Positions 1-64,000 of a stretch of DNA of 64,000 nucleotides are shown in pieces. Source of the DNA: Adineta vaga (lineage: Eukaryota > Animalia > Rotifera). How positions within the stretch are numbered: the stretch's first letter is position 1; every line of letters starts with the position of its first letter. The stretch is taken from the NCBI GenBank assembly GCA_021613535.1, contig CP075494.1, positions 1,426,001 to 1,490,000 of the forward strand, given 5' to 3'. Below the pieces are notes generated by a model, which was given only the letters and a program-made list of their open reading frames with translations, was not told where the DNA came from and ran no database searches. The translations under genes and the position numbers were made by a program.

Positions 1-772
1 ATCATATAAAGGTGCCATTACTAGAGTGTAGTTTGTCATGGTGTATAACAGTAATATTATATTCTGATTTACTGAGTGCTCTGTATTCTCGTTTGTTACT
101 ATTAAATTGGTATATCGAAAAGCAGGATGAAAACTAGTATTGTAGAGATAATAAGTTATAGTTCCTCTGGTTGAAGTTTGAAAACTAAAATTATAATCTG
201 CAGTTGTTAAAACATTGAATTCCAAAGCTTCATAATAGTTAGGATATTGAAGACATGGACGTATAGCATTAAATTTATTACTATTTGTCGTCAATACGTA
301 CGAATGATGAGATGATTTTTGACTTGAAATAACTAATCAAGAAATAGAAAAGATATTTCGTCACATTTTTTATTCCTAATTGGTTGTTTAGATGATTTAC
401 TGATTATCGATTGCATAGTTGTCTCATTTGTCATGATGCTGCTGCTACCAGTGCTTGTTGAACTGTCTATAAAATAACAATCAGAAGATTTTGTTTTCTT
501 CAGAATTTCATTTTCAGTTTGTATATTTACTTATTGTCGTTCTTGTCACCGAATCAATAGTAGATGTAAAAGATACATTTTTTGACTTTGTGATCGTATC
601 TGATCATATCAAATAAAATAAAATTTTCTTTGTCAAAATATACGCAATCATCACCTGTTGATTGACTTTGATTGCTTTTCTTTCGAAGAGAGACAAGAGT
701 TGCTACAGTAATAACTATTACCACCACTGTAAATACTAGGAATACAATACCAAACTTTAGATATGGATTCAT
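1..772 (-). CDS. Multi-exon gene or pseudogene with an N-terminal signal-anchor; runs off the window start; product unknown
   Basis: ORF 554-772 begins MNPYLKFGIVFLVFTVVVIVITVATLVSLRKK (hydrophobic helix). Several GT/AG-bounded small exons appear to follow on the minus strand. One apparent in-frame TGA lies near 230. Confidence 0.4.
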
Positions 773-1249
773 TGATTGTGTAAAGTCACAGATCTGTTAC
801 AAATAGAATAAAATATATAAATTTTGATTAAATGAAATAAATTATACTTTTATTTCCAAGAAAAATACTAATATATCATGGTTTTAATAAGTTTTTTTTA
901 TAATATACGTTTAAGATTTTCTCGAATATTCTATTGACAATTGCTAAAGATCAAATATTGTTAACACGATGTAGAAGTAATAAATCATAATATTCTTTAA
1001 AAAAAGCCTCCAGCATTCTTTCTTCAGATCTCACACCTCTCTTATGGTTATTTTTATTTTAAATCACTCATATATCCAAATGCTTAAAGTAATTTAGATA
1101 ATCTCTCATTTGGATTAATAAATGTGCTGGAGCATTCGACAGTGTTTTTAATTAAAATACCGGTAATATTGTGTTTTTAATAAAAAATATACCACGCTTA
1201 ATGAAAAGCTTAAAATCGTGGATTTTGATTTCCTTATTTCGAACATCTC

Positions 1250-1707
1250 TCATGAAGTCGGAACGTGCAACCTCTACGTGGTATGAGAGAGAAACTTAAA
1301 GATATCTTTAAGGCTAATGCGCGTACGCAGAAACTATCGGGCAGCAGCGATAGTGAATCGCAACGAAGTAATTCGGACTGCGCTGAAGAAGGAAATGGTA
1401 AACCACTTCAGTATACCTACCAAGAAAATTCAATGAACAGACAATCAACGACGTTTCAAGTTATGGTGCTGGAAGATGAGACCCTCAGGTTGAAAGGCAT
1501 CGAAAGTATGACTGGGGAAGAGCCAAGGTCGAGTACAATTAGTACTGTAAATAATGACGCTATTGAATCAAAACCGAAAGGAAGTTCAATCACTGAGCAA
1601 TACAGATACAAGCGGAAAGACCAAAGCTTTTTAAAAACACACTAAATTGACACATGGAATGTAAGAAGCATGAATCAAGGCAAGCTCGAAATAGTCAAAT
1701 CAGAAAT
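1250..1707 (+). mobile_element. 5' fragment of an RTE-clade (BovB-like) non-LTR retrotransposon, cut at the start of the endonuclease domain
   Basis: 1652-1706 translates TWNVRSMNQGKLEIVKSE, matching the GTWNVRSMNQGKLEVVKQE start of RTE/BovB AP-endonucleases. It is interrupted at 1708 by a hAT TIR. The left boundary is approximate. Confidence 0.75.
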
Positions 1708-2096
1708 CAGACATGGGCAAGTCATCGGGTTTTTGACCCAAGTCAAGTCGAGTCGAGTCATAGTCTGTTTCTAAAAATTTCAATTCAAGTCAAGTCAAAT
1801 CATATCTGAAAATCGTCAAGTCGAAGTTAAAATTCAAGTCAAGTCAAGTCATTTGTTGACTTGAAATAAATCGAACCGAATTTAAGTCAAGTGAAGCAGA
1901 TTTTTCGCTAAATTTCATCAATCTCATTTATTTTTGAAAAGATCAATATGGTACTTTCATTCTATATGAAAAGAAGTAAATTTTCAACACGATTATAGGC
2001 AAGAAAATAAACAAATGTGCTAGATAACATAACAAAATAATATAACTAAATTTCACTGTTACATTTCAATAATGTTAACTGTTGAAGAGTATTACG
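1708..2096 (-). mobile_element. Truncated hAT transposon end (TIR, AAGTC subterminal repeats, last codons of transposase)
   Basis: TIR CAGACATGGGCAAGTCA differs by 1 nt from the TIR at 17204. AAGTC repeats lie at 1740-1890. 2046-2096 encodes RNTLQQLTLLKCNSEI*, compared with RKTLEQLTMLKCNSGTA* in the element at 17.5 kb. Confidence 0.85.
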
Positions 2097-2144
2097 AGTG
2101 TGGGTGTGGGTGAAAGAAAGACACACACTCACATCTTCAAGATG
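2096..2144. repeat. Telomere-like palindromic element (TLP)
   Basis: GAGTGTGGGTGTGGGTG-aaagaaaga-CACACACTCACATCTTCAAGATG. Confidence 0.8.
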
Positions 2145-2201
2145 TAACTTACAAAAAGCAATGTATGCAGTAATTAGCCGCTCCCGCAACGAAATCATCG
2201 T

Positions 2202-2264
2202 ATCTTGAGGGTGTGGGTGTGTTCGTCTTTCTTTTACCCACATCCACACCCGCCAAATCTTCAA
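2202..2264. repeat. TLP element
   Basis: ATCTTGAGGGTGTGGGTGTG-ttcgtctttctttta-CCCACATCCACACCC; the core is the reverse complement of the core at 2096. Confidence 0.85.
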
Positions 2265-3153
2265 TAAAAGATGCCTTTTTGCCAGATATGTTGTATTTGT
2301 TTCTCTATTTGCGATAATATATTAATAGACATAAGTTATATATGTTGTTTGAAAAGCATAGTTACCTTTTGTTGCGATTATATGAGGAAATGGAAAAGAA
2401 AAAAACAACGTTGGAAAAAATACATATTAAAATTATTCAAAATTTCATGTGATTAAAAGTTTTTTCCCGAGTAATGATCTATATAAAAAGATATTTTATT
2501 AATTCTCTTTAAAATTTTGCTTGCAAAATAACTTCATTCGCATAGAAACTAGATGAAAGAAAAGTAATAGAATATGAACAAAGCATGAAGACATCAAATA
2601 CTTCAGACAAACATGCAAGAACACGCGCACCTTCTCGTACCAAGAAAATATGTCAATAATGCACATACTTTATAAAAAGAAGAAAAAATCAACGTAAAAT
2701 AGTGATGTATATTACTTACGATACATCTTGAGGGAAGTATACTTAATTTTTGATAGAGTAGATATACGCTACGGGTGTATATTCTCTTTTTTCGATTATG
2801 TATGTCGCATTAATATTGAGTTAAGCAAGTAATGTTAATTCTTTTAACTATATCCTTATTCAAACGTAAGTGAAGATTACCAGATTTGATCATCAATTCG
2901 GATCAAACGATTCTTTACCATGACGATAGCCAACAAAGTCAATTTAGTAATAAATTCAGCGTTTTCTTCTAAGTAAATTTTTTTTATAGTTGGGAAAATC
3001 ATACTAATACGACTAGATAACAAATTCATTGCTAGTTCATTTCAGATTGAGCACAATTAGCATTAAATGACGTTACATGAGAGCAACAATTCAGCCTACA
3101 TACGAAAACTTTTTGATTTTGAAATGACTTAGCCTATTTGATAGAGTATAAAA

Positions 3154-3182
3154 CCATCTTGAAGGTGTGGGTGAGAGTGTGA
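3154..3182. repeat. TLP left arm only
   Basis: CCATCTTGAAGGTGTGGGTGAGAGTGTG; a lone right arm (CACCTCACCCTCAAGAT) lies at 3784-3800. Confidence 0.7.
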
Positions 3183-3869
3183 AAGTCGCTCATTTTCAGC
3201 TTGGTTATTTATCTTTTAAGATAAACACAGTTGCCCCCCAAAAGGACAATGTGACAATCTCTCTGACATGCGCTGTACGCGTGATACGGTTTTTCTCATC
3301 TAATGGATTATCCTTATTTCTGTACATTCTGATGTACTTTGATAGAATATTTTCTTGCGTTCTCTTTTGTAGGGACGAGTATATAAACGCGTGTTTTGTA
3401 TCAGAACGATGCGATTTACGAGGAAGAAATAAATAAAGGCGTAGTTCCATCAGCGCATACATCTCTTCCATCAAAAATCGCCACAAACAATTTTTGCGTG
3501 ATACACACTCATTTCTAAGCAAAGAAAAACGTTGAGTTGTATATGTATCCTAGTTTATTCTTTTACTTGTTTTTTTTCTTTCGTTCTCTTTCGTTTATCA
3601 CAGATACTTCGTTCTTTTTCATCTCTATAATCACATATTTTGTTTTTTTCCTTTCTTTCTCTACGTGTTATCGTTTCATATGTGTCATGTCTAGTAATAT
3701 TTATCCCCAGTCATCCAATAGGTATTTTCCAAAAATTTGTGATCGAGTATCGTATATATAGCGTATAATTTTTCATGAATAAACACCTCACCCTCAAGAT
3801 AATTAGATTCTGCTAATTCGCAAACACAGACACACACGCATATACAATTACTTTTAGAATTACAAAATT

Positions 3870-4403
3870 ATGGGCAATAGTGGAAGCACTATGACAAGTT
3901 ATAATTCTGATGGTTCACTAACTGAAGTTTACATCTTATTTAAAAAGTTAGGTGAAGAGTGTTACACTGGAGATGAACTAGTTTCTCATCATATTTGTCT
4001 TCTGAAAGTGAACGGTAAGTTCTACTTTACTGATCTGGGTTCTAGTTGCGATATAGGTGCTGGTCAAGGTAGTAAGTGTTCTTCTAGTGGAAAAGGACGT
4101 ATTAAAATTCGATTCGGTGAATATCAATTTTACAAAACACGTCCAATTTATTATTATCGTATTGGTTGCACACGAAAGACGCTTGCTGATATTGAAGATT
4201 ATGCCAATCGGAGTATTTTTAACGATACAGATTATCATCTACTTCTTCGCAATTGTCAAGATTACGTAGAGGCGTGTATTAAATTCTTAGAAATAGTGAA
4301 TCCAGTAAAAGCGCCAGGTAAATACGCTGGTCGTGAGACTTCTGGTGAAAAAATGTACGATGCATTGGCTGCAAATGATCCCGCAGATATTACTTTAAAC
4401 TGA
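3870..4403 (+). CDS. PPPDE/DeSI-like permuted papain-fold peptidase, possibly N-myristoylated
   Basis: Intronless 177 aa ORF. It has a His strand (SHHICLLKV) followed by YHLLLRNCQDY, the NC motif of PPPDE/LRAT-type enzymes. The N-terminus is MGNSGS. Confidence 0.75.
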   Translation: MGNSGSTMTSYNSDGSLTEVYILFKKLGEECYTGDELVSHHICLLKVNGKFYFTDLGSSCDIGAGQGSKCSSSGKGRIKIRFGEYQFYKTRPIYYYRIGCTRKTLADIEDYANRSIFNDTDYHLLLRNCQDYVEACIKFLEIVNPVKAPGKYAGRETSGEKMYDALAANDPADITLN

Positions 4404-5557
4404 AGATTTTACATCAACACTGACTCTATCACATAATTGCATCAGAACTCTTACTTTCTCATGATATTTATTTCAACAAATTTGTTTTCTGCATATTCTT
4501 TTTGTCAGTTACTTATTCGCTTTTCAATTTTCTCGTATTCTATACATAAAGGCATCAAGGAACAAACAACTGTTATGTCAATGGCGATTAAATGAAAAAG
4601 AAAGATTAAACAGGAATGAACATACTTTGGCTTTTGGAAAAATTTACAACGATCGATTAATTAAAGGTCTTAACATCTCAGTATTGAATGAAAATATAGA
4701 GTAAGGGAAATTAGACTATTCACACCTTGCGTTTTACTAGCAGATTGTAGAATATAAGAAAATATACCTTTGAGTTTCATTTTTTAAAATAGTGAATTTT
4801 ATTGAAGAGAGATAGCGAAAATTTCAAAGCGATTCCTTATGTATAAAAATTTGCTAGGATCCGGACCCGACGAGCTCTATTAGATATAGTTCAGAATCTG
4901 TTACACTATAGAATATGATTGGAATATCCATATTTTTAGGAAAAGGTGCAAGTAGATGAGCGTCTTTTGAAAAAGTTGGTCTAACAATACTGATAATATT
5001 TGATGTTGATACTATTTCGCATACACTACGAAAAGCATTGATTACATCCCCTGTCGTTAAAGCTAGTTGTCCATCGAGAAATTCTTCTCTAATCTAGTTA
5101 TATTATATTATTGAGAGATCACGATTGTTAACAAAAACATTGTATGAACTTGATTAAACCAGGATTTAATAATTAAAATTATTTTGTATGACACGTAGGA
5201 ATTGAATTATCGAAGACTTTCATGAATACCAAATTTCTCTTACATGTTGTATATGTTGTTGAATAAAGAAAACGTAAAAGTATAACGATCAAAACCTCAT
5301 CAATATGTCTATAATATACAATTGATCAAAGTTAAAATAAAAAATATATATTTTCAATTTCGTTAATTATTCGCCCATAGTCTTATTTTTGAAAAGGATC
5401 CTTTTATTTTCAGCTTCTTTTTTGACCAATTAGTGAACTAAGCAAATAATTGATGTTTGCAAGACTCTTTCCTACGAGAAAGAGAAAAAGCTTTCAGTGC
5501 AATCCCTTGGGGGATTAAAAATGTGAAACACGATAGATCTGTTTTTATTGCTAGTAA

Positions 5558-5604
5558 GGATGAGTGTGGGCTATCCTCATCCACGTCTAAACCCTCAAAG
5601 ATGG
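5558..5604. repeat. TLP element (degenerate)
   Basis: GGATGAGTGTGGG...CTCATCCAC...ACCCTCAAAGATGG. Confidence 0.6.
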
Positions 5605-6110
5605 AGTCATGCAGTCATTGAATCAGTCGGTGGTGTTTGTAGGAGATCCTGAGTCTGTCGATTACATCTGTGACGGAGGCAATTTAAGGTATCGGTGACG
5701 TCTGTGGGGGAGGGCAAAGCATTTTTACTCTGTCGGTCATGTCTTTGGGGGGGGGGGGGATTTCTACCCTTAAACACTTCAACACTCTCTTTCAGATCGT
5801 GTTTCACAAAATTATGAAATAACTCGTCATTTTCATCAATATTGCAATAAAAAAAAAGAAAGAATTTCTTGGAATTTTTCATATGATTTTCTATTGAAAT
5901 AAATATCAACTAACTAATTTGAGTTCAAATATAAATGAAGATTTAAAAAAAACCTTAGCATAAAACTAATTCTTCAGGAAAACATAGTTTTAGTTGTACA
6001 CATACTTCTAATTCATATTTCGACATAGATATGAATAGATATGTAATTCATAACTTAAGCAAAGACGAAAATTAATCTATTCCTATTTTCATAGGAGAAC
6101 ATAGAAATGC

Positions 6111-6205
6111 ATGAAGGGTGTGGGTGTGGGTGTCGGTAAGGGTGTGAGTGTAGATGTTAGATAGATGTAGTATCCACACCCACACCCACACTCACACCCT
6201 AGGAT
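6111..6205. repeat. TLP element
   Basis: GAAGGGTGTGGGTGTGGGTG...gttagatagatgtagtat-CCACACCCACACCCACACTCACACCCTAGGAT. Confidence 0.9.
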
Positions 6206-6219
6206 CCGCTTTTTCCCCC

Positions 6220-7740
6220 TTGATTATAAGTATCCGCGACGTAGACATTTCCAGAAGCATCGAGTGTCACATCACTCGGATAATAAAGTAAATTGGAAGT
6301 ACTACCGGATGTTGCAATCATACTTCCAGCAATTAAAGTCCAACTTGTAGTTCCTATAACTCAACGAACAACATTGTTCGTACCAAAATTACTGATATAA
6401 AGACTTTTTGATAATGAATCAAAATAGATTCCTCGAGAACAAATAATTGTGTTATATCTTTTCCTGGACTATTTCCACCACCAACAATAGTTCCATTGAA
6501 AAAACCAATTTGATATTGTACTATTCGATGATTGTATTGATCTGATACATAAAATTTACCTGAATTTGTATCAAGTGCATATCCCCATGGCGTATTCAGT
6601 TCATCAGGTCCAAAACCTATTCGACCTAAATTTTCATTTGATAATGAGAACCAATATCAATTAATATCTACACATTCAATTCATATCTGTACCCGCAACG
6701 ATTGTTATTTATGAATCACTTTGATTCCATAGCAATATAGATATTTCCAACTGCATCAGCAGCAACTTTTGTTAGTAAACTTATTTGTGTTTGATTAACA
6801 ACTGTTGGTGAATTTGGTGAATTTGCAATCTTTTTTTGAATACGATTATTTTCATAATCAGCTATGTATAAACTACCAAACGAATCGAATATTATATCAA
6901 TACAAAACGAAAGACGACGAGAATCGGAACCATGTTCACTTAATACACCAGCTGTACGTGTAGCTTTTCGACTCCAACGAAGTGAAGATAAGTCAACTGA
7001 AACAAAAATTACATCATATCTTTTTTTTATTGTAAAAAGCGAATACTCACTGATATCTGTTCCTGAATTATTTGTTTTCGATGTATTAAAATTCTCTAAA
7101 ATTGAAATTCACACTGTTTCTTTAATTACCTTTAATGTTCCTGATCATTAAATATACAATTATAAAAAAAACACATTAAAAAATTTTTGTTTACATCATT
7201 AGTGATAGTTTCATTCAATACCGAATCGATTAAGATATGTTTTAATACATATATACATTAATGATTCAAAATATTAAAAAAACAACTATTTTCATACTTG
7301 GTTCGGTGAGGCAAACAGTTGGAACAGCGATAATGATAGCTATACTGGCAAGTAAGATATGTCCAGCTGTAGCTCTCATAATTTTTGGTAATCCTAACAA
7401 TGTGTATTTCCTAATAAATATTAATTAAAGTAGTTCAATAAGAAAAATAAAATGACCATGATTTTGAGTTGTTTTCAATGATGTTGATATTACCATTTAG
7501 AGTGAGTGGAGCTACCGAAAGTGATGCACAGAGAACCGATACTGGATCTGGAATTTCTTCATGGAAAATTCCGGCATCATCATCAATATGAGAATTAACA
7601 TTGACAATCACCATTATAGAATCTAAAAAAGACAGATATTCTTTGAATTTATTATAAATATTATACGCTTGTTTAAGTTCAAAAATATGTACGTATTCAG
7701 TATTTTTCAAATGAAAGAAAGAAGTATATTCTTCCTTCAT
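6220..7740 (-). pseudogene. NHL-repeat protein pseudogene, 3'-truncated
   Basis: Minus-strand translations include DIIFDSFGSLYIADYENNRIQ, GFGPDELNTPWGYALD..FYVSDQYNHRIVQY and YPSDVTLDASGNVYVADTYNQ. Stops and frameshifts are present. Homology ends mid-blade about 15-20 bp from the TLP at 6111-6205. The 5' exons up to 7740 are tentative. Confidence 0.75.
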
Positions 7741-8069
7741 AATCGATCATGACATCCATTAATTTATTTCATTTCGTATGTATTTTTTGTTAATTACGGG
7801 TAAATTCTGTGCACATTTTACGCATAAACATGTTCCAGAACAAATGTTAATAATTGAACTAATCATATAAATAATATATGATTGCATTTTGACGAACAGA
7901 TTCGTCTGACATCTAACGGTGTGTTTTATTGTCATTTGAAAAAATTATTGATTTTGATATGACTCATTTCTATGTATAAAACTATAATTGAAAATGATGA
8001 AAGAGATTTTTTTTTCATATTCGTCTCATTGACATACTCTTTTCTTAATTGTCAGTTGTAATTCTAAAG

Positions 8070-10803
8070 ATGAATGTAAAAGAAATTCGTTTGTTAATAA
8101 ATAAACCAACAAATATTCGAAATATTTGTCTTATTGGACAAATGAATAGTGGGAAATCAACATTAATTAATCTATTTCAAAATCAAATCCCATTTAATAA
8201 TACACAAACAATTCGATCAAAGTAAAAAAAGAATAAATATCTTTTTCTTTGAATTCAATATTAATTTTCTAGACCTTATCTATTTCGTTATAAATCACCT
8301 GAAGATGAACAAGATTTTCTAATAAATCTTCTTGATACACCAGGTCATATCGATTTTTCTTCTGAAGTCATAACTTCATTACGTATTTGTGATGGTGCAT
8401 TTCTTATAATCGATTGCATATCAGGTTGATTCTATTATTTTGCTTTTCCATCTCAATCCATCATATCAATTTATAGGTATTTCTATTCAAACTGAACTTG
8501 TCCTTCGTCAACTAATTCTTGAACGTATTAAACCAATAGTATTTCTAAATAAATTTGATGAAATATTTCTTAATTTACAAATTGAATACGAAGATATTTA
8601 CCAACATTTTCAACGTATTATTAAAAATATTAATTCCATCGGTGATTTACAAGTAAAAAAAGAGAAGATTGACGATTTTTTTAAAACTTTTATATCTTTA
8701 GATTCATCCGGTAAAAGGTACCGTTAGTTTTGGTAGTTGTCTTCATGGTTGGGCATTTACATTGAAAGAATTTGCTGATATTTATTCAATTAAATTTGGA
8801 ATTGATAATAATAAATTAATGGAATATCTTTGGGATGATCATTTTTATTCATTTGAAAATAATCAATGGTCAGAAAATAAAACAGAAGGTTATCATCGTG
8901 GATTTTGTCAATTTATTCTTGATCCATTATTTAAAATCTATCAGATTATTAAGAATTATAAAAAAGATGAATTGGAACGATTAATGAATCAGTTAAATAT
9001 TAATAATGATAAAGAACTTTCAGAAAAAGGTGATGAAAATTTACTGAAATTGATTATGAAACAATGGTTAGCAATTGATAATATTCTTTCGAAAATGATT
9101 ATTATTCATTTACCATCACCGATTATTGCACAAAAATATCGTACAGAAATTCTTTATCAAGGAGATGAAATGTCTTCATATATGAAAGAATGTGATCCTG
9201 ATGGGCCATTGATGATTTATATTTCAAAAATGATACCGCAATCGGATACAAATCGTTTTTATGCAGTTGGTCGAATCTTTTCCGGAATTGTTCGAACAAA
9301 TCAAACAGTTCGAATTATGGGTCCAAATTTTATCTTAGGAAAAAAAGATGATTTGTTTATAACAAATCTAGAGTTTAGTCCAATAATCTTTATGGGTGAT
9401 AGAATTGAATCAATAGACGAGATTCCATGTGGAAATATTTGCGGTTTAATTGGTATTGATCGTTATTTAATTAAAAATGGAACGATCACAACATATGAAA
9501 ATGCATATCTTATTCGGGTAATTAATCTTTTTTTCTTCTATTGAATTTGAATTTTGTTTTATTTTTTTTTAGAAAATGAAATTTCATGTAAGTCCTCTTG
9601 TACGTGTAGCTGTTGAACCGACAAATGTTGAAGATTTACCAAAATTAATTGAAAAATTAAAATATTTAAATCAATTAGATCCAATTGTTGAAGTAAATTT
9701 TTCAATTTTTTTATTTAATTTCTGTTTTTTTTCTTCTTTTCAGTGTACTTGGGAAGAATCAGGTGAACATATAGTCAAAGCAATTAGTGAATATCATTTA
9801 CAACATTGTTTAAAAACTTTTAAAGAAAATTCCATCAAAGTTTCTGATCCGATTATTTCTTATTGTGAAACTGTTTCTCAACAATCCGATCGACTATGTT
9901 TATCAAAATCACCGAATAAACATAGTCGGATTTATATGACAGCTCAACCATTACCAAATGGTTTAGCTGAAGATATTGAAAATGATCGAATAATATTTAA
10001 TCAAGACATAAAGACACGTACTCAATATTTAGTTGAAAGTTATAATTTTGATGTAACTGACGCACGAAAGATTTGGTGTTTTGGACCAAATGAAAATGGA
10101 CCAAATATGTTAATTGATTGTACAAAAGGTGTACAATATTTAAGTGAATTTAAAGATTTTTTTCTTAAAATGTTTCAATTTACGACAAAAAATGGAATTT
10201 TGATTGAAGAAAATCTTCGAAATATTCGTTTTGATATTCATGATATTACTCATACACCTGATGCAATTCATCGAGGAGGTGGACAAATACTTCCAACTAT
10301 TCGACGAGTCATGTATGCATCAATGCTTACAGCTCAGCCAAGACTTTACCAACCAATTTATTTATCAGAAATACAAGTTTGTTGATTTGAACAAGAATAT
10401 TGTATGAATTATGTCGTCTTGTTTTTTAGTGTTCAGATGTGAATATTCCTTATGTTTATGGTGTTTTAAATCGTTATCATGGAATTATTTCTGAACAATG
10501 TAATCTTATTAAACCATCTCATTTAATAATTAAAGCATATTTACCTGTGTGTGAATCATTTAGTAAGAATAAAAATTGGAATTTTTCTTTAAAAATGAAT
10601 TTTCTTTTTTATCGATAGGTTTTAATAATATTCTTCAATCAAATAAAATTATTTCACAATGTTTATTTGATCATTGGGAATTAATTAATGAAGATCCATT
10701 GGACGAAACATCAAATATTCGACGTATTATTCATAATATACGGAAATTTAAAGGATTGAAAGAAGAAATTCCACATTTGAATGATTATTGTGATAAACTA
10801 TAA
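8070..10803 (+). CDS. Divergent eukaryotic elongation factor 2 paralog (8 exons)
   Basis: Exons ~8070-8221, 8273-8424, 8477-8652, 8702-9517, 9573-9692, 9744-10376, 10430-10562, 10619-10803 join in frame across GT-AG introns. Motifs: [74 protein letters not shown]. Confidence 0.92.
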
Positions 10804-10862
10804 TTGAAATCGAAGAACACTGTTGAAATAAATAAAGAAAGATTGTACTACCTTCTATGAAC

Positions 10863-10915
10863 CCATGAGTGCGGGTATAACTTAAGATTGACACCCTCAC
10901 CCACACCCACTCTAG
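10863..10915. repeat. TLP element (degenerate left arm)
   Basis: CCATGAGTGCGGGT...ACACCCTCACCCACACCCACTCTAGA, 60 bp after the EF-2-like stop. Confidence 0.65.
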
Positions 10916-11137
10916 AAAAAAGTACACTTCCAAAGGAAAATCTTTTAGGAAAAAGAATCAATAAATTCCATTTTGTCAGTCCTTCAGTCGAAGATCAAGC
11001 GGCTCGCTTGAAGCGAGTCACCGCCGACGAGCGTTATTTATGTAAATAAAAGTTGGAGAAAAAGATGTCAAATTTGTTGATACAATTTACTTGAATCGCA
11101 TCGCAAAAAAATCATATTTAAGAAACTCTAAATAGTA

Positions 11138-12492
11138 TTAAGCAGTACAATATCGTAAACTACAAGTGGGTACATCAATTAAAAGAAAAACATAAAACGT
11201 ATCACAATTAGTAATTGATATTGAATTGGACCAATTACATGTATTACCAGACCAATAATAACAAACAGTGCCATTGACTGTATTGCCAGCTAATGTTGGA
11301 TAAGAATCTTTAAACCAACCAGGTGCATTTGTACCACAATAATTATATCCTGGATTATAAGTAATTATCGCTGTTCCAGCTGGACTTAAGAAACGAATCC
11401 ATTTGCCTGTTGATCCAAATACTGATTGATCACAACTTGAACTTGAACTATAACCAACATTACGTGTTGAATCTGAATTATTACTGTAGCTGAAACATTG
11501 TGCTGGAAGCGCACTTGAAGTTGTCGTTGTTGTTGTAGAAGTTGATGATGTTGATGTTGATGAAGTCGAAGAAACTGTCGTTGTTGATGCTATTTAAAAA
11601 TTAGTTTTTATTATCATTCATTGCAGTGGGCGAAAGTTCAGTTTCAGTTTCCTGAATACTGACAGCACTAGTATCGCACATCCTATGAAGATGCGATTGC
11701 ATCTGATGCAGATTTTTCTTAGTAAAAATAAATGAAAAACAGGATCGAGGTAAACTCTACGATGGACTTTGTTTTACTCAAATAGTATCCAGTCATAAAA
11801 GAAGATCACTGATTTATTGTTTTAATAATCTTATCATTTAAAGTACTAAACGAATCTTACGATAAGTTGTTTTCGGTCGTGTCAAAACAACTGAAGGTAT
11901 AATAATTGACGATACTAGTCGCAAAAGTCCAATCACCAATGATATAGCTATGCATCTTTTGTTACATCTAAAACATTTCAATTTACATAAAAAATGCTTA
12001 TGATTTAGTATTCAATACTTTGATGTTTTCTTTCGATCGAAATATCCACTTGGATTTAAATGGAATATCTAGCATTTCAAAAATAAAAAAGTTTATTCTT
12101 TCTATTTCGATAATTGATCAATTTATGAAGTTACGTACATTAGTTTCTGTTGCTTTTGAACTATTCTTTATCGTTGCAAAGTAATTATTAAACTTTGATG
12201 CCATTCGATTTGAATTGTAGTCCAATCTAGAAAGATGAGGTTGCTGAACATTCGTTAATCTCGTAGAAGAATGTGAGACATCGTGATAGCGTGAAAAGGA
12301 AGGAAGTTGATGATGATGATGATTATTAAGAGTTGGCATTGTGGATTTGTTTGTGGGAGAAATCTTTGATTTTGGTCGTATTGATACATGAATAATTCTG
12401 ATAGGTCTCGATGAGGTGGTGTTATGACTATGATGATGATGACGATGTCGGTTGGCTGTTGATTGATAAGTTTCGTCTTCCATTATAACCAT
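11138..12492 (-). CDS. Type II membrane protein with Ser/Thr stalk and C-terminal uromodulin/GP2/OIT3-like Cys-rich (D8C-type) domain
   Basis: His-rich cytoplasmic exon (12492-~12135) and a TM exon (~11860-11968). The last exon reads STTT..QCFSY..STRNV..SCDQ..WIRFLSPAGT..CGTNAPGW..YP..TVCYYW..C..ITNC..FYV..VPTCSLRYCTA*. Confidence 0.75.
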
Positions 12493-12819
12493 AACCTCCG
12501 TGTATTATGAAAAGAAATGAATTGAGTGTGTTTTTTTTCCGGAGACGTACTATTATATGAAAGTTGTTCCCGTTCAGAAAGGTTTCTTTCGTCGCTTCTG
12601 ATTAGATGAAACCAGTGAATCAACAAAAGAAATGAACTTTGTCTGAATTAGTTTCTATTTAAATTCAGAATTCAGTATGAAAATGTATAATCACTTGCAG
12701 GGTATCTCAAATATTTAATCAAAATTCTTTACATCGGATATCTTTGGGCAGGAGTCGACTTTTCCTTGAGCCGATTCGTTTCGGCATGCGTTCCAATTAT
12801 ATTCACACTGGGTCCAAGT

Positions 12820-13320
12820 AGAAATTGATGAGTTCTATCGGTTCCAAAAATCAAACTTCGGAAAAAGACCCCCCCTTACTCTTAAAAACGCAAAAAACAC
12901 CTAAAAAACCTCAAAATTTTACAAAAACCCGTGCGGATTCGCCTAACAACCACCTAGTTCGATTCAAAGACTGGTTCAAGATCGAGCTCGACGAGCTCTA
13001 TCGGTTCCAAATATAAAAAATTGCATAAGTTCCCCTCTTACCCCTCAAAATCATCAGAAACCACTCAAACCACCCAAAAAACGCAGGTTTTTTTAACGGA
13101 TTCGCCTCTGGTCCGATTCCAAGTGAACCAACACTGATTCCAGGTCAAGCTCGATCAGCTCTATCGATTTCATCCATAATTAATCCCATTCTTATCTTCC
13201 TTCCCTTTCAAAAACCCCCAAAATCATCCAAATTGGTCGAAAAACTCAGTTTTTCCCATCCCGATTCGCCTGTGAGCTGGTTCCAGGTCGAACCCGACGA
13301 GCTCTATCGATTCCACACGT
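12820..13320. repeat. Degenerate ~150-160 bp tandem repeat (4 units), probably TE-derived
   Basis: GA(C/T)GAGCTCTATCG(G/A)TTCCA recurs at ~12828, 12990, 13153 and 13296, with GATTCGCCT between units. A related motif is at ~4868. Confidence 0.65.
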
Positions 13321-13418
13321 TATTTTTCAATTTTGAAGAATATTTAACTGAGAAATGAGCTGATTACTAATCAATCTGGCATACGTATATTGGAAAAAAT
13401 TTTCCATTGGTTGGCTCA

Positions 13419-14308
13419 GGTACAACTGCACTTTAATGACACCCCTATTGTTATATATGAACAGAACAGGGAAAAAATCTATTGGTGAATCGACCAGCCA
13501 ATTTCGAATAAGAATAATATATGAGAGAAATAGATGGCATAAGAGAACAAACAACTTTATTAAGAAAAAAAAGACAGCTATCAAACAGGATAAATGGAGT
13601 TTATTTGTAAAATAATATTTTCCAGTGGCTTATTGCCGAAGTCTTGTCTCCATACAAATTCTTCCAAGTACATTGGTCGTAACAATCGACACATTCCTGC
13701 TTGTTTCTTCTGCTTTCTTTTCACTGGCATCCAGGTGTTCTCGATGTTTTGAATATGAACAACTGTAACTGAGTCAACAAAACATTTAGAATGATTGACA
13801 GAACTATACGGGTAATTTTGATTGTTTCTCAATGAAGCATAAGCCTTCCATTCATCGGAATGTATGGTTGAACCTACATGAAATCTTGTGTGCCCGTGAG
13901 CTTATGCAGCTTTCTCACGTTTAACTTATCGATATTATTAACACTTATATCAATACTCTTGACTGATTGTTTCATATTTTGTTATGAAATTTGGGAAAAA
14001 AAGCTTTATATATGGTTTCTTCCTTGCAACAGATATTATCCAATTTATTATTCGAAATTATATTCCTTTTTTATTTTAATGGAGATTAATTTGTTTACAA
14101 GCGTTGCAGCTATACTTAAGCTCTTCATCTCTCTTGATCTTATTACAACAATTAGACTTATCAAAATTTCTTTCATTCGTTCTCTTATGCCATCTATTTC
14201 TCTCATATACTATTCTTATTCGAAATTGGCTGGTCGATTCACCAATAGATTTATTCTCTGTTCTGCTCATATATAACAATAGGGGTGTCATTAAAGTACA
14301 GTTGTACC
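13419..14308 (-). mobile_element. Internally deleted Merlin (IS1595/ISXO2-like) DNA transposon with ~140 bp TIRs
   Basis: TIR GGTACAACTGCACTTTAATGACACCCCTATTG... (13419-~13555) is mirrored at ~14170-14308. The internal minus strand reads GSTIHSDEWKAY..SVNHSKCFVD..VHIQNIENTW..YLEEFVWR, the C-terminal half of an IS1595-family DDE transposase. No clean TSD was found. Confidence 0.88.
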
Positions 14309-14635
14309 CAACTAATTTAAAAAATTTCGTAAAAATTTTTACAGGTGGCGCCTTTGTTGTGTATTGAAAATGTAAAAGAAATCGATTCGTTGATTCATTT
14401 GATGCAATTGATAAAAAAAATTTCAAAGATGATTGACGATTGTTTCACAGAAAATTATCAATGATGAAAAAATAAATCGACAAAATATTTTGAGATGAAA
14501 ATATGTTTTTAATAACATTAATAAAAATAAAAATAAATCAAATTTCGAAATATAAAGTTTTCTAGTGAGATTTTAGTATTGTCAAAGGGTGATTTTTATT
14601 TTATTATCTTCAGTAAAGTTTGACTACAAGGTTAT

Positions 14636-15040
14636 GGGCACGGTCAAGCGTTACGGAATTTCATTTTTTCAACTTGTGAGACTTATATCTCTTCGATAAC
14701 AAGACGGATGCTTCTGAAATTTTGGGTATATATGAAGGTTTACTAGCTCTATCAACGCTGAAAATTTCACTGAGTTACCGCAAGCCGTAGTGAAGTTATT
14801 TGAAAAACATCGTTCGTTACGGAATTTCAAAAAATTGACTAACTTTTGATGGGTGGCTTAGATTTTAGCATTTTTCTACGAAACTAATCTTCTCATAAAT
14901 GGACGTTCTACACAAAAGTTGTTCAGTTTTTCACAAGCTCTTAGAATACCATGTCGTTTTCTGTGTTGGACAATCCCTTTAAATAGAGTACCTTAAAAGA
15001 TTGAACGCTACGGAATTTCAAATGTTACGGAATTTCACCT
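14636..15040. repeat. Non-coding TE-like segment with a repeated CGTTACGGAATTTCA motif
   Basis: The motif occurs at ~14649, 14815, 15006 and 15024, resembling subterminal repeats of a DNA transposon. Confidence 0.5.
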
Positions 15041-16079
15041 ATTTTTACGACTTGAATGCAGAAGGTTTCATACATTAAATTTGTTTATCGAAATAAATCT
15101 ATTAGATATTGATATTGCTGGGTCTTTGATAAGTCACAACTTAATCTATCCTATTCGTAGCGATCCAGAAGATAGTTTCCAAGTTTTAGGTTATTTTCGC
15201 GAATGGTATTAACAAAAGTGCAGTACGTTTTCACAATATTTAGGATAAAATTAAATTATTAGTTTCAAAACTGAACTGTTAGTGAATGCTATAAGAAAAG
15301 TAAAGGTGGGTACGGCTAGCATGTATGATTGACCGGAGGGCGTCCGACGAATGACTTGACGTTGATTTTTGGGTCTTATCAGTGTGCTAGGTGTGAGTGG
15401 CAGCTTTTAGGAACTGAAACTATTTTATTCGAAAGCAAAAATAATTCTTTGCGGAATATTTGACGTACTAGGATCTATCAACTAAAAGAGCTGATTAAAG
15501 TGAACACGATGGTACTTCCTCATGACTATATAGTTGAGTAATCCTGAAAGCTGTGATAAACTCGTCAAAATTCGATGTTTGAAAAACACTATTGTCCTCT
15601 TCGGTGGTAGTATTTGGATGCTGTAAATGCTATGCCACTCATATGACTACATTAGTAAACATGGGGAACACGCTGAAACATTGGAAGGATCTAATAGATT
15701 CGTTTCCTTAGAGAAATAGTCCCATACGAATAATTCTTGTGCTTAAAATGCCAAAAATGTTTGTTTGCGTGTTACTTTTTTATGTAAAGCTCTTCTAGAT
15801 ATTGACAACGGTGTCTCTCCTATCCGTCCTTGCTTGTGAAATGTAAACATTTTTTGTTTTACAAAGTTGACGTGTTTTAATATTATTGAAGTATCCACAA
15901 AAATTGACGGGAAACGATAAGGCTGATCGGGTACCAAATCTTGATTTTTCATACAAATGTTCAGAATACTCCAGACTCTCTCAGAAAACGGTCAGCGAAT
16001 CCTGAAGATGAGCATTACTCGTTTTTTAAAAGAAGATATTTGAGTGCCGCAGATTATAAAAGAGTTTGCTGTATCTGTA

Positions 16080-16445
16080 TGATGTTGTTGTTTAGTCGTT
16101 CAGTCGGTTCCGACTCTTCGTAGCTTGATGGACATTTGCGCGCCATGCTTCTCTGTCGTTGAACATCTCTTTGAGTTCTTGAATTCTCTTTTTCATGACT
16201 TCAGTAATAGTGTCCAGTCACCTTGTTTTTTTGTCGACCTCGTTTACAGTTGCCTTCAATTTTTCCAAGCATTAATGTTTTCTCCAATGATTCTTGTCTT
16301 CGCATTATGTGTCCAAAATATTTGACCTTCAACTTCAATATTAATGCTTCCAATGAGATATCTTGTTTCACCCCTTCCAGTATTGAGTGGTTTGTTCTTC
16401 TCGCGGTCCAAGGTATTCTTAGCAGTTTCCTCCAACACCATAATT
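16080..16445 (-). mobile_element. 3' fragment of an RTE/BovB-like LINE
   Basis: Minus strand reads LWCWRKLLRIPWTARRTNHSILE..SLEALILKLKVKYFGHIMRRQESLEKTLMLGKIEG..RGRQK, the RTE C-terminus. It ends in GAAGAGTCGGAACCGACTGAACGACTAAACAACAAC, a typical RTE 3' end. Confidence 0.85.
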
Positions 16446-17203
16446 TAAAAAATGCGGAAACTTCGCATTTTATCCGAGAGTTATGTGTACTGCAAAAAGT
16501 GTATGGGAGAGATGGATCATTCTAGAATTTCTATGCATCAAAATTACCACGAGAAATTTTTCGATGAGCAAGATTTTTCATGTTCAGTTATGAATGAATT
16601 TTTGTATTGGAATCCATCGGGATAACGGTCATATGCAACCTTGTGAATCTCTAAAAGATCTATGATAGATACACATATCAGCATTTTCATAATAGATCAT
16701 CAATATCAATAGGTTTGGAGATCAGGTTTTTCTCTTTTGATAGTCGTTCCGACTAGCTACAAAACCAAGCATTTGGGAAACTCCCAAACTACAGATCATA
16801 TGAAACGTATTTAGGCAATTCGGTGTTAAAATACAGTTTTTGCGCATTTTGAGACCTTTTTTAAGCATTTTTTCATTAGTAAACTACGATTTGACTCAAA
16901 ACCAATATCAGATTCGGAATCAGCGTTAAAAACTGAGTCGATTCATACATGTTTTAAATACTTTTGAGAGAAACTGTTTTTTTAAAAAAACGTTGTATCC
17001 CCCCTCAGGGATGGTCTGGTCAAAAATGACAATTTTTTCGATAGCTCAGCCATTTCTGGAGAGATCATTCTCATCTTCGAACTCGACCGAGATATTGATG
17101 AGACAATTATGTGCACAAAGTTTCAGCTCAATCGAATGTAGTTGTGAAGAGTTATCGTGTAAACGGACGGACGGACACACTGACCGATTTTAGTAGTGTA
17201 CTC

Positions 17204-20169
17204 CAGAGATGGGCAAGTCAGACGTTTTCACAAGTCAAGTCAAGTCAAGTCAATTCACAGGGAAACGAAGTCAAGTCAAGTCAAGTCAATAGTCTTTCAA
17301 GTCAAGTCAAGTCAAGTCAAGTCATGCCAAGCGAAAACTATGAGAAAAAATTCTTTCATATATTTTATTTTTGTCCGAAGGCAATGATTTCGAATTTCTT
17401 TGAAAAAGAAAAAAAGAAGTTTACTACCAAATTTTCACAATAATAGGAAACAAACAAATCTGTTCACAAACATCATGATTACATTTGAACAAAAGACAAA
17501 AAAGAACGAATGATACATTAAAATGTATCAAGCAGTACCACTGTTACATTTCAACATGGTGAGTTGTTCAAGAGTCTTGCGTGACATTCGAGCACGATGA
17601 GAACGAAATAAGAATCCACTTTGTGAGAAGACCCTTTCTACTGCAGCAGATGTTGCTGGTACGCATAAATACTTTGTGGCCAATTTGGCCAAAGTTTTGT
17701 ACGAAGTTGATGATGGGGGATTGAGCAGAATCATACTATCATTATTGGCATCATTGATATATTTCGATATTTCTTCTTGAATATAAGTATACGAATACGA
17801 ATCATCTGGTTTTGCTTTTTTACCATTCTTCAGATCATGTTCGATGTTGGTAAATAAACCTTTTCTTTTGTGTATATTTGGAGACGATAATGATGTATCT
17901 GGAGGTTCTTGTTCTTGATGCTGTTTTTTTACCTTCTCATCATTTGAAAGAAGAGATTCAGATTCATGCACCATTATTACACAATGATCAAACACTAGTT
18001 GTTTAATTTTTACACATAATCGTTCTTTTGTTAAATCACCAAGTGATGATTGTGTAATCCATCGAATTTTGAACATTCCACCAAGAAATGGAGAAAAAAG
18101 AAAAATTGGATCTTTATACAAATTGTAGAATTTGTTGTTCGTTTTAAAATCAACATTAATATCAGTAAGACTAACATCCAATTGTTCAAGTAAACCACCA
18201 AATCTTGATAATAATGAACTTAATAATCCTTCACATAATGCTGTAGTATATTGTACATTATTTTTTTCATTCAGTAAATCCAAATAAATGGCTAAAATAC
18301 TTGGTGCAACAATTGAAATAGATGGAGAGTTTTCAGTTTGAGTAGCTGTCGTTGCTTGTGCAAATAATGAAAATAAATCAACAAATTCTTGTAACATTTT
18401 TAAATCACGTGTAGTCAAACACAAATGTGTATACTTTAATTGACCTAAAACATCATTCAATTCGATAGTTGGTATAGTCAGAATCCGTTCTACTGTCATG
18501 AACTGTGAATTCCACCTTGTAATAACAGCACGAGGAATGGACACCTTCATCAAATCTAATTTTTCTGAAAATTTGGTTGATGTATGTGCAAGTTTCGCAA
18601 TGGCAGAAACCTTTTCCAATGCACTCACAACTGATTTGGCCTCTTTCAGACCATCTTTGATAACGAGTTGAATCGTATTGCAAAACAAGGAATTCGAAAG
18701 ATTTCAGTATTTTCCATTAATCGATTTATTGATTCTTGAATAAGATCTTCAGATGCTACATCAGCAGTTGTTGATAAATCTGTTGTCAATGAATTTGTTG
18801 TTGATAAGTGATCAGATGGATATTCATATTCATCACTTAACGCTCCATCATCAGTTGTATCTAAATCATTTTCATCTTCATTGATTTCATCATCATGATT
18901 TTCAACAAAATATTTTTCAAAACCAGGAATAACAATATTTTGAAATGCATTAATATTATTTGCTGCATTATCAGTAACTAAACGAACAACCTTGTTTTTT
19001 ATGCCAAATAAACTAAGGATTTCTTCATATTTTTCAAGTAATAATGACCCAGAATGAGTACCCCATAATGGTACAAAGCACAAAACATAATTTTTAAAAT
19101 TTCCATCAATAATTGTATGAGCTATAAAACAGGTGAACTATATTAAAAACATTTTTCAATAATAATCCTACCGGTTATTGCAAAAAAAGATCTCATTCTT
19201 CGATCAGTCCATACATCAAGTGCCAAAGATAAGAATTTAGCTGTTGAACAAAATGTGATTAAATGATCATGCATCTTATCGTATAAATTAGGAATTGTTT
19301 TTCGAGTTATAGTTCGTCGATTTACAATGGTAAACTTGGAATCGACTTTGTGCATAAAATTAACAAACGCTGGACGTTCTACAATTGATAATGGTAAACC
19401 CATTGTAATAATTAAATCATTGACAATACCCAAAGACAATTCCATTTGTCGTGGATGATTCGAACCATATGATGCACGATTTGGTGAAGAACTTTTTCTC
19501 AGATAATGATTGGTAATTTTGTTGATTTGTGAAGGTGAGTCGATCTTGCTAGATTGACTCAACCAATTTTCATATTCTTCCTTATGATATTGTCGAACAT
19601 GTCGACTAAAATTGGAAGTAACACCTTGCTTGTCTATAACTCTTTTGGGTTTATTGCATAATAAACATTTAGCAGACCATCTTTTTTTGTCAGTTTCAAT
19701 CTGAAGATCCCCAAAGAATTGATCACGAGCAGATTTAAATATTGTTGAACTTGATGCTAGCCTTTGAGAAGTAGTTGTTGGATTAATCGTTGGTATTACT
19801 TCTACTTCAATTTCATCATTTGATAAAGATGTATCAACAGCACTGTTTTGTTCATTCATTAGATTTCGATCGTCGGTACCGAGGAATTGCAATAACAAAG
19901 GTTACACAACGCAAACGTATTACAAAGATCGCTGATAAACAAATCATTGGGATTTTAGTTTACCAATAGAAATTGGGAAAAACTTTTATTGAACAAAATT
20001 GTAGAATATATATTTCCTGATAAATATAATTTATTCTTAACAAAACTCTTATTCTAATTATATTTTCCTTTTACATTTTGATTCTGTAATATGACTTATG
20101 CAGTACAAAAGAAAAGAGTACATAAAAACCTCTTCATATATGTTTTTTGACTTGACTTGCCCATCTCTG
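17204..20169 (-). mobile_element. Near full-length hAT transposon (BED-finger transposase, one frameshift)
   Basis: 17 bp TIRs CAGAGATGGGCAAGTCA / TGACTTGCCCATCTCTG and an AAGTC subterminal array at 17231-17325. The flanking 8-mers do not match. Confidence 0.93.
17528..19859 (-). pseudogene. hAT transposase (ZBED-like), frameshifted
   Basis: BED finger (AKCLLC..TSNFSRHVRQYH), LDVWTD, intron 19122-19171, VTDNAAN, TRWNS, PATSAAVERVFS. A 1-nt deletion at ~18679 breaks CFA[H]TIQL. Confidence 0.9.
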
Positions 20170-20627
20170 GCTGTAATTATTGATAAACTTTTCAAACATT
20201 GTTCATTATCATCACCATCTTGTTTAGAGCAGTTGACATTGAAATTTGATGCACATGTACGTCTTTGACTTATTATCAATGATTTAGTCGTTGATATTCG
20301 AAAAATATTTGATCGTTTCTTAGTACAATCGTTTCAATTTACATTGCCAACAAAATTGAGCATTCCAACAAGAAAATAAAAATACACGAACTACATCTAC
20401 ATTAACGATGAATTTGACTGACTTCGAGCGCCATCTTCTTGTCTTTCATAAATAAATAAATAAATATAAACCTTCTTTAACTAATGCGGAGGTGATGTCG
20501 ATTACCTAGAAACGAAGTTATAGTCGTTGAACACAAATGGAGTAAACATATCTCAACGTATAAATCATACAAAATCGAAATAAGTGTTGTTTATACTTTG
20601 ATCTTTTCTAAAATAGTTGCAGCAATA

Positions 20628-22396
20628 ATGATTACAATTCGAGAAAGAAAACGACTGAAATCTCATCATGTAATCAACAATCAACCATATAATCAATTTG
20701 AAAATCTATCAAATGATATAATTATTGAAATCTTCGATTATCTTGATGAGCATAAAATTCGAAAAGCATTTCATGGTCTCAATCAGCGTTTCTCTCAACT
20801 GATTGATTATTGTCCTACTCGATCAATGTCACTCGCTTTCATCCGACATGATAACTCAAAAATAGAACAATATTGTAATGAACTAATCCTATCGAACAAA
20901 AGTCGAATTCGATCTTTGAAACTTTCTGATGTAGATCTAATTGAAAAACTATTGTCAAAGTGTGTACTCGACGAATCTTTCATCCGTCTTGAATCCATTT
21001 CATTGTATGATTATAATTTACAAAACTCATTACTTCAATTACATAAACTTCCTATAATGCCTCGACTTAAGGTATTAAAAATTAGATCAAATCTATCGAA
21101 ACTCTTAAGTAGTGCACTAGATGATGTCTATTCTGTGATACTTCAATCATCAACTCTGATGTCCTTAACTATAGAAAACTCGTATCCAAGTATGGAAAAA
21201 CGATTTCTCAAACGATTAAATATTGGTAGTGGACAAACTAACATTGAAGTCTTTACATGTTTTCATCCAATTCAATTATCACAATTACAACTTTTACTTG
21301 AGAGAATGCCAAAGCTTCGTTCTCTTAAAATCAATCAGGTTCACTCAGATTCAAACAGCAAAACTGAGTTATTCGTAACGTCTGAATTGCGTCAATTGAC
21401 AATATTATCTATAGAATGTGATTCAATCGATTTGTATACTGCACAAAAATTGATCGTTGGGTTCGGTGCTACGATAAAATATTTAAAACTGAGAGTTTCA
21501 CTTTTGAAATTTATCAATGATGAGAGTAAATGGATGAAATTCTTAAACGAAAATTTACCTCAATTAGAGAAATTAAAAATTCAATTACCACACGATGCTG
21601 ACGAACTATATGGAATATTGAATGATTTTCGAAAATTATTGTTGAATCTATTGAAGATGTCGAAATGGAACGAAGAATTATGGGACATCATTTTCAATAT
21701 ACTTATGACAGAAGATAATATTATTCTTGGCTTCAAAAAGTATTTTTTACAAGAAAATGAAATCAAACATGTTTTTGAATTGTTCTATTTAGGAAAAACA
21801 TATCAACATTAGCAGCGTCAAAATTCACATTAGAAATGAGTGATACTGATACGGAAAAAAATATATACTGTCATCTGCATGATATTGTCAAACCATCATT
21901 CAAATCACCATCTCTTCATTTACATATAACTGGATACAATTATGAAGTTTATAATTTACCATTGATCACAGGATTTTTGACGAATCTTAGTGAAATAACT
22001 ATTGATAGTTTAGCAGGATCCCGTTCATATAGTTTGGAAACAGCTGCTGAGGAAGACTTTACTCATAATAATGTACATTTGATGAGAATTAATTGTGTAT
22101 TATGTTCAAGAAGACTTTCTCTCTTATTGAAATGGTTTCCATCGATTCAATGGATTGAAATTCAATTAGATGGCTACTGTAATGAACTGCAATCAAGAGA
22201 AATAATACATACGGTAATAAAAATGATAGGCAAAAAAATGCGTCTGAAGGCGATTTTCTTTATAAAAAAGAAACGCGATGAAACAATCGAATGGATGCGA
22301 GAAACTATAAATCGAGAGAATGATTATAGTGAGTACGATGCGTCTAGAATGTATTCGATTGAAGAGAAATCAGATTCGATTGTATTACAATGGTAA
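20628..22396 (+). CDS. F-box/LRR-like protein (2 exons)
   Basis: FENLSNDIIIEIFDYL..AFHGLNQRFSQLI F-box followed by LRR-like segments. An intron at ~21740-21792 joins ORFs 20598-21812 and 21836-22396. Confidence 0.8.
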
Positions 22397-22477
22397 TAAA
22401 CTGGAACCATAACGATATTTGTGTATGATAATAAAAACTGATCGAACAATAGCAAATTATATTCATATCGCAGTATG

Positions 22478-22541
22478 GAGGGTGTGGGTGGGTCAAGCTA
22501 TACTCTTCACCCACCCCCACCCCACATCGACACCTTCAAGA
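22478..22541. repeat. TLP element, core GGTCAAGCTATACTCTT
   Basis: GAGGGTGTGGGTG-ggtcaagctatactctt-CACCCACCCCCACCCCAC...CACCTTCAAGA. Confidence 0.9.
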
Positions 22542-22808
22542 CAAAGAATCTGCCCCGAGAGGATTAATGAAACTGCGTATTCATCTGTAAGCTGTTTACT
22601 TCCTTTTTTATTCTTTTGTTTGACTATTGATAATATATCAATGGCGTAGGCGAAGTATTTTTTTCTTTCGTTCTCCACTTTATATCATAAGCAACTTTTA
22701 ACAGCATACATCCGAGAGAGAAACCAAAAGACAAAATACTCTGCTTACGCTATTAAAGTATATTGATTTTATATAATGCATGTCATTCAATAAAAACTGT
22801 TTTGCACA

Positions 22809-23960
22809 ATGGCTAATCGAAATATATCATGTTTGATAAATGTTTGTCAAAATAACGGCAAACTTCTTCTTTTGGTCAATGATACAACAACAATATCATA
22901 TTGTTTATGTAATAGATGTTTTACGGGTAATCAATGTGAAATTGAAAAATATTCAAAAAATCTTTGGATCTATGGTATATCAAAAGAAAATGCAAAATAT
23001 TATAATCCATATAATGAAACAATTATACTCGCTATACTTGGTATAATATCCTTTATAAGTAATCTACTATCATTACAAACCTTTTTATTTTCTAAAAAAA
23101 TCCGTATAACTAATCTTGGTATATATTTAATTTTATATTCATTAACTGGTTTAATTATCAGTATTATACAAAGTGTATTTTCACTAATGAATTTAATTTC
23201 TAATTTTAAAGAAGTATCAAAAGTAAACCATTTGATCCAATGTGCATTTATACGTTTATTTGTTAATTCATTAAATTTTTGTCTGTATTGGCTTTGGTTA
23301 TATATTGCAGCTGAACGTGTTTTTATTCAATATTCATTTGTTAGTCTTTATGATTCAAGACGACGTTCATTTATTTCTTCTATATTACTCTTTATATTCC
23401 TACCATTATCAAATCTCTTACCGATTTTATTTGGTCGAAAAGGCTATAGTTACAATTCTTATGACTTTTGTGTATTAAATTTTACCTCAATTGGTTATAA
23501 ATTTTATTTGATATTTCTTTATATTAATTATATAGCTTCACCACTTTCATTTTCAATTGCATGTGTATTTATCTTCAAGCATCTCGTTGAACATCGTACC
23601 AATTTAGTCAACAGTGAATCAATTCGTTCCTCATTGGCTTTAATTGCATCGAAACATTATGATTTTTTTCTGCCGCCACTAGTCTATACTCTATTGAGTA
23701 GTCCGCATTTTATATTGGATAAATCGATGAATTGTTTACGAGCAGATTCCGTAGCAGTATCAAGTGCAAAGACTATAACACAGCTATTAGGTAATTATGC
23801 ATTGGCATTAACATTTTTTATCTACGTTTATTTGTCAAACGTATGTTTCAATGAATTTTGTCAGACATCTCCTGTTGGACGCTTTTTAATTTATGTTGAA
23901 AAACGTTTTATAAACCTAAAGAAGCAACGGTTGTTAAGTGTTTTTTTTATAAATAAATAG
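22809..23960 (+). CDS. EGF-domain + rhodopsin-like 7TM receptor
   Basis: CQNNG..CLC..CFTGNQCE EGF, followed by seven hydrophobic segments with SNLLS in TM1 and IAAERV at the DRY position. Confidence 0.85.
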   Translation: MANRNISCLINVCQNNGKLLLLVNDTTTISYCLCNRCFTGNQCEIEKYSKNLWIYGISKENAKYYNPYNETIILAILGIISFISNLLSLQTFLFSKKIRITNLGIYLILYSLTGLIISIIQSVFSLMNLISNFKEVSKVNHLIQCAFIRLFVNSLNFCLYWLWLYIAAERVFIQYSFVSLYDSRRRSFISSILLFIFLPLSNLLPILFGRKGYSYNSYDFCVLNFTSIGYKFYLIFLYINYIASPLSFSIACVFIFKHLVEHRTNLVNSESIRSSLALIASKHYDFFLPPLVYTLLSSPHFILDKSMNCLRADSVAVSSAKTITQLLGNYALALTFFIYVYLSNVCFNEFCQTSPVGRFLIYVEKRFINLKKQRLLSVFFINK

Positions 23961-23997
23961 TTATTCTCTGTAACGTTCTTCAATAGAATGTCATATG

Positions 23998-24046
23998 CTT
24001 GAGGGTGTGGGTGTGAGTGGGTCAAGCTATACTCTTAACCCACACC
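23998..24046. repeat. TLP element, core GGTCAAGCTATACTCTT
   Basis: CTTGAGGGTGTGGGTGTGAGTG-ggtcaagctatactctt-AACCCACACC, the same 17 bp core as the element at 22478. Confidence 0.9.
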
Positions 24047-24117
24047 AAAAACCAGTTCTATGTCATCACTTAATAAAATATAGATATATATAATAATTAT
24101 TCAATAAAATTCATATT

Positions 24118-25580
24118 TTAATAATGATCTGAAAAACAAGAACTTTTATCTATAGTAAACATTTGAACACGATAATTTTCAGTATCCGCGACATATAAAT
24201 TACCATGCTGATCAAATGCTAAATCTTTTGGACGTGCTAGTTGATATGGTTGATTGCCCGATCCTCGTCCACCAATAATAACAGTACCTGATCGAGAATC
24301 TTTAAGCCATCGCATAATACGTTGATTACCCCATTCAGCAACATAGACAGTACCCATTTGATCAACAACTACGGCAAAAGGTTCATTTAACTGATTATTC
24401 CCAATTCCTCTTCCATTTCCACCAGCTACGACAATACCTTGTTTAGCACCAACAGGCCACTTCATGACACGACTATTGTGAGAATCGGCTACAAAAACAG
24501 AATGATCTCGATCGACAAATAATCTAACAGCATTCGATAGTTGATTTAGTTCAGATCCTTGTCCGTTTCCACCAGCGACTAACTGATCACTTGGCCATTT
24601 TGTTACACGACCATCATCATAACTTGAATCATATAATGATCCTTCACTATCCATTGCCATTCCATAACATGAAACATTCATTACAAGTGTCTGTGCTTGA
24701 TTGTCATTGTTCAACCATCGTTGTACTCGTCTATTATTTTGATCACAGATAAACATAGTGCCATTCTTACTAACAACAAGACTTGATACACGATCTAATT
24801 GATCACTTCGATTACCTGGACCATTACCACCAGCCACTACTTGACCACTCGAAACTCCACGTATCCATTTCATGACTCGATTATTATTGGCATCGGCAAT
24901 ATAAATTATATCATCATCATCAACAAATATTCCCTTTGGATCATCGAGTTGATTCAATGCAGATCCTCGTCCATTTCCTCCAGCTACAGTAATTCCATTA
25001 GTGTTCCATGTTGCACTCGCACAAATACCATCATCCGGTATCGGTGGTGTTGGAAGAGCTAGATGAGAAATATAAAAACACATATTATATTATATTCTCT
25101 ATCTACACTTGTTATTACTTACTTGTTGTTGATGGAAACATCGGTGGACACATAGCTTCACTGGCCATTCTCATTGGATAACATATTGGATGCCTATTAT
25201 AGCATCGTGGATGTTTAATACATACATAATCACGATAATAACATGATTGATTATAATTAATACATGCAACAAATTCGGAACAAGCTGTATAAAGATAACC
25301 ACATAAAGTATTATTATTATTGTTAGAAGCTGGATAAAGACAACCACATGCTGGGTTTACAGAACATCTATCATATTGAGAAGCATCATGACATGTTTGA
25401 CCTTTGATTCGACCTACTAATACAATAGAACAGATGGGGAATATATGAAAGTATGTTATAAAATTCTAAACACATACTTGTAAAACTGAAAACAATTTCA
25501 AAATAATATTATTAAAAAAAACAAGTAAATGATATAACTTACCTAAGAATTACAGTTAAAAATACGATCACTTTCGGCAT
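24118..25580 (-). CDS. Secreted NHL-repeat protein with N-terminal Cys-rich domain
   Basis: Signal exon MPKVIVFLTVIL, a Cys-rich exon at ~25122-25416, and an NHL exon with repeated VAGGNG.G..QL..P..YIAD.NN.RV units. Confidence 0.9.
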
Positions 25581-25762
25581 CGTTGTAATTGATTTGTTTA
25601 TGCCATTCTAATTCATCAATATTCGTGATGAGATAGAAACCATCTGTTACTCTTTTATGATAACTGACTTTTTTTTTCAAGTTTAATCTATTCAAAAAGA
25701 AAAATCAATAAAGAAAATATATTAATACCAGAACGACAATGTAACTACGCAATAAAGGATAT

Positions 25763-25813
25763 GCGGGGTGGGCGTGGGTGATTAAAGAGAAAACACCGTC
25801 ATCACTCACGCTC
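25763..25813. repeat. TLP element (degenerate)
   Basis: GCGGGGTGGGCGTGGGTG-attaaagagaaaacaccgtca-TCACTCACGCTC. Confidence 0.55.
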
Positions 25814-26429
25814 GGTTTCATACGTTTCGATTTTTAATATAGACGGAAGTGATCAATATATTCCAAATAATACATGCAAGTTGAGAGGAAAAAGAAAGCA
25901 ATAATATATGACAGACATAACAAGATTTTTGTTTCTTTACTATATCGAGAAAAAAGATCTAACTTATATTTGTGATGATGTAGATGAAATGATGATTTTA
26001 TTTTTATGAAATTTCTATAATGAAAACGAAAATGTCTGATATTGTTTCGACAAGTAAATCATAGTCGTGCTGTTAATATTTTCATGCAATTCATGTACTC
26101 TCATATATCACAATTGATCACACATACAGGTAGGTATGTATGTTTCTAAAAATCATATTTGATTGTACCTGTATATTTGTTCTTTGTTTTCTGACAACAC
26201 GTAAAAAATAGTGACTTTCAACTTTCATCATAACTTTCTATATTGAGAGACATAATCGGTGTGAAAATTGGTAAAAGCTAACGTTTTTTGTATATTTTCA
26301 TTCATGCTTCATTATTGCTCATTATTCATTTTCCGTGATAAAGTGTCTTCTTATACTGCTGTTCTTTTCTGTCTCAGGTAACATTGTACATTCATATCAC
26401 TTTTCGTTCTTCATCGTAGTATATTCAAA

Positions 26430-26702
26430 ATGAATATTCCTACTAGAATGAACACTGGAACTGCTCAACATTTTGACAACGTTGGTATGCGAATATACAA
26501 CTATATCCGTCAAAACAACGCACACCAACTTCGTCCTGCATTCGGTCAAGCTCATCAATTTCAACCAATACGTGGAATTGCATTTGCCTCTAATATTCTA
26601 CAATATCGTGGTCAACAATCAGGTGGATATCCTGCACCTAATTATTCTGCAGTTGAATTTGCCAGACGCTTTGCCAGTAATCTCGTTCATTCTAAGAATT
26701 AA
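26430..26702 (+). CDS. Small 90 aa protein of unknown function
   Basis: ATG-initiated intronless ORF with protein-like composition, more GC-rich than its flanks. No family recognised. Confidence 0.55.
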   Translation: MNIPTRMNTGTAQHFDNVGMRIYNYIRQNNAHQLRPAFGQAHQFQPIRGIAFASNILQYRGQQSGGYPAPNYSAVEFARRFASNLVHSKN

Positions 26703-26964
26703 AGCATTTATTCAATAGATGATGATCTGTCATTCTATATACATCATAAACTTTTGTTTTGTTTGCACTTTTTAAAATGTTCAATAGTTCTCACTATAAT
26801 ATTTATTACAATCTATTTTCCTTACGCTACAGACAAACAATTGTAAATTAAGGAATCTCCTCTATTCGAATTGTTTCTCCATACTTAACTAAGTAAAACA
26901 TAATGATTAAAAATATTAGAAATATATCGTTTTATTTTAATATTTCTTTGGTATTGATGATTGT

Positions 26965-29240
26965 TCAATTGACGAATGATAATGGATTACCATGAATAAG
27001 TTTTTGATTATTCAGTCGTTTTTGTTTTCCACCTTGTCGTAGCCGTTCACGTTCATGACGAACTGGATCAATACCAAACCAATATTTCAATATATCCATT
27101 ATGATAACAAACAATGCTACAATGATCAAAGCAATGATGACAACATAAGCAAAAGATTTAGTAATTATTTTCAAGAACATTATTTTCTTAGCAACTATTT
27201 CACAATGACGACCAGAATAAAAATGATGACCAAGACATTCACATGTATAATTAAGTATCGATGGTCGACATACAGCATTATTTTGACACGGGTTACTACT
27301 ACACAGATTTATCATTGATTCACAATGAATACCTTGCCATCCATTATCACATATACATTGAAATGTTCGATCTGATGTTGGATTACATGTACCTATGGTA
27401 AAGATCGAATATCATTTACCTTATCATATAAAACTAAATAGAATACATGCCATGATACATGCAGGTATATGGTTTACAAAATCGTTCATCGATTTCACAA
27501 AAAATACCGTTAAAATCCGATGGACATATGCAAATGTAATTAGTAAGTGTTGTGTTGATACAAGTACCATTGTTTCGACAAGGATTCACCATGTGACATA
27601 TATTATTAGAAATATTACAATGAGTACCAATATATGATACATCCTCACATTGTTTAGGAATAAAGAATAGTGTTGATTGTTCACCTAACAAATGGATTCA
27701 AATGTTATCAAAAGAATAGTGTGAAAGAAAGAACATATATATTAACTGAAATTACCAATTTCGGTTTCAGTGTTAATTGATGTCGTAGTTGAGAATAAAT
27801 CTTTCGTTGTTTCTAGAAAAATATCTGGATTTAACTTTGATCTTATTTATCGCTTAGTGATTGTGGAATTGCAAGACAATGTGAAATAACTAATTTACTA
27901 TACATACGTTTTTCTTGTAAGACAGCTGAGTTTTCAGTCGTTGGATCAATCGTAGGCGAAAGTTTTGTTGACTGATCTACTACAAAATAGTAATACAACA
28001 TGTATACAATGGGAAATAGAATAAGAAGAAACAATGAATTACCTGTTTTTATAATTGTAGTTGTTGATATGGTTTTTAATAACGTTGTAAATTCATCTAA
28101 ATATATTCAATAATTTTAGATCATAAAGCAGTTAATCTAGGGTATATTGTACTTACTGAAACAATTCGATGCTAGAGTAAATTTCTGAATTCGATGATTA
28201 TATATGTCACTAACAAACATATTTCCAAAACTATCAAACGCAAGAGTCAGTGGATAGCTTAATTGATTTGATGAACTGCCTCCGCCATTGCATCCAACTA
28301 AACATCGAAAACCATTTGGTCCTGAACCAACAATACGATGATTGACTTGATCGGTGATCAAAAGATATTTGTTTGCATCTAGAACAACTCCAGATGGGCA
28401 ATTGAGATCAATTGTGACTGTTGTTGATTTTAGTCCCGCTACTGTTATTCCGATCAAGTGATTTGATTGAAAAAGTTGAACACGATTATTTCCACAATCT
28501 GCTACATACAGATCGTAGTTAATGTCAACAAATATTCCCAAAGGTTCATTGATCTGATTTGACGCAGAACCAGCTGTACCATTACCAGCGATTCGTACTG
28601 TGCTAGTAGAACTATTCAACCATTTTTTAACAATTTCATGACCAAATTTTAATGAACAATATAAAGTATTATTGATATCAACAAAAAGACCATAGCATGC
28701 GACACGGACAGACATGGCAGTAGTCCAGACTTTAGTACTAGCAGTCCATTGTTTGACTTCGTTTTCACCATTAGCTCCAAAAATATTACCGTTCGTTGAT
28801 ACAAATATGGCACGCGGTTCTGTTAAGTTAGAAGATATATTTTCAGCTGGAGTTGTATTATTATTACGCCAAACTATGATATATCCTTTTTTCTGATGAG
28901 CAACATAAACAGTATTATTTGTATTAACAAAAATAGCATGAGGTAATTGACCAACTATGTTCGTGTTTGCGAAGGTAATTGCATGTGCATACCAGGTAGC
29001 TGTTGGACAAAATTTTGGTTGATTATATGAAATTTCTAAACAAAATTTTGAATATAAGATATTGCATGATCTAATATTTTCATACAATTTTTTTCTGTTC
29101 TTTTGTTTATAGGTTTGTATACTATACTTCTGCTATGCATTGTCTTAATAAAAACAAAACGATTTCGATTATTTACCTGAATTCTCACCAGTAGTTGATA
29201 AAATAATCAACAAAAGTAAAAAAGTTTCCATTTGGAACAT
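26965..29240 (-). CDS. Type I membrane protein: signal, NHL propeller, Thr-rich stalk, EGF repeats, TM
   Basis: Signal exon MFQMETFLLLLIILST, NHL exon 28137-29087, small stalk exons, EGF exons 27434-27691 and 26965-27390, then a TM helix followed by MDILKYWFGIDPV. Confidence 0.88.
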
Positions 29241-29768
29241 TTCTTAAACTGATGTCTTTCTCTTCTATGTATTCCTATTTATTAAATATTTCTATCCGAT
29301 AGTTGCTAGAAAACATAGATCAAGTTTAAATATAACCTATTTGCTCACTTATTTTTCTATATAATTACTCAAATTTCTTCCAATTTTTCGGCAAATCTAA
29401 AAAAATAATGAGAACTTGGCAAGACAAGAACGATATATGAAACCTTTGTAAATAATTCTATCCGATATGCTTATACTGGTAATTATGGAGTAACATTTTG
29501 GCAATGTATGTTTTGTATAGACGAAAGAAATAGATTTCATCTTACACGTTCTTTTTCTCATCTTAGTGGGAAAAAACAATTTAAATACATCAATCCTTGA
29601 TTCTAGAAATCAGTCTTTTTTTCCCTTCTTGATTTAATCAATTTCAGACACGTAAAGTATAGATACAAGAAGATCTTTTAGATAAATGATTGAAAATGAA
29701 CTATTTGTTCACAGATATCATTGAAGTTGGGTCGTTGTAATACTTCCGATTTCATACAATCTTCTTTT

Positions 29769-29891
29769 GGGTGGTGAGTGTGGGTATGTGAGAGTACGTA
29801 TCTGCTACGCTCATCCACATCCACACTCTTTATAATACATGATTCGAGGGTTTGGGTCAAAAGTGCACAGTCTCATGTACGCCCACACCCT
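29769..29891. repeat. Two adjacent TLP elements
   Basis: GGGTGGTGAGTGTGGGTATGTGAG...CTCATCCACATCCACACTCT (29769-29829) and TTCGAGGGTTTGGGT...GCCCACACCCT (29843-29891). Confidence 0.75.
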
Positions 29892-30257
29892 AGTTTTATT
29901 TAAATACCTTCAAATCAGAGTGAAGAACATTCTGGCTCGAATTCATATGAATTGTTTGACTACATCAAATCCTGAATCACCAAATGGTTATTTATTTTTC
30001 TTCCCGATATGTTATTCAGAATAAATATTGAATATCTTTTGCATTAAGTCTTCGTGAAAAAATTACATTGGATTTTCAAATAAAAAAATGATAGAAATTT
30101 ACAGTGACGATCATTCTATCGTAGAAACTAAAAACGAGCCCGAACGGAGGTAGTTCATTAAAGATATGAGTTTTTTCTGAGAATAGTGAAAGCTGATGAT
30201 CGAATCAGGATTAAGCACTCTTGGTTAATTGACAAAATACATTTAGAGGGAAGCGTT

Positions 30258-31016
30258 GTTTTTATAATAAAGATAAAAATAAAGCTAATCTTTATCCTCA
30301 AAAATAAAGATAAATGAAGAGAGAAGAAAAAGATATTTCTGATAGAAAAAGGTAAATAACTAATATAACCATAGAATATATTATGAAAGGAAGTTTTCCG
30401 TGTTCCGCTAGTTATATCTCCAGCCACTGCGTGATGAATAAAGAAAAGTTTGCGACTTGATTTATTAATGAAAAAGAGCGTCTCAAAAATCATAGTATTA
30501 TAGACAGTTTGATCGAAATTTACCTTCTCGGATTATATAAACTTTAGATTTTCAACAAAAGGACTAGTGGAGTAACTAGTGTATGTTATAGGTTGGACTG
30601 AGTTGAGCTCAACTAACAAAATGCTGGTTGCGCCATTAAAAAAAGACTATAAATTAGGACTTCTGGATCCTACAAACTTTCCATTAACCATTATAAAATA
30701 TCTTTGTTTTCACAGAATGGCTTTTCCCTAGTGAACGTTTGAGTCTATATATTTGGAGAAACCAATTCTGGATTCCGATTCCTTAGCCTTGAAAATATCT
30801 GATGAAACTTGATAAATCAAGTCGCAAACTTTTCTTTATTCATCACGCAGTGGCTGAAGATATAACTAGCGGGGCACGGAAACTTTTCTCTCATAATATA
30901 TTCTACGGTTATATTAGTTATTTACCTTTTTTTTCTGAGAAACAAAAAATTTTCTTCATCCTTTATTTTATCTTTAATTTGAAAGAATAAAGATTAGCTT
31001 TATCTTTATAAAATAA
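30258..31016. repeat. Long inverted repeat (foldback/MITE-like), ~200 bp arms and ~345 bp spacer
   Basis: ~30260-30465 is the reverse complement of ~30812-31016 with scattered mismatches. The mirror ORFs both read KSSRKLFFIHHAVA.DITSG.RK..HNIFYGYISYLPF. Confidence 0.85.
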
Positions 31017-31237
31017 AGTAGCACGGGCAATACAAAGAAACTTAATTTGCGCATTATTTTTTTCGTCATCAAATTTATAATTAACACTGAAATTAATTTT
31101 GCCCCACGGTTTCTTGCTAGAAGGGAAATAGAATGCATCTCAGAATCTAATATTACTGAGATAAGAATCTATATTTTTTTATGTTGAGCTGTTAATTACA
31201 AAATATTTACTGAAGAATAACTAGTTACGTTCATCAC

Positions 31238-32239
31238 ATGTCGTCCTCCGTTAGTCTTACGGTCAGTCAATTGAGTCAAGCATCATCAATGATTGTACTG
31301 GTTCTAGCATTAACTAGTGTTGTACTAGGTGGAATCGGACTTATATTTAACGTTCTGATTTTTACTCGACTACCTCTTCGACGTGAACCATGTGTAGTCT
31401 ATTTCTTCTGGTCGACATGTTTCAGTTTGATTCTTATACTCATCCTACAGCCCGTACGTATTTTTGCGGTGAGCTTTAGTATGGATCAGACTACTTACAA
31501 TCTTGGCATTTGTAAAATAGAATGGTTCGCTATTTATGTGACACGTTCAGCATCTTCGTGGTTCATTGTATTGGCATGCATTGATCGTTTTTGTCATAGT
31601 TCAGCAAGCGTACGTGTCCGTCAAATGAGTACACTGAAAACGGCAAGAATATCTATCCTAGTTACCATCATTATAGTCTTCAGTATACATGTTCATTCGA
31701 TCGTTTACTACCAAACAGTCTATCAGCCTGACCGATTTGGCAATATTACACCATCGTGCTCTCCTGAGAAAAGTTTCTATTATACATTCCTTGGACTTTG
31801 GAATATGGTTGTATATTCGCTTTTTCCATCCAGTTTAATGCTTCTCTTCGGTCTTCTTACACTGAGAAATATTCGTCAACAACGTTTTATAATTCCAGTA
31901 GCTGCCGATCACAATCAGATGGTTCGACGAACAGATACTCAACTTTTACGCATGTTACTTGCTCAAGTGCTCCTCATCATCATCTTTACTTTACCATTAT
32001 CCATTCTACAACTCTACTCATCGTTCACTGCCAACTTTACCAAGAATGCACTTCAGCTTGCTGTAGAAAGTTTGGTAATTCGTACTGCGAGTGTATTGAC
32101 GTATTTTGCTCATTCGAGTACGTTTTATATGTACACAGTCACCGGTACAGTTTTTCGCAAAGAGTTTTTCAAGATCGTTCGGCGATGTGGACGTACAATT
32201 CGAAATATTATTTCAACGAACCGAGGTGAAATATATTAA
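31238..32239 (+). CDS. Orphan rhodopsin-like GPCR, intronless
   Basis: Seven TM segments; motifs IFN, LRREPC..YF, CK, LACIDRF, DTQLLRMLLAQV, FYMYT..G..FRKEF. Confidence 0.9.
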   Translation: MSSSVSLTVSQLSQASSMIVLVLALTSVVLGGIGLIFNVLIFTRLPLRREPCVVYFFWSTCFSLILILILQPVRIFAVSFSMDQTTYNLGICKIEWFAIYVTRSASSWFIVLACIDRFCHSSASVRVRQMSTLKTARISILVTIIIVFSIHVHSIVYYQTVYQPDRFGNITPSCSPEKSFYYTFLGLWNMVVYSLFPSSLMLLFGLLTLRNIRQQRFIIPVAADHNQMVRRTDTQLLRMLLAQVLLIIIFTLPLSILQLYSSFTANFTKNALQLAVESLVIRTASVLTYFAHSSTFYMYTVTGTVFRKEFFKIVRRCGRTIRNIISTNRGEIY

Positions 32240-32515
32240 ATGGCACAATATTACTTTAATTGTTGTTTGTTTTAAAATATATGTTATAGTTAGATATAAA
32301 CAAAATATTATCTTTCATCTTAATAAACTTCTAATAATGTTCATATATTTAATCACAATGAAAACTTTTTTTAACTGACATATGGCAAATAAACACAGTT
32401 CCTATTTTAAATTCTAATAAAGAAAATTCATGAATTCAACAGATGAACAACATTCACTTTTTTTTTCTATTTGTTGCTGAAAGAATAAACTAGTAACACT
32501 CTACTAATTTACTAA

Positions 32516-35500
32516 ATGGCAGCTTCACTTGAAAATTACTTTCGTAATCTAAATATATTCGATTCCGATATAAATACTCCTGGTGAAAGACGTGATCATG
32601 AACATCGTTCAAATCAAATTGCTACTCGAATATTTTTCCTTATTCTTCTAATTATTCTTATCATTGTTGTCTTATTTTTTCTATTATATTCTCAAACAAT
32701 AACTATTACAGTTCATAATCCAAGTAAAGAACAATTTGAAAACTTACCTTACAATGTTTATTGTCCATGTTCTCATATATCGATGTTTTATGAAGAATTT
32801 GTGACCATTGAAGCAAGATTTCATCAAGTTTGTTCAAGTGATTTTGTTTCCAATCGATGGATTCGAACGATTTTTACAGGTTCAAATGCAACATATTTCT
32901 ATGGATTAGACTTTCGTACTTATGGAAGTGCATCCTTTCAAGCATTAGCAAGTTTTTGTCGTCTTTCAAAAGACAATGTATTACAAAATATAGTTTCATT
33001 TAATAAAATGTCATTTATTAGTCCAGAAATTTTATCTCAAACAGAATTTCAATCACAAATAGATGCATCTATCGAACAATTTCAATTATTTGCATCTAAT
33101 GAATTTCAAACTCAATTAAATTTTGTACAAGATATGATAACTCTAAGTAAATTACAAAGTGGCCTTCAAACAAATTATCTTTTTGCTTATTCTGCTTTTG
33201 ATAATAATCAATTTATTGTATACAGAAGTAGTCTATCATATAGGTCAAGATCTACAAATTCTTGTGTTTGTACAACTGATATGAATTGTAAAATATCATC
33301 AAAAATATATAATATCTTTGGAGAAGCTAGACAAATTACTAATGTGAATAATGTCGGTAGTTTAATGGATATTAATGGTTTTATACTTTCTTATTTACTA
33401 GTCAATTCAATTCTTTTTTCAACACTTGAATGTTTTTACAATCAAATATGTTTAAATAAACTTATTTCATATTTTCCTGTAAATGACAAATTTATTGCAA
33501 TGACAATATCAAACAAAAGTCGATTTAATATTAATTCAACAATAAAAATGATTGTTAATCAACTTATGATAGAAGAATGGATTACAAATATTTCATATGA
33601 TAAATATTATACAAAATGTCAACCTAATTTATGTACTTATACAATAAAGAAAAAATTTACCTTCATGTTTATTTTAACAAAACTTATTAGTTTACTTGGA
33701 GGATTAATATTAATTATTGGTTTTATTGTTCGATACTCTGTACGAATTATAAGACGATTGCCAAGAATTGAACCGATTACATGTAAGTAGAATTTGAAGG
33801 TATGGGTGCTCGATAGATATGTAGTATCCACACTCACACCCTAATAATTTTATTTGACTTTTTCAGTATCTCAACGATTGAAAAATATTTTTGAAAAAAT
33901 TTGGTTAAATTTAAATATATTTAAACATAATGGAAGTAATGAACATCAACATAAATATCAACGAATAGCTACTCGATTGTATCTATTTATTCTTCTAATC
34001 ATTTTATTTCTATTTACTTTATATATATTATTAATTGATGAAGTTCATCATATAAATATTTCAAAACCAATTGAATCCGAATATAAACAATTAGAAGAAA
34101 AATATTCTGATAATATCATATGTCCTTGTTCTTCAATTAAAATGAATTATTCAACATTTATTACTATTCAACCATATTATCATCAATTATGTTCAAGTGA
34201 TTTAATTACTCCTGAATGGATTAATTACAATGTTGTTGGTATACAAGGTCTTACTTATTTAAATATTGATTATCGAAGTAATGCTCAATCACATTTTCAA
34301 TTACTTGCAATGTTTTGTCAACAAGCTAAACAAATAGTTAATAGTAGTATTGAAACGTTTCTTCAAACACAATTTGTTTCTTCTAAAATTGATTCTCGAA
34401 ATTTATTTGAATCAAAAATGAAATTATTTATATCAAATTGGAAATCAACAATATTAAAACGATTTTTACGTATTATTAAAACATTTCAAATCATAATTCA
34501 AGGAAATTTATTAATGAATATTGGTTTAAATGTTGATACGACTTCAACAAATTCGAGTTATCGAGAAACGAAAATCCAAATACGTAAATATTCGAATTGT
34601 TCTTGTGCAATATCATCATGTACACAATTAATGGGTATATATAATTTAAATATAACAAATTTAAGATCGAAACTTTTATTTACTATACCAAATTTTTTTA
34701 TTGGTTGTTCTTCTATTGAATCTTTATTAAAATCAACTTTAGAATGTTTTTATAATCAATCATGTATGATTTTAATAAGTAAATATTTAAATACTTCTTT
34801 TAAATCATCTTTTTCTTTTTCTCCTCTAAATCAATCTCTTAATTTACCAAATGAAACAATTGAATTAATTCTTAATCGACTTATGATTGATTCTTGGTTA
34901 ATAAATATTTCATTTTCTTCATATTATCAAATCTGTTCACCAATATCATGTACAATTGAATATATTGGTAAAAATAATCTATTCAATATTATTACATCGA
35001 TTATAAGTATTTTTGGTGGTTTATCTATTGGATTAAAACTTATTATGAAAATTATTCTTCGTTTTATTGAAAAATTAATGAATAAATTTTCTCTTAGAGA
35101 ATTAAAATTCCTTATAAAAAATCTTTTTTTATGTTCGAATGAACATCAAATGATTCATCGATTACATATTTGTCTTATTCTTACAATATTAAATTGTTTA
35201 TTTCTTTTATTTACTTTTCAATCAAAATTAATAACAATACAAATTGATAAACCAACATTTACAACTTATCAATATTTATTAAAATCTTATTCACAATCTC
35301 TTCAATGTTTTTGTTCAAATATATCAATAATATATAATTCATTTCTTATTATTAAACCTCGTTTTCATCAGATATGTTCAAGTGACTTTATTACTAATCG
35401 TTGGATTAATTATCTTTATAATCAAAATGATTTTTTTCTTCTTTCTCAATATTCTCCAACAGCTATTGGTCAATTTCGATTACTTACTTCATTATGTGAA

Positions 35501-36229
35501 CTTTCTCAAGAAACAATCAATGATAATCTTATACAATTACTTACAAGTAATTATATTAATCAGAAATTATTATCTGAACAACTCTTTGATCAATTAAGTC
35601 AAACGACAATGAATCAATTTCAATTAATTACTCCAGATTTATTTCTAAATATTTTTAATTTAATTAGAGAAATGACAGGTACAAATATGATTATGAGTAC
35701 ATGGTCGACGAATTGGATATTCTTTACTGAACGTATTATTAATCCTCAATGGGCTGCACATACAATACCAATTATTTATCAAGAATGTAATTGTGGTTTA
35801 TCATGGAAATGTACTCAATCATATCGAAGTATGATGATTGGTTGTTATCCACTTGAGACTCTTCTTAAAACAAACCTTCAATGTTTTTATAATCAAGATT
35901 GTATTGATTCAACAAAAACATTTCAACAACTGAATATTTCATCATTGAAACTAAGTCAATTTCATATTAATACAACTATTGAATCAATTTTAAATAATCT
36001 TATGATTGAAGAATATGTAATTAATAAATCTTATGAAAATTATTTTAATCAATGTTCACCATCATCATGTTTATATACTTATATGGAAGATTATCAATTG
36101 ACTCAAGGAATATTATCTATTATTGGTCTCTATAGTGGATTAGAAATTCTTACTCGTTGTTTATCTATATTACTTGTTAAACTATATTTACGATATACAA
36201 ATACAATTACACCAGAAACTACAGAATGA
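32516..36229 (+). CDS. Multi-pass membrane protein with three tandem copies of an uncharacterised Cys-rich TM-flanked module
   Basis: Intron 33783-33866 joins the two ORFs in frame. Each module reads TM-P..F..L-CPC-FHQ.CSSD..W-FQ.L..C-C.C..C-LECFYNQ.C-L.I..W-Y..C.P..C.Y-TM(GGL). Confidence 0.85.
33794..33842. repeat. TLP element inside an intron
   Basis: TTGAAGGTATGGGTG-ctcgatagatatgtagtat-CCACACTCACACCCT within the 84 bp intron 33783-33866. Confidence 0.8.
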
Positions 36230-36476
36230 GAAAAATTTAATAGAATCGATTATTTATAGAACATGGGTTTATTAATCATTCATATGAACAATATTTTCAG
36301 CAATGTAATAAAAAATCACAGATTAAGATTTTTTCGATTATACAACAACAACAACAACAAAGACGTACATTAGAAATATCAGATTAAAACAATAAATATT
36401 CTTTTGAAATAAGTAGAAGTTTTGTTTTCATAAAGCAAAAGACAAAAGCAGAAAAATATAAGTTCGATTTCAATAA

Positions 36477-37793
36477 TTAATTTCCATCAAGAATATGTTG
36501 GACTAATGTTGGTATAGTTAAGTGTAATATGGCAATAATACCACCAATTATACCAATGACTAAACCAATGATAGATGCAATATCAGTTTTATTTTCAATT
36601 AATTCAATTGATTCAATTGTTTTCATTGTCTGAACAGAAGAATATGTGCAATCTGATGGTGAACATTGTTCATAATAGTTGATATAAGATAATGTTGTTG
36701 ACCAGAATTCTATCATTAAGTTATTTAACATATTTTCGATATTTGTGTTTTGCGCATACATAGTTGGTAATGATGAATTAAGTGCAGATGCTGTCAGATG
36801 ACTTGATGATGACATATAACTTTGTAGTCGATTGATACATGTTTGATTATAAAAACATCGAAGATCCGATCGAATTAATGTGTCGATAATATAACAACCG
36901 GTATAAAATCCCGGTATTGAAAATAAAGTGACACCAGATGGATGATCATAAATCGATGCTTGAGTTGTACATTGTGTTGAAAATGCACAGCTACAACCTT
37001 CATATTCAGTTGGAAATATAGATATATTATTACCTTGAGCATATAATTTATAATTTGTTTGTAAACTTGAAAATAATGCATTCGTTTGTATCATATTACC
37101 AATCATTGAGAATGATAGTAAAAAGCTGTTTATTGTTGATGATTTAAATTGATCTAAGCGTGCTGCCATTACTAATTCAAACTCTTGAAAAGAAAGAAGA
37201 TTTGTACTAATATATTCACCAGATAAAAATTGCATTAAGTTGTGTTCAGATGTTTGTTGACTTAGTTGACATAATGTACGTAATGCTTGAAATGAATATG
37301 AAGCTGTTTTTCGAAAATCATTAGCGAAAAATGTTCCACTCGTATGTAAAAGATCATAGATCCATTGTTCTGATATAAATGTACTACTGCAGATTTGATG
37401 AAATCAGAATTGCAGTTCAAGAAACGAACGATAATTGATTGAGGGTTGACTACATGTGCAACGTAGCGTTTGTGAATATTTTGAATACAATTGAGAGTAT
37501 TGATTGTAAGAAGGTTGACTAACACCAATAGTTTGTGTACCATTTTTTGTGACAATTTGTTTAGCAATTATATATGTAGGTTCTTTTGTCACTATTGTTT
37601 TCACAATATAAACAGGAAATGACAATGATAAGATGAACATAGTAATACCTAATCCTATTGAGATCTTCTTGATACGACGTGCAAGGTGAATATCTGGAGA
37701 TTCAAAAGCTTAATAGAAATGAAATTTATAAATTCTAACTTCAATTTTTAAAGAAAATCAAAACTTACGATGAATTTTCTGGGTAGTAATCAT
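36477..37793 (-). pseudogene. Single-module member of the same Cys-rich TM family with an in-frame stop
   Basis: LELQF*FHQICSS: TGA at 37404-37406 where paralogs have a sense codon (Arg in two modules). The rest is intact (DFR, FQALRTLC, LRCFYNQTC, CSPSDCTY, GG). Confidence 0.8.
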
Positions 37794-38224
37794 TGTAAAG
37801 TAAAATTAGTGTGTATTTGATAGTTAAAACGTCAACGGTTTGACTAAAATACTTCTAGTAAAATAATGTTTTTTCCTCAGTATATAAATAAGCGCATTTG
37901 TCTAATTATTTTGAAAGATATTTCCTGAATAAGAAAGTTTTTTTTTCTATATTCACAGATTCTGTTTCTCATTTCTTTATGAAAAAATAAAACTGAGTAG
38001 GTTTTCTGGGTAATATATTTTTTTCTAACTGCGTAAAAGATTGAATTGTTTTAAGTCATGACTATATTCACAAGATATATGAAAAGTAATATACAACCAC
38101 TTAGCTTCTTGAAATGTAATCAGTATTTTCTTTTACAAAAAACTTTCTTCTTTCAGGACAAATATGATTAATCAATAAAACGTTGTGCTTGTTTTTTTTT
38201 CATTTATCAAAAGTTTTTCCGAAT

Positions 38225-38321
38225 CATCTTGAGGGTGTGTGACTTTATGAGTGTTGTTGTGGATGAGAAACACATCCACACACACACACACCTCACCCAC
38301 ACCCCACCCACACCCTCAAGA
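38225..38321. repeat. TLP element, both termini intact
   Basis: CATCTTGAGGGTGTGTG...CACCCACACCCCACCCACACCCTCAAGA. Confidence 0.9.
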
Positions 38322-38385
38322 AATGTCTAATATTTGTCTTGGTAATTTCAAAGAAATATTTTTACATTTTGTTACTGGGAACAAT

Positions 38386-39119
38386 TCACCAACATGTTAA
38401 AAGTAATAACCAACAATAAATACAACAAAAATGAATTTCATATATGAAGCTAACTGACTTAGATTTGGATGACACTGAGGTTGTTGTCGTCGTCGTTGTT
38501 GTCGTCGTTGTTGTAGTAGTTGTCGTTGTTGTTGTGGATTTTAATTTAATTGCTAAGACAACAGATAAGATGACACCAATAGAAATGATGATAAATACGA
38601 CAAAGAAACCGATACAACAAAGATGTCGACAGATCAAATTGTAAAATCGTCTTCTGCTTTCTCTTTCTATTGTTATAGTTGAATTTGGAGGGTGTGGGTG
38701 TGGATAGTTATCGTTCGTTCGAGGTCGAAGTATGAGAGTCGATATCTCGTTTGGTACATCCGGAAGAAAGACATTCATTGGAACATGAGAAGTTGATGGA
38801 TTTCTGGATATTTCTGTTGTCTAAAAAAACGTTGCAAAATGTCACAAATCCGCATTAGAATTTGTTTTTCACTCACAATTCTTTGTGAACGTTGAGATTC
38901 TTGTCGATATCTATCAATAAGATCTTTAATAGCTCGATTCGGCCGTAATTCTGGTATTCGTAGTGGAACACGTGTGATAGGACTTGTACCTTGCTGATTA
39001 ATCCATTGTGTAATGGCTGATCGTTCATATGTATGCCCATCTTCAGCTATAACTGGATCATTCATTATATCAAGCGTTAATGGACATTGATATTCTTCTA
39101 TATTTGACGTATCAGTCAT
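38386..39119 (-). CDS. U-box domain type II membrane protein with Thr stalk, probably 3'-truncated
   Basis: YQCPLTLDIMNDPVIAEDGHTYERSAITQWI..SPITR..LRPNRAIKDLI is a U-box. The next exon has a TM helix and poly-Thr. No ectodomain follows. Confidence 0.8.
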
Positions 39120-39513
39120 GGTGAAGTTTTAATTTGGACTAATCTTAATATTTTTTGTTTTATTCTCAAAAATGACACACGAGTTATATTTCTTTATGTT
39201 TTATGATTTATACTAAATTTTATGTTCTCGCGAAAGTCGACGTTGAAAAAAAACATACATTAAAAGGTGTTCTTTTGTCGACGTGAAAGCTAGATATGTA
39301 AAAGATTCGACAGTCGTAATTGCCAGTTTATTTGCCCAAACTAGAATAAACATCGTTTTCTTTTGTTAATGGATGTTTTCTTTTCACGATGAATTTCTTT
39401 TTAAACAAAATAATTTCAAATATGAAATGAAAAAGTTTCATTCTTTTTTAGACAAAAATCAATTTTACTTGTATATCATAAATAATTCATATTTGAATAC
39501 TTTTCCTGCATAA

Positions 39514-39560
39514 GCGTGTGGGTGGGTGAGAGACGACAAAAAACCCTCACCCTCCATCCC
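39514..39560. repeat. TLP element (degenerate)
   Basis: GCGTGTGGGTGGGTGAGAG...ACCCTCACCCTCCATCCC. Confidence 0.6.
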
Positions 39561-40376
39561 TGCACGACAATGAAAAAAATCTGAAACTAATATTAACATG
39601 ATGACTCTTTTATTCGTATTCATTCTTTCATTTCTTTATCACATTTACGCATCGTGATACTCAAGCACTATAATATATGAGAGATCGCTCTTTCTCATTA
39701 ACAAAACTTGGGAGTCAAAAAAGTGGACTCTGCAGGTCTTTACCTTGAATGTATTAACAAGACAGATTAAATGCTTTTTAGTTATTTTTTTTTCTAAAAG
39801 TAATAACTATCTATTTTTTGACGTTTCGGTAGGCCGTGACACACCTTCATCAGATTTTGTATTTTCGAAATTAGATCGTTTTTCTACAAACACTTATACA
39901 TATTTTTTCTTTTTTAGTATTGTCTGTTTCTTTCTCGTTCTTTTTTTTTCTTTTTTTATAGTTTGATAGTGCGTCGGCAAGACGATGATAGCTAGTTGAA
40001 ATGACTAATTTGTTGTCATTGTCTTTCGACCTATTATCAACTATAGAAAAAAAAACGAAATGAACGAGAAAGAAACATGATATTGACGTCTTCCTATGTA
40101 TGTTTATCAAAGAAATGAAAAGAATATGAAATATTTTGTATACAATGAATCTACATCGTGAACATCCAATTCATTTTAATGCATTTCTAAAGAATCAAAC
40201 GAATCCGTCATTAATCAACAAACCAAAATGATTTTTCAATGCCCATACATCATTCGCAACTTATTCCTTCTTATAAGTTAAAGATGCCATATGATAATAA
40301 AGATCTACAACAAAAATAGAATCAATATTATTTAAAATTATTTTATTGTGCGGATTATTCTTCTCTCGTAGAAGTT

Positions 40377-40450
40377 TTGATGAGGGTGTGGGTGTGGGTG
40401 GATGTGGGTATTACATCTATCTAACACCCAAACCCACACCCTCAAGATGG
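40377..40450. repeat. TLP element
   Basis: TGAGGGTGTGGGTGTGGGTGGATGTGGG-tattacatctatctaa-CACCCAAACCCACACCCTCAAGATGG; the core is the reverse complement of the core at 6111. Confidence 0.92.
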
Positions 40451-41199
40451 ATCACATACTTATGAGCAAAGGTTCTGAGAAAACACGACTTTCTCCTCAA
40501 AGAACTTTACACCACGTTTTAGTATACTGCAGTTTAGTTTTGAACTTCAGTTTGATCTATTCGGACGCTGCATCGTACACTGAGAAAAGGTTTCGGAGAA
40601 TGATAAGCCCTATGAAAACTGTTTTAGTGATACGCCCGTTAGTAGAAAACGTAGAATGAAAGAAATCAGTTTTTATAGGGTTTATAAAGTTAACGAACGG
40701 TTTAAGGGTATATAACTGCTGACATATCCTAAAAAGTTTATCAGTTTGATAAATTCTTTAAGAGGGTTTATTACTCTACGCTCATTTTTATCAATGTACT
40801 CCCTATCAAAAAGCCTCTCCTATGAGTTCGAGTTATCTCTACGGAATTGACATCGATATCTGCCATTTCCAAAAACCGTTTGCTAAAGAAAAATATTCGA
40901 CGCTTCGATCATATATTCAAGGTACTTTCTCATATCGAAAACAGATTTTCTACACAACACAAATGACAACAGTGTGCCGTGAGGTTCATCAAGACAATTA
41001 ATTTTTTCTCTTACTCGCTCTCCTCCATAGGTCATCCGGACAGTGAATTTGTTCTCTTACTCGTTCTGAAATAAACTGATCTATATGACGAAGATATAAA
41101 CCAATTTGCTAATTTCGACTTTTGGTTTTCAGCAATCGATCTAATTTCCAAAATAATGAATAAATTAATATGCTTATTATTAAAATAATTAAATAAATG

Positions 41200-41465
41200 T
41201 ACATTGCCAGTAAGTGTCCACGTATCTGTTGATCGATCATATAGTTCAACAGTTGTGGTAGTATCACTATCATTATTGCCAGAAATAACTAAGACTGGTA
41301 CATGAGTTAACTTGGACTATAGCATGATTGACTAGTGAATTCTTCATCGAACTAGTCATTTTTCACGTTTTACTTATTGGACCATATAGTTCAGCAGTTT
41401 GGAGTACATGACTAATACCTTTAAGATCAATAAGATCGGCACCACCAATCACTAATACTTTTTGA
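41200..41465 (-). pseudogene. Kelch-repeat gene remnant
   Basis: Minus strand reads KVLVIGGADLIDLKGISHVLQTAELYGP and VLVISGNNDSDTTTTVELYDRSTDTWTLTGNV, the same repeat type as 48131-49198, but disrupted. Confidence 0.7.
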
Positions 41466-42204
41466 TTATTTAAAAGAACAGTTTTATGTAAATATCGTGT
41501 ATGATGCAGATCACCAGAAAGAGACCATCTTATATAATGTTACAGAAGAATATAGTCTTTCTTTGTTGAACTCTCAAAAACAAAAATTATGATTTAAAAG
41601 TTATCTGTTTTCTTAATCGTTGTAATAATGAATGGAATCTTTTGTTTAATAATAATGAATTTAAATAAGAAAGAAATAATAATTGTTGAAATAGTTAACA
41701 TCATAAAAGAGATATAAATTATCTTAAACCAACGATACTGTGCCACCATTTCAATGGTTTATTATTCAAAGTACTGCGTTCATCGATATGCATTGTAGTA
41801 ATCTATGAAAAATGACTATGCTTGATAGACGCAAAAAACTTAATAAACAGTAAACTGATGAAATTCTTTTCTCCTATTTTAAATGTTTTATACTATTTCA
41901 TAAGAAATTGTTCTTATAACATACAACTGAAAAAAAAAGAAACGAAAATCTTGATTGACATACATATTCAAACAAATAGAAAAGTAGAGCATATATCTAT
42001 ACCATAATGAAATTAAAGAAGAGAAAAATTTAATGGAACAACATCTATCGAATGAACGAACATATTTATTTTCGATAAAAAAACTAATCTTACTATATTC
42101 ATAATTTATTCTCTGTAGTATATTAATGTTTTTTATCTGTTCAGATTCGGTTAAAAAAGGATATTCAAAGATGGTTATTTTCCAATCGATATTCATTGAA
42201 CAGT

Positions 42205-44822
42205 TCAATTGAAAGTGTAAAGGAGGAGTGGTAACATGATAATGGCTGTAATTAATAAAAGCTTACCAGCTTCCATCCATAGTTCTGTAGTAATTTCATC
42301 CAAATTATCTTGAGTACGTTGTTTTTCTGGATGATCTATAGATACCGTTTGTTCATAAATGTCCAATGCTTGTTGATAGTTTTCTTTGGCTAATCGATAT
42401 TGTTTTGAATCAGCATAATCTTTACCTAAGTTATTATAACAATGTGCTAACCATGGATGATCTAATGGTAATACTTGTCGAGCTATTTCAATTGCTTTTT
42501 TATGATAATGAATCGCATCAAGATATCGTCTTTTTGAACCGAAAATATTTCCTACACTCATGTAATATTCAATAGATTCTGGACTATTTTCAGGCATATT
42601 ATTCTCTCGACGAATGTCAAATGCGCGTTGAAAATTTTCTTGTGCTTCATCCAATTTATTTTGAGTAAAGTAACAATTACCAATATTGTCATATGTCGGT
42701 GCATATATCAAATGATTTTGATCATTGAATAACTGAGATTTTATTTTGATCGACTCGAATAGATTTGACAATGCTAGATCGATTTGACCATTCATACCAT
42801 AAGCTTTACCAAGATTATTGTAACTTATACCTAATTGTTCGTAATTGACAGAAGTGACCTTCTTTTGCAATTCAATGCTTCTTATATGATATTCAATAGC
42901 TTGTTCAAAATGACCGTTTCTACCGGCAAGTGTTCCTAATAAATCGTAACAATTATATTGATGACTGATTTGTTCCACTGATGATTGTAGTAAAGAACGA
43001 TGTAAAATTTTTTCTGCTTTTTCATATTCGCCCATATCTTCTAGTATATTAGCAAGATTAATAAGACTATTATCATCAATTTTGTGTTTCTTCAATGATT
43101 GAAATACATCATGTAATTCATAACTATTCTCATCCATTAAAATTAATTGAGCAATCCATATAGATTCTGACTGATCATAGAAAATATCGACAATTCGAAA
43201 GATTGATCCAATCATAAATAAAACTTCTTCTTCCTCTCCATGCTGACTAAAACGACTTACATCTGTATAAGGTTTTGTAATTTTATTCGGGTTCACTTGA
43301 AATTCAAATAAAATTGAATGTAAACCATGTATTTGAGCACCTGATGCATCAGTGAAAAACCGACCATTGTTGCGACTTCTTGTTGTTGAAAGAAAACTAT
43401 TAAATGATATGAATTCACCTTTATTCCTCTTTATTTGTTCTAATTCTTCGAATGAAATCGCCTGACCACGATAAACTTGAAATATATTATTATCATTATT
43501 ACTATGTTTTCGTTGGTCGTCATCATAACACTTTTTCAACAATTGATACATATGATTAATAAATGCTCGAAATACAATAATGGTATCAATATCGTATGTT
43601 CGAAGTGCTTTGTTAATAATTGAGTAAAAGAATTGCTCTTTAGTATACCACCAAATCGCATGTTCAGGCTCTAAATACATCGATCAGATGTGCATTTATC
43701 AGGACATTTTTTTTGAAATGAGATGAAAAACTTGAACTATCTCTAGGAATCTTTCGAATCGATTTCTTTCTCATGTTCTATTAAAGTTGTTGGGACGTAA
43801 TAGAAACACTCCAGAAATTATAAACGGTGGGCATATTAGAAGCTCCCGATGGGGTTTCTAATGTGGGAAGGGATTTACACAATCGCGAGTGATGAGAAAA
43901 ATTTTATTTTAAATGCTTTGAGAAGACCTTTCTAACGAAGATAAATATTCTTTTGTATTTCTAAACTTCTCACATGGATTAAATTGTATTTGTATTCTAC
44001 TTACCGTAATTTGTTTCGAAATCATTGATTGTTTTAAACTGAGCATCATTTTCACGAAAATACTGACGTAATGCTTCTGATAATTCTTTTATTGCTTGAT
44101 GACTCTCTTCATCAGTTACTGGTTCGTTACAAAAAAGTTCAATTACTAATTGAAACCAAAGAAATTGTCCATTTTGTTTTGTTAGTATTTTTTGTTGTTG
44201 TATCCTTTTTGCCACATCCTTATTTCTACTAAGAAATGTTATTGGAGTTGTTGAAAATGTATTTAGAAATTTTTGGTCATTGGTCAGTTTTGTTAACAGA
44301 TGGTCACTATTATTGAAAACACCACGAATCTAATAATAATAAATATATACAGTCGCTTATTTCAAATAAACTATAATATATCAGAGAAAATTCTCAATAA
44401 ACTTCAGAAAAATAAATGAAATACTTTGTTCATAATCGTATAGTTTTTTCTGTTCGTTTTACCTTTGGAAATTGTTTCACCCAACTTTCATGTTCTTGTT
44501 CATTCATGCAATAGATATAGACTGAACGTAATTGTGTTAGACCGTGTAATTTTGACACAATCTCTTTGCCGTAAGTACCAGAAGAAATCAAAACAATATG
44601 TTCTTGTTGATCAACACTTTGTATATAATATTCACAGGCATCTACTTGATCAAATACCTTTATAAAATTAATAATTGATCTTAACTGTTGTCGACTTGGT
44701 TGTATTAGATTACAATTAACAGTTGACACTTGTTCGTTTTGTTGTTCATACACGTGCTTATCTAGCCAAACTAATGTAACGATTTCTAAATTTTTCATTT
44801 CCTGTTGATGTTGTTCGGTCAT
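42205..44822 (-). CDS. R-S-E class ADP-ribosyltransferase + TPR protein with N-terminal receiver-like domain
   Basis: Exons ~44822-44463, ~44330-44006, ~43672-42205. Motifs: LVWLD..LISSG..SVYIYC, AIWWYT, VYRGQ, FLSTT, EEEEVLF, about 6 TPRs (YNNLG), and a hydrophobic C-terminal tail. Confidence 0.9.
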
Positions 44823-45164
44823 TGCGAATAAAATTACAAATTACAGATACACTCTATACTTGAAATGATTGCTTTCATATATACACGATGTACTTGGCTT
44901 TTTCCAACCAACGTAAATTCAACTCGGCGCTTGCTGTTTACATTTACAACCTTTAATAGATTTACTTGATAGAATGACAACGAGAGTAAAAGAATGCAAA
45001 ATGCATCCATTTTTTCTTTCCTTTTCTTCTAGAAAGGATTTTTTCTTTCCTGTGAAAGAGGATATGAGAGTGTGTACTAGCTGTCATTACTAGTTTCGTT
45101 CCTGTTAAGGGTATCCCCTCTTTTTCGACATTTTCTAGAACTCGAAAACGGCAAAGCCGATCGC

Positions 45165-45223
45165 GTGTGAGTGAGGTAGATTCTTACTGTATCTTCACTC
45201 ACACTCACATTCACACCCTCAAG
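45165..45223. repeat. TLP element
   Basis: GTGTGAGTGAGG-tagattcttactgtatctt-CACTCACACTCACATTCACACCCTCAAG. Confidence 0.85.
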
Positions 45224-45724
45224 AATTAAAGTTATGTTCGTTCGCAATAATTGAAAACAAAACCGTAGAGGATTCTTGTAGTTAGATCATCAACTGAACA
45301 TTTAAAAAAATGTCGTCCTCTCTATTGATCAATCCTAGATGTCAATCAAACATTTTAAAAATAGTGAACAAACTCCCCATGCAGTTTTTTATCTGTCAAT
45401 ACTGCTGCCGTGATATGGTTCAAATTTTCAATAGTGCAGATCAAAAACTCTTTGCTTCAAAACGGGGCTCTTCAAATCAGTTGAGAATCTGACCGGCTTT
45501 AGATTTCGACCTGAAAATGTTGAATCCAATGAGCTTCATTCGAAGATGAATATTCAACGAAGACGATGACATATGTGTTTCTTCAGATGTACATTTCTCT
45601 CATTAGTTACAAATTATTCTCTGATCTGCACAAATATTAAATTACAAAACATGAGCTCTATACAAAATTATGAATCTTGTTTTGTTGAATAGCATGGCAT
45701 AAAAACTTACTCTCTCACTATTTT

Positions 45725-45808
45725 CCATCTTGAGGGGTGTGGGTGTGGAGGAGGGTAAGACTCTTCTCTTCACACCCTCACCCACCGGCAACACCTACAC
45801 CACACTCT
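45725..45808. repeat. TLP element
   Basis: CCATCTTGAGGGGTGTGGGTGTGG...CACACCCTCACCCACC..CACCTACACCACACTCT. Confidence 0.85.
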
Positions 45809-45903
45809 CTTGCGTATTTCGATCACGCAGCTTTTTCTATTTCAGTGAGTATTTTTGTTATTTTACGTATTGTTATTATCGTTTGGTTCTTTCGAGTTTC
45901 ATA

Positions 45904-46024
45904 TAGACATGCACCAAACCCAAACCCAAGCCCAAACCCAAGCCCAAACTCAAACTCAAACTCAAACTCAAACACAATACCCAAACTCACCAAACCCAAA
46001 CAGTTTGGGTTTGGTGCATGTCTA
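45904..46024. mobile_element. 121 bp hAT-type MITE
   Basis: Perfect 22 bp TIRs TAGACATGCACCAAACCCAAAC / GTTTGGGTTTGGTGCATGTCTA, an internal (CCCAAA/CTCAAA)n array, and an 8 bp TSD GTTTCATA / GTTCCATA (7/8 match). Confidence 0.9.
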
Positions 46025-46945
46025 GTTCCATATACACATCGAAAACGAATGGAAATTAATGATAGAAAATATCGAGCATCAGTATTCGAAATGACAAATA
46101 AGAAAAATCATTAATTCTTTGTTTTTTTGTGATAAACAATGTAAAAGATTAAATAGATCTCGATTTGATTTGACTCTTTCTTATTAAATTAATTGATTGA
46201 TATTCTTTTTTCTTTTCGTATTTTAATCTTAATTCTAATAATAATTTTCTATGTTTCATTAGGATGAGGATATGCTTTCTTCTTGGACAAGCTCGTCCAC
46301 ACCCACACATTATTATCGAGTCTTTGTTTTCATGAAAGAGAAAGAAGAAGCAAACAAATGTCGTATATGAATTGGGTATTTTCTATTAGTCTTATGTGGG
46401 GAAAATAGAAGAGAAAAAGAATAACTATAATTGAGAAAGTGGGAAATAACGAACATATCGCTTGTCTATATATATATATATTAGGTGAATTAGATATATT
46501 GGATGTTAACAAACTTGGATCATTACTAAATTACATAGTCCAGTTATATTCTAAAGAGAAAAGATTGTATATTGTAAACGTAGAGTTCGCTTTAACAGAA
46601 TAAACTTGTTTTCATAATTTCAAATTGAAAAGGTATTTAAATATGTTGGAGAGTTTTATGAGATTAATTTCTTCCGTCTTATTCATCGAAAAAAATGTTT
46701 TTCAGAGTGTCTCGCCACTGTAGTTTAGTTTTTTCTTACAAAAACAAAGCTCACAGTGGGTTTTTTCCAATTGATATTTGTTCCTTTTTTTCTTTCTGTT
46801 CTTTGGGTATATAAATGATACAACATTATTGACTCAAATTATTTTTTGCGCCACATTCTACTGATGAATGTCAGGTTTTTTTATACGATGGATATAATTT
46901 TATAAATTGTTCTTTTTTTTAGACTATAACATTCAATTCTTACAT

Positions 46946-47416
46946 ATGGCTTTCCTAAAACGTCTCAATCTACAGTATCAACAATTTTTAAAAGATCCAG
47001 CTCCATCATGCTGTGCCCAACCCAAAGATCTTGAGAACGATCCTACTCATTGGATTGCATATATTGATGGTCCACAACAAACACCATATGCAAATGGACG
47101 ATTTCATCTTACCATTGATTTTTCATGTGATTATCCATTTAAACCACCTACTGTTCGTTTCATTACGCCAATCTATCATCCAAATATTAGTACAAAAGGT
47201 GAAATATGTTTAGATATTCTTCATTCACAATGGTCTCCAGCATTGAGTATTCGTGCTTTATTATTATCGATTAGTTCATTAATAACTGATCCAAATCTTG
47301 ATCATGGATTAAATCGTGAAGCATTGAAATATTATCAAACAGATATACAGCAATTTGAAGCAATAGCGAGTCAATGGACAAAAGAATATGCTTCAAAGGA
47401 ATTCAATCTGAAATGA
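46946..47416 (+). CDS. Ubiquitin-conjugating enzyme E2 (UBC4/UBE2D/E-like), intronless CDS
   Basis: MAFLKRL..GPQQTPY..G.F.L.I.F..DYPFKPP.V.F.T.IYHPNI..GEICLDILHSQWSPAL. Confidence 0.93.
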   Translation: MAFLKRLNLQYQQFLKDPAPSCCAQPKDLENDPTHWIAYIDGPQQTPYANGRFHLTIDFSCDYPFKPPTVRFITPIYHPNISTKGEICLDILHSQWSPALSIRALLLSISSLITDPNLDHGLNREALKYYQTDIQQFEAIASQWTKEYASKEFNLK

Positions 47417-48130
47417 CTCATTTTACCTTCAAGATGTCAATTAGATAATTGAAGTGTATACGTATTTTTTAAAACTCCTATACGTTGTACGTTGCGGTAT
47501 GGTGAGATGATTTTTATTCTAAATTTAAAATAAATGGCATTAGATCTAGAAATATTCTTCGGAGAATATTCAATTTATATCATATGTCTACTAATCTAGG
47601 AAAACTTACGAATAAGTGGTTAATATGTACCATACCTTAAGAACTTTTAGTTACCTTTGAGACAGAAAAATTAAAAAGAAGGGTGATGGTAGATGACGGT
47701 CGACGTACCAGTAAAAAAAATATATCGTCACCCATTCACACATTTCTGTTCATTTTAATCTTTGCTGGTAACATACGAAGATAAGAAAAGTAGTCATGAA
47801 TAGAAAAACTGACAAGCAATAAGCCATTAAATTAAGATATTATTGCCAAGGATAACTAATACAAGCTAATGTAAATGGACTGACATAGAATGGAAGTTGG
47901 TTTTGTAAGACTTTCTAGTAACTATTTTTTCTATATTTCGACGTAACAGTTTGATTAAACACTCATGAAAAAATTATTACAATGAAGAAAATTTGCTTGA
48001 ATGTTTCTTTATTTTATGATGGATAGTAATTTACTATGAAGCATTTATAATAAACTAATATGATTAAAATATTGAAAACTTCAAGAATCAATAGTCTGTA
48101 AAATTGAAAATAGAAAATGTTGATTCGTTC

Positions 48131-49713
48131 TTATCCATAGAGTTCAGCAGTATTTAATACAGTGCTACCATTTTGGCCACCACTAACCAGAACTACTCCA
48201 TTCGATAATATAGATGCTGTATGCCAATATCTTCCAATAGTCATATTTTCTACCGTTATCCAATTATTAGTTGAAAGATTATACCATACAGCATTGTTCC
48301 AAGAGATTATTCCATTCCAACCACCCATAACCAAAACATTTCCATTTTGTAATACTGTCGCTGCATGAGAGCCTCGTGCAAGAGTCATATTTGGTGTATT
48401 TGTCCATGTACCTGTTGACGGATCATAGATTTCTGCACTATTCAGATAACCAGTATCACTGTATCCGCCAATAACTAAGACCTTACCATTTGGTAATACT
48501 GATGCTGTATGAAGATATCTTGCGACAGTCATATTTCCGGTACTTATCCAAATGTCTGTTGATGGATCATATAGTTCAGCACTGTTCAAATAAATACCGT
48601 TAAATCCACCAGTGACTAAGACCTTACCATTTAATAAGACAGATGCTGTGTGATAACCTCGTGCAACAGTCATATTTCCTGTTTTCATCCACATGCCTGT
48701 TGATGGGTCATATAATTCAGTACTTCTCGAATAACCAGTATTATATCCGCTAGTAATTAATACTTTTCCATTTGGCAAAAGAGATGCGGTGTGATAACCA
48801 CGTGCAATACTCATATTTGCTGTCTTTGACCATGTTCCTGTTGAAGGATCATAGATTTCGGCACTGTTCAAATAAACAGTACCATTGTATCCGCCAATAA
48901 CTATCACCTTACCATTTAGTAATACTGATACTGCATGATAAACCCGTACAAAACTCATATTTCCAGTACTTATCCAAATGCCTGTTGATGGATCATATAG
49001 TTCAGCACTGTCCAAATGAACACCGTTAAATCCACCAGTGACTAAGACTTTGTCATTTGATAATACGGATGCTGTGTGATATTTTCGTGTAAAGCTCATA
49101 TTTCCTGTTGTTATCCGTCCTAAACAAGGCAAGAATAGAGATTCACAAAATAATCTATGAAAACTAGATAGGATGGACATATAACAACCGGTTGTCACCT
49201 GAAACTGAATGAAATATACAATCCTATTTTGAAACGCTCATGAAGATTGACAGAAGAAAGCAGAACACAAAATATCATCACTTCACAAATCGAACATCAT
49301 TAGGCATATCACTCACCTTTCCAATTTGTTGATGCGGTGTTTGATTCTATAACAGAAATGAACGATCAAGACAAGAAAAAAAAATGTCCACAAAAATTTC
49401 TCTCAACGAACAACTTACGAAACATTGTTGACACAATGGATTGATTTGTATATATCACCAAAACACTATCACTTAATTCCAGATCAATCGAAGTCAAATT
49501 CGAAGAAAATAATTCACATGTTTGACTTGTCGAAAAATAATTCAATGCAGAAATTGAATCTATTAATTTCATCATTTGACAGATGCATTGTTGTTGTGTT
49601 TGATTGAACAAGGTTCGCTGAACGTTGCCAATCAATTTGGCATCATCGATTTTATTCAAAGAAATGCAAAAACCGAGAGAAAATGTTGTGAGAAGAATAA
49701 CTATTCCAAGCAT
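48131..49713 (-). CDS. Secreted PAN/apple-like domain + kelch-repeat beta-propeller protein
   Basis: Signal plus Cys domain exon 49713-~49420, a small exon near 49320-49350, and 7 kelch repeats (R.YHTASVL.NGKVLV.GG..LNSAELYDPSTG.W). Confidence 0.88.
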
Positions 49714-50058
49714 CTTTTTCTTTATGAAGATCTTTTTGCAACTGTTGTCAAACTAAAGATTCAACACTTTTCTTCTCTATTTTTTAAAGTATATAAAAGG
49801 TTTCACAGAATATTTCTTTTTGTTCAATGTCTATTTGTAATAATGGTGAAGAATGAAGAGAAGAGAAAATATGTTAGTAAAGTGTTTTAAAGAATTGGTT
49901 TTCAAAACCTTCTGTGATGTTGTCAAAGAAAGTAGAATAAAAATAAATTCTGCAATAGTTAACTCATTGAACTTTTAGAATACATGTAAAGAATGAAAAC
50001 TACGATAGATAAATGACATACGTTGAAATAGAGTAAAATAGAATCTTTATAAATTCGA

Positions 50059-50297
50059 ATGGGTATGAGTGTAGTTGTTTCTTACTGTATTTTCATCTAC
50101 ACCTTAATATCCATTAGTTCTGTAAATCAAAACTATGATTTAAAATTGTAGTATCATTGCTAAAAAGTCAAATATACATACGTACATCATGACATGATTT
50201 ACAAGCGGAACAAATTTTGATTGGACAAATGTGTGTGTGTGTATGGCTGAGGAGAATAAAGACATCCTTACTCTCAGAGACCTTCACACCCACACCC
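50059..50297. repeat. Two degenerate TLP elements
   Basis: 50059-50105 (core TTCTTACTGTAT shared with 45165) and 50230-50297 (ends CTTCACACCCACACCC). Confidence 0.6.
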
Positions 50298-50414
50298 GAA
50301 ACGGTTTGCTAACTTATTGAGAAATAACAATCGACAAAAAATAGAATTCAAATTAAATGAAAATCATTCACTATAAAAATAGGTGAAGTTCATTTCCACA
50401 TGAAGAATAAGGAA

Positions 50415-51659
50415 TTATTGATAAATAATGTTCGATTGAACTCCACTTTGTTTTTGATTTTTCAAATCATCAAGATCGATACCTAAGAAACAACAATCTA
50501 GGTTGCCTTTGTTTGGACATAAATGTGATTTGAACCACCATTCCGATTCAGGTAATAAACCAGGATGATTGTCTGTAACTCGTACCATCAAACCTGTACA
50601 GATTATTGTCGCATTTGGATCATTAAAATCTACTATAGAATTATCTGCAGTTTTGATAATCCATTCAATAACATCGTTTTTTATGTTTGAGTCAATATTC
50701 GCACTGGAAGCTTTCAGTGTTTCCTTACCAATTTTTATAATATGATCAGGATGAACACGACATTGTAATACAAATTGAATATAATTACCCTCTTTAAAAA
50801 ATTCTTTTTCTTCAGTCGATTCAATATGTTTCACTTCCGAATATCTTGGATGAGACGCATAAATAATCGATGGAGTTGCATAAATTCCTGGACCATGTTC
50901 AGCATGTTTTGCCGGTGCTAATCCACTCAATAAAATTGATAGACCATAGGTAAATCTCGTTCCATGATAACATATAGACCATCCATTGAATTTTTGAACG
51001 AAATTGTCAGTTACATAAAACGAATATCGTTTCCATCCAATTGGACAATAATATGGATAAGGACCACGATCTCTTCCATCATTCAGTGTACCTATCCAAT
51101 ATGTACGATTTTCCTTATAAATTCGATTCGAATCTGAATGTAATTGAATCTCATTACGAATTTTTTGTTTTTCATCGAATGTTTCAATATCGCCCATAAA
51201 CATAAAAATAACTTTTAATTCGCCGAATGCTCGTTTTACTGTATCTGTCAACGACTGGTATAGAGATTTGATTGAAATTTTTTTTAATTTACCAGAAATA
51301 TTTTTGAAAATCTCGAATACTATTTTGACACAACCTATTTGTATTTTTCGTATAACAATATCATCTGTATCCAATATTTTGCAAATCTTATTTAAAAATA
51401 TCTTTTCATCCAATTCATTTAAATCTTGATCCACAACACATACTAATAATATTGATGTTAATTCAAAATCATCATTTAATAAATTATCCGAAATAGAGAT
51501 CAGTGGCATTTGTGTTATATTGAAATAACGTTTACATTTTTCATAGTAAGCGTCTTCTTCTACTGGTATGCGTTCTTCGGATAAAATATTTTCTTCTTCA
51601 TGAGGTCTATCTATTGTTTCTGCTGAAGAAAATAGAATAGTATGATTTGTTGATTTCAT
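50415..51659 (-). CDS. Protein with C-terminal H-Y-E (PARP-like, NEURL4-type) ADP-ribosyltransferase-fold domain
   Basis: CPIGWKRYS..CYHGT..GPGIYATPSIIYA..YIQFVLQCRVHP..IEW. A short 5' exon may exist upstream. Confidence 0.72.
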   Translation of the reverse strand: MKSTNHTILFSSAETIDRPHEEENILSEERIPVEEDAYYEKCKRYFNITQMPLISISDNLLNDDFELTSILLVCVVDQDLNELDEKIFLNKICKILDTDDIVIRKIQIGCVKIVFEIFKNISGKLKKISIKSLYQSLTDTVKRAFGELKVIFMFMGDIETFDEKQKIRNEIQLHSDSNRIYKENRTYWIGTLNDGRDRGPYPYYCPIGWKRYSFYVTDNFVQKFNGWSICYHGTRFTYGLSILLSGLAPAKHAEHGPGIYATPSIIYASHPRYSEVKHIESTEEKEFFKEGNYIQFVLQCRVHPDHIIKIGKETLKASSANIDSNIKNDVIEWIIKTADNSIVDFNDPNATIICTGLMVRVTDNHPGLLPESEWWFKSHLCPNKGNLDCCFLGIDLDDLKNQKQSGVQSNIIYQ

Positions 51660-52090
51660 TCATTGATTTAGAGAGAAATTATGAGAAAGTTTACTCTCTA
51701 GTGGAAATGAATCAAAGATATTTGAAATTCAAAAAAAAAATGTGGTCATTTTTTCATAAATTCTCTCATGACTTGTTCTTTATTATTTACCTTGATTGTT
51801 GATAATTTGTTGATCAGTCTCGGATGGAATTGTGTCTAAAACAATTCATAGCATCAAAAACGAATGTTCGATGATAGTGATGACTTGAAAAGATAACCTA
51901 TGTCACTCCTTTTTTTAGGGACTCCGGCACAGTTATCGTATTTCTCCAAATTATCTATTGGATGATTTTCGATAATAACGGTTATTATTGTTAATGAAGT
52001 ATAAAAGAACATGTAATAGAGATTCAAACTCATTTTTTCGATTTTGAACTACCCGATCACTTGATCGTTACTTCACCTGTCAATTTCAAA

Positions 52091-52151
52091 AGGTAAGTGT
52101 GGGTAGGTGTTGGTACTGCTAAGAATTGCGCCCTAATTGGTCCCCACCCAC
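52091..52151. repeat. TLP element (degenerate)
   Basis: AGGTAAGTGTGGGTAGGTGT...CCCCACCCAC, 50 bp beyond the stop of 52201-53049. Confidence 0.5.
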
Positions 52152-52200
52152 TTTTGTATATCATACGGTTACTATCATATTGTCAGTGAATTAAAATCTT

Positions 52201-53049
52201 TTAACAAACTTTCATATACTCACTTATTCTTGCCCATATTTGATTGAATTGTAAATCATGTTTTCCAAGTTGTTGTTCTAGCTCATTAATGTTCTTTTGA
52301 AGATTTTGTTTCTCATCTTTTAATAAATTGTAGTTTTCGTTAAGATTGTTCACGTGTGTTTCGAGCTTTTGGTTTGCGGTCTCTAGTTGGTTACATCGTT
52401 CATTAATGTTTCTGACTTGTTGATGAAGTTCCTCGTTTTGAGTTGTGAGATCATTGACATGCAATTGGAGTTGATCATTTCTATGTTCAAATATATTGAA
52501 TAGTTTATCTAGAATACTGACTTGCGTTTCAAGTCTGTGATTTTCTGTTATGAGATCATTCACTTGAATTTGAACTCGTTCATTCCTATCGTGAAATATG
52601 TCGAATAATCGAGAGAGATTATTGACTTGTTGCTGAAGTTGTTGATGATCATTCTTCAATCGGTTATATCTTCGATCAATAGTCATGGGTTGCTCAAGAA
52701 CAATATCTTTTGATTGGAACGTACGACGAGTGAATTCACCTCGTGACATAATTCGATCATATCTAGACCCTTCAGCTAGAAATGGTTCTGTGGCATTCGC
52801 ATACGATTTTTCAATGTATTCTTGGCGATGGGCGCGTTTTGAATTTGTTTCATTATAAATATTATCAGCTAAGAAATGTTCATCAGACTGCATTTGGCGA
52901 GATGCATTTGAGCGATACCGACAAACGGAGCAATTACGATTGCTCTTCACCTTGATATCATAATCTGGTTGATGAAATACACGATCACAAGATGAAGCTC
53001 TTATCCGAATAATGGCAGCATTCTCGCAAGCTCTGCATTTGAAATTCAT
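52201..53049 (-). CDS. Coiled-coil protein with N-terminal CxxC pairs
   Basis: 282 aa intronless ORF with CRAC..CSVC, followed by heptad repeats (LQQQVNNL / LETQVSIL / LETHVNNL). Confidence 0.75.
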   Translation of the reverse strand: MNFKCRACENAAIIRIRASSCDRVFHQPDYDIKVKSNRNCSVCRYRSNASRQMQSDEHFLADNIYNETNSKRAHRQEYIEKSYANATEPFLAEGSRYDRIMSRGEFTRRTFQSKDIVLEQPMTIDRRYNRLKNDHQQLQQQVNNLSRLFDIFHDRNERVQIQVNDLITENHRLETQVSILDKLFNIFEHRNDQLQLHVNDLTTQNEELHQQVRNINERCNQLETANQKLETHVNNLNENYNLLKDEKQNLQKNINELEQQLGKHDLQFNQIWARISEYMKVC

Positions 53050-53394
53050 TTTCGCTGACTGTCGTGTCTATTGTGCTTCAACCACACTCTTAATTATAAA
53101 TTACAAATGTAAAGCCGTTTTGTACAAACAATGAGACCTCAGTAGTTAGAAAAAAATAATAAAACCTTGGAACTTTTTTTCTTCGATTTCTCTAATGTAT
53201 ATCGTCATAATATTTATCTTTGATTAAATTCAATGGAGAAACGCACATTTTTTCATGTGAAGAGAAATAATTATTATTTTCTATGTTGTGTCAACAATGA
53301 GTTGTTTATGAACACATTTCAATGACAAATTTTTAAATTGTTAAGAATTCTACACTCATTGATTGGAAAATTAATCCTTTGATGTTATAAATTA

Positions 53395-53431
53395 AGTGTG
53401 AGGATGTTTTTTCCCACCCTCACGCTCGCAC
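53395..53431. repeat. TLP element (degenerate)
   Basis: AGTGTGAGGATG..CCCACCCTCACGCTCGCAC. Confidence 0.45.
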
Positions 53432-53715
53432 TGAAACTTGAATTACTATCTCTTTCTCCAACACATTCCACTAGCTTTTGCATACAATAATATCGCATTT
53501 GCTTATTATGGTCTCGGTAAATATGCAGACGCACTTCGAGTATGAAAAGGACCGCAGACATTACACTAAAAATGCTATCATCGAATCATCCTTTGGCAAT
53601 ACAACGTTAAGCAAGTCTCGATACGCCGACTGGAGAATTTGATACTCTCGAGATGTATGTTAAGTTAGCAACATATTCGAGTATGTCTTGTCCAGATTCG
53701 CCTGAAAACTTGTAA

Positions 53716-53825
53716 TGAGTCCAAAATGGTCGTGCTGAATTCAGAATTTAATTCTCTATCAAATTATGTAGTTCCGAAAAGGGTCATCAAGAGAAAAAAA
53801 ATCGTCACAGTCACACCCTCAAGAT
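53716..53825 (+). repeat. ~110 bp repeat ending in a TLP right arm (copy 1)
   Basis: TGAGTC..ATGGTC.TGCTGAATTCAGAATTTA..TATCAAAT.ATGTAGTT.CGAAAAGGGTCATCAAGAGAA..TCGTCA.AGTCACACCCTCAAGAT; copy 2 is at 61165-61285. Confidence 0.85.
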
Positions 53826-54281
53826 AAGTACTATATATATATATATTCATCGATCGTATAAGTTGTCAATAAAAGATATTCTGAGAATATGTTTAGTTAA
53901 AAGTTAAATTTGAGTTGCTAGGTACCGATGCGTAATGTTACCGATTGTTTCAGAGGTAGATGAAAGTGGTCGACTCTTTCAATAGCATTGTCAATGAGTT
54001 AATGTTTCAACAGTTTGTTTCCGAAATCATTTGGATACCATATAACAACAATAGAACAAACTAGAGAAAAAAACTTGATCAAATGTGCAAGTGAAAATAT
54101 TTTACGTTACTCAAGATGATATCGCTTAACTAAGACAAAAAAAAGATTAAAGATAAGGTTTATATTCACTTTATTTATTGCTAATGAGAGTTTTTAAAAG
54201 ATAGATTAAACATAAGTATGAAACGCATAATGAGAAAAAAAGATAAAAGATTAGAAAAGTGAATAAATATAAGAAAATAAA

Positions 54282-55771
54282 TTAATTTTGACGAAGAATC
54301 ATAATCGTATTTGAACTTGAAATGGGTATAATGATATCAGGCTTAGTATCATTATTAATGTCAGCTACTGATATATAATATGGTTGATTACCAACCGAAA
54401 AAGTAGTTTGAGATAAAAATATACCATTGTCTGTATTAAAAAGAACACTAACAGTATTAGAACCATAATTTGAAGTAACAATATCTGGTTTAGCATCACC
54501 ATTCATGTCAATTACAACTACTGAAATTGGATTCATTCCAACTGAATAAGTAGTTTGAGAAGAAAAATTTCCATTGCCTATATTAAGAAGAACGCTCACA
54601 GTACTGGAATTATGATTTGCTGTAATAATATCAGGTTTATTATCATTATTTACATCAATAACAGCTACCGAAGATGGATTCATTCCAACTGAATAAGTAA
54701 TTTGAGATACAAATGTACCGTTGCCTATATTAAGAAGAATGCTAACAGTATTGGAACCATAATTTGCTGTAATAATATCAAGTTTATTATCATTATTTAC
54801 ATCACGTAAAGTTATGCTCCTTGGTGAATTACCCGTCGGATAAGATGAATACGAAGAAAATGTACCATTACCCATATTAAGAAGAACAGTAATACTGGAA
54901 CTATAAAAACTACCAGCAATAATATCAGGTTTGTTATCATTATTCGCATCACCTATTTCTATTGATGGTGGATTAGAACCAGGTATTAAAAACATTTTTG
55001 TAGGAAAACTTCCATTTCCTGCATTTAAAAAAAAGTTCAGATCAGCTGCAGCTTGATTTGCAACAACAATATCAATTTTATTATCCATATTTAAATCACT
55101 TGCTCTTATGAAACATGGACCACTATCAGTTTCATAAGTTGCTTCGAGAACAAAATTACCATTACCTATATTGAGAAGAACACTAAATGTGTTATTATTC
55201 TTATTTGCCACCATAATATCAGGTTTACTATCATTATTAACATCAGCAACTACTGTTGAATATGGAGAATTACCACCAGCGTAAATTATTTGATTAAGAA
55301 ATGTGATATTATTTACTAAAATACAAAAGAATAGAAATTCAATAATCAAATCAATTTAATATATTCTCACGTACTAGGTATAGCTGTTGTTATTGTATTT
55401 GTTTCTATTTGTAAAAAAATATTAGATATTTTCAATATAAAACTAGAAAACTTACTAAAAAATTTGTTAATAATTGATTGATTTGTATAAATGATTAAAT
55501 AATTTGTATTTAATTCAATATCAATTGTAGTTAAATTTGAAGAAAATAATTGACATGTTGAATTTGTTTGATAATAATTTAATGAAGAATAAATATTATT
55601 TGATTTTGATAATTCACAAATACATTCGTGTTTTGTTTTATTAAATAATATTTGTGATATATTACCAACTAATTTAGCATTATCAATTTTATTCAAAATA
55701 ATACAATTTATATAAGATAATAAACAAAATAGAATAGCGATTCCAAACATCATCTTCTTGAACATTCTCAA
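54282..55771 (-). CDS. Secreted PAN/apple-like domain + FG-GAP/VCBS-repeat protein
   Basis: Signal plus Cys domain exon, a small Thr exon, then 7 repeats of P.SV...DVNND.KPDII.AN..SNTVSVLLN.GNG.F. Confidence 0.9.
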
Positions 55772-56058
55772 ATTCTTAAAAAATGTTTAACAAAAAAAAC
55801 CTTTTTCTTTTTCTTATTCATATAGTTATGAGTATCTGCATCAACTAAGTTTCATTATTTATTCATAACTAAGAGACGAAACTTTTTTTTTCTCTTCAAG
55901 GAAAAAGCATATTGACGATTAGATGAAATAGAAAAAGAAAAAGAAACAACTTTGTTAATTTAAATAATAAAGAAATTGTTCATCATTTTTCGATGTATAT
56001 GAATATATCTACTTAGAAACTCTTTCCATTAAAAACAAAAAAATAAGTAACGCAACAA

Positions 56059-56142
56059 CCATCTTGAGGGTCTGGGTGGGTGTGAATGTGTGTATATCTT
56101 CTTCACTCACATCTACACACACCCACACCCACACCCACCCTC
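56059..56142. repeat. TLP element
   Basis: CCATCTTGAGGGTCTGGGTGGGTGTG...CACACACCCACACCCACACCCACCCTC. Confidence 0.9.
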
Positions 56143-56578
56143 TTCTCAGATAATAAAATCTCTTCCTATAGATCGTTCATGAGATCAATTAATATAAATT
56201 TTTTTCGACTTTGTTTGACATGAAGAACTTCCGTCGGTTATAAATCAAAGAATTTGTATTATAATAAGTAGAGTAAAATAATGTCGTTTTTTTCTTGCTT
56301 TTCATAGAACGCATTAGTAGTGTGATTACAAGCACGTAAAATATTGATGAAAATGAATGCTATTCATGCATCATTTTAAAAACCGTCATATTGGAAATTG
56401 TTCGTAGATGATGTTTCTTCTAATATCTTAATGATATAAAACAAAACAAGAAAAATGAGTTATATTTTATTTGACAATCCACGAACGTCCAATTAGCATT
56501 TCTACTTCTGATATATTTTGCCGTTATGTCTAACATGAAATTCATTTGAGCATTTTTTAGACATAAAAAATTGGTTCT

Positions 56579-57681
56579 ATGAACGTCACTGATGATATTA
56601 CTGCTGCTGTCAATACTATTAATTGGCATTTAGTTTTGTTCATTCGAAGTTGGTGTATAATAATGTTCATTCTTGGCTTTATTGGACATTCATTAAATAT
56701 TTACTTATTTACACGACCCAAATTTTATTCAATATCATGTACCAGATATTTTCTTGCATCATCTATTGTTGGCTACTTTATCATTTTTATCAACCTTCCT
56801 GCACGTCTTCTGCAATTTGGTTTCAATTTAAGTTTGTTTCTTTTATCGGTGGAAATGTGCAAAATTCTATCATTTCTATTTTTGCGATAAGGTATTTGAA
56901 ATCATAATGATATATACTACGATCAAATAAATCTTTTTATTTTCTTTTATAGAGTTTTACCATGTTGGTTTATAGCCCTCGCTTCGGCTGATTGGTATGT
57001 AAGAGAGAATATATAAATGAACACTCTGGTACAATATATTTATTTTTTTTTTATCTTATTAAGGTTTTTTTGTAGTTTAAGATCGGCTACTCATCGTCGT
57101 TATAGTTCAGTTCGTGTTACGAAATATTGTATTCCACTCACAGTTCTATTTATTGGATTAACATATATACCAATACTTATTTTTTATACAATCAATTCAC
57201 CAAGAGCATGTGTTGGTTTACCATAATTATTTCAACAATTTAATACATTTCTTAACTTGATTATATGGAGTTTAATTCCATCCTCGGCTATGTTTGTGTT
57301 TTGTTATCTTACAATTCGACATATTTGACAATCAATTCGAGTACTCGCCGTATCTACAGATCAAAACACTATAAATCATCGACAGAATCGTACGAAGCTT
57401 ATTGATCGACAATTGATGCAAGTACCACTTATTCAGTCAATTCAATTTGGATCAACATCAGCTTGTGGTGTCATTGCAGGACTTTACTCTATCACTAGTA
57501 ACAACACGTGAAAGTGTCCATTAGATATAGCCAAGGAAAATTTTCTTACTAATGTACTCTCTTTTGTTGGTCTTTTGGGCCATGTATAAGTTTTTATTTG
57601 TGTACATTATCGAGTCGACTCTTTCGACATGAAATCCTCAAATTACTTTGGTATCGACGATTTCATGCCTTGAATCGTTAA
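56579..57681 (+). pseudogene. Rhodopsin-like GPCR pseudogene (2 introns)
   Basis: GFIGHSLNIYLF..SCTRYFLAS..MCK, a small exon with CWFIALASAD, then RFF.., IDRQLMQV. In-frame stops occur at ~57224, ~57327 and ~57509, with a later frameshift. Confidence 0.8.
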
Positions 57682-59003
57682 CTGCTTTATTTAATTGTAG
57701 AACTTTTGTTCTTCGTGACGATATGATCTATTGATGGTATACACTGTAGAGTAGCTAACAAGTTCTTTATCAAAGGGAGAATCAAATGAGTCCGCTATAT
57801 TTTCAACAAAGATGTTGATTCTTTAATTATTTGTACAGATATGTTCCTAGCTTTTATACAAGAGAGAAAATTCGAACCAAACTGATCTAGTATGTAAAAA
57901 TTATCTTGAATAAGAGAGCTAACTCTCTCAAAAATTACGAAAAGCAATATTCATATCCTCACAAATGGGTTAATTTTATGATTGAAATAAAAGACTTCAT
58001 GGAAAACGATCGTTTGTTCATATATTATTCCAATAAAAAGTTTAACGTTTTCATTTGCTCTTATAAAAACGTGTGCTTAGGATTGGCATTTAGTTCAGTC
58101 AAAATGTAGATTGTGGAAAGTCGGGTGTTTGTGCTGTTTGCATAGACTAGTAATACTCTAAAAACGAGATTAGAGAAATTCTCATATTGCTATTCTAAGA
58201 TCGTTTATAATGAAAATAGATATTTTTTAATGAATTTCTGCAATGACGTCAAATATAACAATTCATTCTCCTCTTTTTTACTGTTTATACTTTTCTCATT
58301 TCATTTGTCCGATCTATTCTCTCCCTTTTGCTCGCCTATATATAAGTGTATTTTGTATGTAAATTATTAATTATTATGCTTGAAGTGCGAAAATAAACTA
58401 AAGCGTGGGTTCATCAGTAAAAACGGAAATTAATTTTGTTTATTTGTCTTACAAAGTCATGCATTTCTGATATTAAAAAAAGATTTTTGCGATAAAAAGA
58501 AACGAGCTTGATTTTATTATTACAATATATCAAAACAATCATTGATTTTATTGAAAATTTGTTAGTTAATAAATTAAGATATATTTAGAACTCTCTGAAA
58601 GAACAGCCATTCGTATATAGTATCGTATCTTTGAGTTCAAGATGATATTTACCCAACGACAAATGTATAGCCTAGAATTTCCATTTATTTTATTGTGTTA
58701 AAAATAGTGCATTACTTTTTTTCTTAGATGTTTTCAATAGAAGATATGTTCTAGGGGTTTTATCTTTCTCGACGTCTATAATTTCTTTTTCTTTTTAGCA
58801 TTGTTTTGTGATCACTTGAAGAAAAAGAAAATGAGAATGATAGTTTTTTTTCCATCAGTATATAAAGCATAACATTTCTACATTTTTTTCTGTTAGTTTG
58901 AAGAAGAAAAATCGACTTACTCCTAACAAGAAACACAATTGTTATAAACAGTATGTTCTTTTCTTTTTTTTTATATAAATCTGATTTGAATAGTTGATTT
59001 CAG

Positions 59004-60256
59004 TGATATATTCTCAGTTCTGAAAAAAATTGAGAAATATTAATTTCTTTCGATCAATTCCTCCAACAACTGATCCATATGAACTTCTTAATCAAAAAAT
59101 CTCAACAATATTATTTCTTATTTTATTATTTTTATGCTTAACAATTGTTCTTTTATATAATGCATTCATAAACAAAGAACGAACGCATTATGTCAAATCG
59201 CCAACATTTGAACAATATACACAATTGAATTCAGTAGATTCACAATCGCTAACATGTCCATGTACATCAATATCAATTAGTTATCGGGAATTCTTTTATA
59301 TTGATTATAAATTTCATGAAATATGTACAAGTATCTTTGTTACTCAACATTGGATTAATTATTTCGTTGATTTTAGTCAGTACAATGCTTTATATAACAT
59401 TGATTTTCGATTTACAGGATCATCAATGTTCCAAGCATTACGTTCGTTTTGTCGATTGGTAAATCAAACAATCTCAAATCGTTTAAATGAATTTTATTCC
59501 AATAAATATGTAAGTCCATTTATTGTATCTCCAACAACATTGAAATTACAAATTGAAGAATTAGTTTCTCAATTTATATCATCAATCAATACAACATTTC
59601 TATTATCATTATCAACAATACGAGATACAACTCAAATCAATGGATTAATATCTGGACAATTAACTAATTATTTCTTTCATTCTTCATATAGTTCATATGT
59701 AACACCTTATCCAAAAACATATGGAAATTGTAGTTGTCAGTATTCATCAACATGTATTACTCAATCTAGAATTTATTTAGACCTGAACTTGGAACATTCT
59801 TTTGGTGTTCCCGGTATATATACCGGATGTTATGAAATAGAATCATTACTTCAATCTGATCTTCGATGTTTTTATAATCAAACTTGTATTGATGAATTTC
59901 TTTCTTATTATCGGCCGGCTTCAATAATGGAAACTACAGCACTTGATCATTTATTGTCAAATAAATTTCCTCCGCTCACAAGAATTGAAGAAGTTCTTAA
60001 TGAACTAATGGTTGAAGAATGGAAACCATCAATACGGTATGAGAAATATTATAATGAATGTCAACCATTACAATGCACTTATCGTTATGTGAGAAGAACT
60101 TCTGTAGTTTATATTGTTACCGAGGTAATTGCATTAGTGGGCAGTTTAATTGAAATTTTAAAATTAATCGCACCACGAATAGTTAAATTGATTTCATTTG
60201 GTATTCGAAAATGTCGAAAAAAACGTACCGTAGTGATGCCATTTATCGAAACTTAA
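59004..60256 (+). CDS. Single-module member of the Cys-rich TM-flanked family (5' exon not located)
   Basis: Same motifs as 32516-36229: ST.LF, CPC, FHEICTS, DFR, FQAL..FC, LRCFYNQTC, LMVEEW, CQPLQCTY. Splice acceptor at ~59003. Confidence 0.82.
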
Positions 60257-60839
60257 CATGATAATAAACATTTTGACTTTGCTTGATAAGATAAATACGA
60301 TGTCTTGAAGATGTAAATGAGGATATCTCTTTCTCATCCATACGCTTCCATTTATTCACTTATTATAAACGGAGTAGAGGATTGAAAGCGAATATATCGA
60401 TTTTTCAATAAACATTACTAATGTATCGATCTCACCTTTGTCCACCTACATTCTCACATAAATATGTTTAAAAACAAAGCTAAACTAAATAAACGAAAAT
60501 GTGAAGGGTTGTCAAAGATACGTATGATAGTTTTATTCATCAGTTAGAAATTTGCATATTGTTTTTGTAAAATCAAACCTCAATGCCACGTTTATGTTAA
60601 ATGAATGAAGATGAATAACTCGAAATGTAAAAAATAAGTCAATTGGTTTTTTTTCTATGATTTGTTAGAAAATATGTAACTCGGAAAAAATGAAGTCATT
60701 ATATAAAAAAAGAAAAATTTTAAATAAAAGAATAAAATATGTCGCAAGATTTATTAACTAAAACTAAGATTCAAATAGAATATTTTATTGATTTACTCTG
60801 TTCATTTTCAAATATTTCAACTGAAATGATTAAAAAGAC

Positions 60840-60905
60840 TCTTGAGGGTGTGGGTAAGAGTAAGGAAAGGATAGATATCAATATCTACACCCACACCCAC
60901 CCCTC
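60840..60905. repeat. TLP element
   Basis: TCTTGAGGGTGTGGGT...gatagatatcaatatcta-CACCCACACCCACCCCTC. Confidence 0.88.
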
Positions 60906-61164
60906 TCGGGGTGATATTTGTAGAGCAATCCAGTGCCAATGAGACCTATTTCATTTATTGGCAAAATTTCATATTGAAAATGCGTCATTGGACTTTTTTC
61001 GAAATACCTTCTAATAAGCCAAAAATCGAGTATAAAACCGTCATAACTTAGTAATAAAGACATGCGGGCATGAATACTTTTGATGTTTTTCATACCTCAT
61101 CGAGATCTACTTACTACCAAAAGATGGGATCTAAACTGATTAAACACCTGAATATGCTCCCTCG

Positions 61165-61285
61165 TGAGTCTAAAAATATGGTCATGCTGAATTCAGAATT
61201 TACTTCTTTATCAAATGATGTAGTTTCGAAAAGGGTCATCAAGAGAAGAAAATTCGTCATAGTCACACACCCACCCTCAAGATGG
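61165..61285 (+). repeat. ~120 bp repeat ending in a TLP right arm (copy 2)
   Basis: Aligns with 53716-53825 and ends CACACACCCACCCTCAAGATGG. Confidence 0.85.
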
Positions 61286-62312
61286 TATTATACACAGAGA
61301 GCAAAGACTTTCGCACTTTCCTATATTTCATTTCATATTATAATAATTTGAATTGGAATGCTTTTTAATGAAAAAGATCTTAACACTGATAAAACTACGT
61401 CTTCATATATTTTTCCTCTCAAAAAGTGCATCACTTCAATATAAAACACACATATATATATATACCTGTCCATTAAAAAGAATGATAGAAAAGATGAATA
61501 TCTATTGATAAGAATGACAGATATCATGTGTAGAGTATATCTTTAAGTGCGAACATTAAATATATGTATTTTTCATTGCCACACTATTATACGCAATTTT
61601 ATTTTTTCTTCGCATTATTTATCTAACATTAAAAAAGAGAAGTGAATACATATTTGCAACGTAAGTGAATGTATTATATCAGTTCGATTGAAATAAACCA
61701 AAAAATTTTAGACAATTTTATTCTTCATATAATTTTTTCTTTGAGAAAGGAGAATAATTTAATTACAATAAATCGAGAGAATTTATATAATAACTAGAAC
61801 TGAATGAGTTTAAATATATCAGATGTGCCAATAATGATGGTAGACGTTGCGTATTTGATCTATGTCTAGACGCATAATTATATTGTCACAGTAATTCTGT
61901 TTCCCTCCTTCTGCATCTGATGATTCTCCCTTTTTATTGAAGATTGACCGGGCGACCGATGTATAAAAAGGATGAAGAAAGAAAAGGCAAGACAGATTGA
62001 ATTTAGAGTGAAAATGAGTTGGGACGTGGAGTTCATCTTGTGTGGAGTAATCTTTAGTAATAAATAAAAGTAAAATAGTAAACCAAGTACTCTGATCTCT
62101 TTATTTATTGGAACGTAACTGAATTACGTTACATTAGATACTCCCCGTCTTAGCTAAATATATAAGAGTTGAACAAAACAAGTATTTTTTGGTTTTATCG
62201 ATAGTTAGAATAGCTCAATTCTCGAAGTTCAATTGTAATTGAACACACACAAAGAAATATAATTTTTTAAATGATTGTCTATATCTTTTTTCAGTTTAAT
62301 ATTATCATCTCA

Positions 62313-63140
62313 ATGTCTACTCAAGGACCAACATATATTGATCATAATGGATATTTAATACCATTTGGTTTTTCAATCGATTTATTAAATTCAGCTTTAG
62401 AATTTCAACCTAAATCAAATACTATTTTCATTTGTTCTTATCCAAAATGTGGTACAACTTGGATGCAAAATATTGTATATTTATTAATGCATGCTGGAGA
62501 ATCATTTCCATCGAATCTTCAAGTTGATAATGTAATGCCACATTTAGAATTGTCGGGAAGTAAATTTTGTGAAAATTTTCCTGTAATTAAAACACATTTA
62601 CCACGAAATTTCTTACATATAAATCCACAAGCGAAATATATTGTTGTAGCACGAAATCCAAAAGATTGTTGTGTCTCTTTTTATCATCATACTCGTGGTT
62701 TCGTTACTTATTACAATTATGCTAATGGCACATTTGATGATTATTTCGAACGTTTTATCAATGGAAAAGTTGATTTTAATGATTATTTCGATCATTTTCA
62801 ATCATGGGAACCATATTTAAATGATTCAAATGTATTTTTCTGTACATATGAACAATTAAAATCTGATACAAAAGAAATCATCAAGAAATTAGCTTTATTT
62901 CTTGGAATAGAAATGGATAAGAATATGTTAGAAAAAGTACTTAACAATTGTTCATTTGCATCAATGAAGAAAGATGGTCAACGTTGGACTGATGAACGTC
63001 CGGATGATATGCCATTATTTATGAGAAAAGGCGAAATTGGCGACTGGCGTAATCATTTTACACAAGAACAGTCTGATCGTATGGACATGAAAATTAAACA
63101 ATATCCTTTAATGAACGAACTTTGGGGAAAATACATGTAG
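62313..63140 (+). CDS. Cytosolic sulfotransferase (Sulfotransfer_1 family)
   Basis: SYPKCGTTW (5'PSB), IKTHLP, RNPKDCCVS (3'PB), FMRKGEIGDWRNHFT. An upstream in-frame ATG is at 62271. Confidence 0.95.
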   Translation: MSTQGPTYIDHNGYLIPFGFSIDLLNSALEFQPKSNTIFICSYPKCGTTWMQNIVYLLMHAGESFPSNLQVDNVMPHLELSGSKFCENFPVIKTHLPRNFLHINPQAKYIVVARNPKDCCVSFYHHTRGFVTYYNYANGTFDDYFERFINGKVDFNDYFDHFQSWEPYLNDSNVFFCTYEQLKSDTKEIIKKLALFLGIEMDKNMLEKVLNNCSFASMKKDGQRWTDERPDDMPLFMRKGEIGDWRNHFTQEQSDRMDMKIKQYPLMNELWGKYM

Positions 63141-63634
63141 TCTTTTACTTATTGTTTTATTTTGTATTTAAAAAACATTCATCGTAGTTCAAATAAAACT
63201 TGTAAGACAATGGTAGACGCTATGGAATGAAAAGGTTATATTCGTGTTCACATCCAGGACATATAACGTCGACATCTAACTAACACGAAGAGATTTTTTC
63301 CATTCTTTAAATTTGTTGTCATAACTGATAAGAGTTCTCTATAAACAGATCGCAAGAAAAATGTTATTGAATAATAAATGCGAAAATTTCGGATTTTATC
63401 TGAAAGTTATGTATATTGCTTTCATAATGATATTAATCAGATAAATATAATGATTTTAGGTGTACTTAAAAAGTGAGTACATTACAGAATCGATCAGTGT
63501 GTACATCCCTCCGTTTACACGATAACTTTCGAAAGAAATGGCAGAGTCATCGAAAAACTTTTATTCTCAAAATCATTGAAAACGTTTATAAATCGACCCA
63601 CTTTTTAACGCTGATTACGAATATAATATCAGTT

Positions 63635-63790
63635 TTGAGGGTGTGGGTGTGAAAGAAGAACAGATACACCTACACCCTAAAGATTTTCGTAATCATATGA
63701 ACTAGTACTGCTACTTTAACCGTCTGAAGAGTACCTTAGCAAGGGCGAAATCATGATCACGGCAGCTATACTCACCCATCCACCCTCAAG
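63635..63790. repeat. TLP element plus a second right-half element
   Basis: TTGAGGGTGTGGGTGTG-aaagaagaacagata-CACCTACACCCTAAAGA (63635-63683) and AGCTATACT-CACCCATCCACCCTCAAG (63764-63790). Confidence 0.85.
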
Positions 63791-64000
63791 TAAATTGATT
63801 GATGGGACATACTATTTATAGTGGAACAATGTTTGTTAAGAGCTGTTATTACTGTTTCGTCACCCTCACTCTATTTACGAACTATTGAAAATAATTCTTT
63901 ATTTTTTATTTTATCTTTATTTCTATTTTATGAAGAATAAAAGTAACTCTTTTTCTTTTTCTTCATTGTAAAAATAAAGTAACAATCCTGTTTCTTACAA

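Follow-up and report, generated by a model that had tools for sequence, protein, structure and literature searches.

Vertebrate short ITS and TERC-ITS at double-strand breaks are among the closest described systems to the palindromic units considered here: both are short internal telomeric tracts with microhomology at the break and no target duplication, and in the TERC-ITS the adjacent sequence is copied from RNA beside the telomerase template, a role that a putative template RNA might fill in our case (PMC8537989; PMC7215372). Such telomeric insertions include flanks derived from telomerase RNA and are rarely head to head (PMC8537989), the few head-to-head loci (3/41) being explained by a second telomerase on the other end (PMC8537989; PMC7215372). 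In contrast, head-to-head order is the rule in the units (613 G-tract-then-C-tract versus 7 in reverse, genome-wide), an 18-mer search of the 100 Mb genome yields about a thousand matches, a 3' flank recurs along with a 5' leader, and most joints border non-contiguous DNA rather than being simple insertions. Chromosome healing adds repeats straight onto broken non-telomeric ends (PMC13564844), as on a 93-bp capped gene fragment here, but produces a terminal, one-orientation array, whereas here two capped ends would have been rejoined internally. In Adineta vaga itself deletion breakpoints carry telomeric repeats (PMC13564844), and short telomeric stretches have long been noted in bdelloid subtelomeric clones (PMC2861651); in the papers that we searched or read, neither the palindromic arrangement nor the flank or leaders were found described. 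Fusion-type ITS, left by telomere-telomere chromosome fusion, share the head-to-head G-then-C order, but these are long, low in number and indicate where ancestral chromosomes ended, whereas the units are short, gene-spaced and have a conserved central leader. In the programmed chromosome fragmentation of ciliates (the breakage sequences of Euplotes and Tetrahymena) telomeres are added beside a conserved motif. The short conserved sequence beside the repeat start and the gene-sized fragments are comparable; however, the motif here directly abuts the repeats and is variably truncated, the fragments would have been rejoined in the germline genome, and nothing indicates programmed breakage.

Anatomy and distribution of the units

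The window, the whole 64,000-nucleotide stretch analyzed, is a subtelomeric part of chromosome 5 (1.43–1.49 Mb) in a 100.8 Mb assembly of six chromosomes, and holds 17 complete units; about 15 others are partial or decayed. A unit consists, in order, of an outer flank (a suffix of CCATCTTGA), a G-rich telomeric tract, a loop of 10–17 nt, a C-rich tract and a mirrored flank, with the telomeric tracts forming arms whose length varies from ~10 to >100 nt. The recurring palindrome listed at ~33 positions in an earlier, sequence-only reading was recovered at essentially all of them, and the interval at 10.9–22.4 kb is indeed free of units. The 11-mer GGGTGTGGGTG (≤2 mismatches) clusters 22 times on the G strand and 26 times on the C strand of the window, versus 0–3 times per strand in shuffles, and G-then-C pairs ≤100 nt apart number 17 versus a single C-then-G pair. 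The proposed shared 20-mer arm likewise recurs above shuffles (7 matches with ≤3 mismatches versus 0), but its full length has no exact copy in the window, and the earlier consensus is therefore an idealization. Genome-wide the units concentrate in subtelomeres, at roughly 1 per 2–2.5 kb in the sampled subtelomeric DNA. The features are as follows (window coordinates; strand "." throughout):

2096..2145, complete unit: G-tract, leader AAAGAAAGAC, decayed C-tract, flank TTCAAGATG
2200..2252, complete unit: left flank TATCTTGA; leader family C' when read starting at the C-tract
2724..2735, weak motif CATCTTGAGGG, flank alone
3154..3190, half unit: G-tract preceded by the full flank CCATCTTGA and followed by a leader start; no C-tract
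3784..3803, half unit: C-tract and flank TCAAGATAA; ATG 67 bp downstream
5558..5608, decayed complete unit; the sole unit with paralog homology on both sides
6111..6200, complete unit: long arms, leader family A; DNA fold −26.3 kcal/mol, z −5.4
10863..10912, decayed unit, ~60 bp 3' of a plus-strand ORF
22478..22540, complete unit, leader family B; fold computed
23998..24047, complete unit, leader family B, lying in the 160 bp that separate convergent GPCR-like and NHL genes
25763..25815, decayed unit
29769..29830, complete unit; a truncated kinase-like gene fragment of 93 bp is capped directly by its G-tract
29843..29892, complete unit, separated from the preceding one by 13 bp
33794..33843, complete unit, leader family A; lies in the intron (GT..AG) of a gene with two exons
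38225..38325, complete unit bordering the U-box gene unit on its 3' side; fold computed
38690..38706, lone G-tract inside the ORF of the U-box gene; a paralog has ~220 extra bp there
39514..39560, complete unit lacking flanks; the genes on either side diverge
40377..40452, complete unit, leader family A; right flank full TCAAGATGG, left flank poor; fold computed
45163..45225, complete unit, decayed arms, leader family D
45725..45805, complete unit; in the L012 alignment, paralog homology continues through the flank and ends on reaching the G-tract's first base
46261..46312, decayed unit
47425..47438, flank-only joint: ACC and TTCAAGATG, 9 bp beyond the UBC gene stop
47678..47745, decayed unit
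50059..50125, decayed unit; leader family D read by eye (CTTACTGTAT common with 45163) and not assigned by the leader-family screen
50230..50298, unit with decayed G-tract and intact C-tract
52091..52170, decayed unit, ~30 bp beyond a gene stop
53395..53430, decayed unit
53806..53826, half unit: C-tract and flank, adjoining a conserved 95-bp exon-like segment
56059..56150, complete unit: left flank full, right flank absent, leader family C; fold computed
60303..60365, decayed unit, 47 bp beyond a gene stop
60840..60905, complete unit whose 31-nt loop may carry a leader start on each side
61263..61288, half unit: C-tract and full flank; same arrangement as at 53806, in a paralogous copy
63630..63685, complete unit, leader family C; fold computed
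63764..63792, half unit: C-tract and partial flank

Borders between DNA segments

The ends of paralog homology support the units as marks of joints where unrelated DNA segments meet: 8/35 such ends lie ≤10 bp from a unit edge, against 0.8–1.7 expected (P = 7e-7 for a uniform null, 3e-4 when ends are confined to non-ORF DNA), five of these eight cases being BLAST coordinates only. A paralogous segment with 97% identity (window 1794–2095) stops exactly where the first base of the 2096 unit begins; an 81% HSP (40057–40380) terminates at the start of the 40377 unit; an 84% HSP stops at 47424, before the 47425 joint, which is spanned by a contig from a presumed RNA run; and an 87% HSP begins at 53429, the edge of the 53395 unit. 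At the 29769 unit, 94% homology to L026 ends at 29768 while the gene continues in L026, and the gene fragment meets the G-tract with no flank between them. At the 38225 unit, 82–87% homology to L022 begins at 38318, within the right flank, where a native ...TTTCTT end is followed by GA and repeats, as predicted by microhomology priming. Gene-sized segments with dispersed paralogs terminate at units, and the U-box gene unit was duplicated together with its promoter-like region. The paralogs L003 and L017 have in common the left DNA, the G-tract, the loop and 12 nt of the C-tract, and diverge beyond. Around the 5558 unit, HSPs at 5483–5549 and 5655–5811 match one paralogous locus, and a second paralog aligns across the unit; for the gene with the 33794 unit, both exons are collinear in paralogs and the paralog's intron is without tracts.

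Flanks, leaders and the origin of the units

We consider it fairly probable that the units are joints of two DNA ends, each lengthened on its own by telomere repeats before the two were ligated head to head; we infer which enzyme acted, that flank and leader came from RNA, and in which order the steps ran. A double-strand break, frequent in desiccation-prone bdelloids, would leave 3' ends; a reverse transcriptase, most simply telomerase, might pair each end over a few bases with RNA lying immediately 3' of the template and reading about 5'-CCC-UCAAGAUGG-3'. Copying would yield a variable-length suffix of CCATCTTGA and then (GGGTGT)n; on one end synthesis may sometimes overrun the template into a 10–17 nt 5' leader, leaving a non-telomeric tail that could be neither further extended nor capped. 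Joining this end to the other, repeat-tipped one would give G-tract, leader and C-tract, and the internal repeat tracts might become later breakage sites. Joints would border gene-sized segments because the ends brought together can stem from different breaks or copied fragments. Since G-then-C is the only order possible from two 3'-extended ends, the orientation bias supports joined ends. The genome has a Telomerase_RBD match of 83.5 bits; against the reading, a search for telomerase RNA with the vertebrate model gave no match.

The flank is a nested suffix, with TTGA in 54 of 179 arms (expected 1.1), ATCTTGA in 27 and CCATCTTGA in 9, and each step is conditionally retained at 74–88% versus marginal frequencies of 33–46%. 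Loops hold leader families whose phase is constant relative to the adjoining G-tract, with a variable spacer on the opposite side; as there are at least four or five such families, several template RNAs, or one RNA changing over time, would be needed. The flank of the 45725 unit is homologous in a paralog at 7/11 positions and looks native rather than templated, which counts against the joined-ends reading.

That the loop families are multi-copy and without flank homology, that single strands of units fold stably (z −3.6 to −6.7, DNA fold), and that 18-mer matches are so numerous would suit a small non-autonomous hairpin element (MITE, foldback or retro-copied hairpin RNA) copied in its entirety and integrated at breaks or target sites, with the breakpoints at units resulting from later ectopic recombination between many copies and the L003/L017 unit inherited via duplication. 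We nevertheless regard this as unlikely. Target-site duplications, the ordinary-MITE signature that the sequence-only reading had named as a refutation of its own proposal, were looked for around the units and none was found. The outermost flank bases are the least rather than the most conserved; left and right flank lengths of the same unit are uncorrelated (r = −0.08), and units with both flanks ≥5 nt number 4 versus 4.0 expected under independence. Arms are no more complementary within a unit (0.832) than to those of other units (0.828 ± 0.008), and their lengths, weakly correlated within a unit (r = 0.24), are unequal and range from ~10 to >100 nt. The gene fragment ending at 29768 meets its G-tract without a flank, and no near-identical full copies were seen.

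The motif, the orientation rule (54 G-then-C versus 4 C-then-G) and one leader were found again in AT-rich environmental contigs of origin not established. Loop junctions in many of these copies are precise and repeated (e.g., GGGT-AAAGAGAAGA-CCC), which fits joined ends and a hairpin copied as one unit equally well. Contigs of 2013 and 2022 DNA runs match the assembly at units 45163, 45725, 50059 and 50230; no newly formed joints, in these contigs or elsewhere, and no empty sites of units were seen.

Genes between the units

The sequence-only reading had proposed a dedicated, integron-like recombination system moving gene cassettes, by analogy to attC sites. The units do border gene-sized segments, paralogous gene units terminate at them, and like attC sites and bacterial REP elements they are intergenic imperfect palindromes whose outer parts are conserved and whose centers vary. 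The claim that many intervals hold exactly one gene stands as a modest excess (15/30 versus 9.1 ± 2.3 when positions are drawn at random from non-ORF DNA, P about 0.009, genes being called crudely from ORFs), inflated because the long TE block is without units. Such a system is nonetheless highly improbable: the arms are telomeric repeats of free length, there is neither a conserved crossover core nor a defined crossover point, the flanks are randomly truncated with the two sides independent, and no RAYT-type enzyme or dedicated recombinase was found near the units. Neighboring genes are, as had been noted, in mixed orientation, seen from ORF strands, and at least one gene unit has its own promoter-like upstream region; units also occur in an intron and within ORFs, and others adjoin truncated gene fragments. 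The attC analogy is not supported, and of the proposed joining or recombination sites the joining of unrelated segments holds up, not a site-specific system. Repair scars and breakage hotspots fit the pattern better than recombination sites.

Only 1/31 units lies inside an ORF, against 17 expected, and their intergenic position, often <100 bp from stop codons or before start codons, might suggest cis-regulatory or chromatin elements under selection, such as bidirectional terminators, insulators or sites for telomere-repeat-binding factors (Rap1 sites, plant telo-boxes). The recurrence of flank and one leader in the environmental contigs of unestablished origin would agree with this, as would CCATCTTG in the flank, which presumably resembles a YY1-type core and serves as a lead only. 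We judge this very unlikely, as position and orientation relative to genes are not fixed, many copies are half or decayed, the flanks are truncated to nested lengths instead of being preserved as a site, and units adjoin truncated gene fragments; moreover, in a compact genome any intergenic element is near gene ends.

The gene labels of the earlier reading (U-box, NHL, kelch, UBC, FG-GAP, sulfotransferase, coiled coil) are confirmed by Pfam matches, which in the window also include TPR; the genes belong to ordinary metazoan families that have expanded (GPCR, kelch, NHL, TPR, U-box) and do not form a defined defense set. Its statement that the window encodes no recombinase is right for integrase-type enzymes but overlooks a hAT transposase with a BED finger (17531–19901, minus strand), which is unrelated to the units.

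Abundance and anatomy of the telomeric units

The recurrent structure that the sequence-only reading had picked out in this subtelomeric window (G000:C5:1426001-1490000; assembly of 100.8 Mb in six contigs, 30.6% G+C) is real, with at least a part of it found at every position named, in some cases decayed or reduced to a flank. A complete unit comprises a flank, a G-rich telomeric tract, a short loop, a C-rich tract and the mirrored flank; half units retain one tract (arm) with its flank. There are about 30 units in the 64 kb, and their arms are of the form (TGTGGG)n, with TGAGGG and TGGG variants, TGTGGG being the A. vaga telomeric repeat (PMC8494291). With up to two mismatches allowed, clusters of the 11-mer GGGTGTGGGTG number 22 on the G strand and 26 on the C strand of the window, as against 0-3 per strand in shuffles, and pairs no more than 100 nt apart show the G-then-C order 17 times and the C-then-G order once. 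The idealised 20-mer arm originally proposed has no exact copy, although seven copies lie within three mismatches (none expected). Genome-wide, an 18-mer spanning flank and arm yields 985 matches with at most one mismatch (0 for the reversed control), those on contig 1 clustering in 0-0.7 Mb and 12-17.6 Mb, and exact 11-mer pairs within 60 nt occur 613 times in the G-then-C and 7 times in the opposite order. Folding of single strands from six units gave z-scores of -3.6 to -6.7, and contigs from 2013 and 2022 DNA runs match the assembly at 45163, 45725, 50059 and 50230, save for a 1-bp variant at 45734. The units are a genuine and abundant feature, present also in AT-rich environmental contigs. 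A search for the flank next to long perfect arrays, biased by design, gave ~13 matches, all internal and none at chromosome tips. A second palindrome with a different telomere-like repeat lies at 45904-46024, where a perfect 22-nt inverted repeat surrounds ~77 nt of CCCAAA, CCCAAG and CTCAAA hexamers; the public-run contigs break there.

The anatomy of the units was analyzed in 320 kb of the genome, made up of the window together with twenty samples of 10 kb each from contig 1 and twelve loci of paralogs. Outside each arm, the sequence is a suffix of CCATCTTGA: 54 of the 179 arms have TTGA, where 1.1 are expected, 27 have ATCTTGA and 9 have the 9-mer. Each further flank base is present in 74-88% of cases conditional on the inner bases (marginal, 33-46%), and conservation per position drops going outward. 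In contrast, MITEs and foldback transposons are best conserved at the outer tips of their terminal inverted repeats and show target-site duplications, of which none was found in the 56 complete units (2-3 nt direct repeats in 2 of 56, with ~5 expected by chance). Left and right flank lengths in these 56 units are uncorrelated (r = -0.08), with both flanks reaching at least 5 nt in four, where independence predicts 4.0. Arm complementarity is 0.832 within one unit and 0.828 ± 0.008 across units, and arm lengths within units correlate weakly (r = 0.24). As the flanks are independent, the arms unmirrored and target-site duplications absent, a unit is made up of two telomeric tracts that face one another but are independent, and is not a palindrome inherited whole.

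The loop is non-random and, directly behind the G-tract and in a fixed phase, opens with a leader drawn from a small set:

Leader sequences found at the start of the loop
TTAGATAGATGTAGTA, leader
TTAAGAGTATAGTCTGAC, leader
GAAGAAGATATAC, leader
AAAGAGAAGAC, leader
AAGATACAGTAAGA, leader

The leader copy is frequently shortened; families A and B mostly have a variable spacer between it and the C-tract. A mobile or retro-copied element inserted as a whole hairpin would account for both the loop families and the precise loops, but it fits poorly with the features of flanks, arms and target sites just described, and with a gene fragment capped directly by repeats. The proposal that the units are independent chance scars formed without templating, is refuted by the leader families.

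Segment borders and genes around the units

When 53 kb of the window was searched against its own genome, no collinear homeolog was recovered, only scattered, single paralog pieces of gene size. Measuring the distance from the ends of these pieces (35 ends, identity ~75% or more) to the unit edges, we found 8 of the 35 within 10 bp, as against 0.76 coincidences expected under a uniform null (P = 7e-7) and 1.7 with ends confined to non-ORF DNA (P = 3e-4). Five of the eight are from BLAST coordinates alone (2095, 5549, 40380, 47424 and 53429); the paralogs concerned lie at C5:3574797, C5:1014718-1015328, C3:17443838, C1:15972647 and C3:15980822. At 29769, a 93-bp stretch of a kinase-like gene (from its 3' end; 94% identical) ends exactly at the start of the G-tract, and in the alignment the paralog's gene continues past the point where the window fragment stops. 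Alignments further place the end of an 85% homology that crosses the flank at the first G of the tract of 45725, and the beginning of the homology of the U-box gene unit within the right flank at 38225. At 38318 the native sequence ends in ...TTTCTT, after which come GA and the repeats, a microhomology junction of the kind expected from priming of synthesis by a few bases. Paralog homology is found on both sides only at 5558, the eight other borders being one-sided. Two contig-1 paralogs, L003 and L017, agree from the left DNA through the G-tract and the loop to nt 12 of the C-tract and diverge completely from there on; units that already exist are thus reused as breakpoints. One unit (33794) is within an intron, which at 66% identity to the paralog intron has diverged too far to separate insertion from decay. 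The pairs from all-against-all BLAST of the sampled loci were too few to test the breakpoints a second time.

The idea of joining sites, as put forward from the sequence alone, is partly right, in that unrelated segments meet at the units. The integron-like recombination system that came with it is not: an enzyme for it is lacking in the window, and so are a crossover core and cassette orientation. Genes are in mixed orientation rather than in promoterless one-way cassettes, a promoter-like region has been duplicated along with the U-box unit, and there is no conserved core beyond the telomeric repeats. The window does lack a recombinase, as had been noted, with no integrase of the tyrosine-recombinase type and a hAT transposase as its sole mobile-element enzyme. 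The latter (17531-19901, minus strand), with both a hAT dimerisation domain and a BED zinc finger, is located in the TE block devoid of units, where the neighboring ORFs at 20496-22393 have no Pfam matches.

The units avoid ORFs, with 1 of 31 overlapping one (17 expected). Intervals with exactly one gene, the pattern initially reported, number 15 of 30, exceeding the 9.1 ± 2.3 of random non-ORF placement, a contrast that depends on crude ORF calls and is inflated by the unit-free TE block. The units may be regulatory elements, but half copies, truncated copies and gene-fragment junctions speak against a selected site. A start codon or Kozak context in the flank (CAAGATGG) was rejected, as ORFs only sometimes follow. 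One telomeric tract, at 38683-38706, lies inside the U-box gene ORF, exactly where the paralogous locus L022 has ~220 further bases, and looks like an intragenic deletion patched with repeats. A conserved exon-like segment of ~95 bp with ~20 genome copies occurs at 53730-53826 and 61165-61288, both window copies running into a C-tract and flank (half units) before diverging, and in the 61058-61348 ORF the tract is translated as ...THPPSRW.... The window's genes, of the U-box, NHL, kelch, UBC, FG-GAP, TPR, sulfotransferase and GPCR-like types, belong to ordinary families that have expanded, and a foreign origin of the GPCR-like gene at 22809-23957 was dismissed, its nearest clusters being rotifer GPCRs. 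Between the half units 3154 and 3784, and overlapping the ORF previously named PPPDE, is a 236-248 bp segment (3243-3490) with >30 copies at 95-98% identity on all chromosomes, which suggests a young high-copy repeat.

Extension and joining of free ends as a proposed origin

The most likely reading of the units is that DNA ends, extended with repeats, were joined head to head, in a new and large-scale form of break-site telomeric insertion. Each side would have been a free 3' end, extended separately, with the two ends then joined, this being the only simple route to all five features of the units, viz., the near-exceptionless G-then-C order, the independent arms, the independently truncated flanks, the lack of target duplication and the unrelated DNA on either side. 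Priming at varying points on an RNA just 3' of its telomeric template would generate the nested flank suffix; the leader, in fixed phase and truncated to a prefix, would stem from run-through into RNA lying 5' of the template. Because such a run-through tail would stop further extension and leave the end uncapped, leaders would come to occupy the center of the joints. We infer both an enzyme and an RNA behind the units, and the existence of several leader families calls for more than one template, or for change over time.

Short ITSs and TERC-ITSs have in common with the units an internal tract of telomeric hexamers, no target duplication and end-joining signs, represented here by the microhomology at 38318 and a deletion-like difference at 38690. 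Break-site telomeric insertions of vertebrates contain the same three ingredients at low frequency, with telomerase-RNA-derived neighbors on either side of the repeats and only rare head-to-head pairs (PMC8537989), and telomeric repeats have been reported at A. vaga deletion breakpoints (PMC13564844). Fusion ITSs resemble the units in their head-to-head tracts; however, they are rare and mark former chromosome ends, unlike a structure with ~30 copies per 64 kb and 985 18-mer matches across the genome. From hairpin-capped chromosome ends, or from sister fusion, one would expect long inverted flanks; none were seen. Athena and Terminon elements (endonuclease-less Penelope-like) carry reverse-complement telomeric repeats beside a hammerhead ribozyme and an RT-bearing element. 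Derivation of the units from their 3' ends is without support, since neither a hammerhead nor any other Rfam family was detected in 319 kb of subtelomeric DNA (the window and 255 kb of other loci); there is also no RT in the tested ORFs beside units.

The assembly contains a Telomerase_RBD match at G000:C2:6094386-6094754 (83.5 bits, E 1e-21), interrupted by a single stop where an intron may lie, although a published survey recorded TERT as absent from A. vaga (PMC5405514). The vertebrate telomerase RNA model of Rfam has no match in the genome, and no bdelloid telomerase RNA is described in the literature searched.

Short telomeric stretches are a known trait of bdelloid subtelomeres (PMC2861651, PMC7943196, PMC8494291). 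For the head-to-head form, the flank, the leaders and the coincidence with segment borders, no description was found in the literature searched, and earlier bdelloid telomere or Terminon work may hold one. Bdelloid rotifers survive massive chromosome breakage and have subtelomeres with an abundance of foreign genes and rearrangements; we know of no account of how the pieces are joined there. If the joints are repeat-capped, ligated ends, they would constitute a genome-wide fossil record of a repair route, which by the 18-mer count comprises roughly a thousand events or more; they would also mark the paste points of gene-sized segments and predict what flanks the template in the bdelloid telomerase RNA. 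The last of these would have a bearing, too, on the claim in print that telomerase is missing from A. vaga, given the Telomerase_RBD match. A broader version, which we regard as rather doubtful, holds that this is routine bdelloid repair, in which all free ends, those of copied gene fragments and perhaps of foreign DNA among them, would be primed on a short RNA (leader, telomeric template, UCAAGAUGG) and the repeat-tipped pieces stitched head to head. Were it true, subtelomeres would be patchworks built piecewise by that route, the flank and leaders would spell out the telomerase RNA of bdelloids, or else a template RNA of Penelope type, and there would be a concrete mechanism for the dispersal of gene families and the integration of horizontally acquired genes.

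Units in environmental contigs

An exact 18-mer scan of public metagenome contigs matched at least 120 stretches. Among the matches listed, 81 are AT-rich, many of which trace to a handful of metagenome projects by the prefixes that their contig names share, and the others are G+C-rich chance matches. We provisionally take the AT-rich contigs for other bdelloids. Within this AT-rich set, again among the matches listed, the G-then-C order occurs 54 times and the C-then-G order 4 times, the flank is extended as AACTATCTTGA, arms reach >100 nt, and the loop GGGT-AAAGAGAAGA-CCC is repeated at many loci. In one metagenome contig (L041, ~745-975), arms of ~100 and ~150 nt, mostly TGAGGG, surround the same short central loop, and by these lengths the head-to-head tracts are telomere-sized in some environmental contigs.
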